The notes below the pieces were generated by a model. That model was not told the origin of the DNA. It did no database searches and saw nothing but the letters and a program-made list of their open reading frames with translations. Source: an uncultured Deferribacteraceae bacterium (GTDB lineage Bacteria > Chrysiogenota > Deferribacteres > CAMZNJ01). Taken from it: a DNA stretch of 64,000 nucleotides. A program made the position numbers and the translations under genes. Location: positions 12,555 through 76,554 of the forward strand of contig CAMZNS010000017.1 of assembly GCA_947313855.1 (NCBI GenBank). Reading direction: 5' to 3'. Positions 1 to 64,000 of the stretch are shown here, piece after piece. Within the stretch, counting starts at the first letter, position 1, and each line of letters begins with the position of its first letter.

Positions 1-125
1 TCTGGAAGCCGTACACGAACAACACGCCCATGCACCTCTGTAAGTTTCGCTGGAATATTAGATTGTTTGTTTTTACCCCCATCAGGTGAAGCACTCTGCA
101 CCGAGGGTATAATCCTTATATCCAT
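1..125 (-). CDS. 5' fragment of a hypothetical protein running off the window start
   Basis: ATG at 125 opens MDIRIIPSVQSASPDGGKNKQSNIPAKLTEVHGRVVRVRLP with no stop before base 1; no recognisable motif. Confidence 0.35.
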   Translation of the reverse strand, partial: MDIRIIPSVQSASPDGGKNKQSNIPAKLTEVHGRVVRVRLP

Positions 126-306
126 ACTTAAAATATCGGTGAGGATAAGGTTTACTTGAGCTTTTTCTGAAAACAGTTAACAAAAAGATGATTTTTTGTG
201 GAAACACATAGACGAAAGTGACCGAACAAAGGGTGTACAGTAGTCGCAAAACATAGTGCAATACTACACAAAAAAAGGAGTACTGCTCTGTTGTAACAAG
301 TTGTAC

Positions 307-1245
307 CTACTTCTGAGCTTGGAGGGTGTTGAAAACAGTGGATAGCATGGTGTCCATACCACCAAGGGGAACCATGTTCGCACCATCTGACAATGCCACA
401 TCAGGGTTCGGGTGAGTCTCGAAAAAGAACCCCTTAATACCGATGGACGCTGCCATGTTAGCATAATACGGAACATACTCCCTGTTGCCACCAGAGGAAT
501 CGCCCAACGACGACGGCTTCTGTACACTGTGAGTTGCATCTAAAATCAGGGGGATATTCGCCAATGACTCCATGTTGCCCATGTCGATCAAGTTGCGAAA
601 ATCAAGAACCAGATCACCGTAACCCATCATAGTCCCACGCTCCGTAAGCATAACCTTAGAATTACCACTCTCAACAACCTTCTGAACAGGGTTGACCATG
701 TTGGCACCGCTCAGAAACTGTGCCTTCTTGATATTCACAATGGCACCCGTCTTCGCCGAAGCAACAAGAAGATCGGTTTGACGACATAAAAATGCTGGTA
801 TCTGAATAATATCCGCAACCTCTGAGATGGCGTCCGCCTGATGGCTTTCGTGAATGTCAGTAACAATGGGAACGCCAAACTGTGTTTTTATCTTGGACAA
901 CACCTCTAAGCCTGCATCCAACCCCGGACCACGATGGGAATTGATGGACGTTCGGTTCGCCTTGTCGAATGAGCTCTTGAACACATAAACAAACCCGTAT
1001 TTAGCAGAAAGCTCCACCATCACCTCGCAAACTTGGCTCATGATGTCGTAGTCTTCGATGACACAGGTGCCCGCAAGAATAAAGGGGCGAGTTTGTAGGT
1101 TAGCGTAAAGTGCGTCTAGGGTTTCGACGTTCCTCGCGTTGTTGCTACCGCTACTGCCGCGACTACTGTGACTGCTACCGCTACTGCTGTGACTGCTACC
1201 GCTACTGCCGCTACTGCCGCTACTACTGTGACTGCTATGCATCAT
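307..1245 (-). CDS. kdsA: 3-deoxy-D-manno-octulosonate 8-phosphate synthase (metal-dependent type) with Ser/Gly/His-rich N-terminal extension
   Basis: Motifs AGTCVIE, FKSSFDKANRTS, QIPAFLCRQTDLL, LTERG, DATHSVQ, FFETHP..ALSDG; Cys/His/Glu/Asp metal ligands present; SD-like GAGGTG 8 nt upstream of ATG 1245. Confidence 0.95.
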   Translation of the reverse strand: MMHSSHSSSGSSGSSGSSHSSSGSSHSSRGSSGSNNARNVETLDALYANLQTRPFILAGTCVIEDYDIMSQVCEVMVELSAKYGFVYVFKSSFDKANRTSINSHRGPGLDAGLEVLSKIKTQFGVPIVTDIHESHQADAISEVADIIQIPAFLCRQTDLLVASAKTGAIVNIKKAQFLSGANMVNPVQKVVESGNSKVMLTERGTMMGYGDLVLDFRNLIDMGNMESLANIPLILDATHSVQKPSSLGDSSGGNREYVPYYANMAASIGIKGFFFETHPNPDVALSDGANMVPLGGMDTMLSTVFNTLQAQK

Positions 1246-1283
1246 TACTACTGCACCTCAACGGGCTAATATGTTTGTGTTCC

Positions 1284-2687
1284 TTAAAAGTATACATTCA
1301 GAGCCGTTGCAAACGATGTTGCATTTGTGGGGTACACATCTTTGAAGCTACCTCTGTTGGTTTCTGCGGTTACGCCAACATTGAAGTAGTTATTGATGAG
1401 GTATTCGGCGTGTGCTGAGAATTGGCTAGATTTGTCGGTTGGAACGTACGAGTAGGACGATTTGAATCGGAATCGTGAGTACAGTTCGTATTCAATGCCG
1501 GCGGTGACAACCTTGGCGTCGATATCCACATCTTCATCGTCCTCGGAGCCTTTGACCTCTTCCAAAACATCTTCCATGGCTTTGTTGGCGGAGTCTTGGA
1601 AGTAGTATTCAGCTGTGAGTCTCAGGTTGCCGCTGGAATATTCCGTCCCTGTTGATACCTGGTAAAAGAGTGGGTTTCCGTTCGGTTTCCCCTCTGGTGC
1701 AGTAAAGTTTACCTCCCGATTGAGGAAGTTGGATTCAGAGTCAGAGAGTTCGTTTGCACCGCTATTGAAGTAGGATATTTGGTGCATAGCCCCTTCGACG
1801 TAGAATCCGAAGGAGTAGAAGTGTTTTTCCAGGGAGCCACCGCCGTAGTTGCTTCGAGTTATCTTGCAGAGGTAGCCCACGTCCGTACCTAGCAGTCCGC
1901 AACGATTGATGGTGCCACCTTGGAGCTGAACGTCCACAGCTTCGGCATTAAGATTGGAGCGTACCATGATGGTTTTGCTACTTTCGTTGGTGGATAGTCC
2001 GTAGACAACGTTTATTTCGGAGAGCCCCACAGGGATATCCATACGCATAACGTCGATTCCGTAGCGGTATTCGGAGTTGAGGTAGATATTGTAGACGTCC
2101 AAGGGTGAGTACACGTTTGATGTACCGAGCCCAACGGGTTGGCGACCAACCTTGAGGTTAAAGTATGGTGATGGGATGTTTAGGTAAAGCCAGTCCATGT
2201 CGAAGTAGTAAATACCGGCTCCGTTGGGGAGGTATCCAGCTTTAGTAAAGTCTGCAATGCGATAGGTGGTATCGTTACGATTAACGTTCGCGGGGGCATC
2301 GTATGCGGGGAAATACTTGCTTGTTAGTAGGAAGGAGTCGTAAATAAATACTGCGTCAAAGCGATCCCCATCCTTGTCGTAAGGGTCAACTTCCCTTATT
2401 TGCAAAGCGATAGCACCCAACGTTGGTTGAGCGACAAAGCGTATGTAGTCGCCACCGATATCGAAAAGGAGTCTGTTGCCTGCCTCGAACTTGTTTGCAC
2501 GTGTTTCGAAGTAGTCGGTAAAGTCGATACCAATGCTTGTTGTCGACAGGTCAAGCATTGTGTCGGTGCCGATACTTGCGTAGTACCCATCTCCGTACTC
2601 TAGTGTTATTCCATATGCAGGCACTGCAGCGAAAGCTATCGTTGTACTAATTAGTAGTAAAATTAAATTCTTTTTCATTGCCATCAT
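1284..2687 (-). CDS. Putative outer-membrane beta-barrel protein (start uncertain: 2702/2687/2678)
   Basis: Signal peptide MKKNLILLLISTTIAFAA; aromatic alternating strands; GRQPVGLG motif; C-terminal Phe (ALNVYF); last gene of the LolA-like/ABC operon. Confidence 0.7.
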   Translation of the reverse strand: MMAMKKNLILLLISTTIAFAAVPAYGITLEYGDGYYASIGTDTMLDLSTTSIGIDFTDYFETRANKFEAGNRLLFDIGGDYIRFVAQPTLGAIALQIREVDPYDKDGDRFDAVFIYDSFLLTSKYFPAYDAPANVNRNDTTYRIADFTKAGYLPNGAGIYYFDMDWLYLNIPSPYFNLKVGRQPVGLGTSNVYSPLDVYNIYLNSEYRYGIDVMRMDIPVGLSEINVVYGLSTNESSKTIMVRSNLNAEAVDVQLQGGTINRCGLLGTDVGYLCKITRSNYGGGSLEKHFYSFGFYVEGAMHQISYFNSGANELSDSESNFLNREVNFTAPEGKPNGNPLFYQVSTGTEYSSGNLRLTAEYYFQDSANKAMEDVLEEVKGSEDDEDVDIDAKVVTAGIEYELYSRFRFKSSYSYVPTDKSSQFSAHAEYLINNYFNVGVTAETNRGSFKDVYPTNATSFATALNVYF

Positions 2688-3357
2688 AGTGAATTTGCCC
2701 ATCCCTTAACCATATTAATCTATCGCAATAACTCATTACGTCTTTGTCGTGTGTGGAGATTAGAAATGTAATCCCACTTGTTTTGTTTAGTTGACTAACG
2801 AGCTCCAGAAAACTTTCCGAGGTTTTTGAGTCCAAGTTTGCAGTGGGTTCATCCGCAAGGATAATCGCAGGGCTTGAAGCCAGTGCTCGTGCAATCGCAA
2901 CACGTTGTTGTTGTCCGCCAGAGAGTTGACGCGGATACCGACTCTGCAGGTCAGCAATACCGACGGAGTCCAACGCCTCCAACGCCATGGCACGACGTTC
3001 ACTGCGTGGCACCCCTTGAATAGTCAGAACATACTCGGCATTCTCAACGGCGGTTAAAACAGGGATAAGGTTGTAGCTCTGAAAAATAAACCCCATTTTG
3101 TGGCGACGTAGTGCACTTTGTTGATGGCTTGTGTACCCTGTTGTGAGGTCGTCATCGACGTAGATAACGCCGCTAGTGGGGGAATCCAGTGCACCGATGA
3201 GGTTGAGTAGTGTGGATTTCCCGCTACCGGAGGGGCCACCCATGGCAGTCAGCTCACCGGCTGTTATCTCCAAAGAGACGTCGTTGACGGCAAGAACCTC
3301 AACATCACCCTGTTTGTAAATTTTACTCACGCCTTCAAGCTTTATAATAGACTTCAT
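2647..3357 (-). CDS. ABC transporter ATP-binding protein, LolD/MacB-like
   Basis: Walker A GPSGSGKS, signature LSGGQQQR, Walker B IILADEPT, H-loop STHD; SD GGTGGAG before ATG 3357. Confidence 0.93.
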   Translation of the reverse strand: MKSIIKLEGVSKIYKQGDVEVLAVNDVSLEITAGELTAMGGPSGSGKSTLLNLIGALDSPTSGVIYVDDDLTTGYTSHQQSALRRHKMGFIFQSYNLIPVLTAVENAEYVLTIQGVPRSERRAMALEALDSVGIADLQSRYPRQLSGGQQQRVAIARALASSPAIILADEPTANLDSKTSESFLELVSQLNKTSGITFLISTHDKDVMSYCDRLIWLRDGQIHYDGNEKEFNFTTN

Positions 3358-3420
3358 ACAAACTCCACCATATTCCAGCACATGGCTCTATAAACAAGTA
3401 CTAGCGTACTTTAATTGTTA

Positions 3421-5055
3421 TCATGACCTATCTGTTATATCAACATCTGTACATTTCTTCACGCCAACAAGATTTAAAACGGCAGATGCCACCCAGATAT
3501 AAATAAATGTTCCCCAGAAGTTGGACATACTTAGCCTAGCGTAAACACGTAGGTCGGAGAATTGGAAAAACAGCTCCGATATTTCGGACAAATTGAGTAT
3601 CTTAGCAAAATCAACACCGATACGCGAAAGGGGGATTAGCAACAAAAACGTTAGCAGGCTACCGATTACAGCACCCAAGAAACCGTAAAGAACACCCTCG
3701 ATCAAAATCTGCAAGCGTAAATAGGTTGGCGAAGAGCCCAACGAGAGGATTGTGGAAAATTCCCGTCTACGCTCAAAAACAGACAACAGAAATATATTCA
3801 AAATACCAAGGATTATCAAAAATATGAGCATGTACGTAATAACCTTGACCAATGCCCTGTCAAACGCAATAAACGACACTATCTCAGGCTTAATCTCATC
3901 CCAGCGGAAAACAGTGCGGGTATCCGTATTAAGGTAGCTCATGGCCGAATAAATACGCGGTAAGTTCTCAACAGCATCTATCTCAAGACCGATACGAGTG
4001 TACTCATCAGGCTCCATACCCAAAAGGGATCGAAGAGTCTCGCGATTGGTCAAAACAACACCGTCATCGTACTCACTACCACTTGTATCAAGAATCCCGT
4101 ATACGCGAAGGGATCGCATGCTCAACTCGCCACTCTTATCGCTAGCACCAACAACAACCCTACTACCAACACGAAGATTCAGCTTCTCAGCCAAATCAAC
4201 ACCGATAACAATGCGATTAGTCGTGGTCTCATCGATAAACTGACCGTCAACAATGCGACTCTTCAACGGAATAACCTGATCGAACATATCAAAATCTGTG
4301 GCACGAATGGAAACACTCTTGGTATTGTATGGCGACTGAACCACACCCGTTGCCAAAACATACGGCTTCACATAAGTAACACCCTTGATATTCGCAATCT
4401 CATCCAACTCACTTGCAGAAATATTAATGGTGTTGCCGTTGGACGGATACTCGTAGTAGGTAGGACTCTGAACAACAACAAAACCCTCGGTCGCCTTTAT
4501 GTTTTCAGAGATGAGCTTGTGGAAAAAACCTTCGCCGAGGCTAAGCCAAACCATGGTAAACGCCATACCAGCAGCAAGAGTTAGTATAATCGCAAGGGAG
4601 CGAAGCCTGTTACGCACCATGGTACGTATTGCCAAGCGGAAGATCATGGCGAGGTTGCTGCCAACGCCACCATGTTGCTCGGTGCCCTTGGGTTTGTGGG
4701 GCACTGACGCTGACGCTGACGCTGATGACGGCACTAACGCTGACGCTGATGACGGCACTGACGCTGATGACGGCACTGACGCTGACGCTGACGCTGATGA
4801 CGGCACTGACGCTGATGACGGCACTGACGCTGACGCTGATGACGGCACCGACGCTGATGACGGCACTGACGCTGACGCTGATGACGGCACTGACGCTGAC
4901 GCTGATGACGGCACCGACGCTGACGACGGCACTGACGCTGATGACGGCACTGACGAATGGGAATCGCTATGGCTGCCGCTACCATTATGATTATGATTAT
5001 GCTTATTCTTATCCTTATCGATGCGTCCTTCCAAGTTACTCTCGGGTCTAGCCAT
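3421..5055 (-). CDS. ABC transporter permease, LolE/FtsX (MacB-PCD) family, with ~135-aa low-complexity N-terminal extension
   Basis: LAIRTMVRNRLRS TM1 lead-in, periplasmic domain, ERRREFSTILSLG motif; ATG 5055 has GGGGG SD and overlaps the upstream stop. Confidence 0.88.
   Translation of the reverse strand: MARPESNLEGRIDKDKNKHNHNHNGSGSHSDSHSSVPSSASVPSSASVPSSASASVPSSASASVPSSASVPSSASASVPSSASVPSSASASASVPSSASVPSSASALVPSSASASASVPHKPKGTEQHGGVGSNLAMIFRLAIRTMVRNRLRSLAIILTLAAGMAFTMVWLSLGEGFFHKLISENIKATEGFVVVQSPTYYEYPSNGNTINISASELDEIANIKGVTYVKPYVLATGVVQSPYNTKSVSIRATDFDMFDQVIPLKSRIVDGQFIDETTTNRIVIGVDLAEKLNLRVGSRVVVGASDKSGELSMRSLRVYGILDTSGSEYDDGVVLTNRETLRSLLGMEPDEYTRIGLEIDAVENLPRIYSAMSYLNTDTRTVFRWDEIKPEIVSFIAFDRALVKVITYMLIFLIILGILNIFLLSVFERRREFSTILSLGSSPTYLRLQILIEGVLYGFLGAVIGSLLTFLLLIPLSRIGVDFAKILNLSEISELFFQFSDLRVYARLSMSNFWGTFIYIWVASAVLNLVGVKKCTDVDITDRS
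4700..4955. repeat. In-frame tandem array of 6/18/24-bp units (GACGCT; GATGACGGCACTGACGCT) encoding (SA)n-SVPS repeats
   Basis: Read directly from sequence. Confidence 0.95.
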
Positions 5056-6274
5056 GCTGCAACCCCCTGACAGTATCAATACGTAAAACCTTCCAGGCAG
5101 GATAAAGGGACGTCACCAAAACGATACCCATAATCGACAAGGGCACCGTAATGTAAAGAGACGGAACAACAGCGCCGTACAGCAACGGATCGAAGTAAAC
5201 GCCACCCAATGAAACAACAGGCAGCACGTTGGAGAAATCTATGCCAACAATCTTGATGTAAACATTAATCGGTATCGCAATCGCTATGCCAACAACAATA
5301 CCCACAGATGACACAAATAACGCCTCAAGGGACGTCATTATAAATAAGTAGTGGGGACGTGTGCCCAACGCACTCATAATTGCGTACTCGCGAATACGCT
5401 CATTTACCGAAATAATCATCAAATTGAGAATACCGATGGCAACCGCAAGACCGAAAATCACCACATATAAATAAACAAAACCGTCAAGAAGCTGAAACAT
5501 CTGATTAAGGGAGGGATTCGACTCGTACCAACGCAAAATCTCATCCACATTGCCAAGCTCACCATTCAAAGCCACAAGCTTATCGTAAAACGGCTCCAAA
5601 GCAACCGAAGGCATATTGAAAACAATCTCATGGGGGAGATCGTTTGTGCGAAATAGATCCTGAAACTCAATACGTGGCATGAAAACAGCAACGCGATCAG
5701 ACTCCTCGTTCAAAGGACCAAAAATACCACGAACATGATAGATCTCATTGGCAAAAGAACCATCATAAGCAGATCCGAGAAATACTAGTTCGCTACCAAG
5801 ACTCAAATTGAGATACTGTGCAAGAACACGACCAACAACTATCCCCTTAGGATCATCATCCGAGATAAATTCACCCTGAAGAACGCTGTTGGGAACAACA
5901 GTTGTGCTGGACTCATCAGCGGGGTTCACCGCAACAATAGCAACACCAGTGGAGAGGGTATCGGACGAACCAAGACCGGAAGCATAACTACGCACAGAAT
6001 AAGAAATACCCTCAGACTCAGCAAGGGCTATGTAAGATTCATTAGCCAAAATAGGCTCATAAATACTGTTGGTATCGCTAAATAAGTTTGAACGTACGGC
6101 AATCTTACCGATAATATCGGTGAGGTCATCCTCAGTTTTGAAAATGAAACCACTAATCAAGGACTGGAATACTATAATCAAAGCCGTCGCAATAGCAACA
6201 GCCACAACCATAATACTACTCCGAGTAGGGTTACGCAAAACATTTCGTGCTGCAATAAATGGAACTTGTCTCAT
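5048..6274 (-). CDS. ABC transporter permease, LolE/FtsX (MacB-PCD) family
   Basis: IAARNVLRNPTRS, ERIREYAIMSALG, C-terminal SLYPAWKVLRID; paralog of 3421-5055. Confidence 0.9.
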   Translation of the reverse strand: MRQVPFIAARNVLRNPTRSSIMVVAVAIATALIIVFQSLISGFIFKTEDDLTDIIGKIAVRSNLFSDTNSIYEPILANESYIALAESEGISYSVRSYASGLGSSDTLSTGVAIVAVNPADESSTTVVPNSVLQGEFISDDDPKGIVVGRVLAQYLNLSLGSELVFLGSAYDGSFANEIYHVRGIFGPLNEESDRVAVFMPRIEFQDLFRTNDLPHEIVFNMPSVALEPFYDKLVALNGELGNVDEILRWYESNPSLNQMFQLLDGFVYLYVVIFGLAVAIGILNLMIISVNERIREYAIMSALGTRPHYLFIMTSLEALFVSSVGIVVGIAIAIPINVYIKIVGIDFSNVLPVVSLGGVYFDPLLYGAVVPSLYITVPLSIMGIVLVTSLYPAWKVLRIDTVRGLQHG

Positions 6275-6444
6275 AATAACTATTATACTAACTAACAACA
6301 AGGGGCCATGTCAATACAAAATATAATAAAAATAGCTATCCATGGGAATATTTTACTAAGAATAATTTCGTGGCAACGAAGAACCATGCCAACGACGACA
6401 CCAGTCACAGCAACGCCAGAAACAAGGAGCCAGCCCGCGAAACT

Positions 6445-7212
6445 CTAGCGTATGCGACGAATGTTAGTTAACGAGAAGAAGTTGCGAGCAATCGGAGTAT
6501 CAAACACTAGCGAATCGTACTGAAAAACAGTGTACTGACCCTCCACTAACTCATTGGTAGCAACAATACGAAGAGGGGTTAGCTTCCCATCAATCTCCTG
6601 CACATCAGAAAACTTCTTAACACGCACAATCTCACCGAGATCGTCGTAGTATTCTTCGGTCACAGGGAGTCCGGTCTTAGGCGATACATGAAGAACCACC
6701 TTATCCCAGATGATTGCAGAATCTTTGTCGGGGATGCACTGCAAGGTCTGTTCAACACGATCGTCCCGCGTCACCTCACAAACGTAGTCTTCAGTAAATG
6801 TGTTCGACTCAACAAGGTCGTTGTTGGTGATATCACTCCCCATCCAGCCGTCGTCCATGAGGGATGATGGCACTTTGATAATTCTGTCGGTTTTAGGGAG
6901 GTAGTTGTAAACAAGGTCATCAACCATTAGGGTTGCTGTGCCCCTATCGATCCTAGGTTGGTCAACCATGACGATAAAATTGTCCGTACCTTCACTCCAA
7001 GTGCGTAGGGATAGGGTTCGGGTAAACCTAGAGTTATGAATGGTCATCGTTGCCTTGCCTTTAGTGGTTTCGGAGCGAAATAAGTTGTCCACACCCTTCA
7101 ATATCTCCAGTGCACGTGCATCGGTGGTTTTGCCCAACGAAACTGACGGGGCAAAAGAGAACGTGAATAAGAGCAGGGCAACAGCAACGCTAAAAGCAAT
7201 AACATGACGCAT
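6445..7212 (-). CDS. Outer-membrane lipoprotein-sorting protein (LolA-like fold)
   Basis: Signal peptide; GTATLM..YNYLPK..RII..SS...WMGSDITNNDL and C-terminal FFSLTNIRR pattern typical of the LolA_like family; adjacent ABC genes. Confidence 0.8.
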   Translation of the reverse strand: MRHVIAFSVAVALLLFTFSFAPSVSLGKTTDARALEILKGVDNLFRSETTKGKATMTIHNSRFTRTLSLRTWSEGTDNFIVMVDQPRIDRGTATLMVDDLVYNYLPKTDRIIKVPSSLMDDGWMGSDITNNDLVESNTFTEDYVCEVTRDDRVEQTLQCIPDKDSAIIWDKVVLHVSPKTGLPVTEEYYDDLGEIVRVKKFSDVQEIDGKLTPLRIVATNELVEGQYTVFQYDSLVFDTPIARNFFSLTNIRRIR

Positions 7213-7380
7213 GCAACTAGACCCAAAGCGAGCCAAACCATAAACCTCAACACCAAAATATCCGAACATAGACGAACCCTCTTCAATAAACTAAGACTAT
7301 TTTATTACTACAACAATATTGAATCGTTAAGAAAACCCCTCTGACCAGTGCAACAAAAGACCATAATATTAACAATACCG

Positions 7381-7409
7381 ATTATAATTGTTCCCCTAAC
7401 TTATGTCAA
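7381..7409 (-). promoter_or_regulatory. Consensus sigma70 promoter for the LolA-like/ABC/OMP(/kdsA) operon
   Basis: TTGACA-17 nt-TATAAT, perfect match on the minus strand. Confidence 0.85.
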
Positions 7410-7712
7410 GGGGGTATTGTAGATTACGGGCACCGCAAGCATACAGCAAGCTAAAAATTTAGTAACTTATCGTTAAATCACTCGGCAACCTATTTCGGCA
7501 ACCCATTCACTAGCTCGCCGGTAGCTCACAGTCGGCTCATCACCAATTAACACAATACCGCATAATTTGCACTTAGTCAACAATAATAAATATTCCCTGA
7601 ATACTTTTTTAATATTTATTGTTTAGTACCACCTTTTACCGCGAAATGATACCATCGACTTAGGGCTTAGTTGCTACACCCCGCACATTAATTCCTTATT
7701 TTTATGTTTACA

Positions 7713-7728
7713 TGGCATATTTTTTGCT
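7713..7728 (+). promoter_or_regulatory. sigma54 (-24/-12) promoter upstream of the triheme cytochrome
   Basis: TGGCAT-ATTTT-TTGCT; GG-N10-GC spacing exact. Confidence 0.7.
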
Positions 7729-7802
7729 CAACAAACTCCATGACGCTCCATGACGCTCCTCTACGCTATTGAATATATTTCAAAAACCTGATATTATTTT
7801 TA

Positions 7803-7856
7803 TTGAGCAACTGTCTCGGCTTGAGCAACTGTCTCGGCTTGAGCAACTGCCTCGGC
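7803..7856. repeat. 3 x 18-bp tandem repeat TTGAGCAACTG(T/C)CTCGGC
   Basis: Read directly; lies in the cytochrome 5' region. Confidence 0.9.
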
Positions 7857-7890
7857 GTTTAAACAATTATCTCAGTTTGGTGCACAAATT

Positions 7891-8724
7891 ATGAAAAAAT
7901 ACGCTATCTTCCTTATTATTGTTCTTGCGACGATGGCAATGGGTATTGCCGCTCAAACGAGTATCCCCGACTCCCTTCGCAAGTACTACCCACCATACTC
8001 CCACAACTACGAGTTTTACAACAACATGCGTAATCAGGAGATCGCTTTGATGTCCCTCAAGGATGGTATCGATCGAGGCGATTGGGCGACAATCGAAAAG
8101 TGGTCATTGTCACTCAGCTTTCTCAACCAAAGAGCCAACGCCATGGTTCCTGAGTGGAAGGACTACGAACGCGATCGCACCTACGTGGAGCTACTGAAGA
8201 TTATCAACAGCAACGACTCCGCAAACAGGGATATCGGTCAGGTATCCACCCTCTACAATGCCGTCGTTGTTTCGTGCGATTCCTGCCACACCGTCAATCT
8301 TGCCAACACAAAACGTGTGTTCTACTCCAACTTCGTCGACAAAAACACAACCATTTTGAGCAACTACAACAAGCAGGTCTACACATACAAGTCGTACATG
8401 GACTTCGTAAACAGCAACCTCAAGGGGATGGTTGTAGCATCCCTGAGCAATAACTGGCGTAGCTCTGCACAGAAGTTTAACGCATTCTTCTCCTCTTATG
8501 AGCAGCTTGAGGAAACTTGTGCTTCATGCCACAGTGATCAGGCGAGTATCGACCGGTTTTTCGGTAAAAGTTACCTACGCCAAAAAGCACGTATCCAGCT
8601 CGATATTTCCAAGCGTTTGTCGGACAACCTGTCATACGATGTTCGTAGTTTTGAGGACAACTATTGTCAGAGCTGTCACAACACGCATAGGTGGACGGAT
8701 CCCGCCCTTTTCGACAGAAAATAG
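7891..8724 (+). CDS. Periplasmic triheme cytochrome c (helical, cytochrome c'-like)
   Basis: Signal peptide; three CXXCH motifs (CDSCH 8275, CASCH 8518, CQSCH 8665); IPDSLRKYYPP N-terminal motif. Confidence 0.88.
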   Translation: MKKYAIFLIIVLATMAMGIAAQTSIPDSLRKYYPPYSHNYEFYNNMRNQEIALMSLKDGIDRGDWATIEKWSLSLSFLNQRANAMVPEWKDYERDRTYVELLKIINSNDSANRDIGQVSTLYNAVVVSCDSCHTVNLANTKRVFYSNFVDKNTTILSNYNKQVYTYKSYMDFVNSNLKGMVVASLSNNWRSSAQKFNAFFSSYEQLEETCASCHSDQASIDRFFGKSYLRQKARIQLDISKRLSDNLSYDVRSFEDNYCQSCHNTHRWTDPALFDRK

Positions 8725-8755
8725 CCGCTTTTTTCAAAAAAAATAGAATTTTTTA

Positions 8756-8784
8756 TTGATATTGCATACCTCTAAGTATATAGT
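8756..8784 (+). promoter_or_regulatory. Putative sigma70 promoter for TPR-dut-trmI-surE-TPR
   Basis: TTGATA-17 nt-TATAGT. Confidence 0.55.
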
Positions 8785-8831
8785 ACTATTTGTACTGGGT
8801 GTACTATACATATTTGAGCAACGAGGTGTGT

Positions 8832-10211
8832 GTGTCTTTCAAGACATTATCTGACTGCTCTTTACGGGTTCCTTCTGCATATTGCTCTGCATACTATTCT
8901 GCATACTATTCTGCATTGCTATTGCGATTGATATTTCGATTGATATTGCTATTGCCGTTCCTGTTTTTAGCAGCACTAACTTTAACCTCCAATACCTCCT
9001 TTGCCGACACGGACATTAGCCCTAATAGCAGACGTGTTGCGAATCTGAAGGAGATACGTGGAAAAGATATTGTTGATCAGTCCGACGTGGCTGTTCATCA
9101 ACTTTCACAAAGTGCTTTAAATAGCACACCTATTATTGTGCCCAAACTGACTATGCCCAAACGCAACAATATCACCGATTCACAATCCCCAACAGCACAC
9201 AACTGGCAACCACCCAAACTTCCAAACACCCTTGACGCACGCGAACTTGCCACCTATGGTGCACAATTCGACAATACCACCGACTCACAACTTGTGCTCG
9301 CGTACCTGCATATCGAACAGGGACACTACAACACTGCACTCAAAATCCTGAAAGAGGCATCTGTGCTGGAACCCTACGACAGTCGTATTCAGTTTTTGTC
9401 TGGCATAGCCTACCTCTTGTCTGGCTCCTACTACTCGGCAATCACTAGCCTCAACCGCTCACTGAAACTCCAAGAAGAGGCTCTAACCCAACCGAACACT
9501 GCCAACACTGCCAACACTGCCAACACCCTCTTTGACGCCCCCATCGCCCCGTGCACTTACTACGGACTTGCCATGGCTCAAACCCTTGCCGGCAGACACT
9601 CCCAAGCCTACAATACCACCACAGGGCTAATCAACTCATACAAAACAGCAACCACAACAGCAACCACAACAGCAACCGCCAACCTGCCACTACTCACACC
9701 CCAAAAAACAGGGATGACATGCTTTTACAACCTGCAAAAACAGGTACTTAACCTAATCCCCAACGGCGGTCTGTCGGATGCCTCCCTTCGCAAGGTGCAC
9801 CCCCTAGACACCAACATGCAACTCGCCATACTCTACTACCTGCGTGCAGTCATACTTAGCAACGCAAAATACTTTAACGACGCGGTGGAGGACGACAAAC
9901 AAGCCATCAAACTTGTGCCCAACGAAGTTGCATTCCAAAACCACCTCGCATACAACTACATGGAAGCGAAAGAGTTCCGAAAAGCGGTGGAGCAACAGTT
10001 ATCCATCATCGCTACCTTCGGCGGCTCAGCATACTCCTACAACGCCCTATCCCTAGCGTACACACTCTACGGAGCTCTGGAAAGTGACAACCACCTGTTT
10101 TACCAACAAAAAGCCAAGGAAGCCTCCTACAACGCCTGCTACTTCTACCAAGACTGCACGATGTACAACTCCATTAACAACGGCGACGTCTTTGTGGAAC
10201 AATTATATTGA
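8832..10211 (+). CDS. TPR-repeat protein with N-terminal hydrophobic segment (start uncertain; GTG 8832 after GAGG)
   Basis: TPR consensus in LAYLHIEQGHYNTALKIL..P...IQFLSGIAYLLSGSYYSAI and C-terminal repeats; internal 9- and 12-bp tandem repeats. Confidence 0.7.
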   Translation: MSFKTLSDCSLRVPSAYCSAYYSAYYSALLLRLIFRLILLLPFLFLAALTLTSNTSFADTDISPNSRRVANLKEIRGKDIVDQSDVAVHQLSQSALNSTPIIVPKLTMPKRNNITDSQSPTAHNWQPPKLPNTLDARELATYGAQFDNTTDSQLVLAYLHIEQGHYNTALKILKEASVLEPYDSRIQFLSGIAYLLSGSYYSAITSLNRSLKLQEEALTQPNTANTANTANTLFDAPIAPCTYYGLAMAQTLAGRHSQAYNTTTGLINSYKTATTTATTTATANLPLLTPQKTGMTCFYNLQKQVLNLIPNGGLSDASLRKVHPLDTNMQLAILYYLRAVILSNAKYFNDAVEDDKQAIKLVPNEVAFQNHLAYNYMEAKEFRKAVEQQLSIIATFGGSAYSYNALSLAYTLYGALESDNHLFYQQKAKEASYNACYFYQDCTMYNSINNGDVFVEQLY

Positions 10212-10281
10212 AAAAAAGACGCCTTGCCTGTATTATAAAATGAACACGTAACGAACCAATACGAAACATGTGAGAACAACA

Positions 10282-11145
10282 ATGAACCTTACCACCAACG
10301 AAACCATGAACAAATACACAACCCAACACCTCTACCAACAACCCATCTCGCTAGACGACAAATACAACATGGAAGACCTCGCCAACCTACTACACAACAC
10401 ATTCGCAAGACCATCATCATCGGCAACAACGGAAAATAACGACAACAACAGACATAGCCATCTGAACAATGACCATCTCAGCGGTAACGGTAACGGTAAC
10501 GGTCATGATGGCAACGGCGAACTCCGTACTGTAAACGTTGACCATGCCCGCAGTATCCTCAACCACCTCTTGGCATCATTGGAGTCCCACAGCACACACG
10601 GCACATACGACTCACACGACTCACACGGCGGCTTCCAACACCCTCACCCCACTGCCCCAACAGCCAAGACTACCGCTAACACCAACACTACCCACACCGC
10701 TGACGAACAGGTCACCATTCGCGTACACCGTGCCCCCAACGCCAAGCTCCCCACTTACGGGAGCACAGAGGCTGCTGGTGCCGATATTTCCGCACTAAAC
10801 GGTGGCGTCATCAACCCCGGTCAACGTGTTCTCATCGCCACAGGGCTACGTATGGAGATACCACAAGGGTACGAAATACAGATACGACCCCGTAGCGGTC
10901 TTGCCCTCAAAAAAGGTATCACCATGCTCAACACCCCCGGAACCATCGATAGCGACTACAGGGGCGAAATCGGACTCATCGCCATCAACCACTCCCAAGA
11001 AGTTTTCCGCTACGAAAAAGGTGACCGACTTGCACAGGCCATCGTTGCTCCCGTCTTGCGAGCAACGTTTGCGGATTCCACAGTCCAACCCCTTACTGCA
11101 TCAGAGCGTGGTAGCGGAGGGTTCGGCTCCACAGGGATTGGCTGA
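10282..11145 (+). CDS. dut: dUTPase with ~140-aa His/Asn/Thr-rich N-terminal extension
   Basis: Motifs AAGADI, QIRPRSGLA, NTPGTIDSDYRGEI, RLAQ, RGSGGFGSTG; no ATG/GTG immediately before the catalytic domain (~10705). Confidence 0.93.
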   Translation: MNLTTNETMNKYTTQHLYQQPISLDDKYNMEDLANLLHNTFARPSSSATTENNDNNRHSHLNNDHLSGNGNGNGHDGNGELRTVNVDHARSILNHLLASLESHSTHGTYDSHDSHGGFQHPHPTAPTAKTTANTNTTHTADEQVTIRVHRAPNAKLPTYGSTEAAGADISALNGGVINPGQRVLIATGLRMEIPQGYEIQIRPRSGLALKKGITMLNTPGTIDSDYRGEIGLIAINHSQEVFRYEKGDRLAQAIVAPVLRATFADSTVQPLTASERGSGGFGSTGIG

Positions 11146-11206
11146 GCACCTAGTCGTAACGCACAAGCCCCACCTAACACAATTTATAGCAAACCGAGGC
11201 ACACGA

Positions 11207-12007
11207 ATGACATTTCAATACGGACACACCATTGTACTTGTAAATGAAAAGGGGCACAAACACCTCGTACCACTCAAAGAGGACGGCGTATTCCATACTC
11301 AGTACGGAACCATCACCCACGAAAGTATCTGCAGCTCCGGCGACGGTGCTCGCGTACTCACCTCCAAAAAACACCCCTACTTCGCATTCTCCCTCACCTA
11401 CTCCGACTTCGTAATGAATATCAAACGTAACGCACAAATCATCTACCCCAAAGACTCCTCCGTTATGATGACTTGGGGAGATATTTTCACCGGGGCAAAA
11501 GTCTTGGAAGCAGGTATCGGACAGGGTGCGTTATCCATCAAAATACTGCAATCCATCGGTGGCGACGGACTACTCGTCAGCTACGAAAAACGTGAGGACT
11601 TTGCACTACAATCACAAAAATTTATTCGCCAATACCTCGTCGAAAGCTCCAAAATACCACTCCCACTAGACAAAATGCACCGTGTGGAAGTACGTGATAT
11701 CTACGACGGAATTGAAGAAACTTTCGAACGAATCATGCTTGACCTACCCGAACCGTGGCAGGTTATCCCACACATGCACAACTCCCTGGAAGACGGCGGC
11801 ATTGTTGTGTCATACCTACCATCCATCATACAAGTATCCAAATACGTGGACGCATTGGAAGCATCAGGAATATTTCGAGAAATCGAAACCTTCGAACTAA
11901 TACTCAGACCATGGAAAGTTTCAGGACGTGCGGTACGACCCGAAATGTGGACATACAATCACTCCGCCTTCATCATCAAAGCTCGCAAAGTTGCTAAGGA
12001 ACAATAA
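11207..12007 (+). CDS. trmI: tRNA (adenine-58-N1)-methyltransferase
   Basis: QIIYPKD, VLEAGIGQGALS, LDLPEPW, HSAF motifs; true start MTFQYG at 11207 rather than ORF-track 10802. Confidence 0.9.
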   Translation: MTFQYGHTIVLVNEKGHKHLVPLKEDGVFHTQYGTITHESICSSGDGARVLTSKKHPYFAFSLTYSDFVMNIKRNAQIIYPKDSSVMMTWGDIFTGAKVLEAGIGQGALSIKILQSIGGDGLLVSYEKREDFALQSQKFIRQYLVESSKIPLPLDKMHRVEVRDIYDGIEETFERIMLDLPEPWQVIPHMHNSLEDGGIVVSYLPSIIQVSKYVDALEASGIFREIETFELILRPWKVSGRAVRPEMWTYNHSAFIIKARKVAKEQ

Positions 12008-12009
12008 TC

Positions 12010-12867
12010 ATGAACATACTACTCACAAACGACGACGGCTACGACGCACCCGGACTAAGAGCCATGCTCCATGAAGTCAACAAACACAACGGTATGGAAG
12101 CAATCTACGTCGCACCACACAAACACATGAGTGCCAAAAGCCACAGCGTTACCATATTCGAACCCATAAAACACTACGACCACCATGACGCAAACGGTAA
12201 CCTCGAAGGCGTATCAGTCGATGGCACACCTGTGGACTGCGTAAACATCGCACTAGATCGTATCGTAACCAACAAACCGAACATACTAATCTCAGGAATC
12301 AACGATGGGGGGAACTTCTCCACCATCTCACTGCTGTCAGGAACATACGCCGCTGCTGAAGCTGGTGCAAAAGCTGGCATACCATCCATCGCCGTATCAC
12401 TGCTCACAGGGTTCGGAATCAAAGCCACTGGCGACGACAATATCCCTGACGGAATCGATCCCAATATCCTAGCTAGCATCGACTCCAACAACAGAAACTT
12501 CAGTGTTGCCGCCAACTTCGTCATGTTCTTCATCACAGAGATTATGCCGCAACTCAACATCACAGGAGTTCCCTTCTTCAACATCAACGTGCCACCACTC
12601 AAAAAAGAACACATCAAAGGTTGGAAATTTACTAGCTTTAGCAAAAACAACTACTCAGCAAACTACGAAGTAAACTTATCCCCACAAGGTGAAAAATACT
12701 ACTGGTACGACTCACGAACCATTCACAACGACATGGCTGACATGAGACCCAATACCGACGACCTAGAACTATTTCGCGGCTACATCACCGTCTCACCTTC
12801 GAAAATCGACTTCACCGACCATGAAACACTAAACAAACTACTCAAACAAGATTTCAAGAAATACTAA
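12010..12867 (+). CDS. surE: 5'/3'-nucleotidase SurE
   Basis: ILLTNDDG, APH..SAKSHS, DGTPVDC, ISGINDGGN, SGT motifs. Confidence 0.95.
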   Translation: MNILLTNDDGYDAPGLRAMLHEVNKHNGMEAIYVAPHKHMSAKSHSVTIFEPIKHYDHHDANGNLEGVSVDGTPVDCVNIALDRIVTNKPNILISGINDGGNFSTISLLSGTYAAAEAGAKAGIPSIAVSLLTGFGIKATGDDNIPDGIDPNILASIDSNNRNFSVAANFVMFFITEIMPQLNITGVPFFNINVPPLKKEHIKGWKFTSFSKNNYSANYEVNLSPQGEKYYWYDSRTIHNDMADMRPNTDDLELFRGYITVSPSKIDFTDHETLNKLLKQDFKKY

Positions 12868-12885
12868 CAACAGGAGGCTACTTGC

Positions 12886-15681
12886 GTGGTTGTAGATGAC
12901 AAAATATCAGACGAAAACAAACTAAACAGAGGCACATCGCAACACGCCAGAAGACGCTTACCCATTGCAAGAACTCTAACCCTAGCCATACTCGCAACAC
13001 TACTGCTCAGCAACGCATACGCCATCGAACCGAAAAATATCAAAGACGCTATCATCGGATCGCAACTATCCAACTACAACAGATACCAACCCAACACCGC
13101 AAGCCCAGAAGCAGCTTACACCATCGAAACACTCACCACCAACCTACAAGGATACGAATCCAACTACAAAACGTACAAAGAATCACTCAGCAACCTCGTA
13201 AACGATACACCCTACATGCGTCGAAACCTTCGTGGCATCGACGACCTACGGCGAAGCATTATCGTCTCATTCCAACGAGGAAAATATGGCGAAGTTGTTA
13301 GCTCCTACAATAACGAAAACCTCAACTCCTCTCTAAACCAATACAGCGACGAACTCAGCCTACTCTACAGCATCGCACTCCTACAACAAGGATCCTACAA
13401 CGCAGGCACTGCCATACTCAGCAACCTTGCACAAAAACCTGACAGCAAAGATATCACCAAACATAACTTCAACCTCATCGCACTCGATGCACTTGCACAA
13501 TACGCGGTGGAAAATAACAATTTCAACCTGTTCCTCAAATCCTTCAACCTCTACCCAAGCAAAACCTCAGACTACGCAACAGCCTCATACCTACAATACC
13601 TACTCGTAAACAGCAAATTCAACGAACTGAAAAATATCGAAAAAAATAACCCCGAAATCAAAAAACGACTGCTGAAAAATCCAAAACTCAACGAATTCAA
13701 AACAAAAGGATACTACCTTACACAAAAATACGACAAAGTGCTAACTTACGGACGCGAATTCAACACACCAAATACATACGACATCGTACTGGATAGTGCC
13801 GCAATACTCGGAAACAAAACATACCTAGAATCATACATACTCAGAATCCCAAATGGCAAACTAACTAACACTGCCCAAACAAAACTCGCCATCACACTCG
13901 CAGCAAACAACACCAAAAATACAACCACGCTCAACAAAAACAACGACGCTATCCTGAAATCACTCCAAAAACAAAACCAAGACTACATGGAAATCTACAC
14001 CTACTACCAATACAAATTCAACAACAACCTCAACAAAACCATCGTCAACACCATCTACAAACAAAGCTCCACTATCACACAAACATACATGGACACCGCA
14101 AACACACTAAAACTAATCTCCAAACTACAATGCACGGACGCCATAACTTACATCAACACAAATATGCCCCGAATACCACTCGAATTAAACCTACTACTCG
14201 GCGAATGCCTACTAATCGACAACAACGAAATCGCCAAAAAATACCTCTACACATTCCTAGACAACACCAACAAACGAAACAACAACTACTGGAAAGCAAA
14301 AAGCCTACTCGCTCTCGCTCTCTTCAACAACAACGAAACAGTGGAAAGCAGCATCATCATCGACGACTGCAAAACAGACAGCTGCAACCTAGTCAGATCC
14401 TACACACAACTAAAACAACGCAAATACGTCACAGCCCTTAACACCGCTAAAACAATACACAACTCTAACCTAACAAACATAACCACAAATATTCAACTAC
14501 TCAGCTTCTACGGACTAGGCAAATGCAACAACGTTATCAACATCGCCAAAAATAATACCTTCAACTCCGAAACAACATCTTACGCCATCGCTGACTGCTA
14601 CCTCACACAAAATAACGAAAAACTCGGACTAAAATACCTCAACACACACATCAAAACCAACACAACATACACCAAACTCGGAATGAAATACTTCTTCAAC
14701 AAAGAAAACTACAACAAAACAATCGCTCTCGGGAACAACATCAACAGCAAACAACTCGACTCCGACATCGCACTACTACTCGGATACTCATACCACTCAA
14801 TAGGGGAATACAACAACGCTTACCGATACTACAAAGCAATCGCAACAACAAACAACTCCAACACCCCAATGGGTATCGATAGCATGATAAATATCTGGAG
14901 CAACGTTACAGCATACAACGCCACACAAGACATCACAACAATACTGCTCACAAACAAAAATATCGACAACCGAGAAGTCTACCTAATGAAAGCCGCTACA
15001 CTCTTCACCAAAAGCAACCTCATCAACGAAGCATTCCAACTAGTCAACACCCTCTTCGACGACTACTCAAAACCGGAAGCAATACGAGGTGCATATGTTG
15101 TCAGAGCCGAACTGTTCTACCAACTGCAAAACTACAACGCTTGCCTAGCTGATGTCCAAACAGGACTCTCATACAAAAAAAACGACGAAGCACCGCTACT
15201 CTACTACAACGCTCTCTGCAACGAACACATCAACCCTGAAGCAAGCCTCAAAACATACCAACAACTAAGACAATACCCCGAATTCGAATACCTCGCTAAC
15301 GAAAAAGTCATAAACCTTAGCGACAACCCAAGACTACTACTCGACTCAGCAAACTACTTCGCCGACAAAGACCAAAACCTCTACAACAAAGGGATACAAA
15401 AATTCCTCCTACTTGTACCACTCTTCGAACTAGCACAAAACGTCAACTACCTACCAGTACTCGAAAACTCCGACGACGCCAATACCAGAGCAAAAGGATA
15501 CTTCCTAAGGGCACAACTCGCCGAACGAAATACAGATCACACAAAAGCAATCGCAAACTACCTACTAGCATTCTACACAACAACAGACAAAGTCAGCAAA
15601 ACACAAGCAAAAGAAAACCTTATCGAAATCTACACCAAACTCGGACTAACCGAACGTGTGGAAATCATCAACAAACTCTAA
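12886..15681 (+). CDS. Large secreted TPR-repeat protein
   Basis: AGGAGG SD plus GTG; signal peptide ending AYA; repeated helical TPR-like motifs (LLLGYSYHSIGEYNNAYRYY); 931 aa open frame. Confidence 0.7.
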   Translation: MVVDDKISDENKLNRGTSQHARRRLPIARTLTLAILATLLLSNAYAIEPKNIKDAIIGSQLSNYNRYQPNTASPEAAYTIETLTTNLQGYESNYKTYKESLSNLVNDTPYMRRNLRGIDDLRRSIIVSFQRGKYGEVVSSYNNENLNSSLNQYSDELSLLYSIALLQQGSYNAGTAILSNLAQKPDSKDITKHNFNLIALDALAQYAVENNNFNLFLKSFNLYPSKTSDYATASYLQYLLVNSKFNELKNIEKNNPEIKKRLLKNPKLNEFKTKGYYLTQKYDKVLTYGREFNTPNTYDIVLDSAAILGNKTYLESYILRIPNGKLTNTAQTKLAITLAANNTKNTTTLNKNNDAILKSLQKQNQDYMEIYTYYQYKFNNNLNKTIVNTIYKQSSTITQTYMDTANTLKLISKLQCTDAITYINTNMPRIPLELNLLLGECLLIDNNEIAKKYLYTFLDNTNKRNNNYWKAKSLLALALFNNNETVESSIIIDDCKTDSCNLVRSYTQLKQRKYVTALNTAKTIHNSNLTNITTNIQLLSFYGLGKCNNVINIAKNNTFNSETTSYAIADCYLTQNNEKLGLKYLNTHIKTNTTYTKLGMKYFFNKENYNKTIALGNNINSKQLDSDIALLLGYSYHSIGEYNNAYRYYKAIATTNNSNTPMGIDSMINIWSNVTAYNATQDITTILLTNKNIDNREVYLMKAATLFTKSNLINEAFQLVNTLFDDYSKPEAIRGAYVVRAELFYQLQNYNACLADVQTGLSYKKNDEAPLLYYNALCNEHINPEASLKTYQQLRQYPEFEYLANEKVINLSDNPRLLLDSANYFADKDQNLYNKGIQKFLLLVPLFELAQNVNYLPVLENSDDANTRAKGYFLRAQLAERNTDHTKAIANYLLAFYTTTDKVSKTQAKENLIEIYTKLGLTERVEIINKL

Positions 15682-15705
15682 AAATAAACGGCAAAAATAA
15701 CTCAA

Positions 15706-17052
15706 CTACGTAATCTCGCGTACCCAACGACCACGCCACAAATATAACGTGTAAAACACCGATACCAAACCAAACGCCAACAACTCAGCCAAATACAAAC
15801 TCGACAAACCCATCCGAAACACATACAAAAATAGGAACATCATAGGCAAAACCAAAAACCACTGACGTACAATATTCACAACCATAACAATAAACGTATT
15901 ACCAGCACCCGTAACCACATTACGCATCAGTACCAAATAATTTACAAAAAACTGATTCAATGCCAAAAGAACCAAGGGGGCCGTTGCAAGAGACATTAAC
16001 CCCGCATCAGAAGTGAAAATACCAACCAACTGACGCTGAAACAACAGCAACACAACCATCGTAATAATACTCCACGTCGTAATCATAATAATGGAAACAC
16101 GCAAAACATCACGAACTCGCTCTCTGTTGCCAGCACCAAGTGCATGGCTAATAAACACCGACGCAACCAACGCAAATCCGAACGACGGCATCGCTGAAAA
16201 ACCCTTCATACTAGCCAAAATCGGCACAAGGGCGATACTACTCGTCCCCAATGTCGCAACCATAAACGACACAACCACCGCTGAACCCTCAGTAAACATA
16301 TCCGTTGTTGCCGTTGGAGTACCATACCTACCTATTTGCAAAAATAAACGGGGCGAAAAATGGAAATCACCAAAAAAACTCAACCGCAAAGACGACCTGC
16401 TCACAAATAATAAATAAAAAAATATGGAAGCACTCATACTACGACTAATCAATGTCGACAACGCTACACCATTCACCCCCATCTCAGGGAACAACCACCA
16501 ACCAACAATAAATACATAGTTCAACACAATATTCAGAACCACCGTAACAATGGTCAGATTCATGGATATCATGGTGTTGCCCAAGGAACGAAAGATAAAA
16601 CCACCCGCAAACGCTATCCCCATCGGTATCACAGAGTATGATACAATCTTCGAATATGAAATGAAATTATCTCGCACCTCACCCTCAAATCCGTACAAAG
16701 AAGCGATACTGCCCAATGAAAAATGGAGCACCGAAATAACAAAAATGGAGATACCAATATTAATGGCAATGGTGTGGAGGGCAACCAGACGGAAACCTTC
16801 ACGGTTTTGAGAACCATGATGACGACCCATAATCGCCATGGCACCGTGGTTGAATGAAAATAGTGTGAGTGCTGCCGAAAGAACAATGTTCGAATAACCA
16901 ACTGCCGCCAACGCCTCAACACCTATCATGCGACCAACCATGATCGTGTCTGTCATACCCGTCATCACACGCAAAGTCATGGCAATAATCGACGGAACCG
17001 CCGCCACAAACATCAACCACCCCAACGACTGCCGCATCCCAAACCTAAACAT
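15706..17052 (-). CDS. MATE family efflux transporter
   Basis: D..MVG...G..ALAAVG, FRSLGNT, N.VLNYVFI.G....PEMGV.G.AL.T motifs; ~12 TM. Confidence 0.9.
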   Translation of the reverse strand: MFRFGMRQSLGWLMFVAAVPSIIAMTLRVMTGMTDTIMVGRMIGVEALAAVGYSNIVLSAALTLFSFNHGAMAIMGRHHGSQNREGFRLVALHTIAINIGISIFVISVLHFSLGSIASLYGFEGEVRDNFISYSKIVSYSVIPMGIAFAGGFIFRSLGNTMISMNLTIVTVVLNIVLNYVFIVGWWLFPEMGVNGVALSTLISRSMSASIFFYLLFVSRSSLRLSFFGDFHFSPRLFLQIGRYGTPTATTDMFTEGSAVVVSFMVATLGTSSIALVPILASMKGFSAMPSFGFALVASVFISHALGAGNRERVRDVLRVSIIMITTWSIITMVVLLLFQRQLVGIFTSDAGLMSLATAPLVLLALNQFFVNYLVLMRNVVTGAGNTFIVMVVNIVRQWFLVLPMMFLFLYVFRMGLSSLYLAELLAFGLVSVFYTLYLWRGRWVREIT

Positions 17053-17080
17053 AAAACCCCAGACATAAACCCGAAAGGTC

Positions 17081-18460
17081 TTACCGAATCTTTACTCGCA
17101 ACCAACTACCACGCCTGAAATAAACATACAAAATCACCGCAAAGACACCAAAACCGAAAAACTCACCAATATAAAACGCCTCCAAACCCAAGTCAAACGT
17201 GGACGCAACAATACCTGTTACTGGCAACACGAAAACCCACTGGCGAAGAGTTGTCGTCAACATCACAACCTTGGTCGCACCTGAACCGCGAATAAAACCT
17301 GTCATCAAAATCACATAAATCAACAAAGGCTGATTAATCGCGAAAATCAACACCGGTATCCTAGCCGCTGCCAAAACTTCAGCATCAGAGGTGTACACCA
17401 ACAAAATATAACTACCAGCAAACAAAAACAAGACGGTCATCAATAGTCCCCACGTAATCGCATAAACACTAGCTATACGACCAACCAACACCGCACGCTG
17501 ACTGTCACCCGCACCCAAAGACTGACCACACAACGCCGCCGACGCTATGGCCAAACCAACACCCGGCATAAACGATAACGACTCAATATTCAACAACATA
17601 GGCAAAGCCGCTTCCGAAGCTGTCTCAAGGTGGATTGCCAACATCACCAACAAAACATTAATCGACAAATTCACCATGAACTCCTCAGCAATAGTCGGTA
17701 CCCCCAAACGCAACACCTGACCACTAATACCACGTGTCGGACGCATCAAACGAACCTTTATACGAGTAACACCCTTATGAACAAAAAATATGTACAAATA
17801 TGCTGACGCCTCCAAATACCTAGCCAAAACAGTGGCAATAGCAGCACCCTTAACACCCAACTCTGGAAAAAACCAAAAACCCGTTATCAAAACATAGTTA
17901 CCAACAATATTGAACGCAATAGCAACAACAGCAATCTGCATGGGCAACTTAGTATTACCCAATGCACGCAAGGTTATCGCACCTGAAAATAGTATGAAAA
18001 ATGCCGGAATCGACAACAAAACAATGTAAACATAAGAAAGATACAGAGACTCAACAACAGGCTCAAAACGATAAAGCATCACCAAAACAGATATAATCGG
18101 AAGCAACACCAATACCAAAAGAATAGAAGCAAATATATTGAGACTGAAATTCTCCGAAATAACGCGACGAAGCTTAACCAACTTGCCTCCACCGTAGTAA
18201 CGTGCAATAATCGCCGCCGCACCGTAATTGAAACCGATAACAGTAAACATGGACGTGTACATCAACAAGTTCGCATAACCACTAGCCGACAACGCCTCCT
18301 TACCCAAAAACTGACCTATCATTACAACGTCAACAAAACTTATAAGCGTACGCAACAACATGTCAGCAACGGCTGGAGCAGCCATCAGCAATACTGTTTT
18401 CGACAGCTGGGGATTCTCACGAATTACGCGGGGGCGGGGGATATGTCTTGTCCAAATCAT
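17081..18460 (-). CDS. MATE family efflux transporter (tandem paralog)
   Basis: Same MATE motifs (LRALGNTKLPM, PELGVKGAAIAT); AGGAG SD. Confidence 0.9.
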   Translation of the reverse strand: MIWTRHIPRPRVIRENPQLSKTVLLMAAPAVADMLLRTLISFVDVVMIGQFLGKEALSASGYANLLMYTSMFTVIGFNYGAAAIIARYYGGGKLVKLRRVISENFSLNIFASILLVLVLLPIISVLVMLYRFEPVVESLYLSYVYIVLLSIPAFFILFSGAITLRALGNTKLPMQIAVVAIAFNIVGNYVLITGFWFFPELGVKGAAIATVLARYLEASAYLYIFFVHKGVTRIKVRLMRPTRGISGQVLRLGVPTIAEEFMVNLSINVLLVMLAIHLETASEAALPMLLNIESLSFMPGVGLAIASAALCGQSLGAGDSQRAVLVGRIASVYAITWGLLMTVLFLFAGSYILLVYTSDAEVLAAARIPVLIFAINQPLLIYVILMTGFIRGSGATKVVMLTTTLRQWVFVLPVTGIVASTFDLGLEAFYIGEFFGFGVFAVILYVYFRRGSWLRVKIR

Positions 18461-18634
18461 GGCATCTCCTACAAAATTGTTGAGCTACGGTGGGAGTGCT
18501 CGAACCTAAATAAAATAATGTTTTTATAAATACAAACAGAACCTATCCTAGTGTTATAAACCTAAAAAATTGTTATTGCAAGAGAAATTAACAACCAAAA
18601 CAGCAACCACTCACAAAATAATATAGCTCAATAT

Positions 18635-18675
18635 AAAAGGGGGCAGGCTTTTCACAGCACTACCCCCCCCCTTTT
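18635..18675 (-). terminator. Candidate intrinsic terminator downstream of PFOR
   Basis: AAAAGGGGG...CCCCCTTTT inverted repeat 50 nt after the stop; long loop. Confidence 0.4.
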
Positions 18676-18724
18676 CGTCGCAACCATTATTTACTCATAG
18701 TAAACAAACGACACTCTAAACCCA

Positions 18725-21700
18725 TTACTTGCCTTCAGGTGAATCCGCTGACTCACCTTGAGCTTTATACAAAGCTGACAAATCTTTCAGGTACTGGAAG
18801 CGATCCTTGTAATGCTTGTCCGCAACATCTGTCAGTGCGTCAAAACTGTCTTTGTGCTTCTTAGCCGTTGTGCGGAACCTGTTCTCCATGGCGAAAAACT
18901 CACTAACATGCTTTTTGCCCAAACGGGAATCCAGTTGCAGTGGCGACTTCTTGCTACCAATCAAACGTGGGTCAAACCTAAACAGTGGCCAGTAACCTGT
19001 TTCGATGGCAACCTTCTGGTGCTCAACACCTTTAGACATGTCGATACCGTGCTCGATACATGTGGAGTAAGCGATAATCAGGGATGGTCCGTCGTATGCT
19101 TCTGCTTCGAGCATAGCTTTGAGCAGCTGAGTGGAGTTCGCAAGTGAAACATAAGCAACATACACATGACCGTAAGTCATCATCATCATACCTAGGTTCT
19201 TCTTGAACGAAACCTTACCATCAGCGGCAAACTTGGCTGTTGCACCGAACGGTGTGGATTTGGAGGCTTGACCACCAGTATTGGAGTACACTTCTGTGTC
19301 CATTACTAGTACGTTGAAGTTTTCGGATGTGGAGAAGATGTGATCGAGTCCGCCGTAACCGATATCGTATGCCCATCCGTCGCCTCCGAGCATCCAGAAC
19401 GATTTCCGCACAAGGAAGTCGGTGAGTGAGAGCAGGTTTGTTGCCTCTTCAGTGTTGAGCTTTTCTAGAATGGTACGTAATTCGCTCACACGTTTGCGTT
19501 GTTGTGCGATGTCGTCGCTGGAGTCTTGTTTTGCGTTGGCGATTGCGTCGCAAAGTTCGTCATTGCCGATGGAGCTCCTTAGTGCATGGAGGCAACGTAG
19601 AGCATCTTTGCCCATGGTGTCCACGGTAATTTTCATGCCGAAACCGAACTCAGCATTGTCTTCGAACAGTGAGTTGCCCCACGATGGTCCGTACCCTTCA
19701 GAGTTGCATGTGTAGGGCGATGTGGGTAGGTTTCCGCCGTAAATGGATGAGCACCCTGTTGCGTTGGCAATCATTAGTCTGTCGCCGAATAGTTGTGTGA
19801 GTAGTTTGACGTACGGAGTTTCGCCACAACCGGCACAAGCACCTGATGCAAACTCGAATAGTGGTGTTTTGAGCTGAGAGCCTTTGACCGAAGCGAGGTT
19901 GATGAGCTCAGCCGGTGGCTCGCTTAGTGTTAGGAAGAAGTCGAAGTTTTCTGTTTCTTCCTCTTTGTGCTCAATGGGGCTAGCCATGTTGATGGCTTTG
20001 CGTGTTGGATCGGTTTTGCTTGTTACGGGGCAAGCTTCGATACAGAGGTTGCACCCTGTGCAGTCCAGTGGCGACACTTGCACGGTGTAGGACATGTTGT
20101 CGAACCCTTTGCCTTTCGCCTTGAGCGACTTAAATTTTGATGGTGCCCCTTCGAGTTCGTCGTTGGAGTATGCTTTTGTGCGTATTGCGGCATGTGGGCA
20201 GATGAATGAGCAGTCACCACATTGGATGCATAGTTCTTCGTCCCAAATTGGTATTTGCATTGCGATATCGCGTTTTTCTAGTTTGGATGTACCGGTGGGG
20301 TATTTGCCGTCGAGAGGTAGTGCTGACATTGCTAGCTCTTCCCCCCTTTCGGAGACAAGGTAGGCTGTTGTTTCGCGGATAAATTTGTCATCGCTACCGG
20401 AGGCATGTGCGTTTAGTGCGAACGCTATTTCGGCGTGTTGTTCTAGATCTGCTTGGCTTTTGTTTAGAGTGTAGTCCACCTCTTCCAGCCTGTCGCGTCC
20501 TTGGTCAACAGCCTGCATGTTCATGTCTACGACTTTGTCGCCGAATTTGCCATACGCTTTGCGTGCCATGTCCTTCATGTATTCCACGCTTTTTTCGAAT
20601 TCGAATCCTAGCCCTTTGGAAGCGAGTTTGAAGTATGCTGTTTGTAGCACAAGGTTGTATCGGCGTTTGAGCCCGATATCCCTACCGATACCCACGGCGT
20701 CGATTACGTAGAACTTGAGGTTTTTTGATACAATCTGTCTACGCACTGTTTGTGGTAGGTGATTCCAGACGGTTGCGGCATCGTATTCGGAGTTGAGTAG
20801 GAATGTTCCGTTGTCTTTGATATTTTTGAGCATGTCGTAAAGTTCGAGGTATTCGAATTTGTGGCACGCAACGAAGTCTGCACGGGTAATGAGGTATGGA
20901 CGTCGGATAGGTTTGTCGGAGAAGCGTAGGTGTGATATTGTTACGCCACCAGCTTTTTTGGAGTCGTAGGAGAAGTATGCTTGGATAAATTTGTCTGTAT
21001 TTTCGCCCACGATTTTTGCTGTGGATTTGTTGGCGGAAACAGTACCATCGGAGCCGAAGCCGTAAAACATTGCTGAGTAGGATGATTCGTTACTAATGTC
21101 CCAGTTTTTGTCGTAATCGATGGAGGTGTGCCCAACATCGTCGTGTATTCCGACGGTGAATGATGATTTCGGTTTGGATGCGGCAAGGTTGTCGTACACC
21201 GCCTTGACCATTGATGGGAGGAAGTTGTGCGAGCCTAGTCCGTAACGTCCGCCGATAATGTACGGTGTTTGCAGGTTGGCAAATTCATCGTACTCGCGAG
21301 CACGGTTGTATGCTGAAACAACATCGAGGAATAAGGGTTCGCCAACGGAACCGCTCTCCTTGGTTCTGTCCATCACCGAGATACGTTTGACCGATTTAGG
21401 CACAGCCTTGAGGAATGCTTCCATGGGGAACGGTCTGTACAGGCGAACAAGAAGAACGCCCACTTTGTAGCCATGCACAGCGTTTAGCTCATCAACAACC
21501 TCTTTGAATAGGTCGAAAGCGGAGCCCATTATGACAACAATATCTTCCGCATCAGGGGCACCGTGGTACTCTACAACGCCGTATTTGCGTCCTGTAATCT
21601 TTTCGAATTTGTCCATTTCGGTTTGCATAACGTCAGCCATAGCATCGTAGACAACGTTTGCACGTTCACGTCCGGCGAAGTATATGTCGGGGTTTTGTGC

Positions 21701-22363
21701 AGTACCAACAACGTGCGGATTTTCGGGACGAAGACCAGCAGCACGATGACGACGTACAGCAGAGTCGTCGATCATGGCACGCATGTCGTCGTGGCTTAGC
21801 TCTTCAACTTTTTGTATCTCGTGGGAGGTACGGAAGCCGTCGAAGAAGTGGATAACAGGGATGCGATTGATTAGGGTGGAGCTGTGGGCGATGAGAGCCA
21901 TGTCCATAGCCTCTTGCGGGTTGCTAGAGTTGAGCATAGCCCAACCAACTTGCCTTGCCGCCATAACGTCTTGGTGGTCGCCAAAGATAGACAGAGCATG
22001 TGTTGCGATGGCTCTGCTTGCAACGTGAAACACGGCGGGTGTTAGCTCTCCAGCAATTTTGAACATATTTGGGAGCATGAGAAGTAACCCTTGGGATGAT
22101 GTAAATGTTGTGGATAGTGCTCCAGCCTGTAGGGCACCGTGAACAGCACCAGCAGCACCAGCCTCAGACTGCATCTCCACAACTCGAGGCACACTGCCCC
22201 AAATATTTTTGTTGCCAGCGGCACTCCTAGCGTCAGCATCTTCAGACATTGAAGAAGACGGTGTAATGGGGTAGATAGCAATTACTTCTGTTAGCGAATG
22301 GGCAACATAAGATACCGCAGCATTGGCATCTATGTTTAGCGTACGCCTTTTTGTAGTCGACAT
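18725..22363 (-). CDS. nifJ: Pyruvate:ferredoxin/flavodoxin oxidoreductase (single chain)
   Basis: IYPITPS, EMQSE.GAAGA, two ferredoxin motifs (CIQCGDCSFICP, CTGCNLCIEACP), FEFASGACAGCGE, GGDGWAYDIG; GGAGG SD before ATG 22363. Confidence 0.97.
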   Translation of the reverse strand: MSTTKRRTLNIDANAAVSYVAHSLTEVIAIYPITPSSSMSEDADARSAAGNKNIWGSVPRVVEMQSEAGAAGAVHGALQAGALSTTFTSSQGLLLMLPNMFKIAGELTPAVFHVASRAIATHALSIFGDHQDVMAARQVGWAMLNSSNPQEAMDMALIAHSSTLINRIPVIHFFDGFRTSHEIQKVEELSHDDMRAMIDDSAVRRHRAAGLRPENPHVVGTAQNPDIYFAGRERANVVYDAMADVMQTEMDKFEKITGRKYGVVEYHGAPDAEDIVVIMGSAFDLFKEVVDELNAVHGYKVGVLLVRLYRPFPMEAFLKAVPKSVKRISVMDRTKESGSVGEPLFLDVVSAYNRAREYDEFANLQTPYIIGGRYGLGSHNFLPSMVKAVYDNLAASKPKSSFTVGIHDDVGHTSIDYDKNWDISNESSYSAMFYGFGSDGTVSANKSTAKIVGENTDKFIQAYFSYDSKKAGGVTISHLRFSDKPIRRPYLITRADFVACHKFEYLELYDMLKNIKDNGTFLLNSEYDAATVWNHLPQTVRRQIVSKNLKFYVIDAVGIGRDIGLKRRYNLVLQTAYFKLASKGLGFEFEKSVEYMKDMARKAYGKFGDKVVDMNMQAVDQGRDRLEEVDYTLNKSQADLEQHAEIAFALNAHASGSDDKFIRETTAYLVSERGEELAMSALPLDGKYPTGTSKLEKRDIAMQIPIWDEELCIQCGDCSFICPHAAIRTKAYSNDELEGAPSKFKSLKAKGKGFDNMSYTVQVSPLDCTGCNLCIEACPVTSKTDPTRKAINMASPIEHKEEETENFDFFLTLSEPPAELINLASVKGSQLKTPLFEFASGACAGCGETPYVKLLTQLFGDRLMIANATGCSSIYGGNLPTSPYTCNSEGYGPSWGNSLFEDNAEFGFGMKITVDTMGKDALRCLHALRSSIGNDELCDAIANAKQDSSDDIAQQRKRVSELRTILEKLNTEEATNLLSLTDFLVRKSFWMLGGDGWAYDIGYGGLDHIFSTSENFNVLVMDTEVYSNTGGQASKSTPFGATAKFAADGKVSFKKNLGMMMMTYGHVYVAYVSLANSTQLLKAMLEAEAYDGPSLIIAYSTCIEHGIDMSKGVEHQKVAIETGYWPLFRFDPRLIGSKKSPLQLDSRLGKKHVSEFFAMENRFRTTAKKHKDSFDALTDVADKHYKDRFQYLKDLSALYKAQGESADSPEGK

Positions 22364-22736
22364 AGTATTCCTCCAAGGGTGTTTAATATTTAATATTTCT
22401 AATGTAAGGTGTGTATTTTGGTTAATTCGTGTGCACTGTTGTTCGTGTGCACTGTTGTTCGTGTGCACACACGAGTAAACTTTCACCTGCGTGCGGGTAC
22501 CACAAACATGCATTGCAATTGTAACACAAGAAAACGCTCCTTTCAATAACATAAATAGGTTTTCACAATATAATTATACAACTGCCTAATTATTTCGGCG
22601 TCAACCGCTAATAACCAATGTTCGTAAGCTTTCAGGCAACATCATCAAAGGGCACTACTTTGTCGCGTTATTTGATATTTGTCCCTGAACATAAAAATAG
22701 TATGGTAATATTTGTATCTATATTTTATAATGGATT

Positions 22737-23522
22737 ATGAAAATCAGACAGCATATTCACGGAATCATCTACTCCACTGGACAGGTTGCAACACAACAGT
22801 ACACCTACCTTGCAATGTGCCTCTACCTCGCCAGCCTATCAACATACCACGCCCTAACCCTCTCGTTTTTAAGAGGACACTCCCTCACCGTGCTCCGAGG
22901 AGCCCTATACCTTTACGGTGCAAGTGCCACCATGTCTACCATCATCATCGGACTCATACTCTCATTCAGCATCTCATACCTTGTAGCACTCACCCTCAAT
23001 ATCGAACCCAACTACGCCACAATACTCATTAACGACGTAATCCTCATGGGGATAATCCCCACAGGGATATCCATCCTCTTTGCCCTAAAATACTCCTCCC
23101 GACTCTACCACTCCATACGACAAATGTCCTCAAAGGGCGAATTCCGAACCATGCTAGCACTCGACATCAGCCCATACCGACTCATCTTTGCACCACAAAT
23201 TCTCGCAGGCATACTCACCGTTGTCGCACAATCCATTACCATGGCCTTCATATCCGTTGTCGTAATGAACATCATGGTGCCCTCCATTGCCGGTGTCACA
23301 AAGGAATACTTCAACTTCATACTACTTAGCTCCATCAATCCTAGCGATATTGTACAGTTCCTCGCAATATGCACCACCATGGGGCTTGCACTCACAGTAT
23401 TCCCCATTCAAGCCGCATACGCCGTGTCCGACTCCTTCAACAGAACCGAAAGCTTCTACATCGCCATGATGAGCATCTTCTACTCCCTAATCATAATCAA
23501 CGTTGCGGGGGCCATCCTATGA
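22737..23522 (+). CDS. mlaE: MlaE-family ABC permease
   Basis: MSSKGEFRTMLALDISPYRLIFAPQILAG corresponds to the MlaE EAA-like motif; followed by an MCE gene. Confidence 0.75.
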   Translation: MKIRQHIHGIIYSTGQVATQQYTYLAMCLYLASLSTYHALTLSFLRGHSLTVLRGALYLYGASATMSTIIIGLILSFSISYLVALTLNIEPNYATILINDVILMGIIPTGISILFALKYSSRLYHSIRQMSSKGEFRTMLALDISPYRLIFAPQILAGILTVVAQSITMAFISVVVMNIMVPSIAGVTKEYFNFILLSSINPSDIVQFLAICTTMGLALTVFPIQAAYAVSDSFNRTESFYIAMMSIFYSLIIINVAGAIL

Positions 23523-24046
23523 TATACATCCACTACTTCCAAGATTCCGAAAAATGCACTAGCATGCAAAATGTACTCTTCGATCTAGTGAAAAAATCTC
23601 GCGACGTTAGTCTTGTCGCACCCGAATGCCCACTACTCAGCGGCGTTACCGTACTAAACAACATAACACTCCAAGCAGGGTATATTTACGGATCAACACC
23701 CAAAAGAACAAAAAGAGACACAATTAATTTACTAAATAACTTTTCTATGCTTTACATTATCAACAAATACCCCGATACTCTAAATAACTACGAACAATTT
23801 GTAGCATCATACTTGCAGGCAATATACATACACCCCAACACCACAATCATCATAAAACCCGCACAGATGCTAAACTGGCAACAACAACAACTCGAAAAAT
23901 TCTTCTCACACATGCCAGACCTACTCAATACCGTAATTATCGAAGACGCCGCTAACAAAAAACTTTACGACAACATAACAATAAACAAAGAGGTTGATTT
24001 CTACCCATGGCTAGACTCTCTCAAAAATCTATTGAGTATCGCGTAG
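23519..24046 (+). CDS. Degenerate ABC ATPase (MlaF position), probably catalytically dead
   Basis: ATGA coupling to mlaE; LLSGVTVLNNI and YPDTLNNYEQ..AIYIHP...IIIKP align by eye to the Q-loop, signature and Walker B regions, but GxxGxGK, LSGGQ and DE are absent. Confidence 0.55.
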   Translation: MIYIHYFQDSEKCTSMQNVLFDLVKKSRDVSLVAPECPLLSGVTVLNNITLQAGYIYGSTPKRTKRDTINLLNNFSMLYIINKYPDTLNNYEQFVASYLQAIYIHPNTTIIIKPAQMLNWQQQQLEKFFSHMPDLLNTVIIEDAANKKLYDNITINKEVDFYPWLDSLKNLLSIA

Positions 24047-24900
24047 GACTATTCCTACTAATACCACTAACCGTGCTCGCACTCGTTGGACTCACTGTGG
24101 GCGTGAAGAAAAATCTGTTCTCATCCAAAGTCAACCTGCAAATCTATGCCACTAGCGGGGAAGGTCTCACCATCGGAATGCCCATAAAATTCTCAGGCTT
24201 CACAATAGCTACCGTTCACAGCATCTCCCTACGCGGACAAAACCAGATAGTACTACAAGCCAAAATACCCAAATCATACATGCAATGGGTACGTATCGAC
24301 TCCCACATGAGACAAGGAATATCCATCTTCGGATCCTCATTCATCGAACTTTACGGCGGATCAGTATCAGCAGTCATTCCACCCAAAGATACTCTCTACA
24401 TACTCGACCAAAGCAGCTCCCTAGTCGATATCACTAAAACAATCGCACCTATCCTACGTGATGCCGGCGGAATAATCAGCGACGTCAAAAACGTTACCGC
24501 AAAACTCTCAGACGAAAACAGCGACTTCAACAGATTCATCGCAGGACTCGGCGTCATCGGTCAAGACCTAACTAGCGAAACAGGATCCATCGGATACTTC
24601 GTGCGAAGCAACGAATTCCGCGTCTCTGTCTCAAATATCGTCAACAACCTCACACGAATTACAGCCTCACTGGACTCCACAATCGCATCTCTCGAAAGTA
24701 TTGCCGCTGACACAGCACTATCCACACCCGTAATACTCGAACAGATCGAAAACGCTAGCATATACCTAACACCAATACTCAGCGAAGTTGACGTACTCCT
24801 ATTCGAAACAACAATACTCATCGACTCGCTACAAAACTCCTGGCTCATCGGATCGCCAAGCAACCCACAATCAACCACAAGATCAATATCCCTCGACTAA
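24007..24900 (+). CDS. mlaD: MlaD/MCE-domain protein
   Basis: VGLF..TM anchor; GEGLTIGMPIKFSGFTIATV MCE signature; helical C-terminal extension. Confidence 0.85.
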   Translation: MARLSQKSIEYRVGLFLLIPLTVLALVGLTVGVKKNLFSSKVNLQIYATSGEGLTIGMPIKFSGFTIATVHSISLRGQNQIVLQAKIPKSYMQWVRIDSHMRQGISIFGSSFIELYGGSVSAVIPPKDTLYILDQSSSLVDITKTIAPILRDAGGIISDVKNVTAKLSDENSDFNRFIAGLGVIGQDLTSETGSIGYFVRSNEFRVSVSNIVNNLTRITASLDSTIASLESIAADTALSTPVILEQIENASIYLTPILSEVDVLLFETTILIDSLQNSWLIGSPSNPQSTTRSISLD

Positions 24901-24939
24901 GGACAATAACTCAGTATAAAATAGTATGGAGCTTTTTCG

Positions 24940-25740
24940 ATGTTGAAGCATAAACTGGGCAATAAACGGAACTACCAAAACCGTCAAAACTACAAAAACC
25001 GTAACGCAAAACCGAAACAAACAAACATCAACGCAATAGCAATAATAATCGTTGTCGGAATCGCCCTGACAGCATGCTCCGGAAAATCAAACAAACAACT
25101 CGTACCAACATCAATACAACACGGACACTCAATTACACAAAAATCTGTGGAAAGATACCTAACAGGACAAATCGTCGCCTCCGACCAAGATATCACAAGT
25201 GCAAAAAGCCAATACAGTCGAATAGGTGACTTCTGCAACGTCGCACGACTCTACCTCCTACACTACCAAGTAAGGGGACTAGACAACATCTCTTTCGTCG
25301 ACAATGCTAACACCTTCGCAACACTAGGCAACTGCAACAACGAACTCAACATCGTCAACTTTATATACGGAAACAACTACGTCGAAAATCAACTACCCAT
25401 ATTCTACCAAGCATTAGCAAAATACGACCGCAATGATTACTCACACCAAGAATTTGTGGAAACTGTAGACGCAAACAAAGAACTCAAAGAATTCACCAAA
25501 ACTGCAGGGATTCGACTCGCTGTCAGTCGCATGCTCAACGATCCCACAACCAACATACAAACCACCGAACAGTACATCACAACCATTCTGATACCCACAG
25601 ACGAGGCATTCTCATACACAACAAACCTAGTCAAAGACTACAGGCTACTGAGAGCAGTCTACAACCAGCAGGGACGAAATATTGAGAAGATTGACGAAAC
25701 AATCAAGTTAATTGATCGTGAGATAAATTACATTCGGTAA
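24940..25740 (+). CDS. Hypothetical lipoprotein of the Mla-like operon
   Basis: Lipobox LTAC; GGAG SD. Confidence 0.65.
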   Translation: MLKHKLGNKRNYQNRQNYKNRNAKPKQTNINAIAIIIVVGIALTACSGKSNKQLVPTSIQHGHSITQKSVERYLTGQIVASDQDITSAKSQYSRIGDFCNVARLYLLHYQVRGLDNISFVDNANTFATLGNCNNELNIVNFIYGNNYVENQLPIFYQALAKYDRNDYSHQEFVETVDANKELKEFTKTAGIRLAVSRMLNDPTTNIQTTEQYITTILIPTDEAFSYTTNLVKDYRLLRAVYNQQGRNIEKIDETIKLIDREINYIR

Positions 25741-25872
25741 CACGCCAGCACACCAGCACACCAGCACACGCCAGCTACGACCGTGACTTGACTACGCAAC
25801 CGCGACGCCAGCACACCAGCACACGCCAGCACACTCGAACACGCCAGCACACTCGAACACGCCAGCTACGAC
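25741..25872. repeat. Composite short tandem repeats (CACGCCAG/CACCAG; 18-bp ACACGCCAGCACACTCGA) at the convergent junction
   Basis: Read directly; includes duplicated pieces of the udp 3' end. Confidence 0.85.
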
Positions 25873-26624
25873 GACAACACTCGCCTAGCAGCATCCAACA
25901 CAACACTTATCGCGTTCGCCTCAACCGACTGCATATTCTCGGCACTCGGTATCTCGTCGTGGGTGCGATTGATGATAACGCCAGCAACACAACCAGCTCG
26001 TAACCCCGAGCTCGCACACATTGTCAGGAGCGTTGCCGACTCCATCTCAAAGTTTAACACGCCCATACTCTGCCACTCAGCCATCGAGTCGCGGAACCTA
26101 CGAACCACACGCCCTGAAAAGGTGTCGTAACGCTCTTGCCCCGGGTAAAATGTATCACTCGATGCGGTCACACCAACATGAAGGGGGAGTTTGTGGCTCT
26201 TGACCGCCTCCACCATGCTAGATGTAATGGTGAAATCGGATACCGCAGGGAACTCCATGGGTGCAAAGTGGGAGCTAGCACCATCTAGTCGAACGGAGCC
26301 TGTGGTAACAATAATATCGCCTACGTTGATATGTGGCTGTATGGCACCAGTTGTTCCGATGCGTAGGAAGTCTCGCACGCCAAGTTGAGCGAGCTCCTCC
26401 ACGGCGATGGATGTGGATGGTCCCCCTATCCCTGTGGAGCACACAACAACAGCTTTGCCAGACAGATAACCAACATACAGGGTAAATTCCCGACTGCTCG
26501 ATAAAAACTGTGGCGACTCAAGCCCTAAGGCGATTTTTTCCACACGACCAGGATCGCCTGGTAAAATTGCTAGCTTCGCACCCTTCAAGTCCTCTTTTGT
26601 AACGTTCAAATGAAATACTGACAC
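25866..26624 (-). CDS. udp: Uridine phosphorylase
   Basis: [53 protein letters not shown]; closely follows the E. coli-type Udp sequence as recalled. Confidence 0.97.
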
Positions 26625-26699
26625 TTCTTGTAACCCCCGAATTGTTGAAAATATGTTTGCGTTATTTCTGTAATTAGTGTTGAAAGGTGCAATCAGGAG

Positions 26700-27266
26700 C
26701 TATTGGCTCACAGCGATGCTGTCCCCGTCGAGGACACCGTCCCCAAGACTGTCGCCAAGACCGTCGCCAAGACCGTCGCCAAGACCGTCGCCAAGACTGT
26801 CCCCAAGACCGTCGCCAAGACTGTCCCCAAGACTGTCGCCAAGACCGTCGCCAGAGACGAACGAAGTAGCGTTGCTGTCAACAACAGGGTACATACGCGT
26901 GGTAACAAGGGCTTGCTCACCGCTACCACTCTCCACTGTCACAGAGATACCCACATTGCCCGGCTCGATACCAAACACAACAACACGACTAGGCGACTCA
27001 GGATCAACTATTATAGCAGCCTTAGTGGTGTCAGATACCTCCCACGTGATGCTATCCAAAGACTTGTCACCGCCATTTGGTCCAAACGACCAACTCACTG
27101 TTAGTATCAAGCCATCTTCTGTGCCTATGGGTATGGACTCCCCAAGTCCAGCAATACGGACAAACCGTGTATCCTCAGAGTCTACGAACAAAGACTCCAA
27201 GTCCCCACAGGCAGTAACCGCAAGTAACAGAACCCCCAGTGTTGCAAATAAATATATCTTTTTCAT
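26700..27266 (-). CDS. Small surface lipoprotein: one Ig-like (Big_2-like) domain plus acidic (D-S/G-L-G)n tail
   Basis: Lipobox VTAC; ITWEVSDTTKA..V.GIEPGNVGISVTV Big_2 pattern; about nine 12-bp repeats at 26736-26852. Confidence 0.7.
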   Translation of the reverse strand: MKKIYLFATLGVLLLAVTACGDLESLFVDSEDTRFVRIAGLGESIPIGTEDGLILTVSWSFGPNGGDKSLDSITWEVSDTTKAAIIVDPESPSRVVVFGIEPGNVGISVTVESGSGEQALVTTRMYPVVDSNATSFVSGDGLGDSLGDSLGDGLGDSLGDGLGDGLGDGLGDSLGDGVLDGDSIAVSQ

Positions 27267-27359
27267 TATATGCTCCATAAGTTATTTTAAACTAAGAAAA
27301 CAAGCCTACATGAATAGCTTAGTAACGGTAATCTACCATGAATCTATGGAAAATCACCA

Positions 27360-27466
27360 CGGCGAGGAACCCCCATACATCTTTGGCAGTAAACCTCCAT
27401 GCAACGGCGTGGAGTGCCCTGAGTCCATCCCGGCGAGGAACCCCAATACATCTTTGGCAGTAAACC
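27360..27466. repeat. Two 36-bp direct repeats (1 mismatch) separated by a 35-bp unique spacer
   Basis: CGGCGAGGAACCCC(C/A)ATACATCTTTGGCAGTAAACC at 27360-27395 and 27431-27466. Confidence 0.9.
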
Positions 27467-27473
27467 CGCTAAT

Positions 27474-27516
27474 AAAAAGGGGCTGTAGGCTCCTATTACT
27501 AAGACACCACAACCCC
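27474..27516 (-). terminator. Intrinsic terminator downstream of murP
   Basis: GGGGTTGTGG..TCTTA-GTAA-TAGGA..CCTACAGCCCC followed by TTTTT on the minus strand. Confidence 0.65.
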
Positions 27517-27673
27517 ATACTAGTTCGATATACTCTGAGGTGCGAACAACCCAGTATCGTAAATACAAATATAATAATAGTATATTACACTAATCACTTC
27601 CTTGTTGCAACACATTTAAACAGTATGTGCACCTATTTTTGCAAGAGGCACACACACCTAGTGACTACACGTA

Positions 27674-29107
27674 CTACTTGGCAAGCCCCAAACTACTCGC
27701 ACTACCACCACCGGGGCTAGGCATCTCTTCGTCCACAGGATCATTGAACCCGATGAAGTAAGCAGCAATAAACCCAGCAATGTAGGAGATAATCAAACCA
27801 AGGGCATGGTTAAGAAACGAACCTTGGGAATCCGCCGAAAGAAGCAATAACCCCGATATCCCACCCGGAATGGTAACAGTAACCTGCATCATGGCTATCC
27901 AACCACCACCGAAAGCAGCACCGATACACGCCGCAATAAACGGTCTACCCAAAGGCAACGTTACACCATAGATAAGCGGTTCGCCAATACCCAAGAAACC
28001 AACAGGCAAACCACTCCAAATAACCTTCTTAAGCCACACACTGCGAGTCTTAATCAGAACCGCAATAACTGCACCAACCTGACCAGCACCAGCCATGGAC
28101 AAAATAGGCAACAACGCATTAACACCCGTTTGGTTCAGCATCTCAGCCATAATGGGCAAGAAACCCTGATGAATCCCAAACATAACCAAAGGCAAAAATA
28201 ACCCAGCCATCACAAAACCAGCGAAAAAACCACCCGTTTCGATCATGTACGTAAACGTAACCGTAACACCGTCGGCGATAACACCGCCCAAAGGTTGCAA
28301 AAACAGTAACGCAACAAACCCCGTAACAATAATGGTAATTGCCGGACTGATAACAAGATCCAACGAATCGGGCACACGCTTACGCAAAGAACGCTCAACG
28401 TATGCACCAAACGCCGCCACCAACAACACAGCAAATATTCCACCACGACCCGGTAGCAAACTGTTGCCAAGTAGCTCAATATTGCCCAAACCGGGAGCCA
28501 TGATAATCGCAGCAAGTATGGCACCGATGGTGGGGGATCCACCAAACTCTTTAGCCGTATTCACGCCTGTTAACACAAACATTACAGCGTAGATTGCACC
28601 ACCAAACAACGCCAATGACGCACTGATATTCGGGAATATCTCGTTAAAGTCGGTGTAAGTGGATAGGGTGTTGTTTAGCCCGATAATAATACCGCACCCG
28701 ATAAAACCGGGGATAAGGGGGATGAATATATTTGCCACACGCTTGAGGAACTTCCCCACAGGGTTGCCATACTTAGCATCCATGGCCGCTTTGTTGTCCT
28801 TAGCGTCCCCCAGCGATGCACTATCGGTGCCAAGACCCTTCTCCTGATCCTCCATGGCATCCAACACCTTGCGAGATGTACCCGCACCAAGAACAAATTG
28901 GTGCTCATCACTACTTTTTACGTAACCACGAACACTACCATGCTCCTTCATTTTATCAAGCTGTGCCTTGCTCTCATCCACGAAAACAATTCGCACCCGC
29001 GTCATGCAAGCGTAAATCTTGCTAATATTTTCCCGACCGCCAGACAGCTCAAGTAGATCCTTGGCTATCTCTGCGTGGGAAGCTTTCTTTACTTTTTTAG
29101 AAGCCAT
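27674..29107 (-). CDS. murP: PTS EIIBC component, N-acetylmuramic acid type
   Basis: EIIB Cys motif ACMTRVR; ANIFIPLIPGFI, FGIHQG, GAGQVGA, LGIGEPLIYG; AGGAGAGG SD before ATG 29107; adjacent to murQ. Confidence 0.88.
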   Translation of the reverse strand: MASKKVKKASHAEIAKDLLELSGGRENISKIYACMTRVRIVFVDESKAQLDKMKEHGSVRGYVKSSDEHQFVLGAGTSRKVLDAMEDQEKGLGTDSASLGDAKDNKAAMDAKYGNPVGKFLKRVANIFIPLIPGFIGCGIIIGLNNTLSTYTDFNEIFPNISASLALFGGAIYAVMFVLTGVNTAKEFGGSPTIGAILAAIIMAPGLGNIELLGNSLLPGRGGIFAVLLVAAFGAYVERSLRKRVPDSLDLVISPAITIIVTGFVALLFLQPLGGVIADGVTVTFTYMIETGGFFAGFVMAGLFLPLVMFGIHQGFLPIMAEMLNQTGVNALLPILSMAGAGQVGAVIAVLIKTRSVWLKKVIWSGLPVGFLGIGEPLIYGVTLPLGRPFIAACIGAAFGGGWIAMMQVTVTIPGGISGLLLLSADSQGSFLNHALGLIISYIAGFIAAYFIGFNDPVDEEMPSPGGGSASSLGLAK

Positions 29108-29171
29108 AACTATTCCTCTCCTTATGGTGAAATAAAACCGTCTCAATTCTTGTTTGTATTTTGCAACTAGC

Positions 29172-30080
29172 CTACGACCCCCGTGTTACGGTGAGTGCTT
29201 GGCGAATAAAGCCGTTCTGCTGTGCTAGTACCTCCCCTGCTTTGGAGGCATCCAACCCGGAAAGTATCATGAATATGGCTGTTTTGCAGTGGCGTCCACA
29301 TTGATTCAGGGCGTTGTCTGCCTCAGCATCGCTCACCCCAGTAGCCTCAACCACAATATGTGTTTGGCGTTTCACCAATTTTTCGTTGGTTGCCTCAACA
29401 TCCACCATTAAATTGCCATAAACCTTGCCTATCTTGATCATGGAGGCTGTGGTAAGCATATTGAGAACAAGCTTTTGTGCCGTACCCGCCTTCATTCGCG
29501 ACGACCCTGTTACCACTTCTGCCCCCACAACAGGGGTAATCGCAATGTCCGCAATCTTCGTCATCTCCCCATTAGGGTTGCAGCTAACGCTAACCGTCGT
29601 CGCTCCCAAGGATTTGGCGTAATTGAGCCCACCGATAACGTAGGGTGTTCGTCCGCTAGCGGCAATGCCAACGAGTATGTCTTTGTTGGAGAAGCTTATC
29701 CGTTGCAAGTCGCTAACGCAAAGCTCGGGGGAGTCTTCTGCGTTCTCCACCGCTTTGAGAATCGCCTTTTCGCCGCCAGCAATAAGCCCCACAACCATCT
29801 CGGCAGGTGTACCGTATGTGGGGGGGCACTCGCTAGCATCGAGTACGCCAAGGCGACCGCTTGTGCCCGCACCGATGTAGATAAGGCGACCACCGCTTAG
29901 GAATCCGTGGCTAATTTTGTCCACAGCTGTTGCAATGTTTCCCATCTCTTTGGCAACAATTTCGGGCACTTTTTTGTCTTCGTTGTTAATAATTTGCAAA
30001 ATCTCTTCAGTGGACTTAGTGTCGATGTCCATACTACTTTCGTTACGACTTTCCGTTACCATCCTGCTAATTTCAACCAT
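29172..30080 (-). CDS. murQ: N-acetylmuramic acid 6-phosphate etherase
   Basis: [59 protein letters not shown]. Confidence 0.97.
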
Positions 30081-30128
30081 CAGAACCTCCGCACCATTAT
30101 TTACAACACTATTATTATTTACCCCATC

Positions 30129-30157
30129 ATTATGAATAAAAAATTTGTATATGTCAA
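30129..30157 (-). promoter_or_regulatory. sigma70 promoter for murQP
   Basis: TTGACA-17 nt-CATAAT. Confidence 0.75.
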
Positions 30158-30280
30158 CACCTTAGAATATTTTATTTCGAAAGGTGTGCACAAAATACTT
30201 TTAATAGTATACTTATGCGGAATTATTGTTGTACAATAATGTTGAAGTATCAGTTCGTTAAATTTAACTTAGAGGTAAAA

Positions 30281-31117
30281 ATGGACACTGTTGCGTATAT
30301 CAGAAGCCGAGCCGACTCACTCTCACAAACAGAAGCTCAAATTGCAAAATACATCTGCAAACACCCACAAAAAGTATCGGACATGACCTCTTCCGCACTC
30401 GCTAAAGAACTCAATATCGCTCAGTCCACAATCATCAAACTAATCCAAAAACTAGGCTACAAAGGGTACACCGACCTACGTATCGAACTCGCTCGCATGC
30501 CCAACAAAACACAGGAAGAGATACACAACAATATCTCACTCTCCGACCCACTAGAGCTTGTGGCAACCAAAATCAGCATGGACAACCAACAAGCCATCGA
30601 ATCCACATGCAAAAATATCAACTACAACACTCTCGAACAGGTTATTGTTGCCATGAAAAACAGTAACAAGATAATACTACTGGGAATCGGTGCATCGTCG
30701 TTGGTTGCGCAAGACCTTGCCTACAAGCTTCTCAAACTCGGGAAATGTGCCATTCATCAAACCGACTACCACTCGCAACTCTCCATGTGTGCCACACTAA
30801 ACAGGAGCGACACCATTATCGCCATCTCACACTCAGGGCGTAGTGCTGAAGTATTGCTTGCCGTGAAGGAGGGGCGTAACCTCGGTGCCACAGTTGTAGC
30901 CATCACCAGCAACTCCCACACACCACTCACAGACCTTGCTAATCACACCCTATTCACTGTTGCCGAAGAGGGGTTGCTGCGAACCTCTGCCATAGCCTCC
31001 CGCATCGCCCAGCTCACAATTGTAGACGTACTATTCCTCGGACTAATCCAACGCGAAAGCAACTCCTTGGAGCTAATTGAGCGTAGTCGTAGGATTATCG
31101 GTGAGCTCAAGGGGTAA
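30281..31117 (+). CDS. murR: RpiR/MurR family transcriptional regulator
   Basis: RpiR HTH (LSQTEAQIAKYI..TIIKLIQKLGYKGY) plus SIS domain (GIGASS, ISHSG); divergent from murQ; GAGG SD. Confidence 0.9.
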   Translation: MDTVAYIRSRADSLSQTEAQIAKYICKHPQKVSDMTSSALAKELNIAQSTIIKLIQKLGYKGYTDLRIELARMPNKTQEEIHNNISLSDPLELVATKISMDNQQAIESTCKNINYNTLEQVIVAMKNSNKIILLGIGASSLVAQDLAYKLLKLGKCAIHQTDYHSQLSMCATLNRSDTIIAISHSGRSAEVLLAVKEGRNLGATVVAITSNSHTPLTDLANHTLFTVAEEGLLRTSAIASRIAQLTIVDVLFLGLIQRESNSLELIERSRRIIGELKG

Positions 31118-31138
31118 GGGGCACTAACGTGCTCACCA

Positions 31139-31195
31139 CACGAAAAATTACCCACCGCACGAAAAATTACCCACCGCACGAAAAATTACCCACCA
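31139..31195. repeat. 3 x 19-bp tandem repeat CACGAAAAATTACCCACC(G/A)
   Basis: Read directly. Confidence 0.9.
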
Positions 31196-31300
31196 CACCT
31201 TGCATAAACACAAAGTACGGTGGGCAATGTTGAAATGATGAATCTTTTGCAGTTAACGGTTAGTGCTTGACCATCTCAACGCTCCGGTCAACGCCAACCC

Positions 31301-34300
31301 CTAGTCCATAATTATATACTCCTCCTCAACAATGTACTCGCTCATGCCGATATGCACAACTAGTGGTCTTGGCAACTTCGTAAGTGAGCAAACGCTGTAG
31401 AATATTTTGTGGTAGTAGATATCCGCCCCAGGGTTTTCCGCATCCGCCTCAGAGTACTGTTCGTGCCTATGTCGTACCTTGATGTTCGGATTATCTTCCA
31501 TACCCTCCACATAGATCTGCTCATTATACTCATTTAAGTGCAGTGTTGTGGAGCTTACATGGTAACTCGTTGTCCACTCCAACATGGGGATGTAGAGGAT
31601 GTAGTCAGCATCGTTCTTGCAGGGGGATTTAGCCAAAGGTAGGTTCCCCTGAGCCTCCGCCCTATTCCCGTTGTAGATTACTACGGTGTCGGTGTGAAGT
31701 CCATCTTGGGTTGATGCCTGAATATTTGCTCGTCCGTACACCTTGAGGTTGGAGAGTATGCCACCGGAACTAACAACAGCACCTGCTGTGCCCGGTCTGT
31801 CCGACTCGTCAACTAGCAGGTAGTCCAGCCAACGAAAGGACGCGTCCTGCGGAGAGACCTCCACGCTACTGCTCAGAGAGATTACTGAACTCGGAGACTC
31901 CAACGCAAGCATAATATCGTTGTACCCCTTCTTCCAAGAAACAGACGTTACTTCAATAATGTTTACGTCAACAACAATATCCACCGTTACACCGTTGTGC
32001 CCCTCGCCTGTGATGGTGGTTACACCTTCGCCGCTTGCCGTAATCATGCCTCCTGCAGACACACTTGCCACGTTAGCATCTTCTGAGCTCCATGTGATTG
32101 TTCTGAATGTGGCATCGTTCGGATTAATCACAGGCTGGAGCCAATGGGTTGTCCCGTAGTCCATGGACAGTGTGTACGCTCCTAGGGATTCGTCGTAGGT
32201 GTCACCAAGATCGATACTTGTTACCGCTACGAAATCGCCATCGATTACGGTTACAGGTAGAATAGCGGATGCACCGCTGGGGGATAGTGCAATAATGGAC
32301 GCTGTTCCAACCGACTGAATCTCCAACATACCCGCACTATTCACCTGCACAACACCTTCATCAGTGGAGCTCCACTTCAAACTTTTATCTGTTGCCGACA
32401 ACGGAAACACCTCCCCATAAATCTGATAATTATTCTCAATATTCAGGTAGGTCATGTTGTAGCTACTAATCAAATTCTCATCAACATGGGGCTCACCAAA
32501 TCCGTGGAACTTTACAAAATTAACATCAACTTCCCCCTCAGTAACAACCACAACCATGCTAACAGCTAGACCGCCGTAAGTTGTTGCCGTTATGGTTGCT
32601 TCACCAACAGAAACAGGGGTCACAACACCATACTCCACCGTTGCAACAGTAGGATCGGAACTCGACCAAGTCAGAACCTTATTCATAGCAATTGCAGGCT
32701 CCACAAGGGTCTCGATGGCAAACGGCTCCAAAATCAGGGGCAACCCCATTGTAACATAAGCACCCGTTGAATCGGTTTCACCAACATTCGTAAACTCCAA
32801 ATTCAAAACGTCCATGTACAAACTATCGTCCACAATGGTAATGGGCAGTATCGCCAACGCTGAATGGGTTCCCTGTGCACGAACCTCCACTGCACCACTC
32901 TGCAAAGGCGTTACCAAACCGTTCTCCACAGTCAACAACTCACCATGAGACGTGTACCACGTTAAAGACTGATCAGGGGTATCCGTAGGCAAAACAATGG
33001 AATCTATCTGGTAGGAACGACCAACTGCCATAAACATCTCCTCATAAGATGTCCAACCATTCTCGTCGTAAGTTGTTGCACCCGCATTCAAAAACTTAAC
33101 GGAAGCACCCGCAACAACAGCCTCGCTCACAACAACAGGAAGCTCTGCAACAATACCACCAAACGCCGTCGCCGTAATCATCGCATCACCACGAGACACT
33201 CCTCGAACATAACCGTTACGAACAGTAGCAACACTATCATCGGAACTAGACCATGTCAAAATAGGATTGCTAGCATCAGCAGGAACAACCTCACTCATAA
33301 CACGGAACGCCTCCGCACCAATAATAATATGACGAGCAGGGTAACGATTGTCAGACTCAACTCCACCAACATTCGTAAACACAACACTGCGTACACCACG
33401 AAACTCATCAGCCGCAACAACCTGAATAGGCAGTACCGCTTTCGAAAGAGTACTCGACGTTGCCGTAATATTTGTCTTGCCAACACTCACAGGCTGTATC
33501 AATCCCGCAACAACTGTGGCAACACCATCATCCTCAACCGTCCATGTCAAAGACTTATCCGTCAACCACTCAGGCAAAACAGAATACTCAAGCTGAACAG
33601 GAACTCGCAACGACATATTCATCTCAGCATAAGTCGTAAGACCCGACTCCATCGTAATAAAATCACCAGCATTCAAAAAATGTACGGCAATCTCATCAGC
33701 AACACCCTCAACAACCTTTATCTTAACCGACGCCGTATGACCGCTGTAAGATGTTGCCGTAATGGTCGTAAAACCTATCCCCACAAGGGTAACAACACCA
33801 TCACGAACAGTCGCAATACCAGACTGTGAACTACTCCACACCAACGACGGATTCGTCGCATCTGAAGGAACAACAACAGACTCAATAACAAATGAACCAT
33901 CCGACACAACAACCTCTTTCACTGGATAAGCACCATCAGTATCCACATCGCCAACATTCGCAAACTCCAACCCGGTCATCTCAACAAAATTCTCCGGCTT
34001 CACAACGCGAATAGGAACACGAACAACAACACCATTATGAGCCGTAACAATAATCACAGACGTACCAATACCCTCAGCAACAATACGACCATCAGAATGA
34101 ACACGCACAACCTCAGGAGCAGAACTACGCCACGACAAACTCCTATTCTCAGCTGTGGGAGGCATCACACGAGTCTTAAGCTTCGCCGTATCCCCCAACT
34201 TCAACGACACCGTCGAATAATAATTACTAGACCCAGCAGTACCTATGTCCAGAACCTCGATACCCGAAACCTCAATGGTTCCACCAGTAATACCAACGTC

Positions 34301-34384
34301 TGGATCAGACACAGCCTTCGTACTCTCGTTGCAAGCAGCAACCACAAAACTTAATCCTAACACGCCCAACAATATCTTACGCAT
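31301..34384 (-). CDS. Large surface lipoprotein with nine tandem Ig-like (Big_2) domains and a unique C-terminal domain; putative adhesin
   Basis: Lipobox VAAC; repeated P.DA.N..L.WSSSD..VATV..G.V..V..G.A.ITAT consensus; GAGG SD before ATG 34384. Confidence 0.85.
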   Translation of the reverse strand: MRKILLGVLGLSFVVAACNESTKAVSDPDVGITGGTIEVSGIEVLDIGTAGSSNYYSTVSLKLGDTAKLKTRVMPPTAENRSLSWRSSAPEVVRVHSDGRIVAEGIGTSVIIVTAHNGVVVRVPIRVVKPENFVEMTGLEFANVGDVDTDGAYPVKEVVVSDGSFVIESVVVPSDATNPSLVWSSSQSGIATVRDGVVTLVGIGFTTITATSYSGHTASVKIKVVEGVADEIAVHFLNAGDFITMESGLTTYAEMNMSLRVPVQLEYSVLPEWLTDKSLTWTVEDDGVATVVAGLIQPVSVGKTNITATSSTLSKAVLPIQVVAADEFRGVRSVVFTNVGGVESDNRYPARHIIIGAEAFRVMSEVVPADASNPILTWSSSDDSVATVRNGYVRGVSRGDAMITATAFGGIVAELPVVVSEAVVAGASVKFLNAGATTYDENGWTSYEEMFMAVGRSYQIDSIVLPTDTPDQSLTWYTSHGELLTVENGLVTPLQSGAVEVRAQGTHSALAILPITIVDDSLYMDVLNLEFTNVGETDSTGAYVTMGLPLILEPFAIETLVEPAIAMNKVLTWSSSDPTVATVEYGVVTPVSVGEATITATTYGGLAVSMVVVVTEGEVDVNFVKFHGFGEPHVDENLISSYNMTYLNIENNYQIYGEVFPLSATDKSLKWSSTDEGVVQVNSAGMLEIQSVGTASIIALSPSGASAILPVTVIDGDFVAVTSIDLGDTYDESLGAYTLSMDYGTTHWLQPVINPNDATFRTITWSSEDANVASVSAGGMITASGEGVTTITGEGHNGVTVDIVVDVNIIEVTSVSWKKGYNDIMLALESPSSVISLSSSVEVSPQDASFRWLDYLLVDESDRPGTAGAVVSSGGILSNLKVYGRANIQASTQDGLHTDTVVIYNGNRAEAQGNLPLAKSPCKNDADYILYIPMLEWTTSYHVSSTTLHLNEYNEQIYVEGMEDNPNIKVRHRHEQYSEADAENPGADIYYHKIFYSVCSLTKLPRPLVVHIGMSEYIVEEEYIIMD

Positions 34385-34643
34385 TGTACACCTCTTATTT
34401 TTCAGTAGACAAATTATTACACAGTAATATATGCACTCAATGTCACAAAGCAACCTCCCTAGCTAGCATTTTCACAAATAATTCACAAAAAAAAGGGGGG
34501 GCGATTGTGATTCAACTTAACTGAAGATATGCCAAGGGGAACAATAATCAAGAACCGCCAAGAACCGCCAAGCAGGCTTACCCTTTCGCAGTTACTTGAT
34601 ATTTTTCATAACGAACAACAGGAACGGTGTTATAAAAAAAGTG

Positions 34644-34671
34644 TTGACAATTTTTGCGACTGTGTTACTGT
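34644..34671 (+). promoter_or_regulatory. Possible sigma70 promoter for sdaC-sdaA
   Basis: TTGACA-16 nt-TACTGT with TGn extension. Confidence 0.4.
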
Positions 34672-34716
34672 TACCAAATACTAAAGAAGTATTAACTCAT
34701 TTTACGAGGTGTATTT

Positions 34717-35946
34717 ATGAATAGTCACGATATGAAATTCTCCTTCAGAGACTTTACCTGGTCTCTGTCTTTATTTGGTACCGCCGTCGGTGCTGGTATC
34801 CTCTTTCTACCCATCAAAGCTGGTGGCTCTGGATTTGTTGTCCTAATGATTCTGGCTCTACTTGCAGGACCAATGACTTGGCTCTCACACAAGTTTCTCG
34901 CTAGGTTTGTCCTTGCTGCCAAAGACGAAGACGCCGACATTACCGACGCTGTACGGGAATACTGGGGTCTCAACATGGCAAACGTTATCACCTTTGCCTA
35001 CTTCTTCACACTATTCCCAATCGTCCTTATCTACGGTGTTGGTATCACTAATACCATCGACTCACTCATCGTTCATCAGCTCAACATGACTTCACCACCA
35101 CGCTGGATACTTTCCGGAGCACTCATATTGCTAATGACCGGCGGTGTTGCATTCGGCAAAGAGATAATGCTCAAAGCTAGCTCAGCAATGGTTTACCCAC
35201 TAGTATTTATCCTCATCGGGATGTCCTTGTACCTCATCCCTGACTGGACAATGTCCGTTATAAACGAACCAACCGATTGGGGTGCTATCCCTGTTAGCGT
35301 ATGGCTTGCCATCCCTATCATTGTGTTCTCGTTTAGCCACTTTGCCATTATCAGCCAGTTTGCAAAAGAGCAACGTCGTGTTTACGGTATTGAAAATGCT
35401 GGCAAAAAAACCGACTCCATCACATTCGCAGCAGCATCAATGCTCCTTGTATTTGTTCTGCTATTTGTGTTCTCAGTCGTGCTATCGCTCACACCCGAAC
35501 AACTAGACGAAGCACGTGAACAAAATATTACCATCGTGTCGTACTTAGCAAATATCCATGACTCTATTATTATCTCACTACTCGGGCCATTCATTGCTAT
35601 TGTTGCTATTTCATCCAGTTACTTCGGACACTTCCTGGGTGCCCATGAAGGTCTGTCCGGATTGATACGCTCACGCTCTAGCATGTCTAGCAAAGTTATT
35701 AGCACCATGTCCCTCGGCTTCATCGTTGTCACCACATGGATCGTGGCAATCATTAACCCTAGCATCCTAGGACTAATCGAAACCATCGGCTCACCAATGA
35801 TGGCCGCAATTCTGTTTATCATGCCTGTGGTTGCTATGTACACTGTGCCTTCCATGGCAAAATACCGTGGCAAAACCATCTCCAACATATTTATCGCAAC
35901 AATGGGCTTCGCTACCATCGCTGCCGTAATCTACCCGTTCCTGTAA
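34717..35946 (+). CDS. sdaC: Serine/threonine transporter, HAAAP family
   Basis: WSLSLFGTAVGAGILFLPI, GVGITNT, SSYFGHFLGAHEG; upstream of serine dehydratase. Confidence 0.92.
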   Translation: MNSHDMKFSFRDFTWSLSLFGTAVGAGILFLPIKAGGSGFVVLMILALLAGPMTWLSHKFLARFVLAAKDEDADITDAVREYWGLNMANVITFAYFFTLFPIVLIYGVGITNTIDSLIVHQLNMTSPPRWILSGALILLMTGGVAFGKEIMLKASSAMVYPLVFILIGMSLYLIPDWTMSVINEPTDWGAIPVSVWLAIPIIVFSFSHFAIISQFAKEQRRVYGIENAGKKTDSITFAAASMLLVFVLLFVFSVVLSLTPEQLDEAREQNITIVSYLANIHDSIIISLLGPFIAIVAISSSYFGHFLGAHEGLSGLIRSRSSMSSKVISTMSLGFIVVTTWIVAIINPSILGLIETIGSPMMAAILFIMPVVAMYTVPSMAKYRGKTISNIFIATMGFATIAAVIYPFL

Positions 35947-36062
35947 CACTGACCGCCTAGGAACTTACTCAATATTTATACCCACACTGTACGCAACTTA
36001 TGCTACAGTGTGGGTATATCCACTTAATTAAACCAACTACAACTCAAACAAAGGTGTCTATT

Positions 36063-37445
36063 ATGATTAGTATCTTCCATATGTTTAAGGTAGGTATTGG
36101 ACCCTCGAGCTCCCATACCATCGGACCCATGGTGGCTGGCAAACGCTTCCTATCTATCGTAGAGGAGCAGTGCAAAGACGCTGGAGGGCTACGTGGCGTC
36201 GACAAAATTGAGGTCGACCTGTACGGATCACTATCCCTCACAGGTATCGGACACAAAACCGACGACGCAATTATCATGGGGCTTACAGGAAGCTCCCCCG
36301 ACAATGTGGATATCGACGCCATACCAAAAATTGTGGCTAATACAAAAAAAAACCACAAACTGCATATCCCAGAATACAACCACACTGTCAACTTCCCCAA
36401 TATTAGATTCAACACCTCTGTACTACCTGCACACGAAAATGGCATGGTTTTCCATGCCTTTAAAGACGACAACCTGCTGCTATCCAAAACATTTTACTCC
36501 GTAGGAGGGGGCTTCGTAAACACCACCAGCGAACTCCCAAGCAAAGACCATAGCAGCCAAAACGATGACCAAACCAACAAATACCCCTACCCCTTCAAAT
36601 ACGCCGACGATATTCTAGACTTATGCAACAAACACAAAATATCCATTAGCCAACTAACAAAAGCTAACGAACTCATCAACGCACCACAAGAAAAAATAAC
36701 TCAACACCTCAACCGTATCTGGGAAGTAATGAAAGAAGGGATCGAAAGGGGCTCAACATCGGACGGAACCCTTGAAGGACCACTCAACCTCGTTAGACGG
36801 GCAGCACCCCTGAGACAACTACTAGAAAATAACCAAAACACATCGGTGGATCCACTGGCTATTATGGACTGGGTCAATATGTTTGCACTAGCCGTCTCCG
36901 AAGAAAACGCCGCCGGTGGACGAGTTGTCACATCACCCACAAGTGGAGCATGCGGTATTATCCCCGCCGTACTAGCATACTACGACAAATTTATCCACCC
37001 CGTGGGCGATACCGAACTCGAAACATTCTTCATGACCGCCGGAACCATCGCCATACTCTACAAAACAAACGCATCCATCTCTGGTGCCGAAGTCGGTTGC
37101 CAAGGTGAAGTGGGCGTTTCATGCTCCATGGCCGCCGCTGCACTGGCAGAACTCATGGGAGCAAACCCGCAACAAGTCTGTGTCGCCGCCGAAATCGCCA
37201 TGGAACACAACCTCGGACTAACATGCGATCCTGTCAACGGACAGGTGCAGGTTCCATGCATCGAGCGTAATGCCATTAATGCCGTTAAAGCAATCAACTC
37301 CGCACGAATGGCCATACAACGCACTGACGGTGCCTCTGTCTCCTTGGACAAGGTTATTGCCACCATGTACAAGACCGGCAAGGATATGGACGACAAATAC
37401 CGCGAAACATCCAAAGGGGGGCTAGCATCCATCGTTGGCTGCTAG
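36063..37445 (+). CDS. sdaA: L-serine ammonia-lyase (Fe-S dependent)
   Basis: GIGPSSSHT.GPM, YGSLSLTG.GH, SVGGGF, EENAAGGRVVT.PT, GAEVGCQGEVG, GLTCDP..G.VQVPCIERN. Confidence 0.96.
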   Translation: MISIFHMFKVGIGPSSSHTIGPMVAGKRFLSIVEEQCKDAGGLRGVDKIEVDLYGSLSLTGIGHKTDDAIIMGLTGSSPDNVDIDAIPKIVANTKKNHKLHIPEYNHTVNFPNIRFNTSVLPAHENGMVFHAFKDDNLLLSKTFYSVGGGFVNTTSELPSKDHSSQNDDQTNKYPYPFKYADDILDLCNKHKISISQLTKANELINAPQEKITQHLNRIWEVMKEGIERGSTSDGTLEGPLNLVRRAAPLRQLLENNQNTSVDPLAIMDWVNMFALAVSEENAAGGRVVTSPTSGACGIIPAVLAYYDKFIHPVGDTELETFFMTAGTIAILYKTNASISGAEVGCQGEVGVSCSMAAAALAELMGANPQQVCVAAEIAMEHNLGLTCDPVNGQVQVPCIERNAINAVKAINSARMAIQRTDGASVSLDKVIATMYKTGKDMDDKYRETSKGGLASIVGC

Positions 37446-37469
37446 GCACGCACCCCGCTACACGAACGG

Positions 37470-37581
37470 CAGTACCATGTTTACGCAGCATTTATTTGTA
37501 GCGGAACACAAACATGGTACTGTGGCAACACTTATTTGTCGCGGAACACAAACATGGTACTGTATCGACACAGTACCATGT
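37470..37581. repeat. REP-like cluster of alternating inverted and direct copies of ACATGGTACTG(T)
   Basis: 13-bp inverted pair 37470-37482/37510-37522; 32-bp direct repeat 37492-37523/37532-37563; perfect 12-bp hairpin 37552-37581. Confidence 0.8.
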
Positions 37582-37658
37582 GGCTTCATGCCTCATACGC
37601 TCATGCCTCATACGCTCATGCCTCAAACCCAACAATAACAGCCTGTATCGCTAAAAAC

Positions 37659-37687
37659 TTGATTTCCTGATACTAATTGTGTATAAT
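37659..37687 (+). promoter_or_regulatory. sigma70 promoter ~400 nt upstream of alsT
   Basis: TTGATT-17 nt-TATAAT. Confidence 0.6.
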
Positions 37688-38094
37688 CGGTGTGTGGACA
37701 AACATTACTAATTTAGGAGAAAAAACGTACCCTTTGCAATGGAAACTAGCATATTGCAAGGATATACTACTTGCACACAACAAAACTGTACCTAGTGGCA
37801 AGAACTTTCTACCCACTTAGGTTATCAATAGTAGCAACATCGATGGCAACTGCAACTTAACTGTAGCCAACCTTGTTGAAACGTCCCAATTCATATTCAA
37901 TTTTTATAGTTCATTGCATCGTGGATACGTACCTACGATATTTTTACCTACGATTCTTGTACTATTTTGATTGCATGGATTGCACCAGTTCCACCTTCTA
38001 AAATATAGTTAGCTATCATATTTCGACCATCTATGACCTGTTTTCATTTTTAAAAGATAGCTAAATCATAATTATTTTATTTAGGAGGAATATT

Positions 38095-39540
38095 ATGGAC
38101 TACTTAATGAGTATTGCCGACTACATTATTAACCTCGGCAACGATATCGTCTGGACGTATGTGATTATACCCCTGCTTCTCGGTGCTGGTGTATTTTTTA
38201 CATACCGCTTAGGGTTTGTTCAATTCACACATTTTGGTCATATGTTTTCTGTATTAAAAAACAGCAGAAGGCATGAAAAAGGTGACATATCATCGTTTCA
38301 AGCGTTATCCACTAGCCTTGCCGCACGTGTTGGTACTGGTAACCTTGCTGGTGTGGCTGTTGCCATTACCCTTGGGGGTCCCGGTGCCATCTTTTGGATG
38401 TGGCTCATTGCTGTTATCGGCATGGCAACCTCTTTTGCCGAAAGCACCTTGGCACAAGTGTACAAAGAGCGTGATCATGAGGGTAAGTTCCGTGGTGGCC
38501 CTGCCTACTATATCCAGAAAGGTCTTGGGCTTCGTTGGTTAGGAGTTCTGTTCGCCGTATTCCTGATTTTCGCGTTCGGATTATTCTTCAACGCTGTACA
38601 GTCTAACACAATTGCAGCATCGTTTGAGCATGCATTCAACATCCCTAAGTGGGTGAGCGGTGTGTTTGTTATTGCTGCGGCAGGCATAATTATTTTTGGC
38701 GGACTCAGAGCCATCGCCCGCTTTGCTGAGCTAGTTGTACCATTCATGGCACTTGCTTACCTTGTGGTTGCGGTGTTCGTGCTTGTTACCAACATTACAG
38801 TCGTGCCACAGGTGCTTGCAACCATCGTCACTTCCGCCCTTGGTATCGGTCAGGCAACTGGCGGTGTTGCTGGATACGCAATATCTGCGGCCATGATGAA
38901 CGGTATTCGTCGCGGACTCTTCTCCAACGAAGGTGGTATGGGTTCCGCACCAAACGCAGCCGCAACAGCCACACCATACCCGCCACACCCCGCATCGCAA
39001 GGGTATGTGCAAATGCTTGGCGTGTTCATCGATACACTAGTAATTTGTACGGCAACAGCCACAATTATCCTGCTCTCGGGCGAATTCAAACCGCATATGG
39101 AAACAACAGGCATCGCTCTCACACAGATGGCACTCGTTTCGCAAGTCGGTGCATGGGGCGACGACTTTATCGCCATCATACTATTTTTCTTCGCCTTCAC
39201 AAGTATCGTTGCAAACTACTCTTACGCCGAAACAAATATTTTGTTCATCGCTAAAGGGAACACAAAAGTAATAATACCATTCCGAATAGCCGTGCTAGGG
39301 GTCACAATGCTAGGATCCTTAGCAACACTACAAACAATATGGAATGCGGCAGACCTATCCATGGCTCTAATGGCAACAATAAACATCATCGCAATACTGC
39401 TTATGTATAAAATTATTGCCAAAGTTGCCAAAGACTACAACACACAAAGGCGACAAGGGCTATTGCCAACATTTGATCCATCGAAATTCCACGAACTCAA
39501 AGGGAAAATCGATACCGACATTTGGGCTCAAAAAAAATAG
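38095..39540 (+). CDS. Alanine/glycine:cation symporter (AGCS family)
   Basis: ISSFQAL.TSLAARVGTGN.AGVA, GGPGAIFWMW, RGGPAYY, KRGLFSNE-like RRGLFSNEGGMGSAP; AGGAGG SD. Confidence 0.93.
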   Translation: MDYLMSIADYIINLGNDIVWTYVIIPLLLGAGVFFTYRLGFVQFTHFGHMFSVLKNSRRHEKGDISSFQALSTSLAARVGTGNLAGVAVAITLGGPGAIFWMWLIAVIGMATSFAESTLAQVYKERDHEGKFRGGPAYYIQKGLGLRWLGVLFAVFLIFAFGLFFNAVQSNTIAASFEHAFNIPKWVSGVFVIAAAGIIIFGGLRAIARFAELVVPFMALAYLVVAVFVLVTNITVVPQVLATIVTSALGIGQATGGVAGYAISAAMMNGIRRGLFSNEGGMGSAPNAAATATPYPPHPASQGYVQMLGVFIDTLVICTATATIILLSGEFKPHMETTGIALTQMALVSQVGAWGDDFIAIILFFFAFTSIVANYSYAETNILFIAKGNTKVIIPFRIAVLGVTMLGSLATLQTIWNAADLSMALMATINIIAILLMYKIIAKVAKDYNTQRRQGLLPTFDPSKFHELKGKIDTDIWAQKK

Positions 39541-39596
39541 GGGACAAGATTAGGGATTCCGAAAAATAAGAAACTCTAAGACGTTGTACACAATAG

Positions 39597-39653
39597 AAAA
39601 GCCACTGATTACGGTTTTACATTGATAATGTAAAACATAATCGGTGGCTTTTT
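39597..39653. terminator. Long bidirectional intrinsic terminator between convergent genes
   Basis: AAAAGCCACTGATTA..GTTTTACATT-GAT-AATGTAAAAC..TAATCGGTGGCTTTT. Confidence 0.8.
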
Positions 39654-39730
39654 GCGTCGGTGGATGTGCGTCGGTGGATGTGCGTCGGTGGATGTGGCGT
39701 CGGCGGATGCTGCGTCGGTGGATGCTGCGT
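39654..39730. repeat. ~5 x 14-16-bp tandem repeat GCGTCGGTGGATGT
   Basis: Read directly. Confidence 0.9.
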
Positions 39731-39758
39731 ATGAAACAAACACCCTTACCACGAAAAA

Positions 39759-40814
39759 CTAATCATCATAAAGATAAATAGACTCCGGATGGTGCGTAAA
39801 TATAAACCCCTGCGAATAGCTCAAACTAAACTCGTGATTATCAAGAACTTTCAAGGCAGATGAACTATCCTCATTGCGATTGTCACTGTAACCACGCAAT
39901 ATCAGGCTATCAGAGGCAAGGGGGAGAGACATCGATATTGTTTCCGACTCCAATAAGGTCGAAATAACACCAAGGTCGTCACTACGTGCATACTGGCTCG
40001 CACCAAAAATATGGGTCGCACCAACACCTTCACCCAAATCCTTACGTATAATGTTGGCAATATACTTGCGAACACCCACAACCAAATTTGAAAAAACAAT
40101 ATGATAAAAGTAGTACCCCTTGTAATCATGGCTATCCAACAACAACCTGAGGGTCGAACTGGCAGCTTCACCCAAGGTAAACAAACCCAAAGGAGCAACA
40201 TCAACATTGCCCATGGTCCCCTCAAAGATACCCCCCTCAATGTGGGACAATGGGCTCGACTCGGTGAGGCTCGACTCGGTGAGGCTCGTCGCTGGATGAA
40301 AATAATCGGGTATGTTGCGAAATGGTGGCACCAAAGAACGACGGAAAAGAAGAGTATGCTGACGACCCGAAGACAAATCCCCCGAATAAAACATCTCCGG
40401 AACCTGACTCAATAATAAAAAATTGCCACTACTTTGTGCATAAAAATAACCGTACCTGTAGCTAATATCTACCAACTTATTGCTCACAATATCCTTGAGA
40501 ATAGATCGGTACGTTTGGTTTGGACCATTATCCAACAGCTCCAAATAACCCTGAGGAGATAAACCACGATTTTTGTAACCCCACTGCTCGATAACAGCAG
40601 TTTGATCCAAAATAGCATTAATACTGTCTAACGTAAGGGGTATAACGCCACTCTTTGCACCGAAAAACGGAGGCACAGGGGTCGACACCGAAGGGGGATG
40701 CTCCGAGGGTGAATCAACAAACTGCAACGACGCAATAGCATCACCACTATGACTTTTATAAGGACAAGTACAACCACCCATAACCCCTCCTGCTTTAAAC
40801 GCACAAATAGCCAT
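39759..40814 (-). CDS. Hypothetical protein
   Basis: 351-aa ORF with G/T-ending codons like its neighbours; in-frame 15-bp duplication (LTESSLTESS); no confident family. Confidence 0.6.
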   Translation of the reverse strand: MAICAFKAGGVMGGCTCPYKSHSGDAIASLQFVDSPSEHPPSVSTPVPPFFGAKSGVIPLTLDSINAILDQTAVIEQWGYKNRGLSPQGYLELLDNGPNQTYRSILKDIVSNKLVDISYRYGYFYAQSSGNFLLLSQVPEMFYSGDLSSGRQHTLLFRRSLVPPFRNIPDYFHPATSLTESSLTESSPLSHIEGGIFEGTMGNVDVAPLGLFTLGEAASSTLRLLLDSHDYKGYYFYHIVFSNLVVGVRKYIANIIRKDLGEGVGATHIFGASQYARSDDLGVISTLLESETISMSLPLASDSLILRGYSDNRNEDSSSALKVLDNHEFSLSYSQGFIFTHHPESIYLYDD

Positions 40815-40920
40815 CCGTAAAAAATACTACAACACAACAGTGCGTAACTTTAGTGTAATACTATTTTTTACAAATGGCTATAACTTTTTCGACTAGTCAA
40901 AAATATTGTCTACCTAGACG

Positions 40921-42783
40921 CTACTGCTCCTTGTAAGCACTGTTGATCTTAATCGTTGCCTTCGCCTTAAGCGAGAGTATGAACTCGTCCATAGCAGCAG
41001 ATCTTTTCGCCGCGATTACTTCTCGACGTGCCCTATCCTCAAACGACCTAAAGCTTGGTGCACTTGGGTTGTAGTAACTTAAAATCATTTTTACCACAAC
41101 AGCAGAACCGTCGTCATTAGCAATAACTGTGTTCAGCACCCCACCCTCCTCTAGGTTGATGAAGTCGTTTACAAGTTTTTGGTCACCCTGAAGCAGGTTG
41201 GCAACATTCTCTAAATTGTATGTTGTTAGCTCCCCTCGGGTTCCGATTTCGGGGTTGTCAAAGTTCGGGTTGGGTGACAGTAGCAGTGACTCGGCGTACT
41301 CCTTTGCAAGCATTGCTCCTGCGTACTCTTTGTAGTTGCCCATGAGTGAGCCGTCGTTTGTTGCCTCTTCCAGTGTTTTCACACGCATTGGTCGGTGCTC
41401 AACAAGTGAGACGAAGTAGACGTTGTCGTCCATTTCGAACGACTGCACATCGTTGAGGGGTGCATCTAGGACAGCGTAGATATCGTTGTTGCCTAGGAAG
41501 GTGAGCATGGTTGATTCGTTGATGTTGTTCATCTCTTGGAGTGGCAGGTTGTAGGTGTCGTTGAGGTAGTATATTCCGCCGTTGTTGTTTGATTCTGCCA
41601 CAAGGTCGCCCACAGGGTCGAGGTTTTGCGTCAAGGAGGCTTCGTAATCTGCTGTTACCTGCTGTTTGATGGTGTCGAAATTGAGTGCCTGTTGCTCTGT
41701 TAGGGCTTGCAGTTGTGCGATGTAGAAGGCATCATCTTTTTGTGAGAAGAATGCTGAGCCGTTGTTTAGGCTATTCACAAATGTTAGCTCGACGGGGATA
41801 TCCCCTTGTGTGAAGCTTCGGTTGTATGTTGGTGTTTCGAGTGTTGTTGTGTTGCTGAAGAATGTGTTGTAGGTGTTGAAGCTGGCACCGTTGTTGTTTA
41901 TTGCGGAGATGAAAGCTGTGACTTCGCTTTGTGTAACAACAAGGTCGTCGGACTTCACCACTAGGGTATTTACAACAAATCCTGCTGGTGTGCTATATTT
42001 CTGTATATTTTGTTGGTAGTAGTTTTGTAGTTCGGTGTCTGTTGGTGCCATTGCTGAGGCTGATTGTGCTATTAGGTTGCTTTTGCTTGTGGTTACAACA
42101 ACGAGGTCGCCACTTTCCTCCACGGAGTAGTTTGCTATGTTGGCGTTGTAGTAGTCTTCTAGGATTTTGTCGGAGGCGTCGATTTGTTGGTTAAAGTTTT
42201 CTGGGGTGAGGGTAATGGTGTCGATGTTGTAGACGCTGAATACGCCTTTGTAGTAAGCTTTCAGTTCGTCTTCGTTGGTTGTGATGGATGTTGTTATGAG
42301 GCTTTGCACCCTTCCCATTAGCAGGCTGTCTCTGATGATGTTTTCGTATGCTTCCACAGAGAGTCCGTAGCTGTTGAGGAATCTGAGGTAGTCGGCTTCG
42401 TTGAAGTTGTTGATCCCCCCTAGGCTGTTGATGATGGTGTTACCTAGTTCGTATTCGGAGATGGTGAGTCCGATGCTTTTGCCGTACTGCCTTACTAGTT
42501 CGTCGTCGATGAGTTGTTCGATTGTTTGTAGGGAGAACTCTGTTGTGGTTGTGAAGTTAATGTTTGCAGGGTTTTGGCTAATATATCGTTGTGTATTTTG
42601 TTGCAGTGCGTTTTCGTATTCCACTTGTGTGACGGTGTAGTCGTTTATTTTTGCAACATACGGTTTGCCGATATCGAGGAAGCTGAAGATCCATGCGAAA
42701 AATATGGTACTACTGAACATTATTACCACTACTATTACCACCGCGGTGATAAATTTGTGGCTTCTCCGAATATTAATAAGCAT
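40921..42783 (-). CDS. ppiD: PpiD/SurA-N domain periplasmic chaperone
   Basis: N-terminal TM; YVAKINDYTVT..EY, LIDDELV.QY...GLTIS..EL, L..YY.AN...Y PpiD pattern; AAGGAG SD before ATG 42783. Confidence 0.8.
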   Translation of the reverse strand: MLINIRRSHKFITAVVIVVVIMFSSTIFFAWIFSFLDIGKPYVAKINDYTVTQVEYENALQQNTQRYISQNPANINFTTTTEFSLQTIEQLIDDELVRQYGKSIGLTISEYELGNTIINSLGGINNFNEADYLRFLNSYGLSVEAYENIIRDSLLMGRVQSLITTSITTNEDELKAYYKGVFSVYNIDTITLTPENFNQQIDASDKILEDYYNANIANYSVEESGDLVVVTTSKSNLIAQSASAMAPTDTELQNYYQQNIQKYSTPAGFVVNTLVVKSDDLVVTQSEVTAFISAINNNGASFNTYNTFFSNTTTLETPTYNRSFTQGDIPVELTFVNSLNNGSAFFSQKDDAFYIAQLQALTEQQALNFDTIKQQVTADYEASLTQNLDPVGDLVAESNNNGGIYYLNDTYNLPLQEMNNINESTMLTFLGNNDIYAVLDAPLNDVQSFEMDDNVYFVSLVEHRPMRVKTLEEATNDGSLMGNYKEYAGAMLAKEYAESLLLSPNPNFDNPEIGTRGELTTYNLENVANLLQGDQKLVNDFINLEEGGVLNTVIANDDGSAVVVKMILSYYNPSAPSFRSFEDRARREVIAAKRSAAMDEFILSLKAKATIKINSAYKEQ

Positions 42784-42841
42784 GCGAGCTCCTTGCAACT
42801 GACAGGTTTGGTTGTTTTGATTTTTATGTTTTTTAAAGACA

Positions 42842-42945
42842 AAGGGCAAGGATTCTAACCACTCGGCGTTGGGGGGTACCGTTGCTACTTTCCAGTCCTG
42901 GCGGGGTTATCCTTACCGCCGTTGGCAGACCCTACCCTTCATCAG
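42842..42945 (-). ncRNA. ffs: Signal recognition particle RNA (4.5S)
   Basis: Helix-8 signature CAGG-ACT-GGAA-AGT-AGCA (same architecture as E. coli CAGG-UCC-GGAA-GGA-AGCA); closing stem AGGGTAGGG/CCTTGCCCT; promoter immediately upstream. Confidence 0.88.
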
Positions 42946-42951
42946 TCTCAG

Positions 42952-42981
42952 ATTATACCACAACTGCCCCCCATTTTACAA
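42952..42981 (-). promoter_or_regulatory. sigma70 extended -10 promoter of ffs
   Basis: TTGTAA-18 nt-TATAAT with TGg extension. Confidence 0.75.
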
Positions 42982-43035
42982 TAAATTTTACTCAACCCAA
43001 AGGAAGATTTCCACTACACCTGATTTACCCCTGAT

Positions 43036-43051
43036 TGGCATCATAATTGCT
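43036..43051 (+). promoter_or_regulatory. sigma54 promoter of flgB operon
   Basis: TGGCAT-CATAA-TTGCT; GG-N10-GC. Confidence 0.78.
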
Positions 43052-43089
43052 TGCACCTTTTGTGAATATTTTTGCAGGAGTAGTTTGCT

Positions 43090-43494
43090 ATGATTAATAT
43101 GTTTGATGCACAGCATGTGGATACCCTTCAATACGGGCTCAACACACTGGATGCCAAACTGGGCACCATCAACAAAAATGTGGCAAATGTGGACACACCC
43201 TTCTACAAATCCCTGAAAATCTCCTACGAAGACGTTATGGCTCAACGTGAACAAGGGGGCGGAGACTTCCTAAACGCCACAAAACTCAACCACCTACAAC
43301 CACCTACTTTTAACCAAAACCCCGGAAGCTTTGTGAAATACCAAAACAACATGTCCATACGAAACGACTACAACGACGTTAACATCGACAACGAAATGGT
43401 GGAACTATCACAAACAAATATCATGTTCCAAGCCCTAAGCGACATGACCGCAGGGGAATTCCTCAGACTAAAAACATCCATTCGTGGACGATAA
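43090..43494 (+). CDS. flgB: Flagellar basal-body rod protein FlgB
   Basis: NVANVDTPFYK, RNDYNDVNIDNEMVEL. Confidence 0.92.
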   Translation: MINMFDAQHVDTLQYGLNTLDAKLGTINKNVANVDTPFYKSLKISYEDVMAQREQGGGDFLNATKLNHLQPPTFNQNPGSFVKYQNNMSIRNDYNDVNIDNEMVELSQTNIMFQALSDMTAGEFLRLKTSIRGR

Positions 43495-43562
43495 AATACT
43501 AGCACACTAACTACGCACACAACCGCACACAACCGCACACACCTGCAAAACGGAGAACAACT

Positions 43563-43985
43563 ATGCTAAACAATATCAACTTCCTGAAAACAATCGACCT
43601 CGCCGGAACAGGACTAAGTGCACAACGAATACGCATGAACGTTATCTCCTCCAACATCGCAAACGCAAACACCACACGCGTTCCCGGACAAGACGGACCA
43701 TACATCAAAAAAGACGTCGTCTTCAAGTACGTCCTCCAAGGGGAACACAAAGGCGGTGTACAAGTCGATCGTATCGCCGAAGACACAAAACCACCACTAC
43801 TCAAATACGACCCAACACACCCCGACGCCAACGAAGAAGGATACGTGGCTTTCCCAAATATCTCACCCGTCGAAGAGATGGTAAACATGATGGAGGCAAG
43901 TCGTAGTTACGAAGCAAACGTTACCGTGCTCAACACTGCCAAACAGCTAGCCCTCAGAGCACTAAACATCGGCAAAAACTCCTAA
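43563..43985 (+). CDS. flgC: Flagellar basal-body rod protein FlgC
   Basis: GLSAQRIRMNVISSNIANANTT, YDPTHPDANEEGYV.FPNI, EMVNMMEASRSYEAN. Confidence 0.96.
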   Translation: MLNNINFLKTIDLAGTGLSAQRIRMNVISSNIANANTTRVPGQDGPYIKKDVVFKYVLQGEHKGGVQVDRIAEDTKPPLLKYDPTHPDANEEGYVAFPNISPVEEMVNMMEASRSYEANVTVLNTAKQLALRALNIGKNS

Positions 43986-43987
43986 GG

Positions 43988-44092
43988 GGAACGGTGACGC
44001 GGTGATGACGATGGCGGCGACGCGGTGATGACGCGGTGATGGCGGTGACGGTGACGCGGTGATGACGCGGTGATTACGATGACGGTGACGGA
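43988..44092. repeat. Degenerate GACGCGGTGAT / GGTGAC tandem array between flgC and fliE
   Basis: Read directly. Confidence 0.85.
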
Positions 44093-44354
44093 AAAAATTT
44101 CCCGACAAAACAAAACACACCTGAAAATTACAAGTAGTGCACAGAAATCGGATACAAAAATAATTATCAAAACTATTCACATTTTCCAAAAAGTGTGATA
44201 TATTAGAACAACATAACCGTAGCCGACTTCTAAACAAATACTGAACCAACCACAGAAGAGAACACTCTTCAAGAAAGAGATAACACCCTTTAAACAAGGT
44301 GAACAACCAAGGTTGAACAAACAAAGTTGAACAACCAACAAGTTAACCTGAAAA

Positions 44355-44684
44355 ATGGCGGATATTATGGCTAACATCGACAAAAGTGCTTTCCTACTAC
44401 CAAATATTAACAACATCGGATCGGCGGCCACAAACACCGCTGCCAAACAAACATCCACTACGCCCACTGTCAACTTCTCAGACGTCCTAATGGGAGCCCT
44501 GCAAGACGTTAACTCAGCACAACTCACTGCCGACTCAGCCGTGCAAAGCCTTGCCGCTGGCGAAGCTAACATACAAGATACAATGATTGCACTGCAAAAA
44601 GCTGACGTTTCAATGAAGCTGATGCTCGAAGTTCGCAACAAAGTACTCGAAGCTTATCAAGAGGTAATGAGAACACAAATATAG
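44355..44684 (+). CDS. fliE: Flagellar hook-basal body protein FliE
   Basis: FSDVL..AL.DVN..Q, MIALQKADVSMKLMLEVRNKVLEAYQEVMR. Confidence 0.94.
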   Translation: MADIMANIDKSAFLLPNINNIGSAATNTAAKQTSTTPTVNFSDVLMGALQDVNSAQLTADSAVQSLAAGEANIQDTMIALQKADVSMKLMLEVRNKVLEAYQEVMRTQI

Positions 44685-44760
44685 TAATCGCTCTTAAAAT
44701 AGTGTAGGTGGTGGCAGTATTTGTCACCACCATCCCAACCCCCCCCGCAACTTCCACCGC

Positions 44761-44880
44761 ATCGCCCCCCGCAACTTCCATCGCCAATCGCAATCGCATC
44801 GCCCCCCGCAACTTCCATCGCCAATCGCAATCGCATCGCCCCCCGCAACTTCCATCGCCAATCGCATCGCCCCCCGCAAC
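44761..44880. repeat. 37-bp tandem repeat (~3.3 copies) with C6 tracts between fliE and fliF
   Basis: ATCGCCCCCCGCAACTTCCATCGCCAATCGCAATCGC at 44761 and 44798, shortened copy at 44835. Confidence 0.9.
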
Positions 44881-45084
44881 CAACAAAAAGTATTCGTAAT
44901 ATTTCTTGTGCCCACTTGCATTTTCTGCAATATCGGTGTACCATTGTGGAAAGGTTTATTTTATGTGTGTTTCAGCTTTGCACAGCTCATCATCACGGGG
45001 GTGATGTGGCTTTGAGGCTCACAACGTACCGTTAGAAGTTTGTTTGAATACTGTGTGTCAGTATTCTTCGAGGGTGTACAAATT

Positions 45085-46749
45085 ATGAATATTGATAGTC
45101 GAAAGCTGTACGAGCAGTTCCTTTCTGTTTACTCCAAGCTGTCTTACATCCAACGTTTGTCCATTGTTGTGGCGTCGGTGGCAACTCTTGTTGTTATCGT
45201 AGTGCTAATGGTATGGGCGAATGCTCCCACTTACGAAACCCTTTATGCTGAGCTTGGTGATGGTGATACTGTTGCCATTATCGACGAGCTTGATCGACAG
45301 AAAATTCGCTACACCATTACAGACAGCAATACCATTCAGGTTTCTGGCGATAAGATCTACTCCTTGCGTCTTGAGTTGGCCAAGCTTGGTCTCCCATCGG
45401 GGGGTTCCACATCGGGTTTTGAGCTGTTCGACTCTAGCTCCATCGGTGCCACACAGTTCCAAGAGGAGGTTGATTACCAGCGTGCGATTCAAGGTGAAAT
45501 TGAGCGTTCTATCACCTCCCTTGCTGCCGTGCAAGAGGCTCGTGTTCACGTTTATATCCCGAAAAACAATCTCTTCATCCTTGACGAGCAGGAAGATTCC
45601 AAGGCATCCATTATCATACGTCTACGTCAGGGCGAAACCTTATCAAGCCAAAATATTCGTGCCATCGCCTACTTTGTTTCAGGGGCGGTACGCGGATTAA
45701 CATTCGATCAGGTTGAGATTATCGACACACAGGGCAACCTGCTGAGCGACTTCCTTGGCGAATCCAACAACGCACTCTATCTTACTGCGACTCAGCTTGA
45801 GTATCGTCGTAAAATCGAGTCGTCTCTGGAGACCAAACTGAACTCCATGCTTGGGACAGTTTTGGGTAGTGGCAAGTCTATTGCTAGGGTATCAGTGGAG
45901 ATGGATTTTTCCAAGCGGGACTCCGTTGTGGAGGACTACGGCGACGAACCCGTACTGCGTAGCGAGCACACACTGGATATTAAGTCAACTAGTCGTGGCT
46001 CCCAAATTGCTGGCATACCCGGAGTTGAGCCCAACCTTGCTGAACCAAATATCCTCGACGACGGTCTCTTCAACAACTACTCTCGCGAAGAGCGTACTGC
46101 TAACTTTGAAATCGACAAAAGTACGATTTATGAAACACGCAACTACGGTGTTATCGATCGGCTCAGTGTTTCGGTCATTGTTGACAACCGTGCCGATACC
46201 ACATCTGCCACAGCTGGAGCTGTTCGACCTTGGACAGATGCCGAGCTTGTTACCCTGAGCTCACTGGTTTCCAACGCTGTTGGTGTAGACACTGCCCGCG
46301 GAGATACCATTGCGGTGGAAAACCTCCCCTTCGATGTACCCGCGGACTTAACAAACTCAGAATTTTTACAGCGGGAGCGACAGATGGAAATAGCAGCATT
46401 AATTTTAAAATACCTCACAATTTTAATAATCTCTTTCGCCTTCTACCTAATGATTGTTCGACCAATAATGAAGAAGATAGAGGTGGCACAAGAACTTGAC
46501 GCTAGCATGCTCGGTGAAGATGCCATAGACGCACAGATGCACGCACTCGAAATCTCCGTCGGCGATAGTAGTGCTTTCCCAAAAAGCCTGAGCGAACTGG
46601 AAAACGAAATCGAATCGGAACTGGACGAAAGTCAACCACTCGATGTTGAATCCATCAAATCACGGGTAATGCTCAAAAAAATTGAAGAAGCAGCCAACGA
46701 AGACCCCGAAATGGTAGTCAATCTTCTTCGCACAATGATCAAGTCCTAG
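45085..46749 (+). CDS. fliF: Flagellar M-ring protein FliF
   Basis: GFELFD, YQRAIQGEIERSI, ARVHV..P, KASI, GVDTARGDTI.V. Confidence 0.96.
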   Translation: MNIDSRKLYEQFLSVYSKLSYIQRLSIVVASVATLVVIVVLMVWANAPTYETLYAELGDGDTVAIIDELDRQKIRYTITDSNTIQVSGDKIYSLRLELAKLGLPSGGSTSGFELFDSSSIGATQFQEEVDYQRAIQGEIERSITSLAAVQEARVHVYIPKNNLFILDEQEDSKASIIIRLRQGETLSSQNIRAIAYFVSGAVRGLTFDQVEIIDTQGNLLSDFLGESNNALYLTATQLEYRRKIESSLETKLNSMLGTVLGSGKSIARVSVEMDFSKRDSVVEDYGDEPVLRSEHTLDIKSTSRGSQIAGIPGVEPNLAEPNILDDGLFNNYSREERTANFEIDKSTIYETRNYGVIDRLSVSVIVDNRADTTSATAGAVRPWTDAELVTLSSLVSNAVGVDTARGDTIAVENLPFDVPADLTNSEFLQRERQMEIAALILKYLTILIISFAFYLMIVRPIMKKIEVAQELDASMLGEDAIDAQMHALEISVGDSSAFPKSLSELENEIESELDESQPLDVESIKSRVMLKKIEEAANEDPEMVVNLLRTMIKS

Positions 46750-46832
46750 CAAGCTCACACCATAACTCTACACACCACTGAGCACCGATTACACTAGGCA
46801 CACACAAATACTTTGCAGGTAGGTTTTACATC

Positions 46833-47831
46833 ATGCAAGAAGAATTAGGGATCCAAAAAGTTGCTGCTCTTATGATTGCCATGGGGGAGGATACCACCTC
46901 CAACCTTATGTCCTACATGAGCGATGACGAGCTCAACGATTTGTCTCGCCAAATAGCCCTCACAAAAGTAGTGCCACCCGAACGACTCGATCGCATCATC
47001 GAAGAGTTCTACAACATGATTTTAGCAAAAAAATTCATCGCCAAAGGTGGACTCGATTACGCCAAAATGGTGCTCATCAAATCACTAGGACCCGAACGTG
47101 CACGCAAAATCATCGACCGACTCTCGAAAGTTATCGAACAATCCACCGGATTCGAATTCCTCTCCAAAGTCGATCCCAAACAGCTGTCCAAATTTATCAT
47201 CAACGAACACCCACAAACCATCGCCCTTATTCTCGCTCACCTCGAACCCGGACAAGCCGCATCAGCCTTATCACAAATGACCGACGACCTCAAAGCTGAA
47301 GTATCACTGCGTGTTGCTAGCCTCCAAGATATCTCACCATCCGTTGTTCGCACACTGTCCACAGTTTTAGAAGAGCGGTTCGAAGCACTTTCAAGCTACA
47401 ACGTTGAAGTTGGCGGTGTTAAATCTGTTGCCGAAATGTTCAACCGAATGGACAGAACCACGAGCAAAACAACACTGGGGATTATCGAACGCAACTCACC
47501 CGATCTTGCTATCAAAATTCGCGACCTAATGTTCGTATTCGACGATATCAAAGGGTTCCCACCTGTTGCTATTCAAGAGATTCTCAAACGCGTTGACAAA
47601 GAGATTCTTGCCATGAGCCTCAAAGGATCCGACGAAAAAGTGAAAAATACCTTCTTCGGAAGCATGTCCAAACGTGCTGTGGAAACCATGCAGGAAGAGA
47701 TGGGATACATGGGTGCTGTGCGTCTCCGAGATGTGGAACAAGCACAACACGAAGTCGTAAGCATCGTTCGCGAACTAGACGAAGCTGGTACCATATCCAT
47801 ATCAGCTGGCGAAGAAGAAACAGTCGTGTAG
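46833..47831 (+). CDS. fliG: Flagellar motor switch protein FliG
   Basis: GGLDYA..VL, EHPQTIALIL, MFVFDDI, NMS.R-like SMSKRA, VRLRDVEQAQ. Confidence 0.97.
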   Translation: MQEELGIQKVAALMIAMGEDTTSNLMSYMSDDELNDLSRQIALTKVVPPERLDRIIEEFYNMILAKKFIAKGGLDYAKMVLIKSLGPERARKIIDRLSKVIEQSTGFEFLSKVDPKQLSKFIINEHPQTIALILAHLEPGQAASALSQMTDDLKAEVSLRVASLQDISPSVVRTLSTVLEERFEALSSYNVEVGGVKSVAEMFNRMDRTTSKTTLGIIERNSPDLAIKIRDLMFVFDDIKGFPPVAIQEILKRVDKEILAMSLKGSDEKVKNTFFGSMSKRAVETMQEEMGYMGAVRLRDVEQAQHEVVSIVRELDEAGTISISAGEEETVV

Positions 47832-47840
47832 GTTTATTTT

Positions 47841-48920
47841 ATGATAGTTATTCGTGGCAAATCACCCAAAAAAGATGACGACAAAGGTACTTTTGAAAAA
47901 ACCGTTTTCTGTGAAGTAAGACGAGGTGAAGCCGGTATCAACTACATCGACATCATGGACGAAGATTATACCAAATCTAACTCCGGATACCGACGTTTCC
48001 CCGCAATGCCCGACGGTAGACGATTACCACCATCAAAAATACACTTCGCCGGAGAACGACTACCCGACGGAAACTCCGACAAATGGTGGGATCTAGAAAA
48101 CTCATTCCTCGGAAAACAACCACCCGATATCAAAAACCTCGAAACATACCTACTACCACTACAAAATAGCGACGACTACGCTTACGACTACACCGGAGCC
48201 CTCGCAACAATAGGACTAAACTCGTCCATTGTAGACAACAGAGACACTACCATACAAGAAAACAACACCGAAACACAAGAAGACCTAAGCACACTCGTCC
48301 AATCCGTCGAAACAAAAATAAACCGTATTGCCGAACTAGAAGCAAACCTCGAAACATCTCTAAACGAAAACGAAACCCTAAACAAAGAGATACAAGAACT
48401 CAGAGCGGTCATCAAAGAAAAAACTGCCGTGGACATCAACGCCATGGAGCAAAACTCATACGACAAAGGATACGCCGAAGCCAAAGAGAAATACGACAGA
48501 GAATTCAAAATCGAAGAAGAAAACTACAAAGCAAACCTAGACGAATCCTTGAGAATAACGCGAGAAAATATCGACGAAATCAACAACAAACTCAAAGATG
48601 TTGACCGTATGATGCCCATGTTTATTCTCGACTTCGTACGCGAAATAATCGGCGTTGAACGCAAAATTAACGACAAACTAATACTCAATGTTATCAGAAA
48701 TAATATGGAAAAATTGGAAAGCTTCGCCGAAATGAAAATTGTTGTTAACCCAGCAGACATGGACACTGTGCAGGAAACATTCCCCGAAATACCCCTAGAC
48801 AGCTCCCCTGATGTCAGTCGTGGTGGGTTCCGAGTTGAAACTAATATCGGAGAAGTGGACTTCACCATCGAATCACTGCTGGAAGGGCTACGGGCACAAA
48901 TTTATGAATCACTTGAGTAA
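47841..48920 (+). CDS. fliH: Flagellar assembly protein FliH, unusually long
   Basis: YDKGYAEA coiled-coil and C-terminal IVVNPADM..VSRGGFRVETNIGEVDFTIE; position between fliG and fliI. Confidence 0.8.
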   Translation: MIVIRGKSPKKDDDKGTFEKTVFCEVRRGEAGINYIDIMDEDYTKSNSGYRRFPAMPDGRRLPPSKIHFAGERLPDGNSDKWWDLENSFLGKQPPDIKNLETYLLPLQNSDDYAYDYTGALATIGLNSSIVDNRDTTIQENNTETQEDLSTLVQSVETKINRIAELEANLETSLNENETLNKEIQELRAVIKEKTAVDINAMEQNSYDKGYAEAKEKYDREFKIEEENYKANLDESLRITRENIDEINNKLKDVDRMMPMFILDFVREIIGVERKINDKLILNVIRNNMEKLESFAEMKIVVNPADMDTVQETFPEIPLDSSPDVSRGGFRVETNIGEVDFTIESLLEGLRAQIYESLE

Positions 48921-50475
48921 GCTTTATCGCGTCAAACCAGCAAAATACACACCACCACTCTCCGGTCGCGTCATCGGCATCAAAGGGCTAGTCATTGAAG
49001 CTGATGGACCACTACTGAGCCTCGGAACCCGTTGTGTGGTGCAGTGCGACAAAGGGGGAACCCTATGCGAAATCATCGGCTTTGGCAAAAACAAGGTCTT
49101 CCTCATGCCATTTGGAACCCTAGACGGCATCGCACCCAACTACAAGGTTGAAAGCTTGCCCACATCCAGTGCAGCCATTACCGTGCATGAGGGTATGCTG
49201 GGCACAGTACTTGACGGGCTAGGTCAACCGTTTGGCACGTTCGACTTTGGCGTTCCCGCACCATACGACTCGCCTGAACATGCAAAGGATGATCGCGGGC
49301 ACTCTAGCACCCAACCGTCCGCAACGTCCGCAACGTCCATCACCGCAACGTCCGCAACGTCCGCACCGTCCGCACCGTCCATCACCGCAACGCAACGCGA
49401 CCCCAAGGTCATGCCACTCTACGCCGGTGCACCCGATCCCCTAACCCGATCCATCATCAAGGAACCCATCTACACAGGGGTGAAGGCTATCGATGGTTTA
49501 CTAACTATGGGTAGCGGTCAGCGTGTGGGTATTTTTGCTGGTTCAGGTGTTGGTAAGTCGGTGCTTTTGGGGATGATTGCCCGCCAAACCACGGCTGATA
49601 TTAACGTCATCGCCCTTGTTGGCGAGCGTGGTCGTGAAGTGAAGGAGTTTATTGAGAACGACTTGGGTGTTGAGGGTCTTAAACGCAGTGTGATTATTGT
49701 GGCAACGAGTGACACCTCACCACTACTACGTCGTAGTGCTCCATTTGTTGCCACAGCTGTGGCGGAATATTTTGCATCCAAGGGGAATCGTGTTATGCTG
49801 ATGATGGATTCCCTCACACGGTTTGCCATGGCACAGCGTGAGATAGGTTTGTCCGCTGGCGAGCCCCCCACTAGCAAGGGTTACCCCCCTTCAGCTTTCA
49901 GCTACTTCCCACGCCTTTTGGAGCGTGCAGGTACAACTTCGGGTAAGGGCTCCATTACGGCAATCTACACTGTGCTTGTTGAGTCGGACGACATGAATGA
50001 TCCTGTTGCGGATAGTGTTCGCTCCATCATCGACGGCCATATCGTACTGGATCGTGCCCTTGCCGCCAAAAACCACTTCCCCTCAATCAGAATCATGTCC
50101 TCCGCAAGCCGAGTTATGAAGTCGGTCATCAACAAAGAACACGACACCCTTGCAGGCAGAATCAAACAGCTCTACTCCGACTACTTAGGGGCAGAAGACC
50201 TCATCAATATCGGTGCTTACGCAAGTGGTAGCAATCGAAATATTGACGAAGCACGAAGCAAAATCGATAGCATTAATGCATTCCTCAAGCAGGATCTACA
50301 CGAAACATTTACCATTGAAAACACACTGGAACAGATGACTCGAATAGTTGGAGCAGTGCCGCCCACGGGGGGGAGTATCCAAGCTCAGCAGATTGCTCAG
50401 GCTCAACAAGCTCAACAAGCACAGCAGGCTCGACAAGCACAGCAGGCTCAACAAGCACAGCAGGCTCAAAAATAA
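48904..50475 (+). CDS. fliI: Flagellar export ATPase FliI with two low-complexity insertions
   Basis: Walker A GSGVGKS, ALVGERGREV, DSLTRFAMAQREIGL..GEPP..KGYPPS, IIDGHIVL. Confidence 0.96.
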   Translation: MNHLSKLYRVKPAKYTPPLSGRVIGIKGLVIEADGPLLSLGTRCVVQCDKGGTLCEIIGFGKNKVFLMPFGTLDGIAPNYKVESLPTSSAAITVHEGMLGTVLDGLGQPFGTFDFGVPAPYDSPEHAKDDRGHSSTQPSATSATSITATSATSAPSAPSITATQRDPKVMPLYAGAPDPLTRSIIKEPIYTGVKAIDGLLTMGSGQRVGIFAGSGVGKSVLLGMIARQTTADINVIALVGERGREVKEFIENDLGVEGLKRSVIIVATSDTSPLLRRSAPFVATAVAEYFASKGNRVMLMMDSLTRFAMAQREIGLSAGEPPTSKGYPPSAFSYFPRLLERAGTTSGKGSITAIYTVLVESDDMNDPVADSVRSIIDGHIVLDRALAAKNHFPSIRIMSSASRVMKSVINKEHDTLAGRIKQLYSDYLGAEDLINIGAYASGSNRNIDEARSKIDSINAFLKQDLHETFTIENTLEQMTRIVGAVPPTGGSIQAQQIAQAQQAQQAQQARQAQQAQQAQQAQK

Positions 50476-50540
50476 ATAGAACTATCCGCACACACCAACA
50501 CACTTATCTAAAACATAATAAACAATACTAAGGATTTTTT

Positions 50541-50999
50541 ATGAATAACAACAACTTTCGATTCAATAAAATACTCGAAATAAACAAAATGAAGCTGGAC
50601 AATGAAAAAACTAAGCTCCAACAGTTGCAAGAACGTAGCCAACAAATAAAACAGATGATCGACTCCAAAAAAAATAGCCTTCTCGTTGCACAACACAAAG
50701 CCGATAGCGAAGAATTCCTCTACGACCCACGAATACACTCCATGCAACTACAATACGTCGAATCACTCGAAAACGAACTTGTCGCACTAGTCTCTCTTGG
50801 CGAAAAAGCTGACGAAGCACTCAAACTACAACAAGATGCCCTCGCAAACGCCTTCAAAGAATTCAAAACCTTCGAAAAAATGAAGGAATACCACGAAGAC
50901 AGTGTCAAAGAGGAACTCAATAAGTACGACCAAAAACTCATCGACGAACACAACTCCATACAACACACACAAAGAAAGCACCTCGAAGGGGACGCCTAA
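50541..50999 (+). CDS. fliJ: Flagellar export chaperone FliJ
   Basis: FRFNKILE..., AFKEFKTFEKMKE, QKLIDE; position after fliI. Confidence 0.8.
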   Translation: MNNNNFRFNKILEINKMKLDNEKTKLQQLQERSQQIKQMIDSKKNSLLVAQHKADSEEFLYDPRIHSMQLQYVESLENELVALVSLGEKADEALKLQQDALANAFKEFKTFEKMKEYHEDSVKEELNKYDQKLIDEHNSIQHTQRKHLEGDA

Positions 51000-51002
51000 C
51001 TT

Positions 51003-51641
51003 ATGACCGCAATAACACTACATAACAAACAAACTTCAACAAAAAAAATCGCTACAACAGCACTACGCACAACTCGCACAACTCGCACAGCCCTCACAGC
51101 CCTCACAGCCCTCACAGCCCTCACAGTACTACTCGCACTAACCAGCACCCCCGCAAAAGCACTCGCCGAAGGGGAACCAACAGGCACAAACGCCGTTGTC
51201 AACCTCGATTGCAGCGGACTGGAAGGGTACGCCCTAAGCCTCGAATCCCGTGCACGAAAAATCGAAGCAGACGAACTTAGCCTCAGACAACGAATGGCCG
51301 CTCTAGAGCAGTTCCAACAATCAATAAACCAACAACGATCACAAGTCACCGCTCTACAAAACATTGTAAACGACAAGCTGGCTCAAATACAAACCATTGA
51401 AGACGAACGACTCGCACAACTCGCACAGATGATGTCAGGGACTGCACCAAAATCCGCCGCAGCAATATTGGAAAACATGGATCCGCAAGATGCCGCCGCT
51501 ATTCTCTCCATGACGTCAAAGTCGGTCTCAGGGAACATCATGACAGCCATTGGCAAGCAAAACCCCAAATTCGGTGCCGATGTGTCACTATACTTCACGC
51601 CAGACAGAGCCTTCTCCGATGCCATCAACAGCCAACCGTAA
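51003..51641 (+). CDS. MotE/FlbB (MgtE-N-like) flagellar accessory protein
   Basis: Signal/TM segment, coiled coil, LAQMMSGTAPKSAAAILENMD..AAAIL repeat; usual position after fliJ. Confidence 0.7.
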   Translation: MTAITLHNKQTSTKKIATTALRTTRTTRTALTALTALTALTVLLALTSTPAKALAEGEPTGTNAVVNLDCSGLEGYALSLESRARKIEADELSLRQRMAALEQFQQSINQQRSQVTALQNIVNDKLAQIQTIEDERLAQLAQMMSGTAPKSAAAILENMDPQDAAAILSMTSKSVSGNIMTAIGKQNPKFGADVSLYFTPDRAFSDAINSQP

Positions 51642-51715
51642 CACTGATGAACACAGCAAGCACCCTCGCCTACAACTATGCCACAACTATGCCACAACTA
51701 TGCCACACACCTCCC

Positions 51716-52915
51716 CTACTTGAATATCGCCCTGTCTAACGTACTCAAATGAAGCAACACAGACGCTCCACCCTGTGCCTCCATGTAGCGTATCTCGCTC
51801 CCCACACCAACCCAACGACCCACCTTCACCGTACGCACAGGTTTCTTATCCGAATCGAAACACATAATATTCCCACGATAAACATAGTAAAACGTATCAG
51901 CCACAACAGGTTCCAACCCATGGGGCTCCAACACAATACCGTAACGTGCCAAAAACTTGCGACTAAACATGCCACGAAGCTTCACATTAAAATATATCAG
52001 GTACTCTACAGGTCGATGGGCAATATTAATAATGCACGCAAATAGGTAAAACAGCAGTGCCAACACATAAATATACACCATCAATACCACAGCAGAACTC
52101 ATCGAACCGTAAATAATCGTTATGGCTGGCAACACCAACAAAACAGACATCACCTTCTGAACACCAATATTAATAACGGACAACGTTATCGATAACAGAA
52201 AAATAAGACGCCTAGACGTGCCAACAGGGGACAACCAAAGGTATATGGGCATGTAAATAATCGTCATCAACAGAAGAGACGCCGACAAAGATATTAACTT
52301 TACATAAGGTATATGAACCTCTTGAACAAGCTCGTACAACAAAGGAACATTATCCAGTATCTCTGTGGGAAGGTTGGTAACCACAAATGTTGCCATATTC
52401 TTGACAATCTCAATTGCCATGGACAGGGTCAGCACAACAACCAAAAACGGGATGATAAACAAAGACGCACCCCAATACTGAAAGGTAGTATAAACCTTCT
52501 GACGAAAAATTATGCTAAACGTGCTCACCGTACTGTAAACCATTAAACGTGACGCAACACTAAGCAACACAAAACCGATAATACCTACAGACGCTAGTCG
52601 CTTGGAATTACTCAGATTCTCACGCACCGAAATAAAGTCGAAGTACGCATACTCGCTCAGATAATCAACAAACTGACGCAACTCCTCCCTGATAAACGCA
52701 ACCCTCGCCAACTGCTCAACAACAGTGGTCAAAAGAGCAAGGGTAGGAATAATGGACAGAATAAGGAAAAATGTTAGTGCCGCCGAATGGTTGTACATGC
52801 GTGTTCTATGGAAGCACTTGAAGGCGATGCGAAGAACAACGCTAACATGGACAAAACTCTCCCACAAGCACGCCAACCGTGTTGGACATCTCGCCGCCAC
52901 CACTAAATTCTTCAT
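51716..52915 (-). CDS. YihY/BrkB family membrane protein with C-terminal soluble extension
   Basis: SAALTFF.ILSIIP, IYGSMSSAVVLMVYIY motifs; GAGGGG SD before ATG 52915. Confidence 0.75.
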   Translation of the reverse strand: MKNLVVAARCPTRLACLWESFVHVSVVLRIAFKCFHRTRMYNHSAALTFFLILSIIPTLALLTTVVEQLARVAFIREELRQFVDYLSEYAYFDFISVRENLSNSKRLASVGIIGFVLLSVASRLMVYSTVSTFSIIFRQKVYTTFQYWGASLFIIPFLVVVLTLSMAIEIVKNMATFVVTNLPTEILDNVPLLYELVQEVHIPYVKLISLSASLLLMTIIYMPIYLWLSPVGTSRRLIFLLSITLSVINIGVQKVMSVLLVLPAITIIYGSMSSAVVLMVYIYVLALLFYLFACIINIAHRPVEYLIYFNVKLRGMFSRKFLARYGIVLEPHGLEPVVADTFYYVYRGNIMCFDSDKKPVRTVKVGRWVGVGSEIRYMEAQGGASVLLHLSTLDRAIFK

Positions 52916-53016
52916 CAAATACCCCTCATACCTAGTAATTATATGCATTTCACAAAATAATACAAAACTATTTTCTGTTACAACTTATAAATACACGCAT
53001 GAGGGGCATGACACAA

Positions 53017-54075
53017 CTATTTTACAGACTTAATCTTATCCCAATACTCGGTGTAGGTGTCCAAGTAATCACCAACGTCGAGGATGTACTGCAACCGCTC
53101 ACGAGTCGCATCACTAGGGTAGATTACCACATCGCTACGCTCCTCGGCAGTCATGAGCTTGATACTAGCAGAATTTGGCGACGAAAATCCATACTCGCGA
53201 CTGAGCTCCAAGTTGATATCGCCACGCAATAGGTAGGATATGAACTGGTAAGCAATGGCGTTGTCCCTGCTGTTTGCGGGCAATGCCATAACGTCCATCC
53301 ACACAACACCACCCTCTTGCGGAACAATAAACTCCATGTCAGGGTTCTCGTCCATTACCTGTTTCGCTTCCCCATTGTAGATAATCCCCGCGGAGGTATC
53401 ACCCATGACAAAAGGCGTTACGGGGAGATCGGACGTGAATACGCGTGCACGGTGCTTGAGCCCCAAAATAAACTGGTAGGCGTTGTAGATTTCCGTGTTG
53501 TTCTTGGAGTTGATGTTGCTCGAACCTGTGGCAAGTAGTCCCATGGCGAACATTTCGCGGGGATCGTCGAACAGTAGCAGTTTGTTGCGGAACTCATCAC
53601 GTTGCAGGTCTGTCCAGCTATCCAACGGATCTGACGTCATGGTTGAGTTGTAGATTAACCCAGTGTACCCCCAAAAATACGGTATGCTGTATTTAGCAAA
53701 ATCCTTGGAGATTAACCCTTCCGTTATATTTTCCATGCCATCGATTTGTGTGTAGTCCAAAGGCTCCACCAACCCCTCATCCATCATGCGGGCAAGGTAG
53801 TAGAGTGACGGGAAAATAATGTCGTAGTTTTCAATGCTATTCCCCTGCTTCAGTTTGGTGTACAGCTCTTCGTTGCTGTTGTAGGTTGCCAAACGAACCT
53901 TGACACCCGTCTCCTTCTCAAACCCCCTGATTACGTCTTCAGAGATGTAGTCCGACCAATTAAATATCACCAGCTCCTTCTTATCCTTGCACCCGACAAG
54001 ACCCATGCTCAGTATCACAACCGCCACCGGAACCATAACAGACACACGTACCATCTTCCGCAAAACTTCTAACAT
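53017..54075 (-). CDS. potD: Spermidine/putrescine-binding protein (lipoprotein form)
   Basis: Lipobox LVGC; FNWSDYI, YNSNEELY.KL, IPYFWG.TG, LLFDDPRE, P.EG...WMD. Confidence 0.92.
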   Translation of the reverse strand: MLEVLRKMVRVSVMVPVAVVILSMGLVGCKDKKELVIFNWSDYISEDVIRGFEKETGVKVRLATYNSNEELYTKLKQGNSIENYDIIFPSLYYLARMMDEGLVEPLDYTQIDGMENITEGLISKDFAKYSIPYFWGYTGLIYNSTMTSDPLDSWTDLQRDEFRNKLLLFDDPREMFAMGLLATGSSNINSKNNTEIYNAYQFILGLKHRARVFTSDLPVTPFVMGDTSAGIIYNGEAKQVMDENPDMEFIVPQEGGVVWMDVMALPANSRDNAIAYQFISYLLRGDINLELSREYGFSSPNSASIKLMTAEERSDVVIYPSDATRERLQYILDVGDYLDTYTEYWDKIKSVK

Positions 54076-54128
54076 ACTTAACTCCAAAAAAATCATTCAT
54101 TCGTCCACTCTAACTAACAAATTTATAA

Positions 54129-54914
54129 TCACAAAATCCGATGGAACACCCTGTTACGACGACTCAAAATCAGTATCAAAACTATGTTGACAACACTCAC
54201 AAAAACCATAATCGAAGTAATAGCATATGCCTGAGGAGTCAAACCTATACGTGCCATCGAATACACCGTCAACGGGAAAATAGGGTAAGTTACCTCCGAC
54301 AAAAAGAAACTCACAACAACATCATCCATGGACAACGTAAAACTCAACAACATGCTGCTAACGATACCCGGAAGCAACAACGGAAACAAAATATACCAAA
54401 AAACCTTCACCTGACTCGCACCAAGATCGTAAGACGACAAAAATATATTCCGATCAAGACCACGCAAATAACCGTAAATAACCACCACCGAAAACGGCAA
54501 CGTCAACACCGTATGACCTATCAACAAACGAACAAAACCACCATCAATACCAAAAATATACAGGGTGCTCGACAACGATATCCCCAAAACAATGTCTGGA
54601 GCTATCAAAAGCAAAACCAAACCGTAACCCATGAACAACTTCCCACGAAAACGATAAACATAAAACAATAACGACACCGCTACACCCAAAATAGTCGAAC
54701 TAATCGCCGTGGACAAACCCAAAATAAGGGAATTCACAAACGACAACAAAATATGGCTACCCGTAAAAATATTCGCGTACCACTCAAACGTAAATCCCTT
54801 CCACACCGGCAACTTCGAACTATTAAAACTAAACAGAAGAAGAACCATTATCGGAAAATAAATAAACAACAAAACTATGCCAACATAAAACCTACTCGCA
54901 ATAAACCTCAACAT
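54129..54914 (-). CDS. potC: Spermidine/putrescine ABC permease
   Basis: FIYFPI..L..FSFN, GFT.EWY, FTLSMDDVVVSFF. Confidence 0.9.
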   Translation of the reverse strand: MLRFIASRFYVGIVLLFIYFPIMVLLLFSFNSSKLPVWKGFTFEWYANIFTGSHILLSFVNSLILGLSTAISSTILGVAVSLLFYVYRFRGKLFMGYGLVLLLIAPDIVLGISLSSTLYIFGIDGGFVRLLIGHTVLTLPFSVVVIYGYLRGLDRNIFLSSYDLGASQVKVFWYILFPLLLPGIVSSMLLSFTLSMDDVVVSFFLSEVTYPIFPLTVYSMARIGLTPQAYAITSIMVFVSVVNIVLILILSRRNRVFHRIL

Positions 54915-54916
54915 AA

Positions 54917-55906
54917 CTAAACCGAACCCCCATTACCTAATGAAGATGCACCAACATCACCACGGCTACCACGACCCTCTGAAACACCACCACCAGAAAA
55001 AAACGACGAACTACGCCAACCCAACCAACCAACAAACAACGGTACCAAAACCAACACAATCATAAACACAACACTTATCGCACTACCATAACCCCAGTTG
55101 CCCGCAACAGTGTATTGATTGCGAATGAACCCGCCCAACAACAACGTCTTCGAACCACCAAGAATATCCGAAACATAAAACATGGTCAAAGACGGCGGAA
55201 ATACCATCAAAATACCACCAAAAACACCAGACCGACTAAGGGGAATAGTTATCTGAAACAACGTGCGAACCGAACTCGCACCAAGATCGTGAGCAGCACT
55301 GTAACACTCCCACGGTATCTTGCGAATGGAATTGTAAACAGGCAAAATCATGAACGGCAACAAAACATAGACCATACCAAGCACAGCAGCAAAATCGGTG
55401 TAAAGAAGGGGCAACGGCTCGCCAATAACACCTAATCGCAACAACAACGCATTAACCATACCGTTGGAAGACAAAATAACCTGAAACGCAAAAATCTTGA
55501 GGATAGTGCTCACCCAAAAAGGCAAAATCAACAGAACCAACACAACCAAACGAGTGCGAGGACGCAAACCCGACAATGACAACGCAAACGGAAAACCAAC
55601 AGCAAGGGTAACAAACGTAACACTCACAGACATCCACACAGAACTCAACAACACCGACGCAAATACAGACGTAAACACATCGCCATAACCACTAAAAGTA
55701 AACGGCAACGTGTAAAACTCCGTGGGGGTATGGCTCGTGAAACTCAACAACAACATCAGAAACATGGGCACAGCAACAAGGACTATCAACACACACGACA
55801 CTAACACCAACAACCCTGTACGCAACATACCCCGTCGCCCCAAGGGTGTTGCGGTCGCAGGTGCAGACGTGGTCGCAGGTGCAGACCTCTGTCGGTTATA
55901 TCTCAT
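54917..55906 (-). CDS. potB: Spermidine/putrescine ABC permease
   Basis: LILPFWVS, GMVYVLLPFMILP.Y, AA.DLGAS, GNWGYGSA. Confidence 0.9.
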   Translation of the reverse strand: MRYNRQRSAPATTSAPATATPLGRRGMLRTGLLVLVSCVLIVLVAVPMFLMLLLSFTSHTPTEFYTLPFTFSGYGDVFTSVFASVLLSSVWMSVSVTFVTLAVGFPFALSLSGLRPRTRLVVLVLLILPFWVSTILKIFAFQVILSSNGMVNALLLRLGVIGEPLPLLYTDFAAVLGMVYVLLPFMILPVYNSIRKIPWECYSAAHDLGASSVRTLFQITIPLSRSGVFGGILMVFPPSLTMFYVSDILGGSKTLLLGGFIRNQYTVAGNWGYGSAISVVFMIVLVLVPLFVGWLGWRSSSFFSGGGVSEGRGSRGDVGASSLGNGGSV

Positions 55907-57014
55907 GGGGGTAATACACAACCTCCCAACCGCTTATCCAGTTCACAGCAACCTTGTCACCAACATCTTCATCCAGCTCCTCGTGCTCCTCGTCAAAGAA
56001 CTCGCTCACCGCAATGGTTTTCCCACTTTCAAGCTCAATATCCAGCTCAACTGTAGCACCCTTGTAGGTTTTGGTTGTAACCGTCCCCAGCATGTACCCC
56101 CCAAGATCGTCTGCCACGTCCTCCCTCTTGAAAACACGCATATCCTCAGGACGCAGGAGTATCTTGCACTCCTCCCCAACACCATCTTTCCCCGAAATAT
56201 CGATAACGCCCCTAGCGTTCTCCACCAAAACTGTGGCGGATTTGGCACCACCTGTGTTAGTGGTTTGTGTGCGAGAGATTATGGTTGCGTCGAAGATGTT
56301 TGCATTACCGATAAATGTTGCGGTGAACAGGTTTTGCGGTGTTTCGTAGACCTCTTTCGGCGTCCCAATCTGTTCAATCCGTCCGTCGCTCATAACCACA
56401 ATACGACTACTCAGAGCCATGGCTTCCTGTTGGTCGTGTGTTACGAGGATGAAGGTGATTCCTAGGCGTTGTTGTAGCTGTTTAATCTCCGTCTGCATCT
56501 GAGCACGTAGCTTCGCATCTAATGCCGACAGGGGTTCGTCTAGCAGAAGTATGTTCGGTTTATTGATGAATGCTCGTGCCATTGCGACCCGCTGTTTTTG
56601 TCCCCCAGAGAGTTCGTGGGGTTTGTGATGTGCTTTGTCGGATAGGTGCACCAACTCTAAGGCGTTGTACACCTCGTCGCGTATGACATCTTTGGGCATG
56701 CGACGAACTTTCAGCCCGAATGCAACATTATTGAACACGCTCATATGGGGGAACAGGGCGTAGTTTTGGAAGACAGTGTTGATGGATCTTTTTTCGGGTG
56801 GGATGGGGGTGATGTTTGTGGTTCCGAGGCGAACACTGCCTGCGTCTGGCACGACAATACCGGAGATAATGTTCAGTAGGGTGGTTTTCCCGCACCCCGA
56901 TGGTCCTAGCAGTGTTAATATTTCGCCGGGGTGTACCTCGAAGCTAATATTATCAAGCACTTTTTTGCCGTCGAAGGATTTAGAGATACTGTTGATGTAT
57001 AGCGTTTGGCTCAT
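55896..57014 (-). CDS. potA: Spermidine/putrescine ABC ATPase
   Basis: LLGPSGCGKT, INTVFQNYALFPHM, LSGGQKQR, LLDEPLSALD, TOBE tail SEFFDE..W...WEVV. Confidence 0.95.
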   Translation of the reverse strand: MSQTLYINSISKSFDGKKVLDNISFEVHPGEILTLLGPSGCGKTTLLNIISGIVVPDAGSVRLGTTNITPIPPEKRSINTVFQNYALFPHMSVFNNVAFGLKVRRMPKDVIRDEVYNALELVHLSDKAHHKPHELSGGQKQRVAMARAFINKPNILLLDEPLSALDAKLRAQMQTEIKQLQQRLGITFILVTHDQQEAMALSSRIVVMSDGRIEQIGTPKEVYETPQNLFTATFIGNANIFDATIISRTQTTNTGGAKSATVLVENARGVIDISGKDGVGEECKILLRPEDMRVFKREDVADDLGGYMLGTVTTKTYKGATVELDIELESGKTIAVSEFFDEEHEELDEDVGDKVAVNWISGWEVVYYPHEI

Positions 57015-57082
57015 GGTTGTAAAACACCTCTGTTGCGGCAAAATAAAACATTTTTTCCTATCTTAGCCTACAAAACTGGTGT

Positions 57083-57111
57083 ATTGTCGTTGTTTTTGAC
57101 CGTTGTGTCAA
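57083..57111 (-). promoter_or_regulatory. Putative sigma70 promoter for potABCD
   Basis: TTGACA-17 nt-GACAAT. Confidence 0.5.
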
Positions 57112-57279
57112 GTATTTTTTGCTATATTTTCCATATTTTCACAGTTTATAGTTGCACACAAAAATGGGGGGTTTCTGCATTTCTGCCTCTGAAAAAATTG
57201 CTGTATTTTCTGTTTTTCATGATTTTTTCTAATTTAAGGGGTGTTTTTATTAAGGTCAACATAAAGGTGCATTCTTCCC

Positions 57280-57308
57280 TTGACTTTCCAACGGTTTTAA
57301 GATACCAT
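57280..57308 (+). promoter_or_regulatory. Putative sigma70 promoter for tRNA-Arg
   Basis: TTGACT-17 nt-TACCAT. Confidence 0.55.
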
Positions 57309-57368
57309 TCTATTGACGAGAAATGGCTTTAAGGGGTTGCGTTCAATCCTAAATATATCGGTGCACGA

Positions 57369-57421
57369 CTGAAATTGAAATTGAAATTGAGATTGAATTT
57401 GAATTTGAAATTGAATTTCAG
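57369..57421. repeat. ~8 x 6-bp (TTGAA[A/T]) microsatellite bounded by inverted CTGAAATT/AATTTCAG
   Basis: Read directly. Confidence 0.85.
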
Positions 57422-57507
57422 TACTGGCTGTAGTTTACTCTGTACCTAATATAATTATGCTCATATGTTGTAACGCTTCCCTTTGGAGCATTTCGCTCCA
57501 TCTTCAT

Positions 57508-57581
57508 GCCCCCGTAGCTCAGCCGGATAGAGTAGTGGATTCCTAATCCAAAGGTCGGACGTTCAAGTCGTCTCGGGGGTG
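57508..57581 (+). tRNA. tRNA-Arg (anticodon CCT), CCA not encoded
   Basis: Cloverleaf: acceptor GCCCCCG/CGGGGGT, D arm GCTC/GAGT, anticodon loop TTCCTAA, T arm GGACG-TTCAAGT-CGTCT. Confidence 0.95.
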
Positions 57582-57589
57582 CTTTTTCC

Positions 57590-57875
57590 CACGCAGCCAC
57601 CACAGCCACCACGTCACACAGCCACCACGTCACACAGTCACCACGTCACCACGCAACAACGCAACACCGTCACCATGCAACAACGCAACACCGTCACCAC
57701 GTCACACCGTCACCACGCAACAACGCAACAACGCAACACCGTCACCATGCAACACCGTCACACCGTCACACCGTCACACCGTCACCACGCAACAACGCAA
57801 CACCGTCACCATGCAACACCGTCACACCGTCACACCGTCACACCGTCACACCGTCACACCGTCACACCGTCACCC
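57590..57875. repeat. ~285-bp satellite built from CACCGTCA and CAACGCAA 8-mers
   Basis: Read directly; fills the tRNA-lptG convergent gap. Confidence 0.9.
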
Positions 57876-58967
57876 CAAACGCAATCGTCGTACCAAGTTC
57901 ACACCACCACCAATGGCAAAAATAATGTGGGGCAGAATCAGTCCGGTAAACGGCGTTATCAGCTCTGTTTTCGTAATCACCATCAGGTTGTTCACAACAA
58001 GAAGGTACAGCATGCCGATAACAATCCCCTTGGCACCGCTAGACAGGATCGAATGACCACGAGGGTTGCCGATTATCATGGGGGACAGCAGGATTATTAT
58101 CCCCAAAATGCTAATGGCATAGCTTAGGTTGCGATAAAGGTAGTACTCCTTTTGTGTGTAGTCGATACCATTGAGCTTGTCGTAGCGGATACTGGCAAAC
58201 AGTTGCGACATGCTCATGGTGGGAATATCCACAATGGTGGACTCGATGAAGGCTACAGGAATAATATCGGTAGGGATACTCGAGCTCGCCGTGGCACTAA
58301 TATTTGGCGACTCAGTGCTACCACTGCTGTACAAGTTGTACTCAAACCCTGAAATCCCCTCCCCAACCTTAATATTGTCCACATGGTCGATTCGCACTAC
58401 CCGATCCATTCGCCCCGTGCTCTGATTGAATCCAACGAAGACGAAGTCTTCCACACTATGACCATCGCTACGCCCAACAATGGCAATACCCCCCGAATCG
58501 GTAACAATGAATAGGTTTGATGCCTCGTTACCCGTGAGCTCCCTGCCGTCGAAAACTGATGCGTAATAACTCTCCGCCCAGTGTCTGGATGCTGGCGACA
58601 GGAATTCCCCCATGGCGATGGTGAGCATGGATACCACAACGGCAAATATTGCTATGGGCAACAACAGGGAGCCCATGGAACCACCAACGGTGAGGTACGC
58701 TGTTATTTCCGAGTATTTCTGAAAGATAATCACAACAACGACGAAAACAACTAAAACAATTACAGGGATGAGGGATGCAACAGCAACGGGCATACGTATC
58801 AAGCGATACTGCATAACATTCAACACACTAGCACCACTGCCAGCCATGTCGATATGATTGATTACGTCCACCATGTAGGCGATGCCCAGAACCATAATCG
58901 TAACGTAAAGAAGGTACTTGAGGAACGACTTCAAAAAATATACCTGAAATTTATCCAGAACTCTCAT
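57870..58967 (-). CDS. lptG: LPS export ABC permease LptG
   Basis: YjgP/YjgQ pattern: YFLKSF, KYSEITAYLTVGGS, GEFLSP, PHIIFAIGG. Confidence 0.85.
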   Translation of the reverse strand: MRVLDKFQVYFLKSFLKYLLYVTIMVLGIAYMVDVINHIDMAGSGASVLNVMQYRLIRMPVAVASLIPVIVLVVFVVVVIIFQKYSEITAYLTVGGSMGSLLLPIAIFAVVVSMLTIAMGEFLSPASRHWAESYYASVFDGRELTGNEASNLFIVTDSGGIAIVGRSDGHSVEDFVFVGFNQSTGRMDRVVRIDHVDNIKVGEGISGFEYNLYSSGSTESPNISATASSSIPTDIIPVAFIESTIVDIPTMSMSQLFASIRYDKLNGIDYTQKEYYLYRNLSYAISILGIIILLSPMIIGNPRGHSILSSGAKGIVIGMLYLLVVNNLMVITKTELITPFTGLILPHIIFAIGGGVNLVRRLRLG

Positions 58968-59009
58968 CAAAAACTACTCCGAACAAAATTTGAACACAAC
59001 TTGAGCACA

Positions 59010-60191
59010 CTAACTCAGCATACCACGAACCTTCACAACTGAAAAAATACCTAACGTTATGTTTGCCAACCAAGGCAACACAAGGGGTGTAGCATACAGA
59101 ATCGCCCTACTTGCAATACCACTGTCCACATCCCCACTAGGGGCAAACAGGGGCAGGGTTTGAACCCACAAAGCAATCCCTGTGCCAACGGTTTGCAATC
59201 CGTAGTAAGCGAGTATCACCCCAGCAGCGTAAAGCATCAGACGCATCTTGCTGTTGCGAGAGTGGAACACGCCGTACACCACCCCCAAAATGGACATTAT
59301 CAGTACGGCGAAAATCGAGGCTGTTCTCTTGCTCAGCTCCAACTTCGCCTCAGCGGTATCACCTGTGTGCCATTGACGGATTAGATCCCTAGTGGAGCGA
59401 TACCCAACGGATTCGCCACCCAAAACTGTGTCGGGCTGAATAACTCTCTGCGTGTACACCATTTTGTCGAAGGAGACGTAAGACAAGGCGGGGGAGGAGT
59501 TAACACTACGCGACGACGTATCGCCAATATCATCGTACCACACGAGACCCCCCTCATCTAACATGAATACCAGAAGACCGCGGTCAAACTCGAAATCAGC
59601 CCGCTTGCTACTAATCACAAGGGGTTGCTGCTTCACACCGATGCGAACATTTTTGAAGGTGTTACCCTCATCAACTTCGTCAACGTAAAATTGGAGGCTA
59701 GGCAGGTGGTTGTAGGTTACTTTCGGTTGCACATCGCTGAATACATTGTTGTTGATGGAGTACTGTGCTACGGCAAAAATATCTTTACCTCCCAAGGGTG
59801 CCAAATAGAATGTTGAAAACGCCGTAATGGACATCATCGCACCGGTCAAGAATAGCACAGGACGAAATAGATCCCACCGACCCATGCCAAGGGACAGCAT
59901 GGACACAGTTTCGTTGTCGGCACTCATACGGCTGTACACAACAAGGGTGGCAATAAGACCGGATAACGGCAGGCTCAGACCGAGTATGGGGGGGATGGTA
60001 TCGAGTATGATGCGTATGGATAGCAGGGGGGGAACGTTGTACAAAAGCAACGTGGGGGCAACCTCAACAATGGTGGACGACTGAAGTATTACTACGATGA
60101 AGATATTCGCAACTATCACAACAGGGATGAGGTCTTTGAGAATATACGCATCAGTTTTAGTTATTTTTAGTCCCATAGTCATAGTAAACAA
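59010..60191 (-). CDS. lptF: LPS export ABC permease LptF (start may be 60176)
   Basis: DAYILKDL.P, YSRMSADNETVSMLSLG, KLELSKRTA, WLANI. Confidence 0.88.
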   Translation of the reverse strand: MFTMTMGLKITKTDAYILKDLIPVVIVANIFIVVILQSSTIVEVAPTLLLYNVPPLLSIRIILDTIPPILGLSLPLSGLIATLVVYSRMSADNETVSMLSLGMGRWDLFRPVLFLTGAMMSITAFSTFYLAPLGGKDIFAVAQYSINNNVFSDVQPKVTYNHLPSLQFYVDEVDEGNTFKNVRIGVKQQPLVISSKRADFEFDRGLLVFMLDEGGLVWYDDIGDTSSRSVNSSPALSYVSFDKMVYTQRVIQPDTVLGGESVGYRSTRDLIRQWHTGDTAEAKLELSKRTASIFAVLIMSILGVVYGVFHSRNSKMRLMLYAAGVILAYYGLQTVGTGIALWVQTLPLFAPSGDVDSGIASRAILYATPLVLPWLANITLGIFSVVKVRGMLS

Positions 60192-60235
60192 CCGCCGATT
60201 AATCCTATCGTATTATTTGTCAGTGATGACGGGGC

Positions 60236-61852
60236 TCAGTCCCCTTCCATGAAACTGCCCAATGCTAGGTACTGGTAGGTTGCGTACAGCAATAAGCTAC
60301 TATCAGACATGGTCAGAATATCACCTGTTGAGACCCTTGCAAGGGGGGGGGTATGCTGTGCATTCATTGTACCCCATATCGGTGTAGATTGGTAGTGGTT
60401 AAATACCTGCGGGGCAGACTCGGTAAGCAGTGAGGCAGCTTCGTCTGTTACCGCTAGCTTCAACTTTGTTCGCAAACATGGTGCAAAACCTTGCGTAGCC
60501 AACTTGCATGAGTACTGGTAAGGTCGGTTCGTGTTTACGATGAGAACCGACGCCTCCACACTTTCTGAGACTGTTGCTGTTGGTAGACAGATTATGCTCC
60601 CCACGTTGCTTTGGGCGGGAGCATCACCTGTGCCGTACTGTGGTGCAAGAAGCCATATGTTCTGGAGGAACGCCCCCTCGCCATCTTCAGGGGATCCCAA
60701 ACCATCCCAACAGGCACCACCAAGGGAAACAAGAGGGGCTTGGTGGAGCCCCATGATATGGTAGCTCTCCTTGGCATAGGTGGCTGCAACACCTTGCCAA
60801 TACGAATTAGCATTAACACCAGCATCAGCACCCACAACACCATAGGTGTACGCACCGTACATGGCGTCCAAACGTTGCAACACCAACGCCTTCAAATACG
60901 CATCCGAACCCGAACCACTACTGTAATCCTTTAGCATCTCACCGTAAAGGGACTCCTTCAAAGACTCCATACCACGCAAACCCCTAGTAGACAACGGCAA
61001 AATATCAACCGTACTCCCATCCACACCACCAATCAACTCGGAAGTCTCCACCAGCAACACAGCAATATCCATTGCCGAATACGTAATCAACAACGTGGGC
61101 ACACCCTCAATAATGTAACGCAACTGAACCCACTTAACATAATCACAGTAGGCACCAGCACTCGAAACACTAATACCATCGTAAGGGTAGCCGCTCGAAC
61201 CGTACCTGCACAAACCACTCAACTGACGAAAAACAACTTGCACATTACTGCGAATACTGTCCAAGCTTGTGATGGGGTATGTTGGTGTTCCCGTAAGGCT
61301 ACTGTTGTACAGGGCATAACTACTGCGTATGGTGGCAATGTCGAGACGGCGAACAACACTCTGCAACAGTGAAACATCGATACCGCTAGCATACGAATTG
61401 CGAAGTAGGTGTGTGTAATTGTACGGCAACATATTCGCCGAAGGGGTACGCAACTCATGCAAAGGGATGGGAAGACGCTCCAACGCCTCCACGTAGATAA
61501 CCTGCTCACACTGCCAACAGTAGGTGCGACCACTCCTCGCAAAGGTGCGATTCAGGGCTTTCGCCGACGCAAGGGCATTGCGAAGAATACTATTGTACTC
61601 TGCAGATATGGACGCCAATCCTTGAGAACCAAGAGCCGAAGCGGGGATAGTAACGGAGGCGTTGTACATGAGTTCCGCCGTTTCTTCATCAACAAAAACA
61701 GGGGTAGTGGTGGCGGTGACGGTAGTGTTGGCAAGCACCACCCCTGTTGCCACGACCATGCACACAGTACCAAGAAACACTCCACGAAACACACCACGAA
61801 ACACACCACGAACTGCATCTAACATCATAACAATTAACCTCAGAACTGCCAC
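60236..61852 (-). CDS. Hypothetical exported protein
   Basis: 538-aa ORF coupled between mnmA and lptF; hydrophobic leader containing (RGVF)3 from a 12-bp repeat; no recognisable family. Confidence 0.6.
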   Translation of the reverse strand: MAVLRLIVMMLDAVRGVFRGVFRGVFLGTVCMVVATGVVLANTTVTATTTPVFVDEETAELMYNASVTIPASALGSQGLASISAEYNSILRNALASAKALNRTFARSGRTYCWQCEQVIYVEALERLPIPLHELRTPSANMLPYNYTHLLRNSYASGIDVSLLQSVVRRLDIATIRSSYALYNSSLTGTPTYPITSLDSIRSNVQVVFRQLSGLCRYGSSGYPYDGISVSSAGAYCDYVKWVQLRYIIEGVPTLLITYSAMDIAVLLVETSELIGGVDGSTVDILPLSTRGLRGMESLKESLYGEMLKDYSSGSGSDAYLKALVLQRLDAMYGAYTYGVVGADAGVNANSYWQGVAATYAKESYHIMGLHQAPLVSLGGACWDGLGSPEDGEGAFLQNIWLLAPQYGTGDAPAQSNVGSIICLPTATVSESVEASVLIVNTNRPYQYSCKLATQGFAPCLRTKLKLAVTDEAASLLTESAPQVFNHYQSTPIWGTMNAQHTPPLARVSTGDILTMSDSSLLLYATYQYLALGSFMEGD

Positions 61853-61858
61853 ACCACC

Positions 61859-62917
61859 CTACAAAGCAGAGGAGATAAAACCACCACCCATAAGTCTGTT
61901 GTCTTTATAAATCGCAGCCACCTGACCCGGTGCTGGTGCAAACTGATGCTTCTCAAAAAGGATTGCCGCCCTGTTGTCTGGCAAAATCTCGATTTTGGCA
62001 CGCTGGAGCGTCATCTTATAACGCAACTTCACATCAACTTGACTATAATTCTCAATATTGCCAATAATGTTCATCTTTTCAAGCATCACACCCCAACGAC
62101 CCGTACGATATTTCTCGTCAAGGATGATATCACCCGACGGCAGAATATCAACCACAAACAACGGCTCAGCCAACCCACCAATATCCAATCCCTTACGCTG
62201 TCCGATGGTGTAGTACGCAACACCATCATGCTCCTTCAACCGCTCACCCTTGTAGATAAACCAACCTTTTTTGTCGCGAATACGCCCCTTCAGATAATCA
62301 CGATAATCACCACCCTCAAGGAAACAAGCATCTTGGCTTTCAGCCTTCTGAGCAACATGCAAACCAGCATCAACAGCAATCTGACGCACATCCTCCTTCT
62401 CACGACCAGACAAAGGGAACACAAGTAGCTGTACAAAAAGACTATTCACCAACGCCAAATAGTAACTCTGATCCTTAGGATTCAAAGGGTTACCCAAAAT
62501 ATGATCAACACCTTCAAACTCCACCTTGCCCGCATAATGACCCGTTGCCATACGAACACAACGGTGCTTCTTCATCTCAGAAAACAGGTAGTACGTTTTA
62601 GCATCATTGTTACACTTAGCACAAGGATTCGGCGTTTCACCCCGCTCATACGTCGCAACGTAGTAATCAATAATGCTCGCCTTAAAAAGCTCTGTGTAAT
62701 CAGCCAAATGCCACTCGATACCAAGCTTGGAAGCAACAGCTTTCGCATCGTCAAAACGTGAATCGGGCATGTCGTACAGCTTGAGCGACACTCCGATAAC
62801 CTCGTAACCCTGCTTCTGAAGCAGATACGCCGTTACTGACGAATCAACACCACCACTCATTCCCAAAAGAACCCTACTACCTGCAGGAAAATCCTGCACA
62901 ATGTACTCCTGTGCCAT
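61859..62917 (-). CDS. mnmA: tRNA-specific 2-thiouridylase
   Basis: GMSGGVDSS, NPCAKCN, ATGHYA, KDQSYYL, ESQDACF, YTIGQRKGL, PGQ; GGGGAG SD. Confidence 0.96.
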   Translation of the reverse strand: MAQEYIVQDFPAGSRVLLGMSGGVDSSVTAYLLQKQGYEVIGVSLKLYDMPDSRFDDAKAVASKLGIEWHLADYTELFKASIIDYYVATYERGETPNPCAKCNNDAKTYYLFSEMKKHRCVRMATGHYAGKVEFEGVDHILGNPLNPKDQSYYLALVNSLFVQLLVFPLSGREKEDVRQIAVDAGLHVAQKAESQDACFLEGGDYRDYLKGRIRDKKGWFIYKGERLKEHDGVAYYTIGQRKGLDIGGLAEPLFVVDILPSGDIILDEKYRTGRWGVMLEKMNIIGNIENYSQVDVKLRYKMTLQRAKIEILPDNRAAILFEKHQFAPAPGQVAAIYKDNRLMGGGFISSAL

Positions 62918-63084
62918 ACTACCGCTCCCCAAAATACCACAAAAATACAAAATGAAAACGTGGCAAACAATAACAAAGACTACAACAGCACTGTGGAAAA
63001 AACAACACCAAATACAACAAAACTGCTACCAAGCAACGAACACAATAGTGTACAATACATACAAAATAACAGGAGAAAAACAAA

Positions 63085-63723
63085 ATGCTACTAGGGATAG
63101 ACGAAGTCGGAAGAGGTGCTCTAGCTGGACCCGTCGCTGTATGCTGTATCGCTATACCAGCAAAACTAATACACGAACTAGAACCAAATATCACAACAAA
63201 TAAACAAACAAATAACAAATTCAAAGATAGCAAAATACTCTCTCACAAACAACGAACAGAACTACACAAATACCTAACCAACAACCCAAACATAATCTAC
63301 CACGTCGCCTACTACAACAACAAACAGATCGACAAACTCGGAATACAACAATCCATACACAATGCCGCTCAACAAGCTCTAATCAAAATACTCTCACAAA
63401 TTAACACCAATCAACCAAAAAATATCGCCGTAGACTACATCGCCAACATCGAAAACTCACTAAAACCACACACACACCCAAAAACAACCATCACTGTTAC
63501 CAAAAAAGGGGATACAAAATTCCTCGAAATTGCCGCAGCATCAATAATCGCAAAAGTCGAAAGAGACAACCTAATGACACAACTACACCAAAAATACCCA
63601 CAATACAAACTCAACAACAACAAAGGATACGGTACGCAAAAACATATCCAAGCAGTTCAACAACACGGACGCTCAAACATACACCGTAAATCATTCCACA
63701 TCAAAAATATGGCGGATAACTAA
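63085..63723 (+). CDS. rnhB: Ribonuclease HII
   Basis: GIDEVGRG.LAGP, DSK, KGD...IAAASIIAKV.RD, KGYGT..H, HRKSF. Confidence 0.95.
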   Translation: MLLGIDEVGRGALAGPVAVCCIAIPAKLIHELEPNITTNKQTNNKFKDSKILSHKQRTELHKYLTNNPNIIYHVAYYNNKQIDKLGIQQSIHNAAQQALIKILSQINTNQPKNIAVDYIANIENSLKPHTHPKTTITVTKKGDTKFLEIAAASIIAKVERDNLMTQLHQKYPQYKLNNNKGYGTQKHIQAVQQHGRSNIHRKSFHIKNMADN

Positions 63724-63726
63724 TAA

Positions 63727-64000
63727 ATGAAAATCAACAAAAACAACAAAGGCGTAATCTTCGAAAAACAAGCCGCCAAATACCTGAAAAAACAAGGATA
63801 CAAAATTATCAACACAAACTACCACTCAAAATTCGGCGAAGTGGATATCATCGCCCAAAAAGACGACTGCATCGTTTTCATCGAAGTCAAAGGACGAACA
63901 ACAAATAACAAAAACAACGTAAACTCAAACATGAAAACACAAATGGCAAACGTCAAAGGATACCAATTCGTTAACCAAAATAAAATTAATAAGTTGATAA
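63727..64000 (+). CDS. yraN: YraN (UPF0102) family protein, truncated by window end
   Basis: G..FEKQAAKYLKKQGYKII..NY..KFGEVDIIA..D.IVFIEVK; usual position after rnhB. Confidence 0.88.
   Translation, partial: MKINKNNKGVIFEKQAAKYLKKQGYKIINTNYHSKFGEVDIIAQKDDCIVFIEVKGRTTNNKNNVNSNMKTQMANVKGYQFVNQNKINKLI

Follow-up and report, generated by a model that had tools for sequence, protein, structure and literature searches.

Typical bacteria carry a handful of VNTR loci per genome, and the contingency loci of Haemophilus, Neisseria and Campylobacter are built from units of 1-7 nt, by which the frame or the promoter spacing of surface genes is shifted. The repeats of Ehrlichia ruminantium were reportedly described in a 2005 PNAS paper (Collins) and by Frutos et al. 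in J Bacteriol in 2006, and the genome instability of Portiera is said to have been treated by Sloan and Moran in 2013. According to PMC10710844, E. ruminantium is a host-restricted bacterium with a genome of ~1.3 Mb and many unrelated tandem repeats that actively expand and contract between strains; the process targets non-coding regions, and the coding ratio of ~64% is given there as the lowest in bacteria. Portiera aleyrodidarum has 111 tandem repeats in 357 kb (3.1 per 10 kb), and in the Portiera of Bemisia tabaci and Singhiella the instability followed the loss of dnaQ, with other repair genes lost too (PMC7821994). In Sodalis, the reported outcome of slippage is deletion (PMC4948707).

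The stretch of DNA analyzed here, a window of 64 kb, shows this known kind of genome instability in another lineage, and its closest cases are E. ruminantium and the Portiera of Bemisia. The window probably belongs to the small Deferribacterota genome of 'Candidatus Rimicarispirillum', a midgut symbiont of Rimicaris vent shrimp. Two genome papers on the symbiont (PMC9636832, PMC10344455) do not mention repeats in the main text, nor repair genes in the main text or the supplements. For comparison we used a sister genome, which was independently assembled from another sample, has 89% nucleotide identity and is perfectly collinear over the 64 kb. We also drew on the Logan contigs of the three runs in which this DNA occurs.

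As in E. ruminantium, a small host-restricted genome carries unrelated repeats that expand and contract at the strain level. Unlike in E. ruminantium, the coding density of the window is 87.7%, about one fifth of its genes carry in-frame arrays, and the symbiont belongs to the phylum Deferribacterota, with a lifestyle in the gut lumen and at the microvilli. The likeness to Portiera lies in the repeat density (3.1 versus 3.9-4.5 per 10 kb here), in the position of the repeats mainly between genes and in gene-level purifying selection. In contrast to the rearrangements and 30-40% intergenic DNA of Portiera, we observed collinearity with the sister and modest spacers; the greatly expanded intergenic DNA that marks both E. 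ruminantium and Portiera was not found at this coding density. The head-to-tail units of 6-70 nt, which change by whole copies between strains, resemble the VNTR or minisatellite loci used in MLVA. Hypermutable repeats are shared with the contingency loci of Haemophilus, Neisseria and Campylobacter, but the coding arrays of the window keep the frame, and most of the genes that carry arrays have housekeeping roles.

An earlier note on this DNA, made from the sequence alone, had listed many tandem arrays along the window, and TRF detected an array at essentially every one of the positions it named. In total, 25 arrays reached a score of at least 50 and 49 a score of at least 30, the former covering 3.0% of the bases. 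For potB (~55852) the claim held in part: the alignment contains a weak, imperfect two-copy repeat (two versus three copies between window and sister), but TRF made no call. Shuffling the window (order-3 and order-5 Markov) left a mean of 0.1 arrays at a score of at least 50, with a maximum of 1. At the same threshold, all 14 control loci together (284 kb, including the matching operon from three other Deferribacterota) contained 5 arrays: 4 were found in ten loci from distant phyla (L001-L010, 170 kb), taken from a scan of genome contigs with FliI and serving as control DNA only, 1 in the syntenic flagellar operon (64 kb in all, from Deferribacter, Denitrovibrio and a Deferribacterales MAG) and none in 50 kb of E. 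coli. This corresponds to 3.9 arrays per 10 kb in the window, 4.5 in the sister, 0-0.5 in the three other Deferribacterota and 0 in E. coli. Short tandem repeats are thus ~20 times commoner in the window than in the control bacteria, and their density exceeds that of related free-living genomes over the ~64 kb compared. Within the window, the density is ~10 times higher in spacers (2 per kb) than in coding DNA.

The non-coding arrays called by TRF, which have no strand, are given below. For arrays longer than ~31 nt (4704, 26736, 44745 and 57594), at which Logan contigs break, the exact copy numbers are provisional here and in the second list.

7736..7759, 10-mer x2.4 in a divergent spacer
7803..7856, 18-mer x3.0 in a divergent spacer; sister without array
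22426..22468, 16-mer x2.7 in the divergent spacer upstream of the PFOR gene; sister without array
25745..25866, 8-mer and 18-mer arrays that take up a convergent spacer; sister with a 31-mer array in this place
31134..31194, 19-mer x3.2 in a convergent spacer; sister 19-mer x4.1
34549..34572, 10-mer x2.4 in a divergent spacer
37485..37625, 40-mer x2.0 and 15-mer x2.7 between sdaA and alsT
39653..39730, 14-mer x5.4 in a convergent spacer; sister 121 nt with a different unit
43514..43541, 10-mer x2.8 between flgB and flgC; identical in window and sister
43995..44090, 11/34-mer array between flgC and fliE
44295..44338, 14-mer x3.2 between flgC and fliE; sister 19 nt there
44745..44880, 37-mer x3.1 between fliE and fliF; same site in the sister with 18-mer x7.1 of another unit
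51672..51707, 11-mer x3.3 in a 74-nt convergent spacer; sister without array
57370..57415, 6-mer x7.7 upstream of potA; sister without array; minor Logan contigs of run X1, the likely source, with extra 6-mer copies
57594..57874, nested 8/16/64/72-mer array of 281 nt between lptG and potA; sister 101 nt

Reading of the gene map placed 5 of the non-coding arrays in convergent, 4 in divergent and 7 in co-directional spacers. At 7736, a clean 10-nt duplication is flanked by the 4-nt microhomology CTCC and the sister is single-copy; this is the only birth that can be read cleanly, the others being too diverged. Every copy at 31134 carries a species-specific 19-mer unit, which indicates concerted evolution. 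The array at 43514 is the same in both species; instability thus does not extend to every array.

The coding arrays, again called by TRF (the first FliI array also by alignment), are as follows.

1143..1237, minus strand, in-frame array with periods 9/12/21/30 in the His/Ser/Gly-rich N-terminal tail of KdsA; sister +30 nt, as 6-mer x12.8
4704..5019, minus strand, 18/42-mer array and 6-mers in the gene of a LolC/E-like FtsX permease, encoding a (SVPSSASA)n extension at its N-terminus; window +252 nt versus sister, only multiples of 3
8886..8955, plus strand, 12-mer and 6-mer arrays (8886/8915) at the 5' end, in the signal-peptide region, of a TPR protein; window +36 nt versus sister; one extra 6-mer (+6 nt) in a strain of 97.5% identity (run X2)
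9495..9526, plus strand, 9-mer x3.6, (NTA)n, within the TPR protein
9644..9677, plus strand, 12-mer x2.8, (TATT)n, within the TPR protein; sister one unit shorter
10482..10627, plus strand, 6-mer and 9-mer arrays in an N-terminal extension of dUTPase; sister 18-mer x3.6; one extra 9-mer in an X1 Logan contig
26736..26858, minus strand, 12-mer x10.2, (GDGL/GDSL)n, in the C-terminal part of a lipoprotein (26700-27278); window ~75 nt longer than sister
40253..40288, minus strand, 15-mer x2.4 within a 351-aa protein of unknown function; sister 129 nt (+93 nt, in frame)
49308..49392, plus strand, 9/33-mer array in FliI, in a lineage-specific insertion that separates the N-terminal barrel from the ATPase domain; sister 39 nt shorter
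50401..50469, plus strand, 9/18-mer array in the (QQA)n tail at the C-terminus of FliI; sister tail 5 residues shorter
51066..51126, plus strand, 9-mer arrays in a MotE-like protein, N-terminal region; sister with 12-mers; an X1 Logan contig 18 nt shorter
61769..61812, minus strand, 12-mer x3.7, (VFRG)n, N-terminal in a 538-aa protein; window +12 nt versus sister

No alternative start codon lies between the array and the DAHP_synth_1 domain in kdsA. Judging from its uninterrupted frame and from an ATG overlapping the stop codon of the gene upstream, the permease extension would be translated. Placement of the 26736 array in a plus-strand ORF was rejected, as both the codon-phase substitution pattern and the orthologue in the sister point to the minus-strand gene. 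In FliI, residues 116-164 have an AlphaFold pLDDT below 50, and the insertion is predicted to be disordered. The MotE-like gene of the sister is uncalled and ORF starts are over-extended, annotation faults of a MAG type.

The frame filter on coding arrays, which the earlier note had also proposed, is real. Periods divisible by 3 were found for 11/11 coding and 4/16 non-coding arrays of the window (Fisher p=1.8e-4), and the sister replicated this distribution (17/18 versus 3/11). Window-sister indels of at least 6 nt followed the same rule: their lengths are multiples of 3 in 47/56 coding and 26/77 non-coding cases. The surviving coding arrays are located in N- or C-terminal tails, in signal peptides or in the linker with predicted disorder.

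Comparison of window and sister supported an ongoing process of local duplication, expansion and contraction: arrays arise, vanish and change in length quickly, and those present in both genomes show concerted evolution. No more than 12/27 of the arrays in the window and 13/29 of those in the sister lie at sites common to both, and the copy number at orthologous sites differs between window, sister and the 97.5%-identity strain. Arrays make up ~3.6% of the sequence and contain 1045 of the 1212 coding bases (86%) in indels of at least 6 nt. For this assignment we used overlap with TRF arrays, which replaced a strict adjacent-copy test (14/133 indels flagged) judged too strict. At the same time, pooled dN/dS between window and sister was 0.10 at a dS of 0.41 and 49/49 genes were intact. 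Selection on amino acids is effective.

The units are mostly unrelated to one another, in line with the earlier reading that they do not derive from one mobile element: k-mers common to array units showed no excess beyond composition (P 0.43-0.69), and a mobile element, MITE or CRISPR was rejected, there being no repeat consensus across sites. Compared with random pieces, the units have a higher GC content (55% versus 46%) and a stronger A+C/G+T skew in both genomes. The GC-rich units agree with the reported preference of replication slippage for GC-rich sites (PMC4948707).

The best reading of these data, and one that we consider very probable, is unusually active replication slippage combined with purifying selection. 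During replication, the nascent strand would realign at nearby microhomology, so that the intervening 6-70 nt are duplicated; from at least two copies onward, as the comparisons show, further slippage or unequal exchange gains and loses whole units. Such whole-unit slippage or exchange accounts for copy numbers that vary by strain, for homogenisation within a lineage and for sites that arise and vanish. Given the multi-copy arrays and concerted evolution, slippage or unequal exchange fits better than end-joining. Selection, as the pattern shows, purges arrays that break the frame or disturb folded protein cores, and spacers of all types collect arrays with any period. The high density, judged against ~64 kb of related free-living genomes and 220 kb of unrelated DNA, would then reflect raised mutational input rather than a breakdown of selection in general, as the constraint on amino-acid substitutions is still strong.

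More tentatively, it is possible that the Deferribacterota symbionts of Rimicaris have a specific replication or repair lesion, which drives an insertion-leaning minisatellite regime while selection on amino acids is still efficient. The Pol III proofreading subunit, slippage-suppressing single-strand exonucleases or flap processing may be lost or weakened. If so, this would be a third phylogenetically independent case in which repeat instability across the genome is tied to a defined defect of repair, and an extracellular gut symbiont would continually invent protein tails and linkers via in-frame repeats. The lineage is a candidate for locating the gene whose loss destabilises short repeats, and its very high repeat turnover together with efficient protein selection offers a clean natural test of mutational input versus selection on protein length. 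The variable low-complexity segments of KdsA, dUTPase, FliI and others could be used as strain markers of very high resolution to follow symbiont transmission between shrimp, and fragmentation and mis-annotation are to be expected at arrays in MAG assemblies of the lineage.

An ordinary slippage rate with relaxed selection, in which a small population fixes slightly deleterious arrays by drift, would suit a host-restricted lineage with a reduced genome (PMC9636832) and arrays in tolerant protein positions. We consider it unlikely: dN/dS and the intact genes show that selection is not generally relaxed, the arrays are densest in spacers, presumably near-neutral ground for them in any bacterium, yet the spacers of relatives are almost array-free, and more than half of the array sites differ between the sisters at this dS. 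Even less probable are selected contingency loci acting as phase-variation switches, or disordered tails that are tunable for host interaction. Array lengths do vary among strains, and the TPR protein, the lipoprotein, the MotE-like protein and the 538-aa protein are exported. Against this, cytoplasmic housekeeping enzymes are affected as well (KdsA, dUTPase and FliI; in the sister also TrmI, PotA and SdaA), and the encoded peptides are unrelated to one another. Phase-variable switches were rejected on the frame data, as the coding arrays of the window cannot shift the frame, and on the spacer types, with five non-coding arrays in promoterless 3'-3' spacers. A metagenome assembly or binning artefact is the least probable explanation and was rejected: Logan contigs end at nearly every array, long arrays are longer than the k-mers and in two cases the contigs give another copy number than the window (+9 nt in dUTPase, -18 nt in the MotE-like gene, possible assembler effects), but independent X1 contigs match the short arrays base for base with zero differences elsewhere, the sister shares 12-13 of the array sites and follows the same frame rule, periodicity in frame within genes is not expected from an assembler, and short-read assemblers collapse repeats and do not invent them.

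The earlier note had described spacers and proteins as expanding. Locally this was supported: nine flagellar proteins have 166 lineage-specific inserted and 19 deleted residues compared with three outgroups, and the spacers of the flagellar operon total ~994 nt here, 2-7 times the 136 nt of Deferribacter and the 432 nt of Denitrovibrio. Retained genes thus show net insertion, unlike the deletion in Sodalis. The coding density of the window, however, is ordinary, and extra nucleotides between window and sister (1247 versus 1846) reveal no directional length difference. The further claim of a trend opposite to the usual deletion bias failed, as the genomes of the lineage (1.25-1.36 Mb versus 2.2-3.3 Mb in relatives) are reduced overall (PMC9636832). 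Ordinary density, non-directional lengths and a reduced genome together indicate rapid turnover with local net gain and no reversal at the genome scale.

In a first run on the 64-kb window, TRF returned 96 rows with a score of at least 30. After applying stricter TRF penalties, 49 arrays (short tandem repeats) were left, 25 of them with a score of at least 50 and together covering 3.0 % of the window bases. Shuffled Markov versions of the window (30 of order 3 and 30 of order 5) contained a mean of 0.1 arrays at this upper score, with a maximum of one. Using TRF on other sequences, we found four arrays in 170 kb from ten unrelated bacterial loci and none in 50 kb of E. coli K-12. The density was also held against related free-living genomes, as the earlier note had suggested: the syntenic flagellar operon region from Deferribacter desulfuricans, Denitrovibrio and a Deferribacterales MAG held one array in 64 kb. 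Taken together, these data confirm the repeat excess. Nearly all sites previously listed as pervasive tandem duplications were recovered, with potB being merely a weak two-copy repeat. The array at 26736 does fall in a lipoprotein gene, which codon-phase substitutions and the orthologue in the sister genome (GCA_947313785.1) place on the minus strand. Features referred to by coordinate are:

7736: clean 10-nt duplication with a 4-nt CTCC microhomology at its bounds
8914: 6-mer array
26700-27278, minus strand: lipoprotein gene with the array at 26736
31134: 19-mer array
43514-43541: 10-mer array of 2.8 copies between flgB and flgC

According to Pfam, the window carries an ordinary gene set of a Gram-negative flagellated anaerobe (kdsA, LolCDE/LolA, PFOR, Mla, PTS, flgBC-fliEFGHIJ, potABCD, lptFG, mnmA and rnhB). 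Almost all named relatives of FliI (51-57 % identity) belong to the Deferribacterota, and its single close relative (91 %) comes from the sister, whose 82-kb contig is fully collinear with the window over positions 5374-69972 at 89 % nucleotide identity. Two species of 'Candidatus Rimicarispirillum' have been described from the midgut of Rimicaris exoculata (PMC9636832); from the GC content of 46 %, a species pair at about 87-89 % identity and 'epibiont metagenome' runs dating from 2022 we infer that the organism fits this description. Just 5' of the mlaE ATG, the sister (28449-28620) has some 166 nt of non-repetitive DNA that are missing at window position 22731-22736, and the sister mlaE call spans them (328 aa vs 261 aa in the window). 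Where the window has a plus-strand MotE-like gene, the public calls for the sister are two short minus-strand ORFs (12034-12645 of sister piece L011), probably annotated wrongly because of the repeats there.

Gene starts were refined using Pfam domain positions and N-terminal translations. With these starts, periods divisible by three were found for 11/11 coding arrays, but for only 4/16 outside genes (score of at least 48; Fisher p = 1.8e-4), which upholds the reading-frame filter that had been proposed. The sister replicated this pattern (17/18 coding vs 3/11 non-coding; p = 3e-4), the sole exception among its coding arrays being a TRF consensus artefact of a (QQA)n tail. The same held for an unbiased list of indels of at least 6 nt between window and sister: 47/56 coding indels were multiples of three, compared with 26/77 (34 %) non-coding ones, the latter share matching random expectation. 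Coding DNA of the window held 0.20 arrays per kb and non-coding DNA 2.0. This gap exceeds the three-fold difference of a pure frame filter, indicating that the position within the protein matters as well. Indeed, five coding arrays lie at relative positions 0.00-0.15 and one at 0.97, while the others fall in linkers. The FliI repeat sits inside a lineage-specific insertion of ~50 residues at the junction of the N-terminal barrel and the ATPase domain; in the AlphaFold model, residues 116-164 have a pLDDT of ~30 and no secondary structure, whereas the rest is confident (mean pLDDT 80.7).

Arrays make up ~3.6 % of the sequence and contain 1045 of the 1212 coding indel bases (indels of at least 6 nt) between the two genomes. 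The affected genes include kdsA, the FtsX permease gene, the TPR gene, dut, trmI, sdaA, fliI, the MotE-like gene, potA, potB and rnhB. As assembled, the FtsX permease gene is 252 nt longer in the window, and trmI has a 126-nt C-terminal extension in the sister (17408-17533 vs window 11994-12007; piece L020). This extension reads through the window's stop position and is made of two different 9-mer arrays. Both genomes have an array at the same site for only 12/27 window arrays and 13/29 sister arrays. The sister is single-copy at 7736 in the alignment, and judging from the sequence this duplication would represent the birth stage of an array. Copy numbers changed in potB (2 vs 3) and, by one unit, in the TPR 12-mer. 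At 31134 both genomes carry the 19-mer, and each species has fixed several substitutions in all of its copies, a pattern indicating concerted evolution. Array gain, copy change and such concerted evolution in the alignments support the idea of an ongoing local duplication process. Among closer genomes, a strain with ~97.5 % identity has one extra 6-mer at 8914. Assembled Logan contigs from the likely source run differ by +9 nt in the dut 9-mer and -18 nt in the MotE-like 9-mer, reflecting polymorphism or assembly ambiguity, and match the window perfectly elsewhere; Logan contigs break at nearly every array.

Weak two-copy 9-mers in genes have equal lengths in window and sister, and the array at 43514 is identical in both species, with flanking DNA ~10 % diverged. 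The stability of both indicates that instability starts mainly at about three copies. Constraint may act on the latter array, which could for instance form part of a leader or translation-initiation region.

A general relaxation of selection could also let repeats accumulate. Pooled dN/dS between window and sister was 0.10 at a dS of 0.41 and 49/49 genes were intact, demonstrating efficient selection on protein sequence; the repeat load is therefore better explained by a high mutational input. Promoter switching was rejected, as the gene map, as read here, places the non-coding arrays at five convergent, four divergent and seven co-directional positions, and 4/5 convergent spacers in the window contain arrays. 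Frameshift switches were rejected since every coding array keeps the frame. A mobile element was rejected as well: in agreement with the earlier note, the units are mostly unrelated and share no k-mer beyond composition.

Concerning composition, the units had a GC content of 55 % vs 46 % in random pieces of the same length (P < 0.0005), which agrees with the GC preference of replication slippage reported in Sodalis (PMC4948707). Their A+C/G+T skew, with A+C in excess on one strand and G+T on the other, was 0.205 vs 0.151 in random pieces for the window (P = 0.005) and 0.226 vs 0.146 for the sister.

The closest precedents are Ehrlichia ruminantium, whose tandem repeats, lying mainly outside coding regions, actively expand and contract and whose coding share is ~64 % (PMC10710844), and Portiera of Bemisia tabaci, with 111 tandem repeats in 357 kb tied to dnaQ loss (PMC7821994). 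Repeat density is equal or higher here. In contrast to both, the window combines normal coding density and perfect synteny with many arrays inside housekeeping proteins. The shrimp-symbiont genome papers (PMC9636832, PMC10344455) mention neither repeats nor repair genes in their main text, and repair-gene terms had no match in their supplements.

The earlier interpretation is partly supported overall; a trend opposite to deletion bias holds on a local scale only. Compared with three outgroup Deferribacterota, nine flagellar proteins contain 166 lineage-specific inserted residues vs 19 deleted, and the flagellar operon spacers total ~994 nt vs 136 nt in Deferribacter and 432 nt in Denitrovibrio. 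Evidence to the contrary is an ordinary coding density of 87.7 % in the window, length differences to the sister without direction, and a lineage genome roughly half as large as those of related bacteria (PMC9636832).

FliH (47841-48920) has 359 aa (sister: 360 aa; Deferribacter and Denitrovibrio: 258-290 aa), with no detectable array in the long part ahead of its FliH domain. In the dUTPase (10270-10720), no start codon lies near the domain; even the closest candidates leave at least ~45 additional N-terminal residues, with a high content of His, Thr and Ser. Its sister call has 299 aa and no Pfam hit on record.

Finally, the whole window (1-64000) displays a very strong strand asymmetry, with C > G (GC skew to -0.39) and A > T (AT skew to +0.40) on the plus strand. 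It peaks at plus-strand genes and is weakest at minus-strand genes, so replication-linked and transcription-linked components seem to be additive.

Follow-up and report, generated by a model that had tools for sequence, protein, structure and literature searches.

Conserved sub-genic reversals of strand compositional bias, each at equilibrium, in a genome region of a Rimicaris shrimp gut symbiont

Strand skew is routinely used for locating replication origins, for inferring gene inversions and for arguing about the evolution of lagging-strand genes. These uses assume that local reversals of the skew are recent rearrangements or imports, which fade with time. The window analysed here (the whole stretch of DNA under study, 64 kb in length) belongs to the 1.3-Mb genome of Ca. 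Rimicarispirillum, a member of the Deferribacterota that lives as a symbiont in the gut of Rimicaris shrimp. An initial annotation of the window described a + strand that is A/C-rich whatever the direction of its genes, interrupted by patches of the opposite polarity, and named three candidate causes: dispersed replication initiation, strand-specific mutagenesis or repair tracts, and import from relatives carrying the locus in the opposite orientation.

The comparison set comprised four genomes, all of them metagenome-assembled (MAGs), from two Ca. Rimicarispirillum species that are 88% identical. R1 is 97% identical to the window, and C2a and C2b are 88–89% identical to it. G/T is denoted K, A/C is denoted M, and KM is (G+T−A−C)/N. 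The patches were called by a three-state HMM on the G/T share of third positions or silent sites.

Strand bias of the window and its reversed patches

The + strand was strongly biased, with a KM as low as −0.50 per 500 bp and per-kb extremes of −0.50 for GC skew and +0.50 for AT skew. The bias persisted at fourfold sites and was stronger there than in the overall composition. Background fourfold sites had a GC skew of −0.63 and an AT skew of +0.60, which held for genes of either orientation, and the background G/T share was 0.16 in + genes and 0.19 in − genes. The per-gene fourfold KM ranged from −0.78 (potC) to +0.41 (ppiD), independently of gene direction, and the amino-acid composition was pulled along by the strand bias. 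The fourfold KM and the HMM confirmed both the A/C-rich + strand and the patches of opposite polarity; the flips were retained at fourfold sites.

The largest background domain (11142–18356; HMM state 0) had a third-position G/T share of 0.16–0.17 and fourfold bins of −0.4 to −0.93. It contains the + genes trmI, surE and a gene for a 931-aa hypothetical protein, as well as − genes for two MATE pumps, and its profile was alike in R1 and C2a. Further background domains were found at 22790–25665 (a mlaE/mlaD-like operon of + genes; G/T share 0.19), at 50639–52763 (fliJ and a flbB-like gene on the + strand and brkB on the − strand), at 53953–55832 (the 5' end of potD, potC and potB, all − genes; G/T share 0.15) and at 62009–63720 (mnmA, −; rnhB, +). 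The 5' part of a Big_2 adhesin-like gene (32603–34349, − strand) was background of an extreme kind.

Approximately 20% of the silent sites lie in patches of the opposite polarity, each 0.2–2.9 kb in length, with a fourfold GC skew of +0.31 and an AT skew of −0.30. When third positions were taken in blocks of 50, the variance was eight times the binomial expectation (χ2 = 2906, 363 df), and none of 1000 shuffles came close. The log-likelihood was −10767 for the three-state HMM, compared with −11878 for one state. The three-state path divided the 64 kb into approximately 60 segments, 20 of them reversed, and the polarity is not confined to switching at an origin or terminus. Less skewed (intermediate) compartments were present besides the background and the patches. 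Every patch named in the initial annotation was recovered by the HMM, the one at 53.2–53.9 kb being weak. For three of them the HMM placed the patch at 29184–30253, 41152–43122 and 56232–57018, the last being joined by the intergenic DNA that precedes the gene.

The strongest reversed patch (41152–43128; G/T share 0.78) covers the 5' 85% of ppiD (−) and the SRP RNA gene ffs (42841–42937, −), and runs on through a divergent intergenic region into the opening codons of flgB. The patch at 19235–22121 lies inside the PFOR gene (18725–22363, − strand), where the G/T share formed a plateau of 0.70–0.78 over residues 361–1020, with flanks of 0.38–0.58 and sharp edges at ~19285 and 21285–21365. The patch at 49479–50019 is inside fliI, a + gene, in the ATPase core; its G/T share was 0.67 between flanks of 0.33–0.37, and both of its edges were the sharpest in the window. 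Another + gene, fliF, was reversed over its 5' half (45084–45933), with a G/T share of 0.64–0.74 in the window and 0.53–0.58 in C2a. The patch at 1033–2791 is on the − strand throughout and includes the 5' end of the DAHP synthase gene, an entire gene for a 467-aa hypothetical protein and the 3' end of an ABC ATPase gene; its G/T share was 0.67 in the window, 0.66 in R1 and 0.66 in C2a. At 56232–57507, the reversal extended over the 5' two thirds of potA (−) and the upstream intergenic DNA up to tRNA-Arg (57508–57582, +). The potA patch and the background domain at 53953–55832 belong to one operon.

Two short reversed patches were present at 31535–32306, in the 3' part of the Big_2 adhesin-like gene. 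A weaker patch at 29610–30298 (G/T share ~0.58–0.61) comprises the 5' end of murQ (−), a divergent intergenic region and the 5' end of rpiR (+). Weak reversals were also seen at 53476–53887, inside potD (− strand; G/T share 0.61), and at 59982–60695, across the 5' end of lptF and the 3' end of a gene for a 538-aa hypothetical protein (− genes; G/T share 0.59), while a stretch at 8496–9140, covering the 3' end of a cytochrome c gene and the 5' end of a TPR gene (+ genes; G/T share 0.57), was weakly reversed or unskewed. Further HMM patches were located at 3097–3289, 6817–7129 and 26184–26439. A search of NCBIfam gave no names for the hypothetical genes within the patches.

At the patch edges, the G/T share jumped by 0.3–0.5 between neighbouring 50-site windows. 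Edges fell within the PFOR gene, ppiD, potA, fliI, fliF, the Big_2 gene and potD, and were not bounded by gene or operon ends. The earlier claim that flips occur inside intact genes and are not simple inversions is upheld by the edges in the first five of these. No general anchoring of patches at gene 5' ends was detected (mean difference +0.02, p = 0.38), and the edges were not anchored to tandem repeats in the window. No motif was identified among 4- to 6-mers at the edges; of 4443 tests, the lowest p value was 1e-4, and the highest-ranking words were merely G/T-rich. An origin-like sawtooth was absent from the window, with upward and downward jumps equally sharp. The shape of the profile, with no sawtooth and no edge motif or repeat, is thus not supportive of dispersed replication initiation.

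The patches were found at the same places in R1, C2a and C2b as in the window. As the patches are common to all four genomes, they are neither assembly artefacts nor recent events. An artefact of assembly, binning or gene calling, in which chimeric contigs or wrong reading frames produce the flips, might be suspected given that all of the genomes are MAGs and that two long ORFs of our first gene list were spurious. However, every patch was common to four independent MAGs from different samples, single contigs from the source run covered the PFOR patch edges without difference (records 18000–19988 and 20343–22455), and the flips could be seen from base composition alone, with no gene model needed, while the reading frames in the window are backed by Pfam domains. 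The flips do not lie at assembly joins, and we consider an artefact highly improbable.

Substitution process and compositional equilibrium

In the background, the changes per site on the + strand were 6.4% for G>A and 3.9% for T>C, compared with 2.0% for C>T and 1.2% for A>G. Synonymous sites (15396, from three genomes) were fitted with a two-state likelihood model, in which G/T-to-A/C changes took a share of 0.80 of the exchange rate in the background (CI 0.72–0.85), 0.60 in the intermediate compartments and 0.32–0.37 in the patches (CI 0.22–0.47). This heterogeneity among compartments was significant (p = 5e-7 to 1e-5), and forcing the patches to the background value cost 31–36 units of 2dLL. 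The result was robust to the source of the compartment definitions, which was the window, the other species or the two combined. The equilibrium G/T shares predicted for background, intermediate compartments and patches were 0.20, 0.40 and 0.65, compared with observed shares of 0.17, 0.37 and 0.69. The shallow branches within the second species gave the same result, the fluxes in the patches being balanced at 19 G/T>A/C and 15 A/C>G/T changes (on 1786 and 782 sites, respectively). The less skewed segments of + genes were also at their own equilibrium, with a rate share of 0.62; a value of 0.80 was rejected (2dLL = 11–12). The substitution evidence covers a few hundred polarised changes, under a two-state clock model, in MAG consensus sequences of one 64-kb region.

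Each compartment has been at its own compositional equilibrium since before the split of the two Ca. Rimicarispirillum species. As the compartments are at their own equilibria, the patches would be kept by a persistent local cause that is tied to the strand and not to the reading frame.

Transversions that are neutral with respect to the G/T share also swapped their strand asymmetry. Per site, A<>C and G<>T changes amounted to 2.10% and 0.84% in the background, versus 0.71% and 1.80% in the patches (interaction p = 0.015). The between-species interaction gave p = 0.03, each of the transversion tests reaching only p ~0.02–0.03. Recent substitutions were not clustered into tracts (gap coefficient of variation 1.0–1.1). 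The proposal of strand-specific mutagenesis or repair tracts is therefore supported in a weak sense: substitution in the patches follows a persistent, strand-swapped process, but recent substitutions are unclustered.

A fossil skew under a common, near-symmetric present-day process was also considered; it fitted only at a gamma shape of ~0.2 and was excluded by a co-occurrence test. More generally, a single common bias was rescued only by strong rate heterogeneity (gamma shape of 0.5 or less). Strong heterogeneity is excluded because five sites varied in both shallow pairs, compared with 4.7 expected at equal rates.

The patches could instead be relics of an old recombination mosaic, in which homologous recombination or gene conversion before the species split exchanged stretches of conserved genes for alleles from a lineage that replicated this region in the opposite direction, or in which whole genes were inverted. 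The sharp edges, flat plateaus and patch sizes are typical of recombination tracts, the codon usage and the amino-acid-coding positions look like those of a long stay on the other strand, and the excess in − genes would fit co-orientation selection after inversion. However, neither the four genomes nor the protein collection yielded a donor, a paralogue or an alternative allele; identity to the next homologue was 57% for PFOR and 25% for PpiD, the distant relatives being too far removed to compare. Gene order and orientation were the same in all four genomes across the window, and the divergence profiles were flat across the patch edges. The patches were also not decaying. A relic model tied to background rates was worse by 85–91 lnL, and with two rate classes it was still at least 15 lnL worse. 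The proportion of G/T sites differing between the species was 8% in the patches versus 39% in the background (arithmetic from pattern counts), and the swapped transversion asymmetry of the patches likewise speaks against relics. We regard such a mosaic as unlikely; with no donor, no divergence jump and no decay, import from relatives of opposite orientation is the least supported of the three original candidates.

Codon usage, selection and the favoured explanation

Codon usage in the patches was strand-swapped. Patch cores in − genes resembled background + genes (r = 0.78), and patch cores in + genes resembled background − genes (r = 0.64). The − and + cores correlated with one another at only r = 0.28 and overshot in opposite directions; a single set of optimal codons, the same for either strand, thus does not explain the flips. 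T-ending codons were rarer in − cores than in + cores, against the direction of mutation pressure. The G/T share of codon positions 1 and 2 rose from 0.40 to 0.47 to 0.52 across background, intermediate compartments and patches, alike in + and − genes. Flanking intergenic DNA followed the same order (0.30, 0.43 and 0.50), the + strand being G/T-poor next to the background as it is in background genes of both orientations. Recent intergenic changes also differed by compartment (12:5 vs 0:4, p = 0.02).

Three further candidates were rejected. A codon usage common to patch genes on both strands, as in genes resisting the skew, appeared when whole genes were lumped; the cores alone are mirror images. 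Neighbour-base context has a real effect, in which like stands next to like (0.12–0.31 in G/T share), but within each context the compartments still differed by 0.4–0.5. Selection for amino-acid conservation or accuracy inside PFOR did not track the patch (r = −0.18).

Under a selection–mutation balance, selection for C- or A-ending codons would override the skew in highly expressed genes of the G/T-rich strand, which is probably the leading one, and a separate, minor effect would account for the small number of patches in + genes. Strongly reversed silent sites made up 34% of those in − genes and 6% of those in + genes. The finding that 88% of the strongly reversed sites are in − strand genes is what selection for C- or A-ending codons would give, and one selection strength of ~2 fits the way in which the two rates rise and fall in the patches (arithmetic from the rates); both count against a mutational cause. 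The affected − genes are PFOR, ffs-ppiD, potA, potD, murQ, a PNP-family phosphorylase gene, GAPDH and PGK, the last two being just beyond the window. PFOR, ffs-ppiD, GAPDH and PGK are expected to be highly expressed, although these identities are suggestive only. Balanced fluxes would also be expected under selection, and the PFOR core avoids CGA and GGA relative to background + genes.

However, a single PFOR transcript carries three plateaus that do not follow amino-acid conservation, and potA and fliI switch polarity mid-gene. Of the silent sites in + genes, 47% are stably less A/C-rich than the background, which selection for A/C-ending codons cannot yield. The inferred selection coefficients were opposite in sign between − and + cores in every fourfold family. 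The shift of intergenic DNA and of codon positions 1 and 2, and not of third positions alone, argues against selection on codons, as does the strand swap of the G/T-neutral transversions. On this evidence, a selection–mutation balance is a doubtful cause of the patches.

We favour a persistent, position-specific reversal of a strand-asymmetric mutation process as the basis of the patches, with a probability of about 0.5. The window would then consist of inherited compartments, arranged as a mosaic, in which strand-asymmetric substitution runs in different directions. In the background, the − strand, which is probably the leading strand, would gain G/T through C>T and A>G, as in classical replication-type asymmetry, which is unusually strong in this reduced genome of a symbiont. 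Within the patches, a like process would act with the two strands swapped. The patches are not readily explained by inversions, imported DNA or codon selection, and would be neither leftovers of inversion or import nor products of codon selection. We infer that the cause of the reversal is mutational; the block-like plateaus with sharp edges, which resemble recombination tracts, count against this, as does the finding of no motif, repeat, sawtooth or 5'-end anchoring at the edges.

The local cause may be some DNA transaction in which the other strand is exposed or resynthesised again and again, in fixed stretches 0.2–2.9 kb long. More tentatively, and with rather less than even odds, the mutagenised strand could be set locally over these fixed stretches and inherited across species, in which case the mosaic would be a fossil map of a 'wrong'-strand transaction. 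Such a transaction could be local synthesis against the main fork, or the recurrent formation of gaps in the leading-strand template where the replisome restarts beyond an obstacle.

The reversals are kb-scale, sub-genic and at equilibrium, and they predate the species split, contrary to the assumption that reversals fade. If their cause is mutational, the mutation spectra of bacteria can have their strands swapped over kb stretches at fixed positions; this would suggest that replication, restart or repair follows some regularity not yet described, and skew-based inference of inversions can fail systematically. If the strand is set locally, such maps could be readable from sequence alone in strongly skewed genomes.

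Comparison with known systems

Co-directional and head-on conflicts between replication and transcription were reportedly described by Merrikh et al. in 2011 and by Pomerantz and O'Donnell in 2008. To our knowledge, restart gaps are the sole described process that would leave the leading-strand template, and not that of the lagging strand, single-stranded over ~1 kb. Such gaps would have positions set by obstacles and would affect genes of either orientation; the patches are no more than candidate obstacle sites. Leading-strand repriming and the gaps left by replisome restart have been reviewed (PMC8136793). Our literature search found no description of a compositional footprint from restart gaps.

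The window resembles genomes with replication-associated skew in having one G/T-rich strand whatever the gene orientation, mostly at silent sites, with a substitution spectrum in which C>T and A>G dominate on a single strand, and with amino acids dragged along. Such Lobry-type GC and AT skew, and codon usage determined by the strand, are known in Borrelia, Treponema, Chlamydia and Buchnera, and the polarity of replication-type skew normally changes only at the origin and terminus. The window differs in that its skew is stronger (background fourfold GC skew −0.63), flips every 0.2–5 kb inside genes, and has reversed stretches that are at equilibrium.

Local GC-skew reversals have been interpreted as gene inversions (Merrikh and Merrikh 2018, PMC6220195), a reading that was criticised by Liu and Zhang (2022, PMC9098844), who asked for silent-site tests. 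The test performed here was limited to silent sites. As in the reversals of the former study, the affected genes in the window are skewed opposite to their strand context, and most are now on the presumed leading strand; unlike in those reversals, the edges here are intragenic, the orientation is constant in four genomes and no decay is seen.

Mosaic genes formed by homologous recombination between diverged alleles share sharp, sub-genic, kb-scale blocks with the window, which are revealed here by the strong strand bias. They differ from it in that the window has no second allele lineage, no phylogenetic or divergence discontinuity, and balanced fluxes. In vertebrate mitochondria, the asymmetry of heavy and light strands arises through deamination of the strand that is single-stranded during replication. 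The window shares with them C>T and A>G changes on the exposed strand and a strong fourfold contrast between G/T and A/C. In mitochondria, however, the asymmetry changes smoothly with how long a site stays single-stranded, whereas the window consists of discrete blocks of both signs.

Organism and genomes compared

The Pfam domains of the window genes indicated a diderm, flagellated anaerobe. The genes recognised included PFOR, the fliF-G-H-I-J cluster, lptF/G, mla, a lolA-like gene, potABCD, murP/murQ, a serine dehydratase and a multihaem cytochrome. FlbB, a periplasmic-flagellum collar protein, was weakly matched by the gene 3' of fliJ (51003-51641, +; NF047368, E = 2e-12, under the curated cutoff), which is notable in a spiral, non-spirochaete bacterium. 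A 931-aa ORF (12886-15681, +), kept at 931-938 aa in all relatives compared, had no match in Pfam or NCBIfam; each of its three codon positions is extremely rich in A/C, and its fourfold-site (G+T-A-C)/N is -0.63.

The close relatives in public collections were solely 'uncultured Deferribacteraceae' MAGs from Rimicaris exoculata. They belong to Ca. Rimicarispirillum (family Ca. Microvillispirillaceae); the four MAGs fall into two species, range in size over 1.25-1.36 Mb and have ~47% G+C (PMC9636832). The loci of R1 (GCA_947313805.1; 97% identity to the window) and of C2a, from the second species (GCA_947313785.1; 88-89%), span the full window, and those of C2b (GCA_947313825.1), also from the second species, span most of it. 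Beyond the four MAGs, homologues were distant (nearest PFOR 57% identity, nearest PpiD 25%). The whole analysis covered one 64-kb region, within loci of roughly 100 kb, and every sequence compared was a MAG consensus. Low-depth contigs (4-5x) in the source metagenome (run X1) were 14-17% different from the PFOR gene (window 18849-22337), above the ~7% of the second species, and may represent a third, more distant Rimicarispirillum-like lineage in the same sample, usable as an outgroup.

A conserved mosaic of strand polarity

The + strand was strongly A/C-rich (M) overall, and the fourfold-site (K-M)/N per gene, K being G/T, spanned -0.78 to +0.41 whatever the gene direction. Third-position K/M variance was eight times binomial. 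A three-state HMM of third positions gained 1110 log-likelihood units, with K shares of 0.17 (background), 0.37 (intermediate) and 0.69 (patches) in ~35%, 43% and 21% of the silent sites, respectively. Fourfold-site GC skew was -0.63 in the background and +0.31 in the patches; the corresponding AT skews were +0.60 and -0.30. The kb-scale polarity flips described in the initial annotation were confirmed: the HMM recovered every patch named there, and several extra, with the bias present at fourfold sites. The annotation had rightly held that these are not simple inversions. The edges were sharp both upward and downward in K share, and numerous edges fell within intact genes. PFOR (18725-22363, -) contained three K-share plateaus (0.53, 0.74 and 0.44), and polarity also switched within potA, fliI, ppiD, fliF and a Big_2 gene.

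The strongest patch (41152-43128) includes both the small SRP RNA gene ffs (42841-42937, -), which immediately precedes ppiD on that strand, and a putative promoter-like site (42981-42952). Two long ORFs are probably incidental to the skewed composition: at 26677-27720 (+), the gene annotated in relatives is one of 163-203 aa on the opposite, - strand (window 26700-27278), and at 44177-44641 (-), it is fliE, on the + strand (44355-44684). Several more long antisense ORFs (e.g., 55722-56465 and 33329-33829) are likely of the same kind.

Along the window, the four genomes gave superimposable skew profiles at 500-bp resolution, and the K share of each reversed segment matched among the window, R1 and C2a. 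Divergence profiles showed no discontinuity across patches, and source-run contigs spanned the PFOR patch edges with no difference from the window. The patches are neither an artefact nor recent.

The patches are true reversals rather than merely unskewed genes. Codon usage in the - strand patch cores resembled that of + strand background genes (r = 0.78), and + strand cores resembled - strand background genes (r = 0.64), whereas the two sets of cores were dissimilar (r = 0.28); twofold sites repeated this strand-mirrored pattern. An impression that patch genes on both strands share one codon usage came from lumping whole genes and was dropped, as the cores alone disagree. A single optimal codon set combined with mutation pressure would make - cores richer in T-ending codons than + cores; they were poorer in every family, which excludes one coding-sense selection common to both strands. 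Silent sites were 0.12-0.31 likelier to be G/T if both flanking bases were G/T, in all compartments and both gene orientations; this strand-symmetric context effect is real but small, and leaves the HMM states unexplained.

Maintenance of the patches

Synonymous third positions aligned across three genomes (n = 15396) were fitted with a clock-like, non-stationary likelihood model that has two states, K and M. The K>M share of the exchange rate was 0.80 (CI 0.72-0.85) in the background, 0.60 in the intermediate compartment and 0.32-0.37 (CI 0.22-0.47) in the patches, predicting equilibrium K of 0.20, 0.40 and 0.65 against the observed 0.17, 0.37 and 0.69. A single share for all compartments was rejected (p = 5e-7 to 1e-5), as was forcing the background value on the patches (2dLL = 31-36), and the result was unchanged with compartments defined on the window, the other species or both. 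This evidence comprises a few hundred polarised changes under a simplified two-state clock. Patches showed 78 K>M and 57 M>K changes, with K sites ~2.3 times as numerous as M sites, where ratios of roughly 4:1 to 10:1 would be expected of a relic exposed to the bias of the background. An independent check on the shallow genome pair within the second species counted 19 and 15. A common bias would fit with among-site rate heterogeneity of gamma shape ~0.2, and shapes up to 0.5 take away the test's power. However, the two shallow pairs had five variable sites in common, where equal rates predict 4.7 and shapes <=0.5 predict ~14 or more; a third base occurred at 17% of variable fourfold sites, against our equal-rates estimate of ~15%.

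The patches are maintained, not decaying. An old recombination mosaic is therefore an unlikely source: a relic tied to background rates, even when given two rate classes that each start from their own composition, was at least 15 lnL worse than a regime of the patches' own at equal parameter number, and the swapped transversion asymmetry described below is unexpected for a relic. With divergence flat at the patches, import from oppositely oriented relatives fared worst of the three mechanisms in the initial annotation.

Mutation, selection and a candidate mechanism

Between the two species, transversions made up more than half of the fourfold differences (background 0.28 in total, 0.11 transitions), with A<>C on the A/C-rich strand as the main type; the transition:transversion ratio is unusually low for bacteria. 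Among K/M-neutral transversions, A<>C exceeded G<>T in the background (2.10% vs 0.84% per site), and the asymmetry was swapped in the patches (0.71% vs 1.80%; interaction p = 0.015 on shallow branches, 0.03 between species), which neither K/M codon selection nor a relic predicts. The K share at codon positions 1+2 followed the compartment (0.40, 0.47 and 0.52), equally in + and - genes. Intergenic K share tracked the adjoining compartment (0.30, 0.43 and 0.50), and recent intergenic changes differed by neighbouring compartment (12:5 vs 0:4, p = 0.02). In + genes, 47% of silent sites were stably less M-rich than background (rate share 0.62; 0.80 rejected, 2dLL = 11-12), which selection for A/C endings cannot explain. 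These four results speak for a cause that acts by region and by strand, rather than for codon selection.

Codon selection would account for the 88% of strongly reversed sites that sit in - genes; PFOR, ffs-ppiD, GAPDH and PGK are among the - genes affected, and both rate changes in the patches fit a single selection strength of ~2. Against the four results and the opposite codon usage of - and + cores, it appears improbable as the cause. Left of the window, GAPDH and PGK (L008 18761-20825, window - orientation) have A/C-rich third positions despite lying on the G/T-rich strand, with a coding G/T share of 0.34-0.37 vs 0.81 in the adjoining phosphoribosyltransferase gene; they are further reversed patches, in classic highly expressed genes.

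Within the window, we found no sawtooth in the K-share profile, no k-mers enriched at patch edges and no general anchoring of patches at gene 5' ends, and the abundant minisatellites were placed independently of the edges. Conservation within PFOR showed no link to its patch, and no clustering of recent changes in tracts was found. The minisatellites form ~26 distinct arrays in 64 kb (e.g., 4710-4955, 26736-26858, 44730-44870 and 57598-57874), many in frame within genes, such as the 12-mer x10 array at 26736-26858 and an 18/42-mer array in an FtsX-like permease gene.

The best reading is a persistent local strand-swapped mutation process, to which we assign a probability of about one half; for its mechanism we can only infer. 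Patches in + and - genes share a gain of G/T on the same physical strand. Were the - strand the leading one, the gaining strand would be the leading-strand template, and the most concrete candidate cause would be gaps that recur in this template where the replisome restarts (reviewed in PMC8136793).
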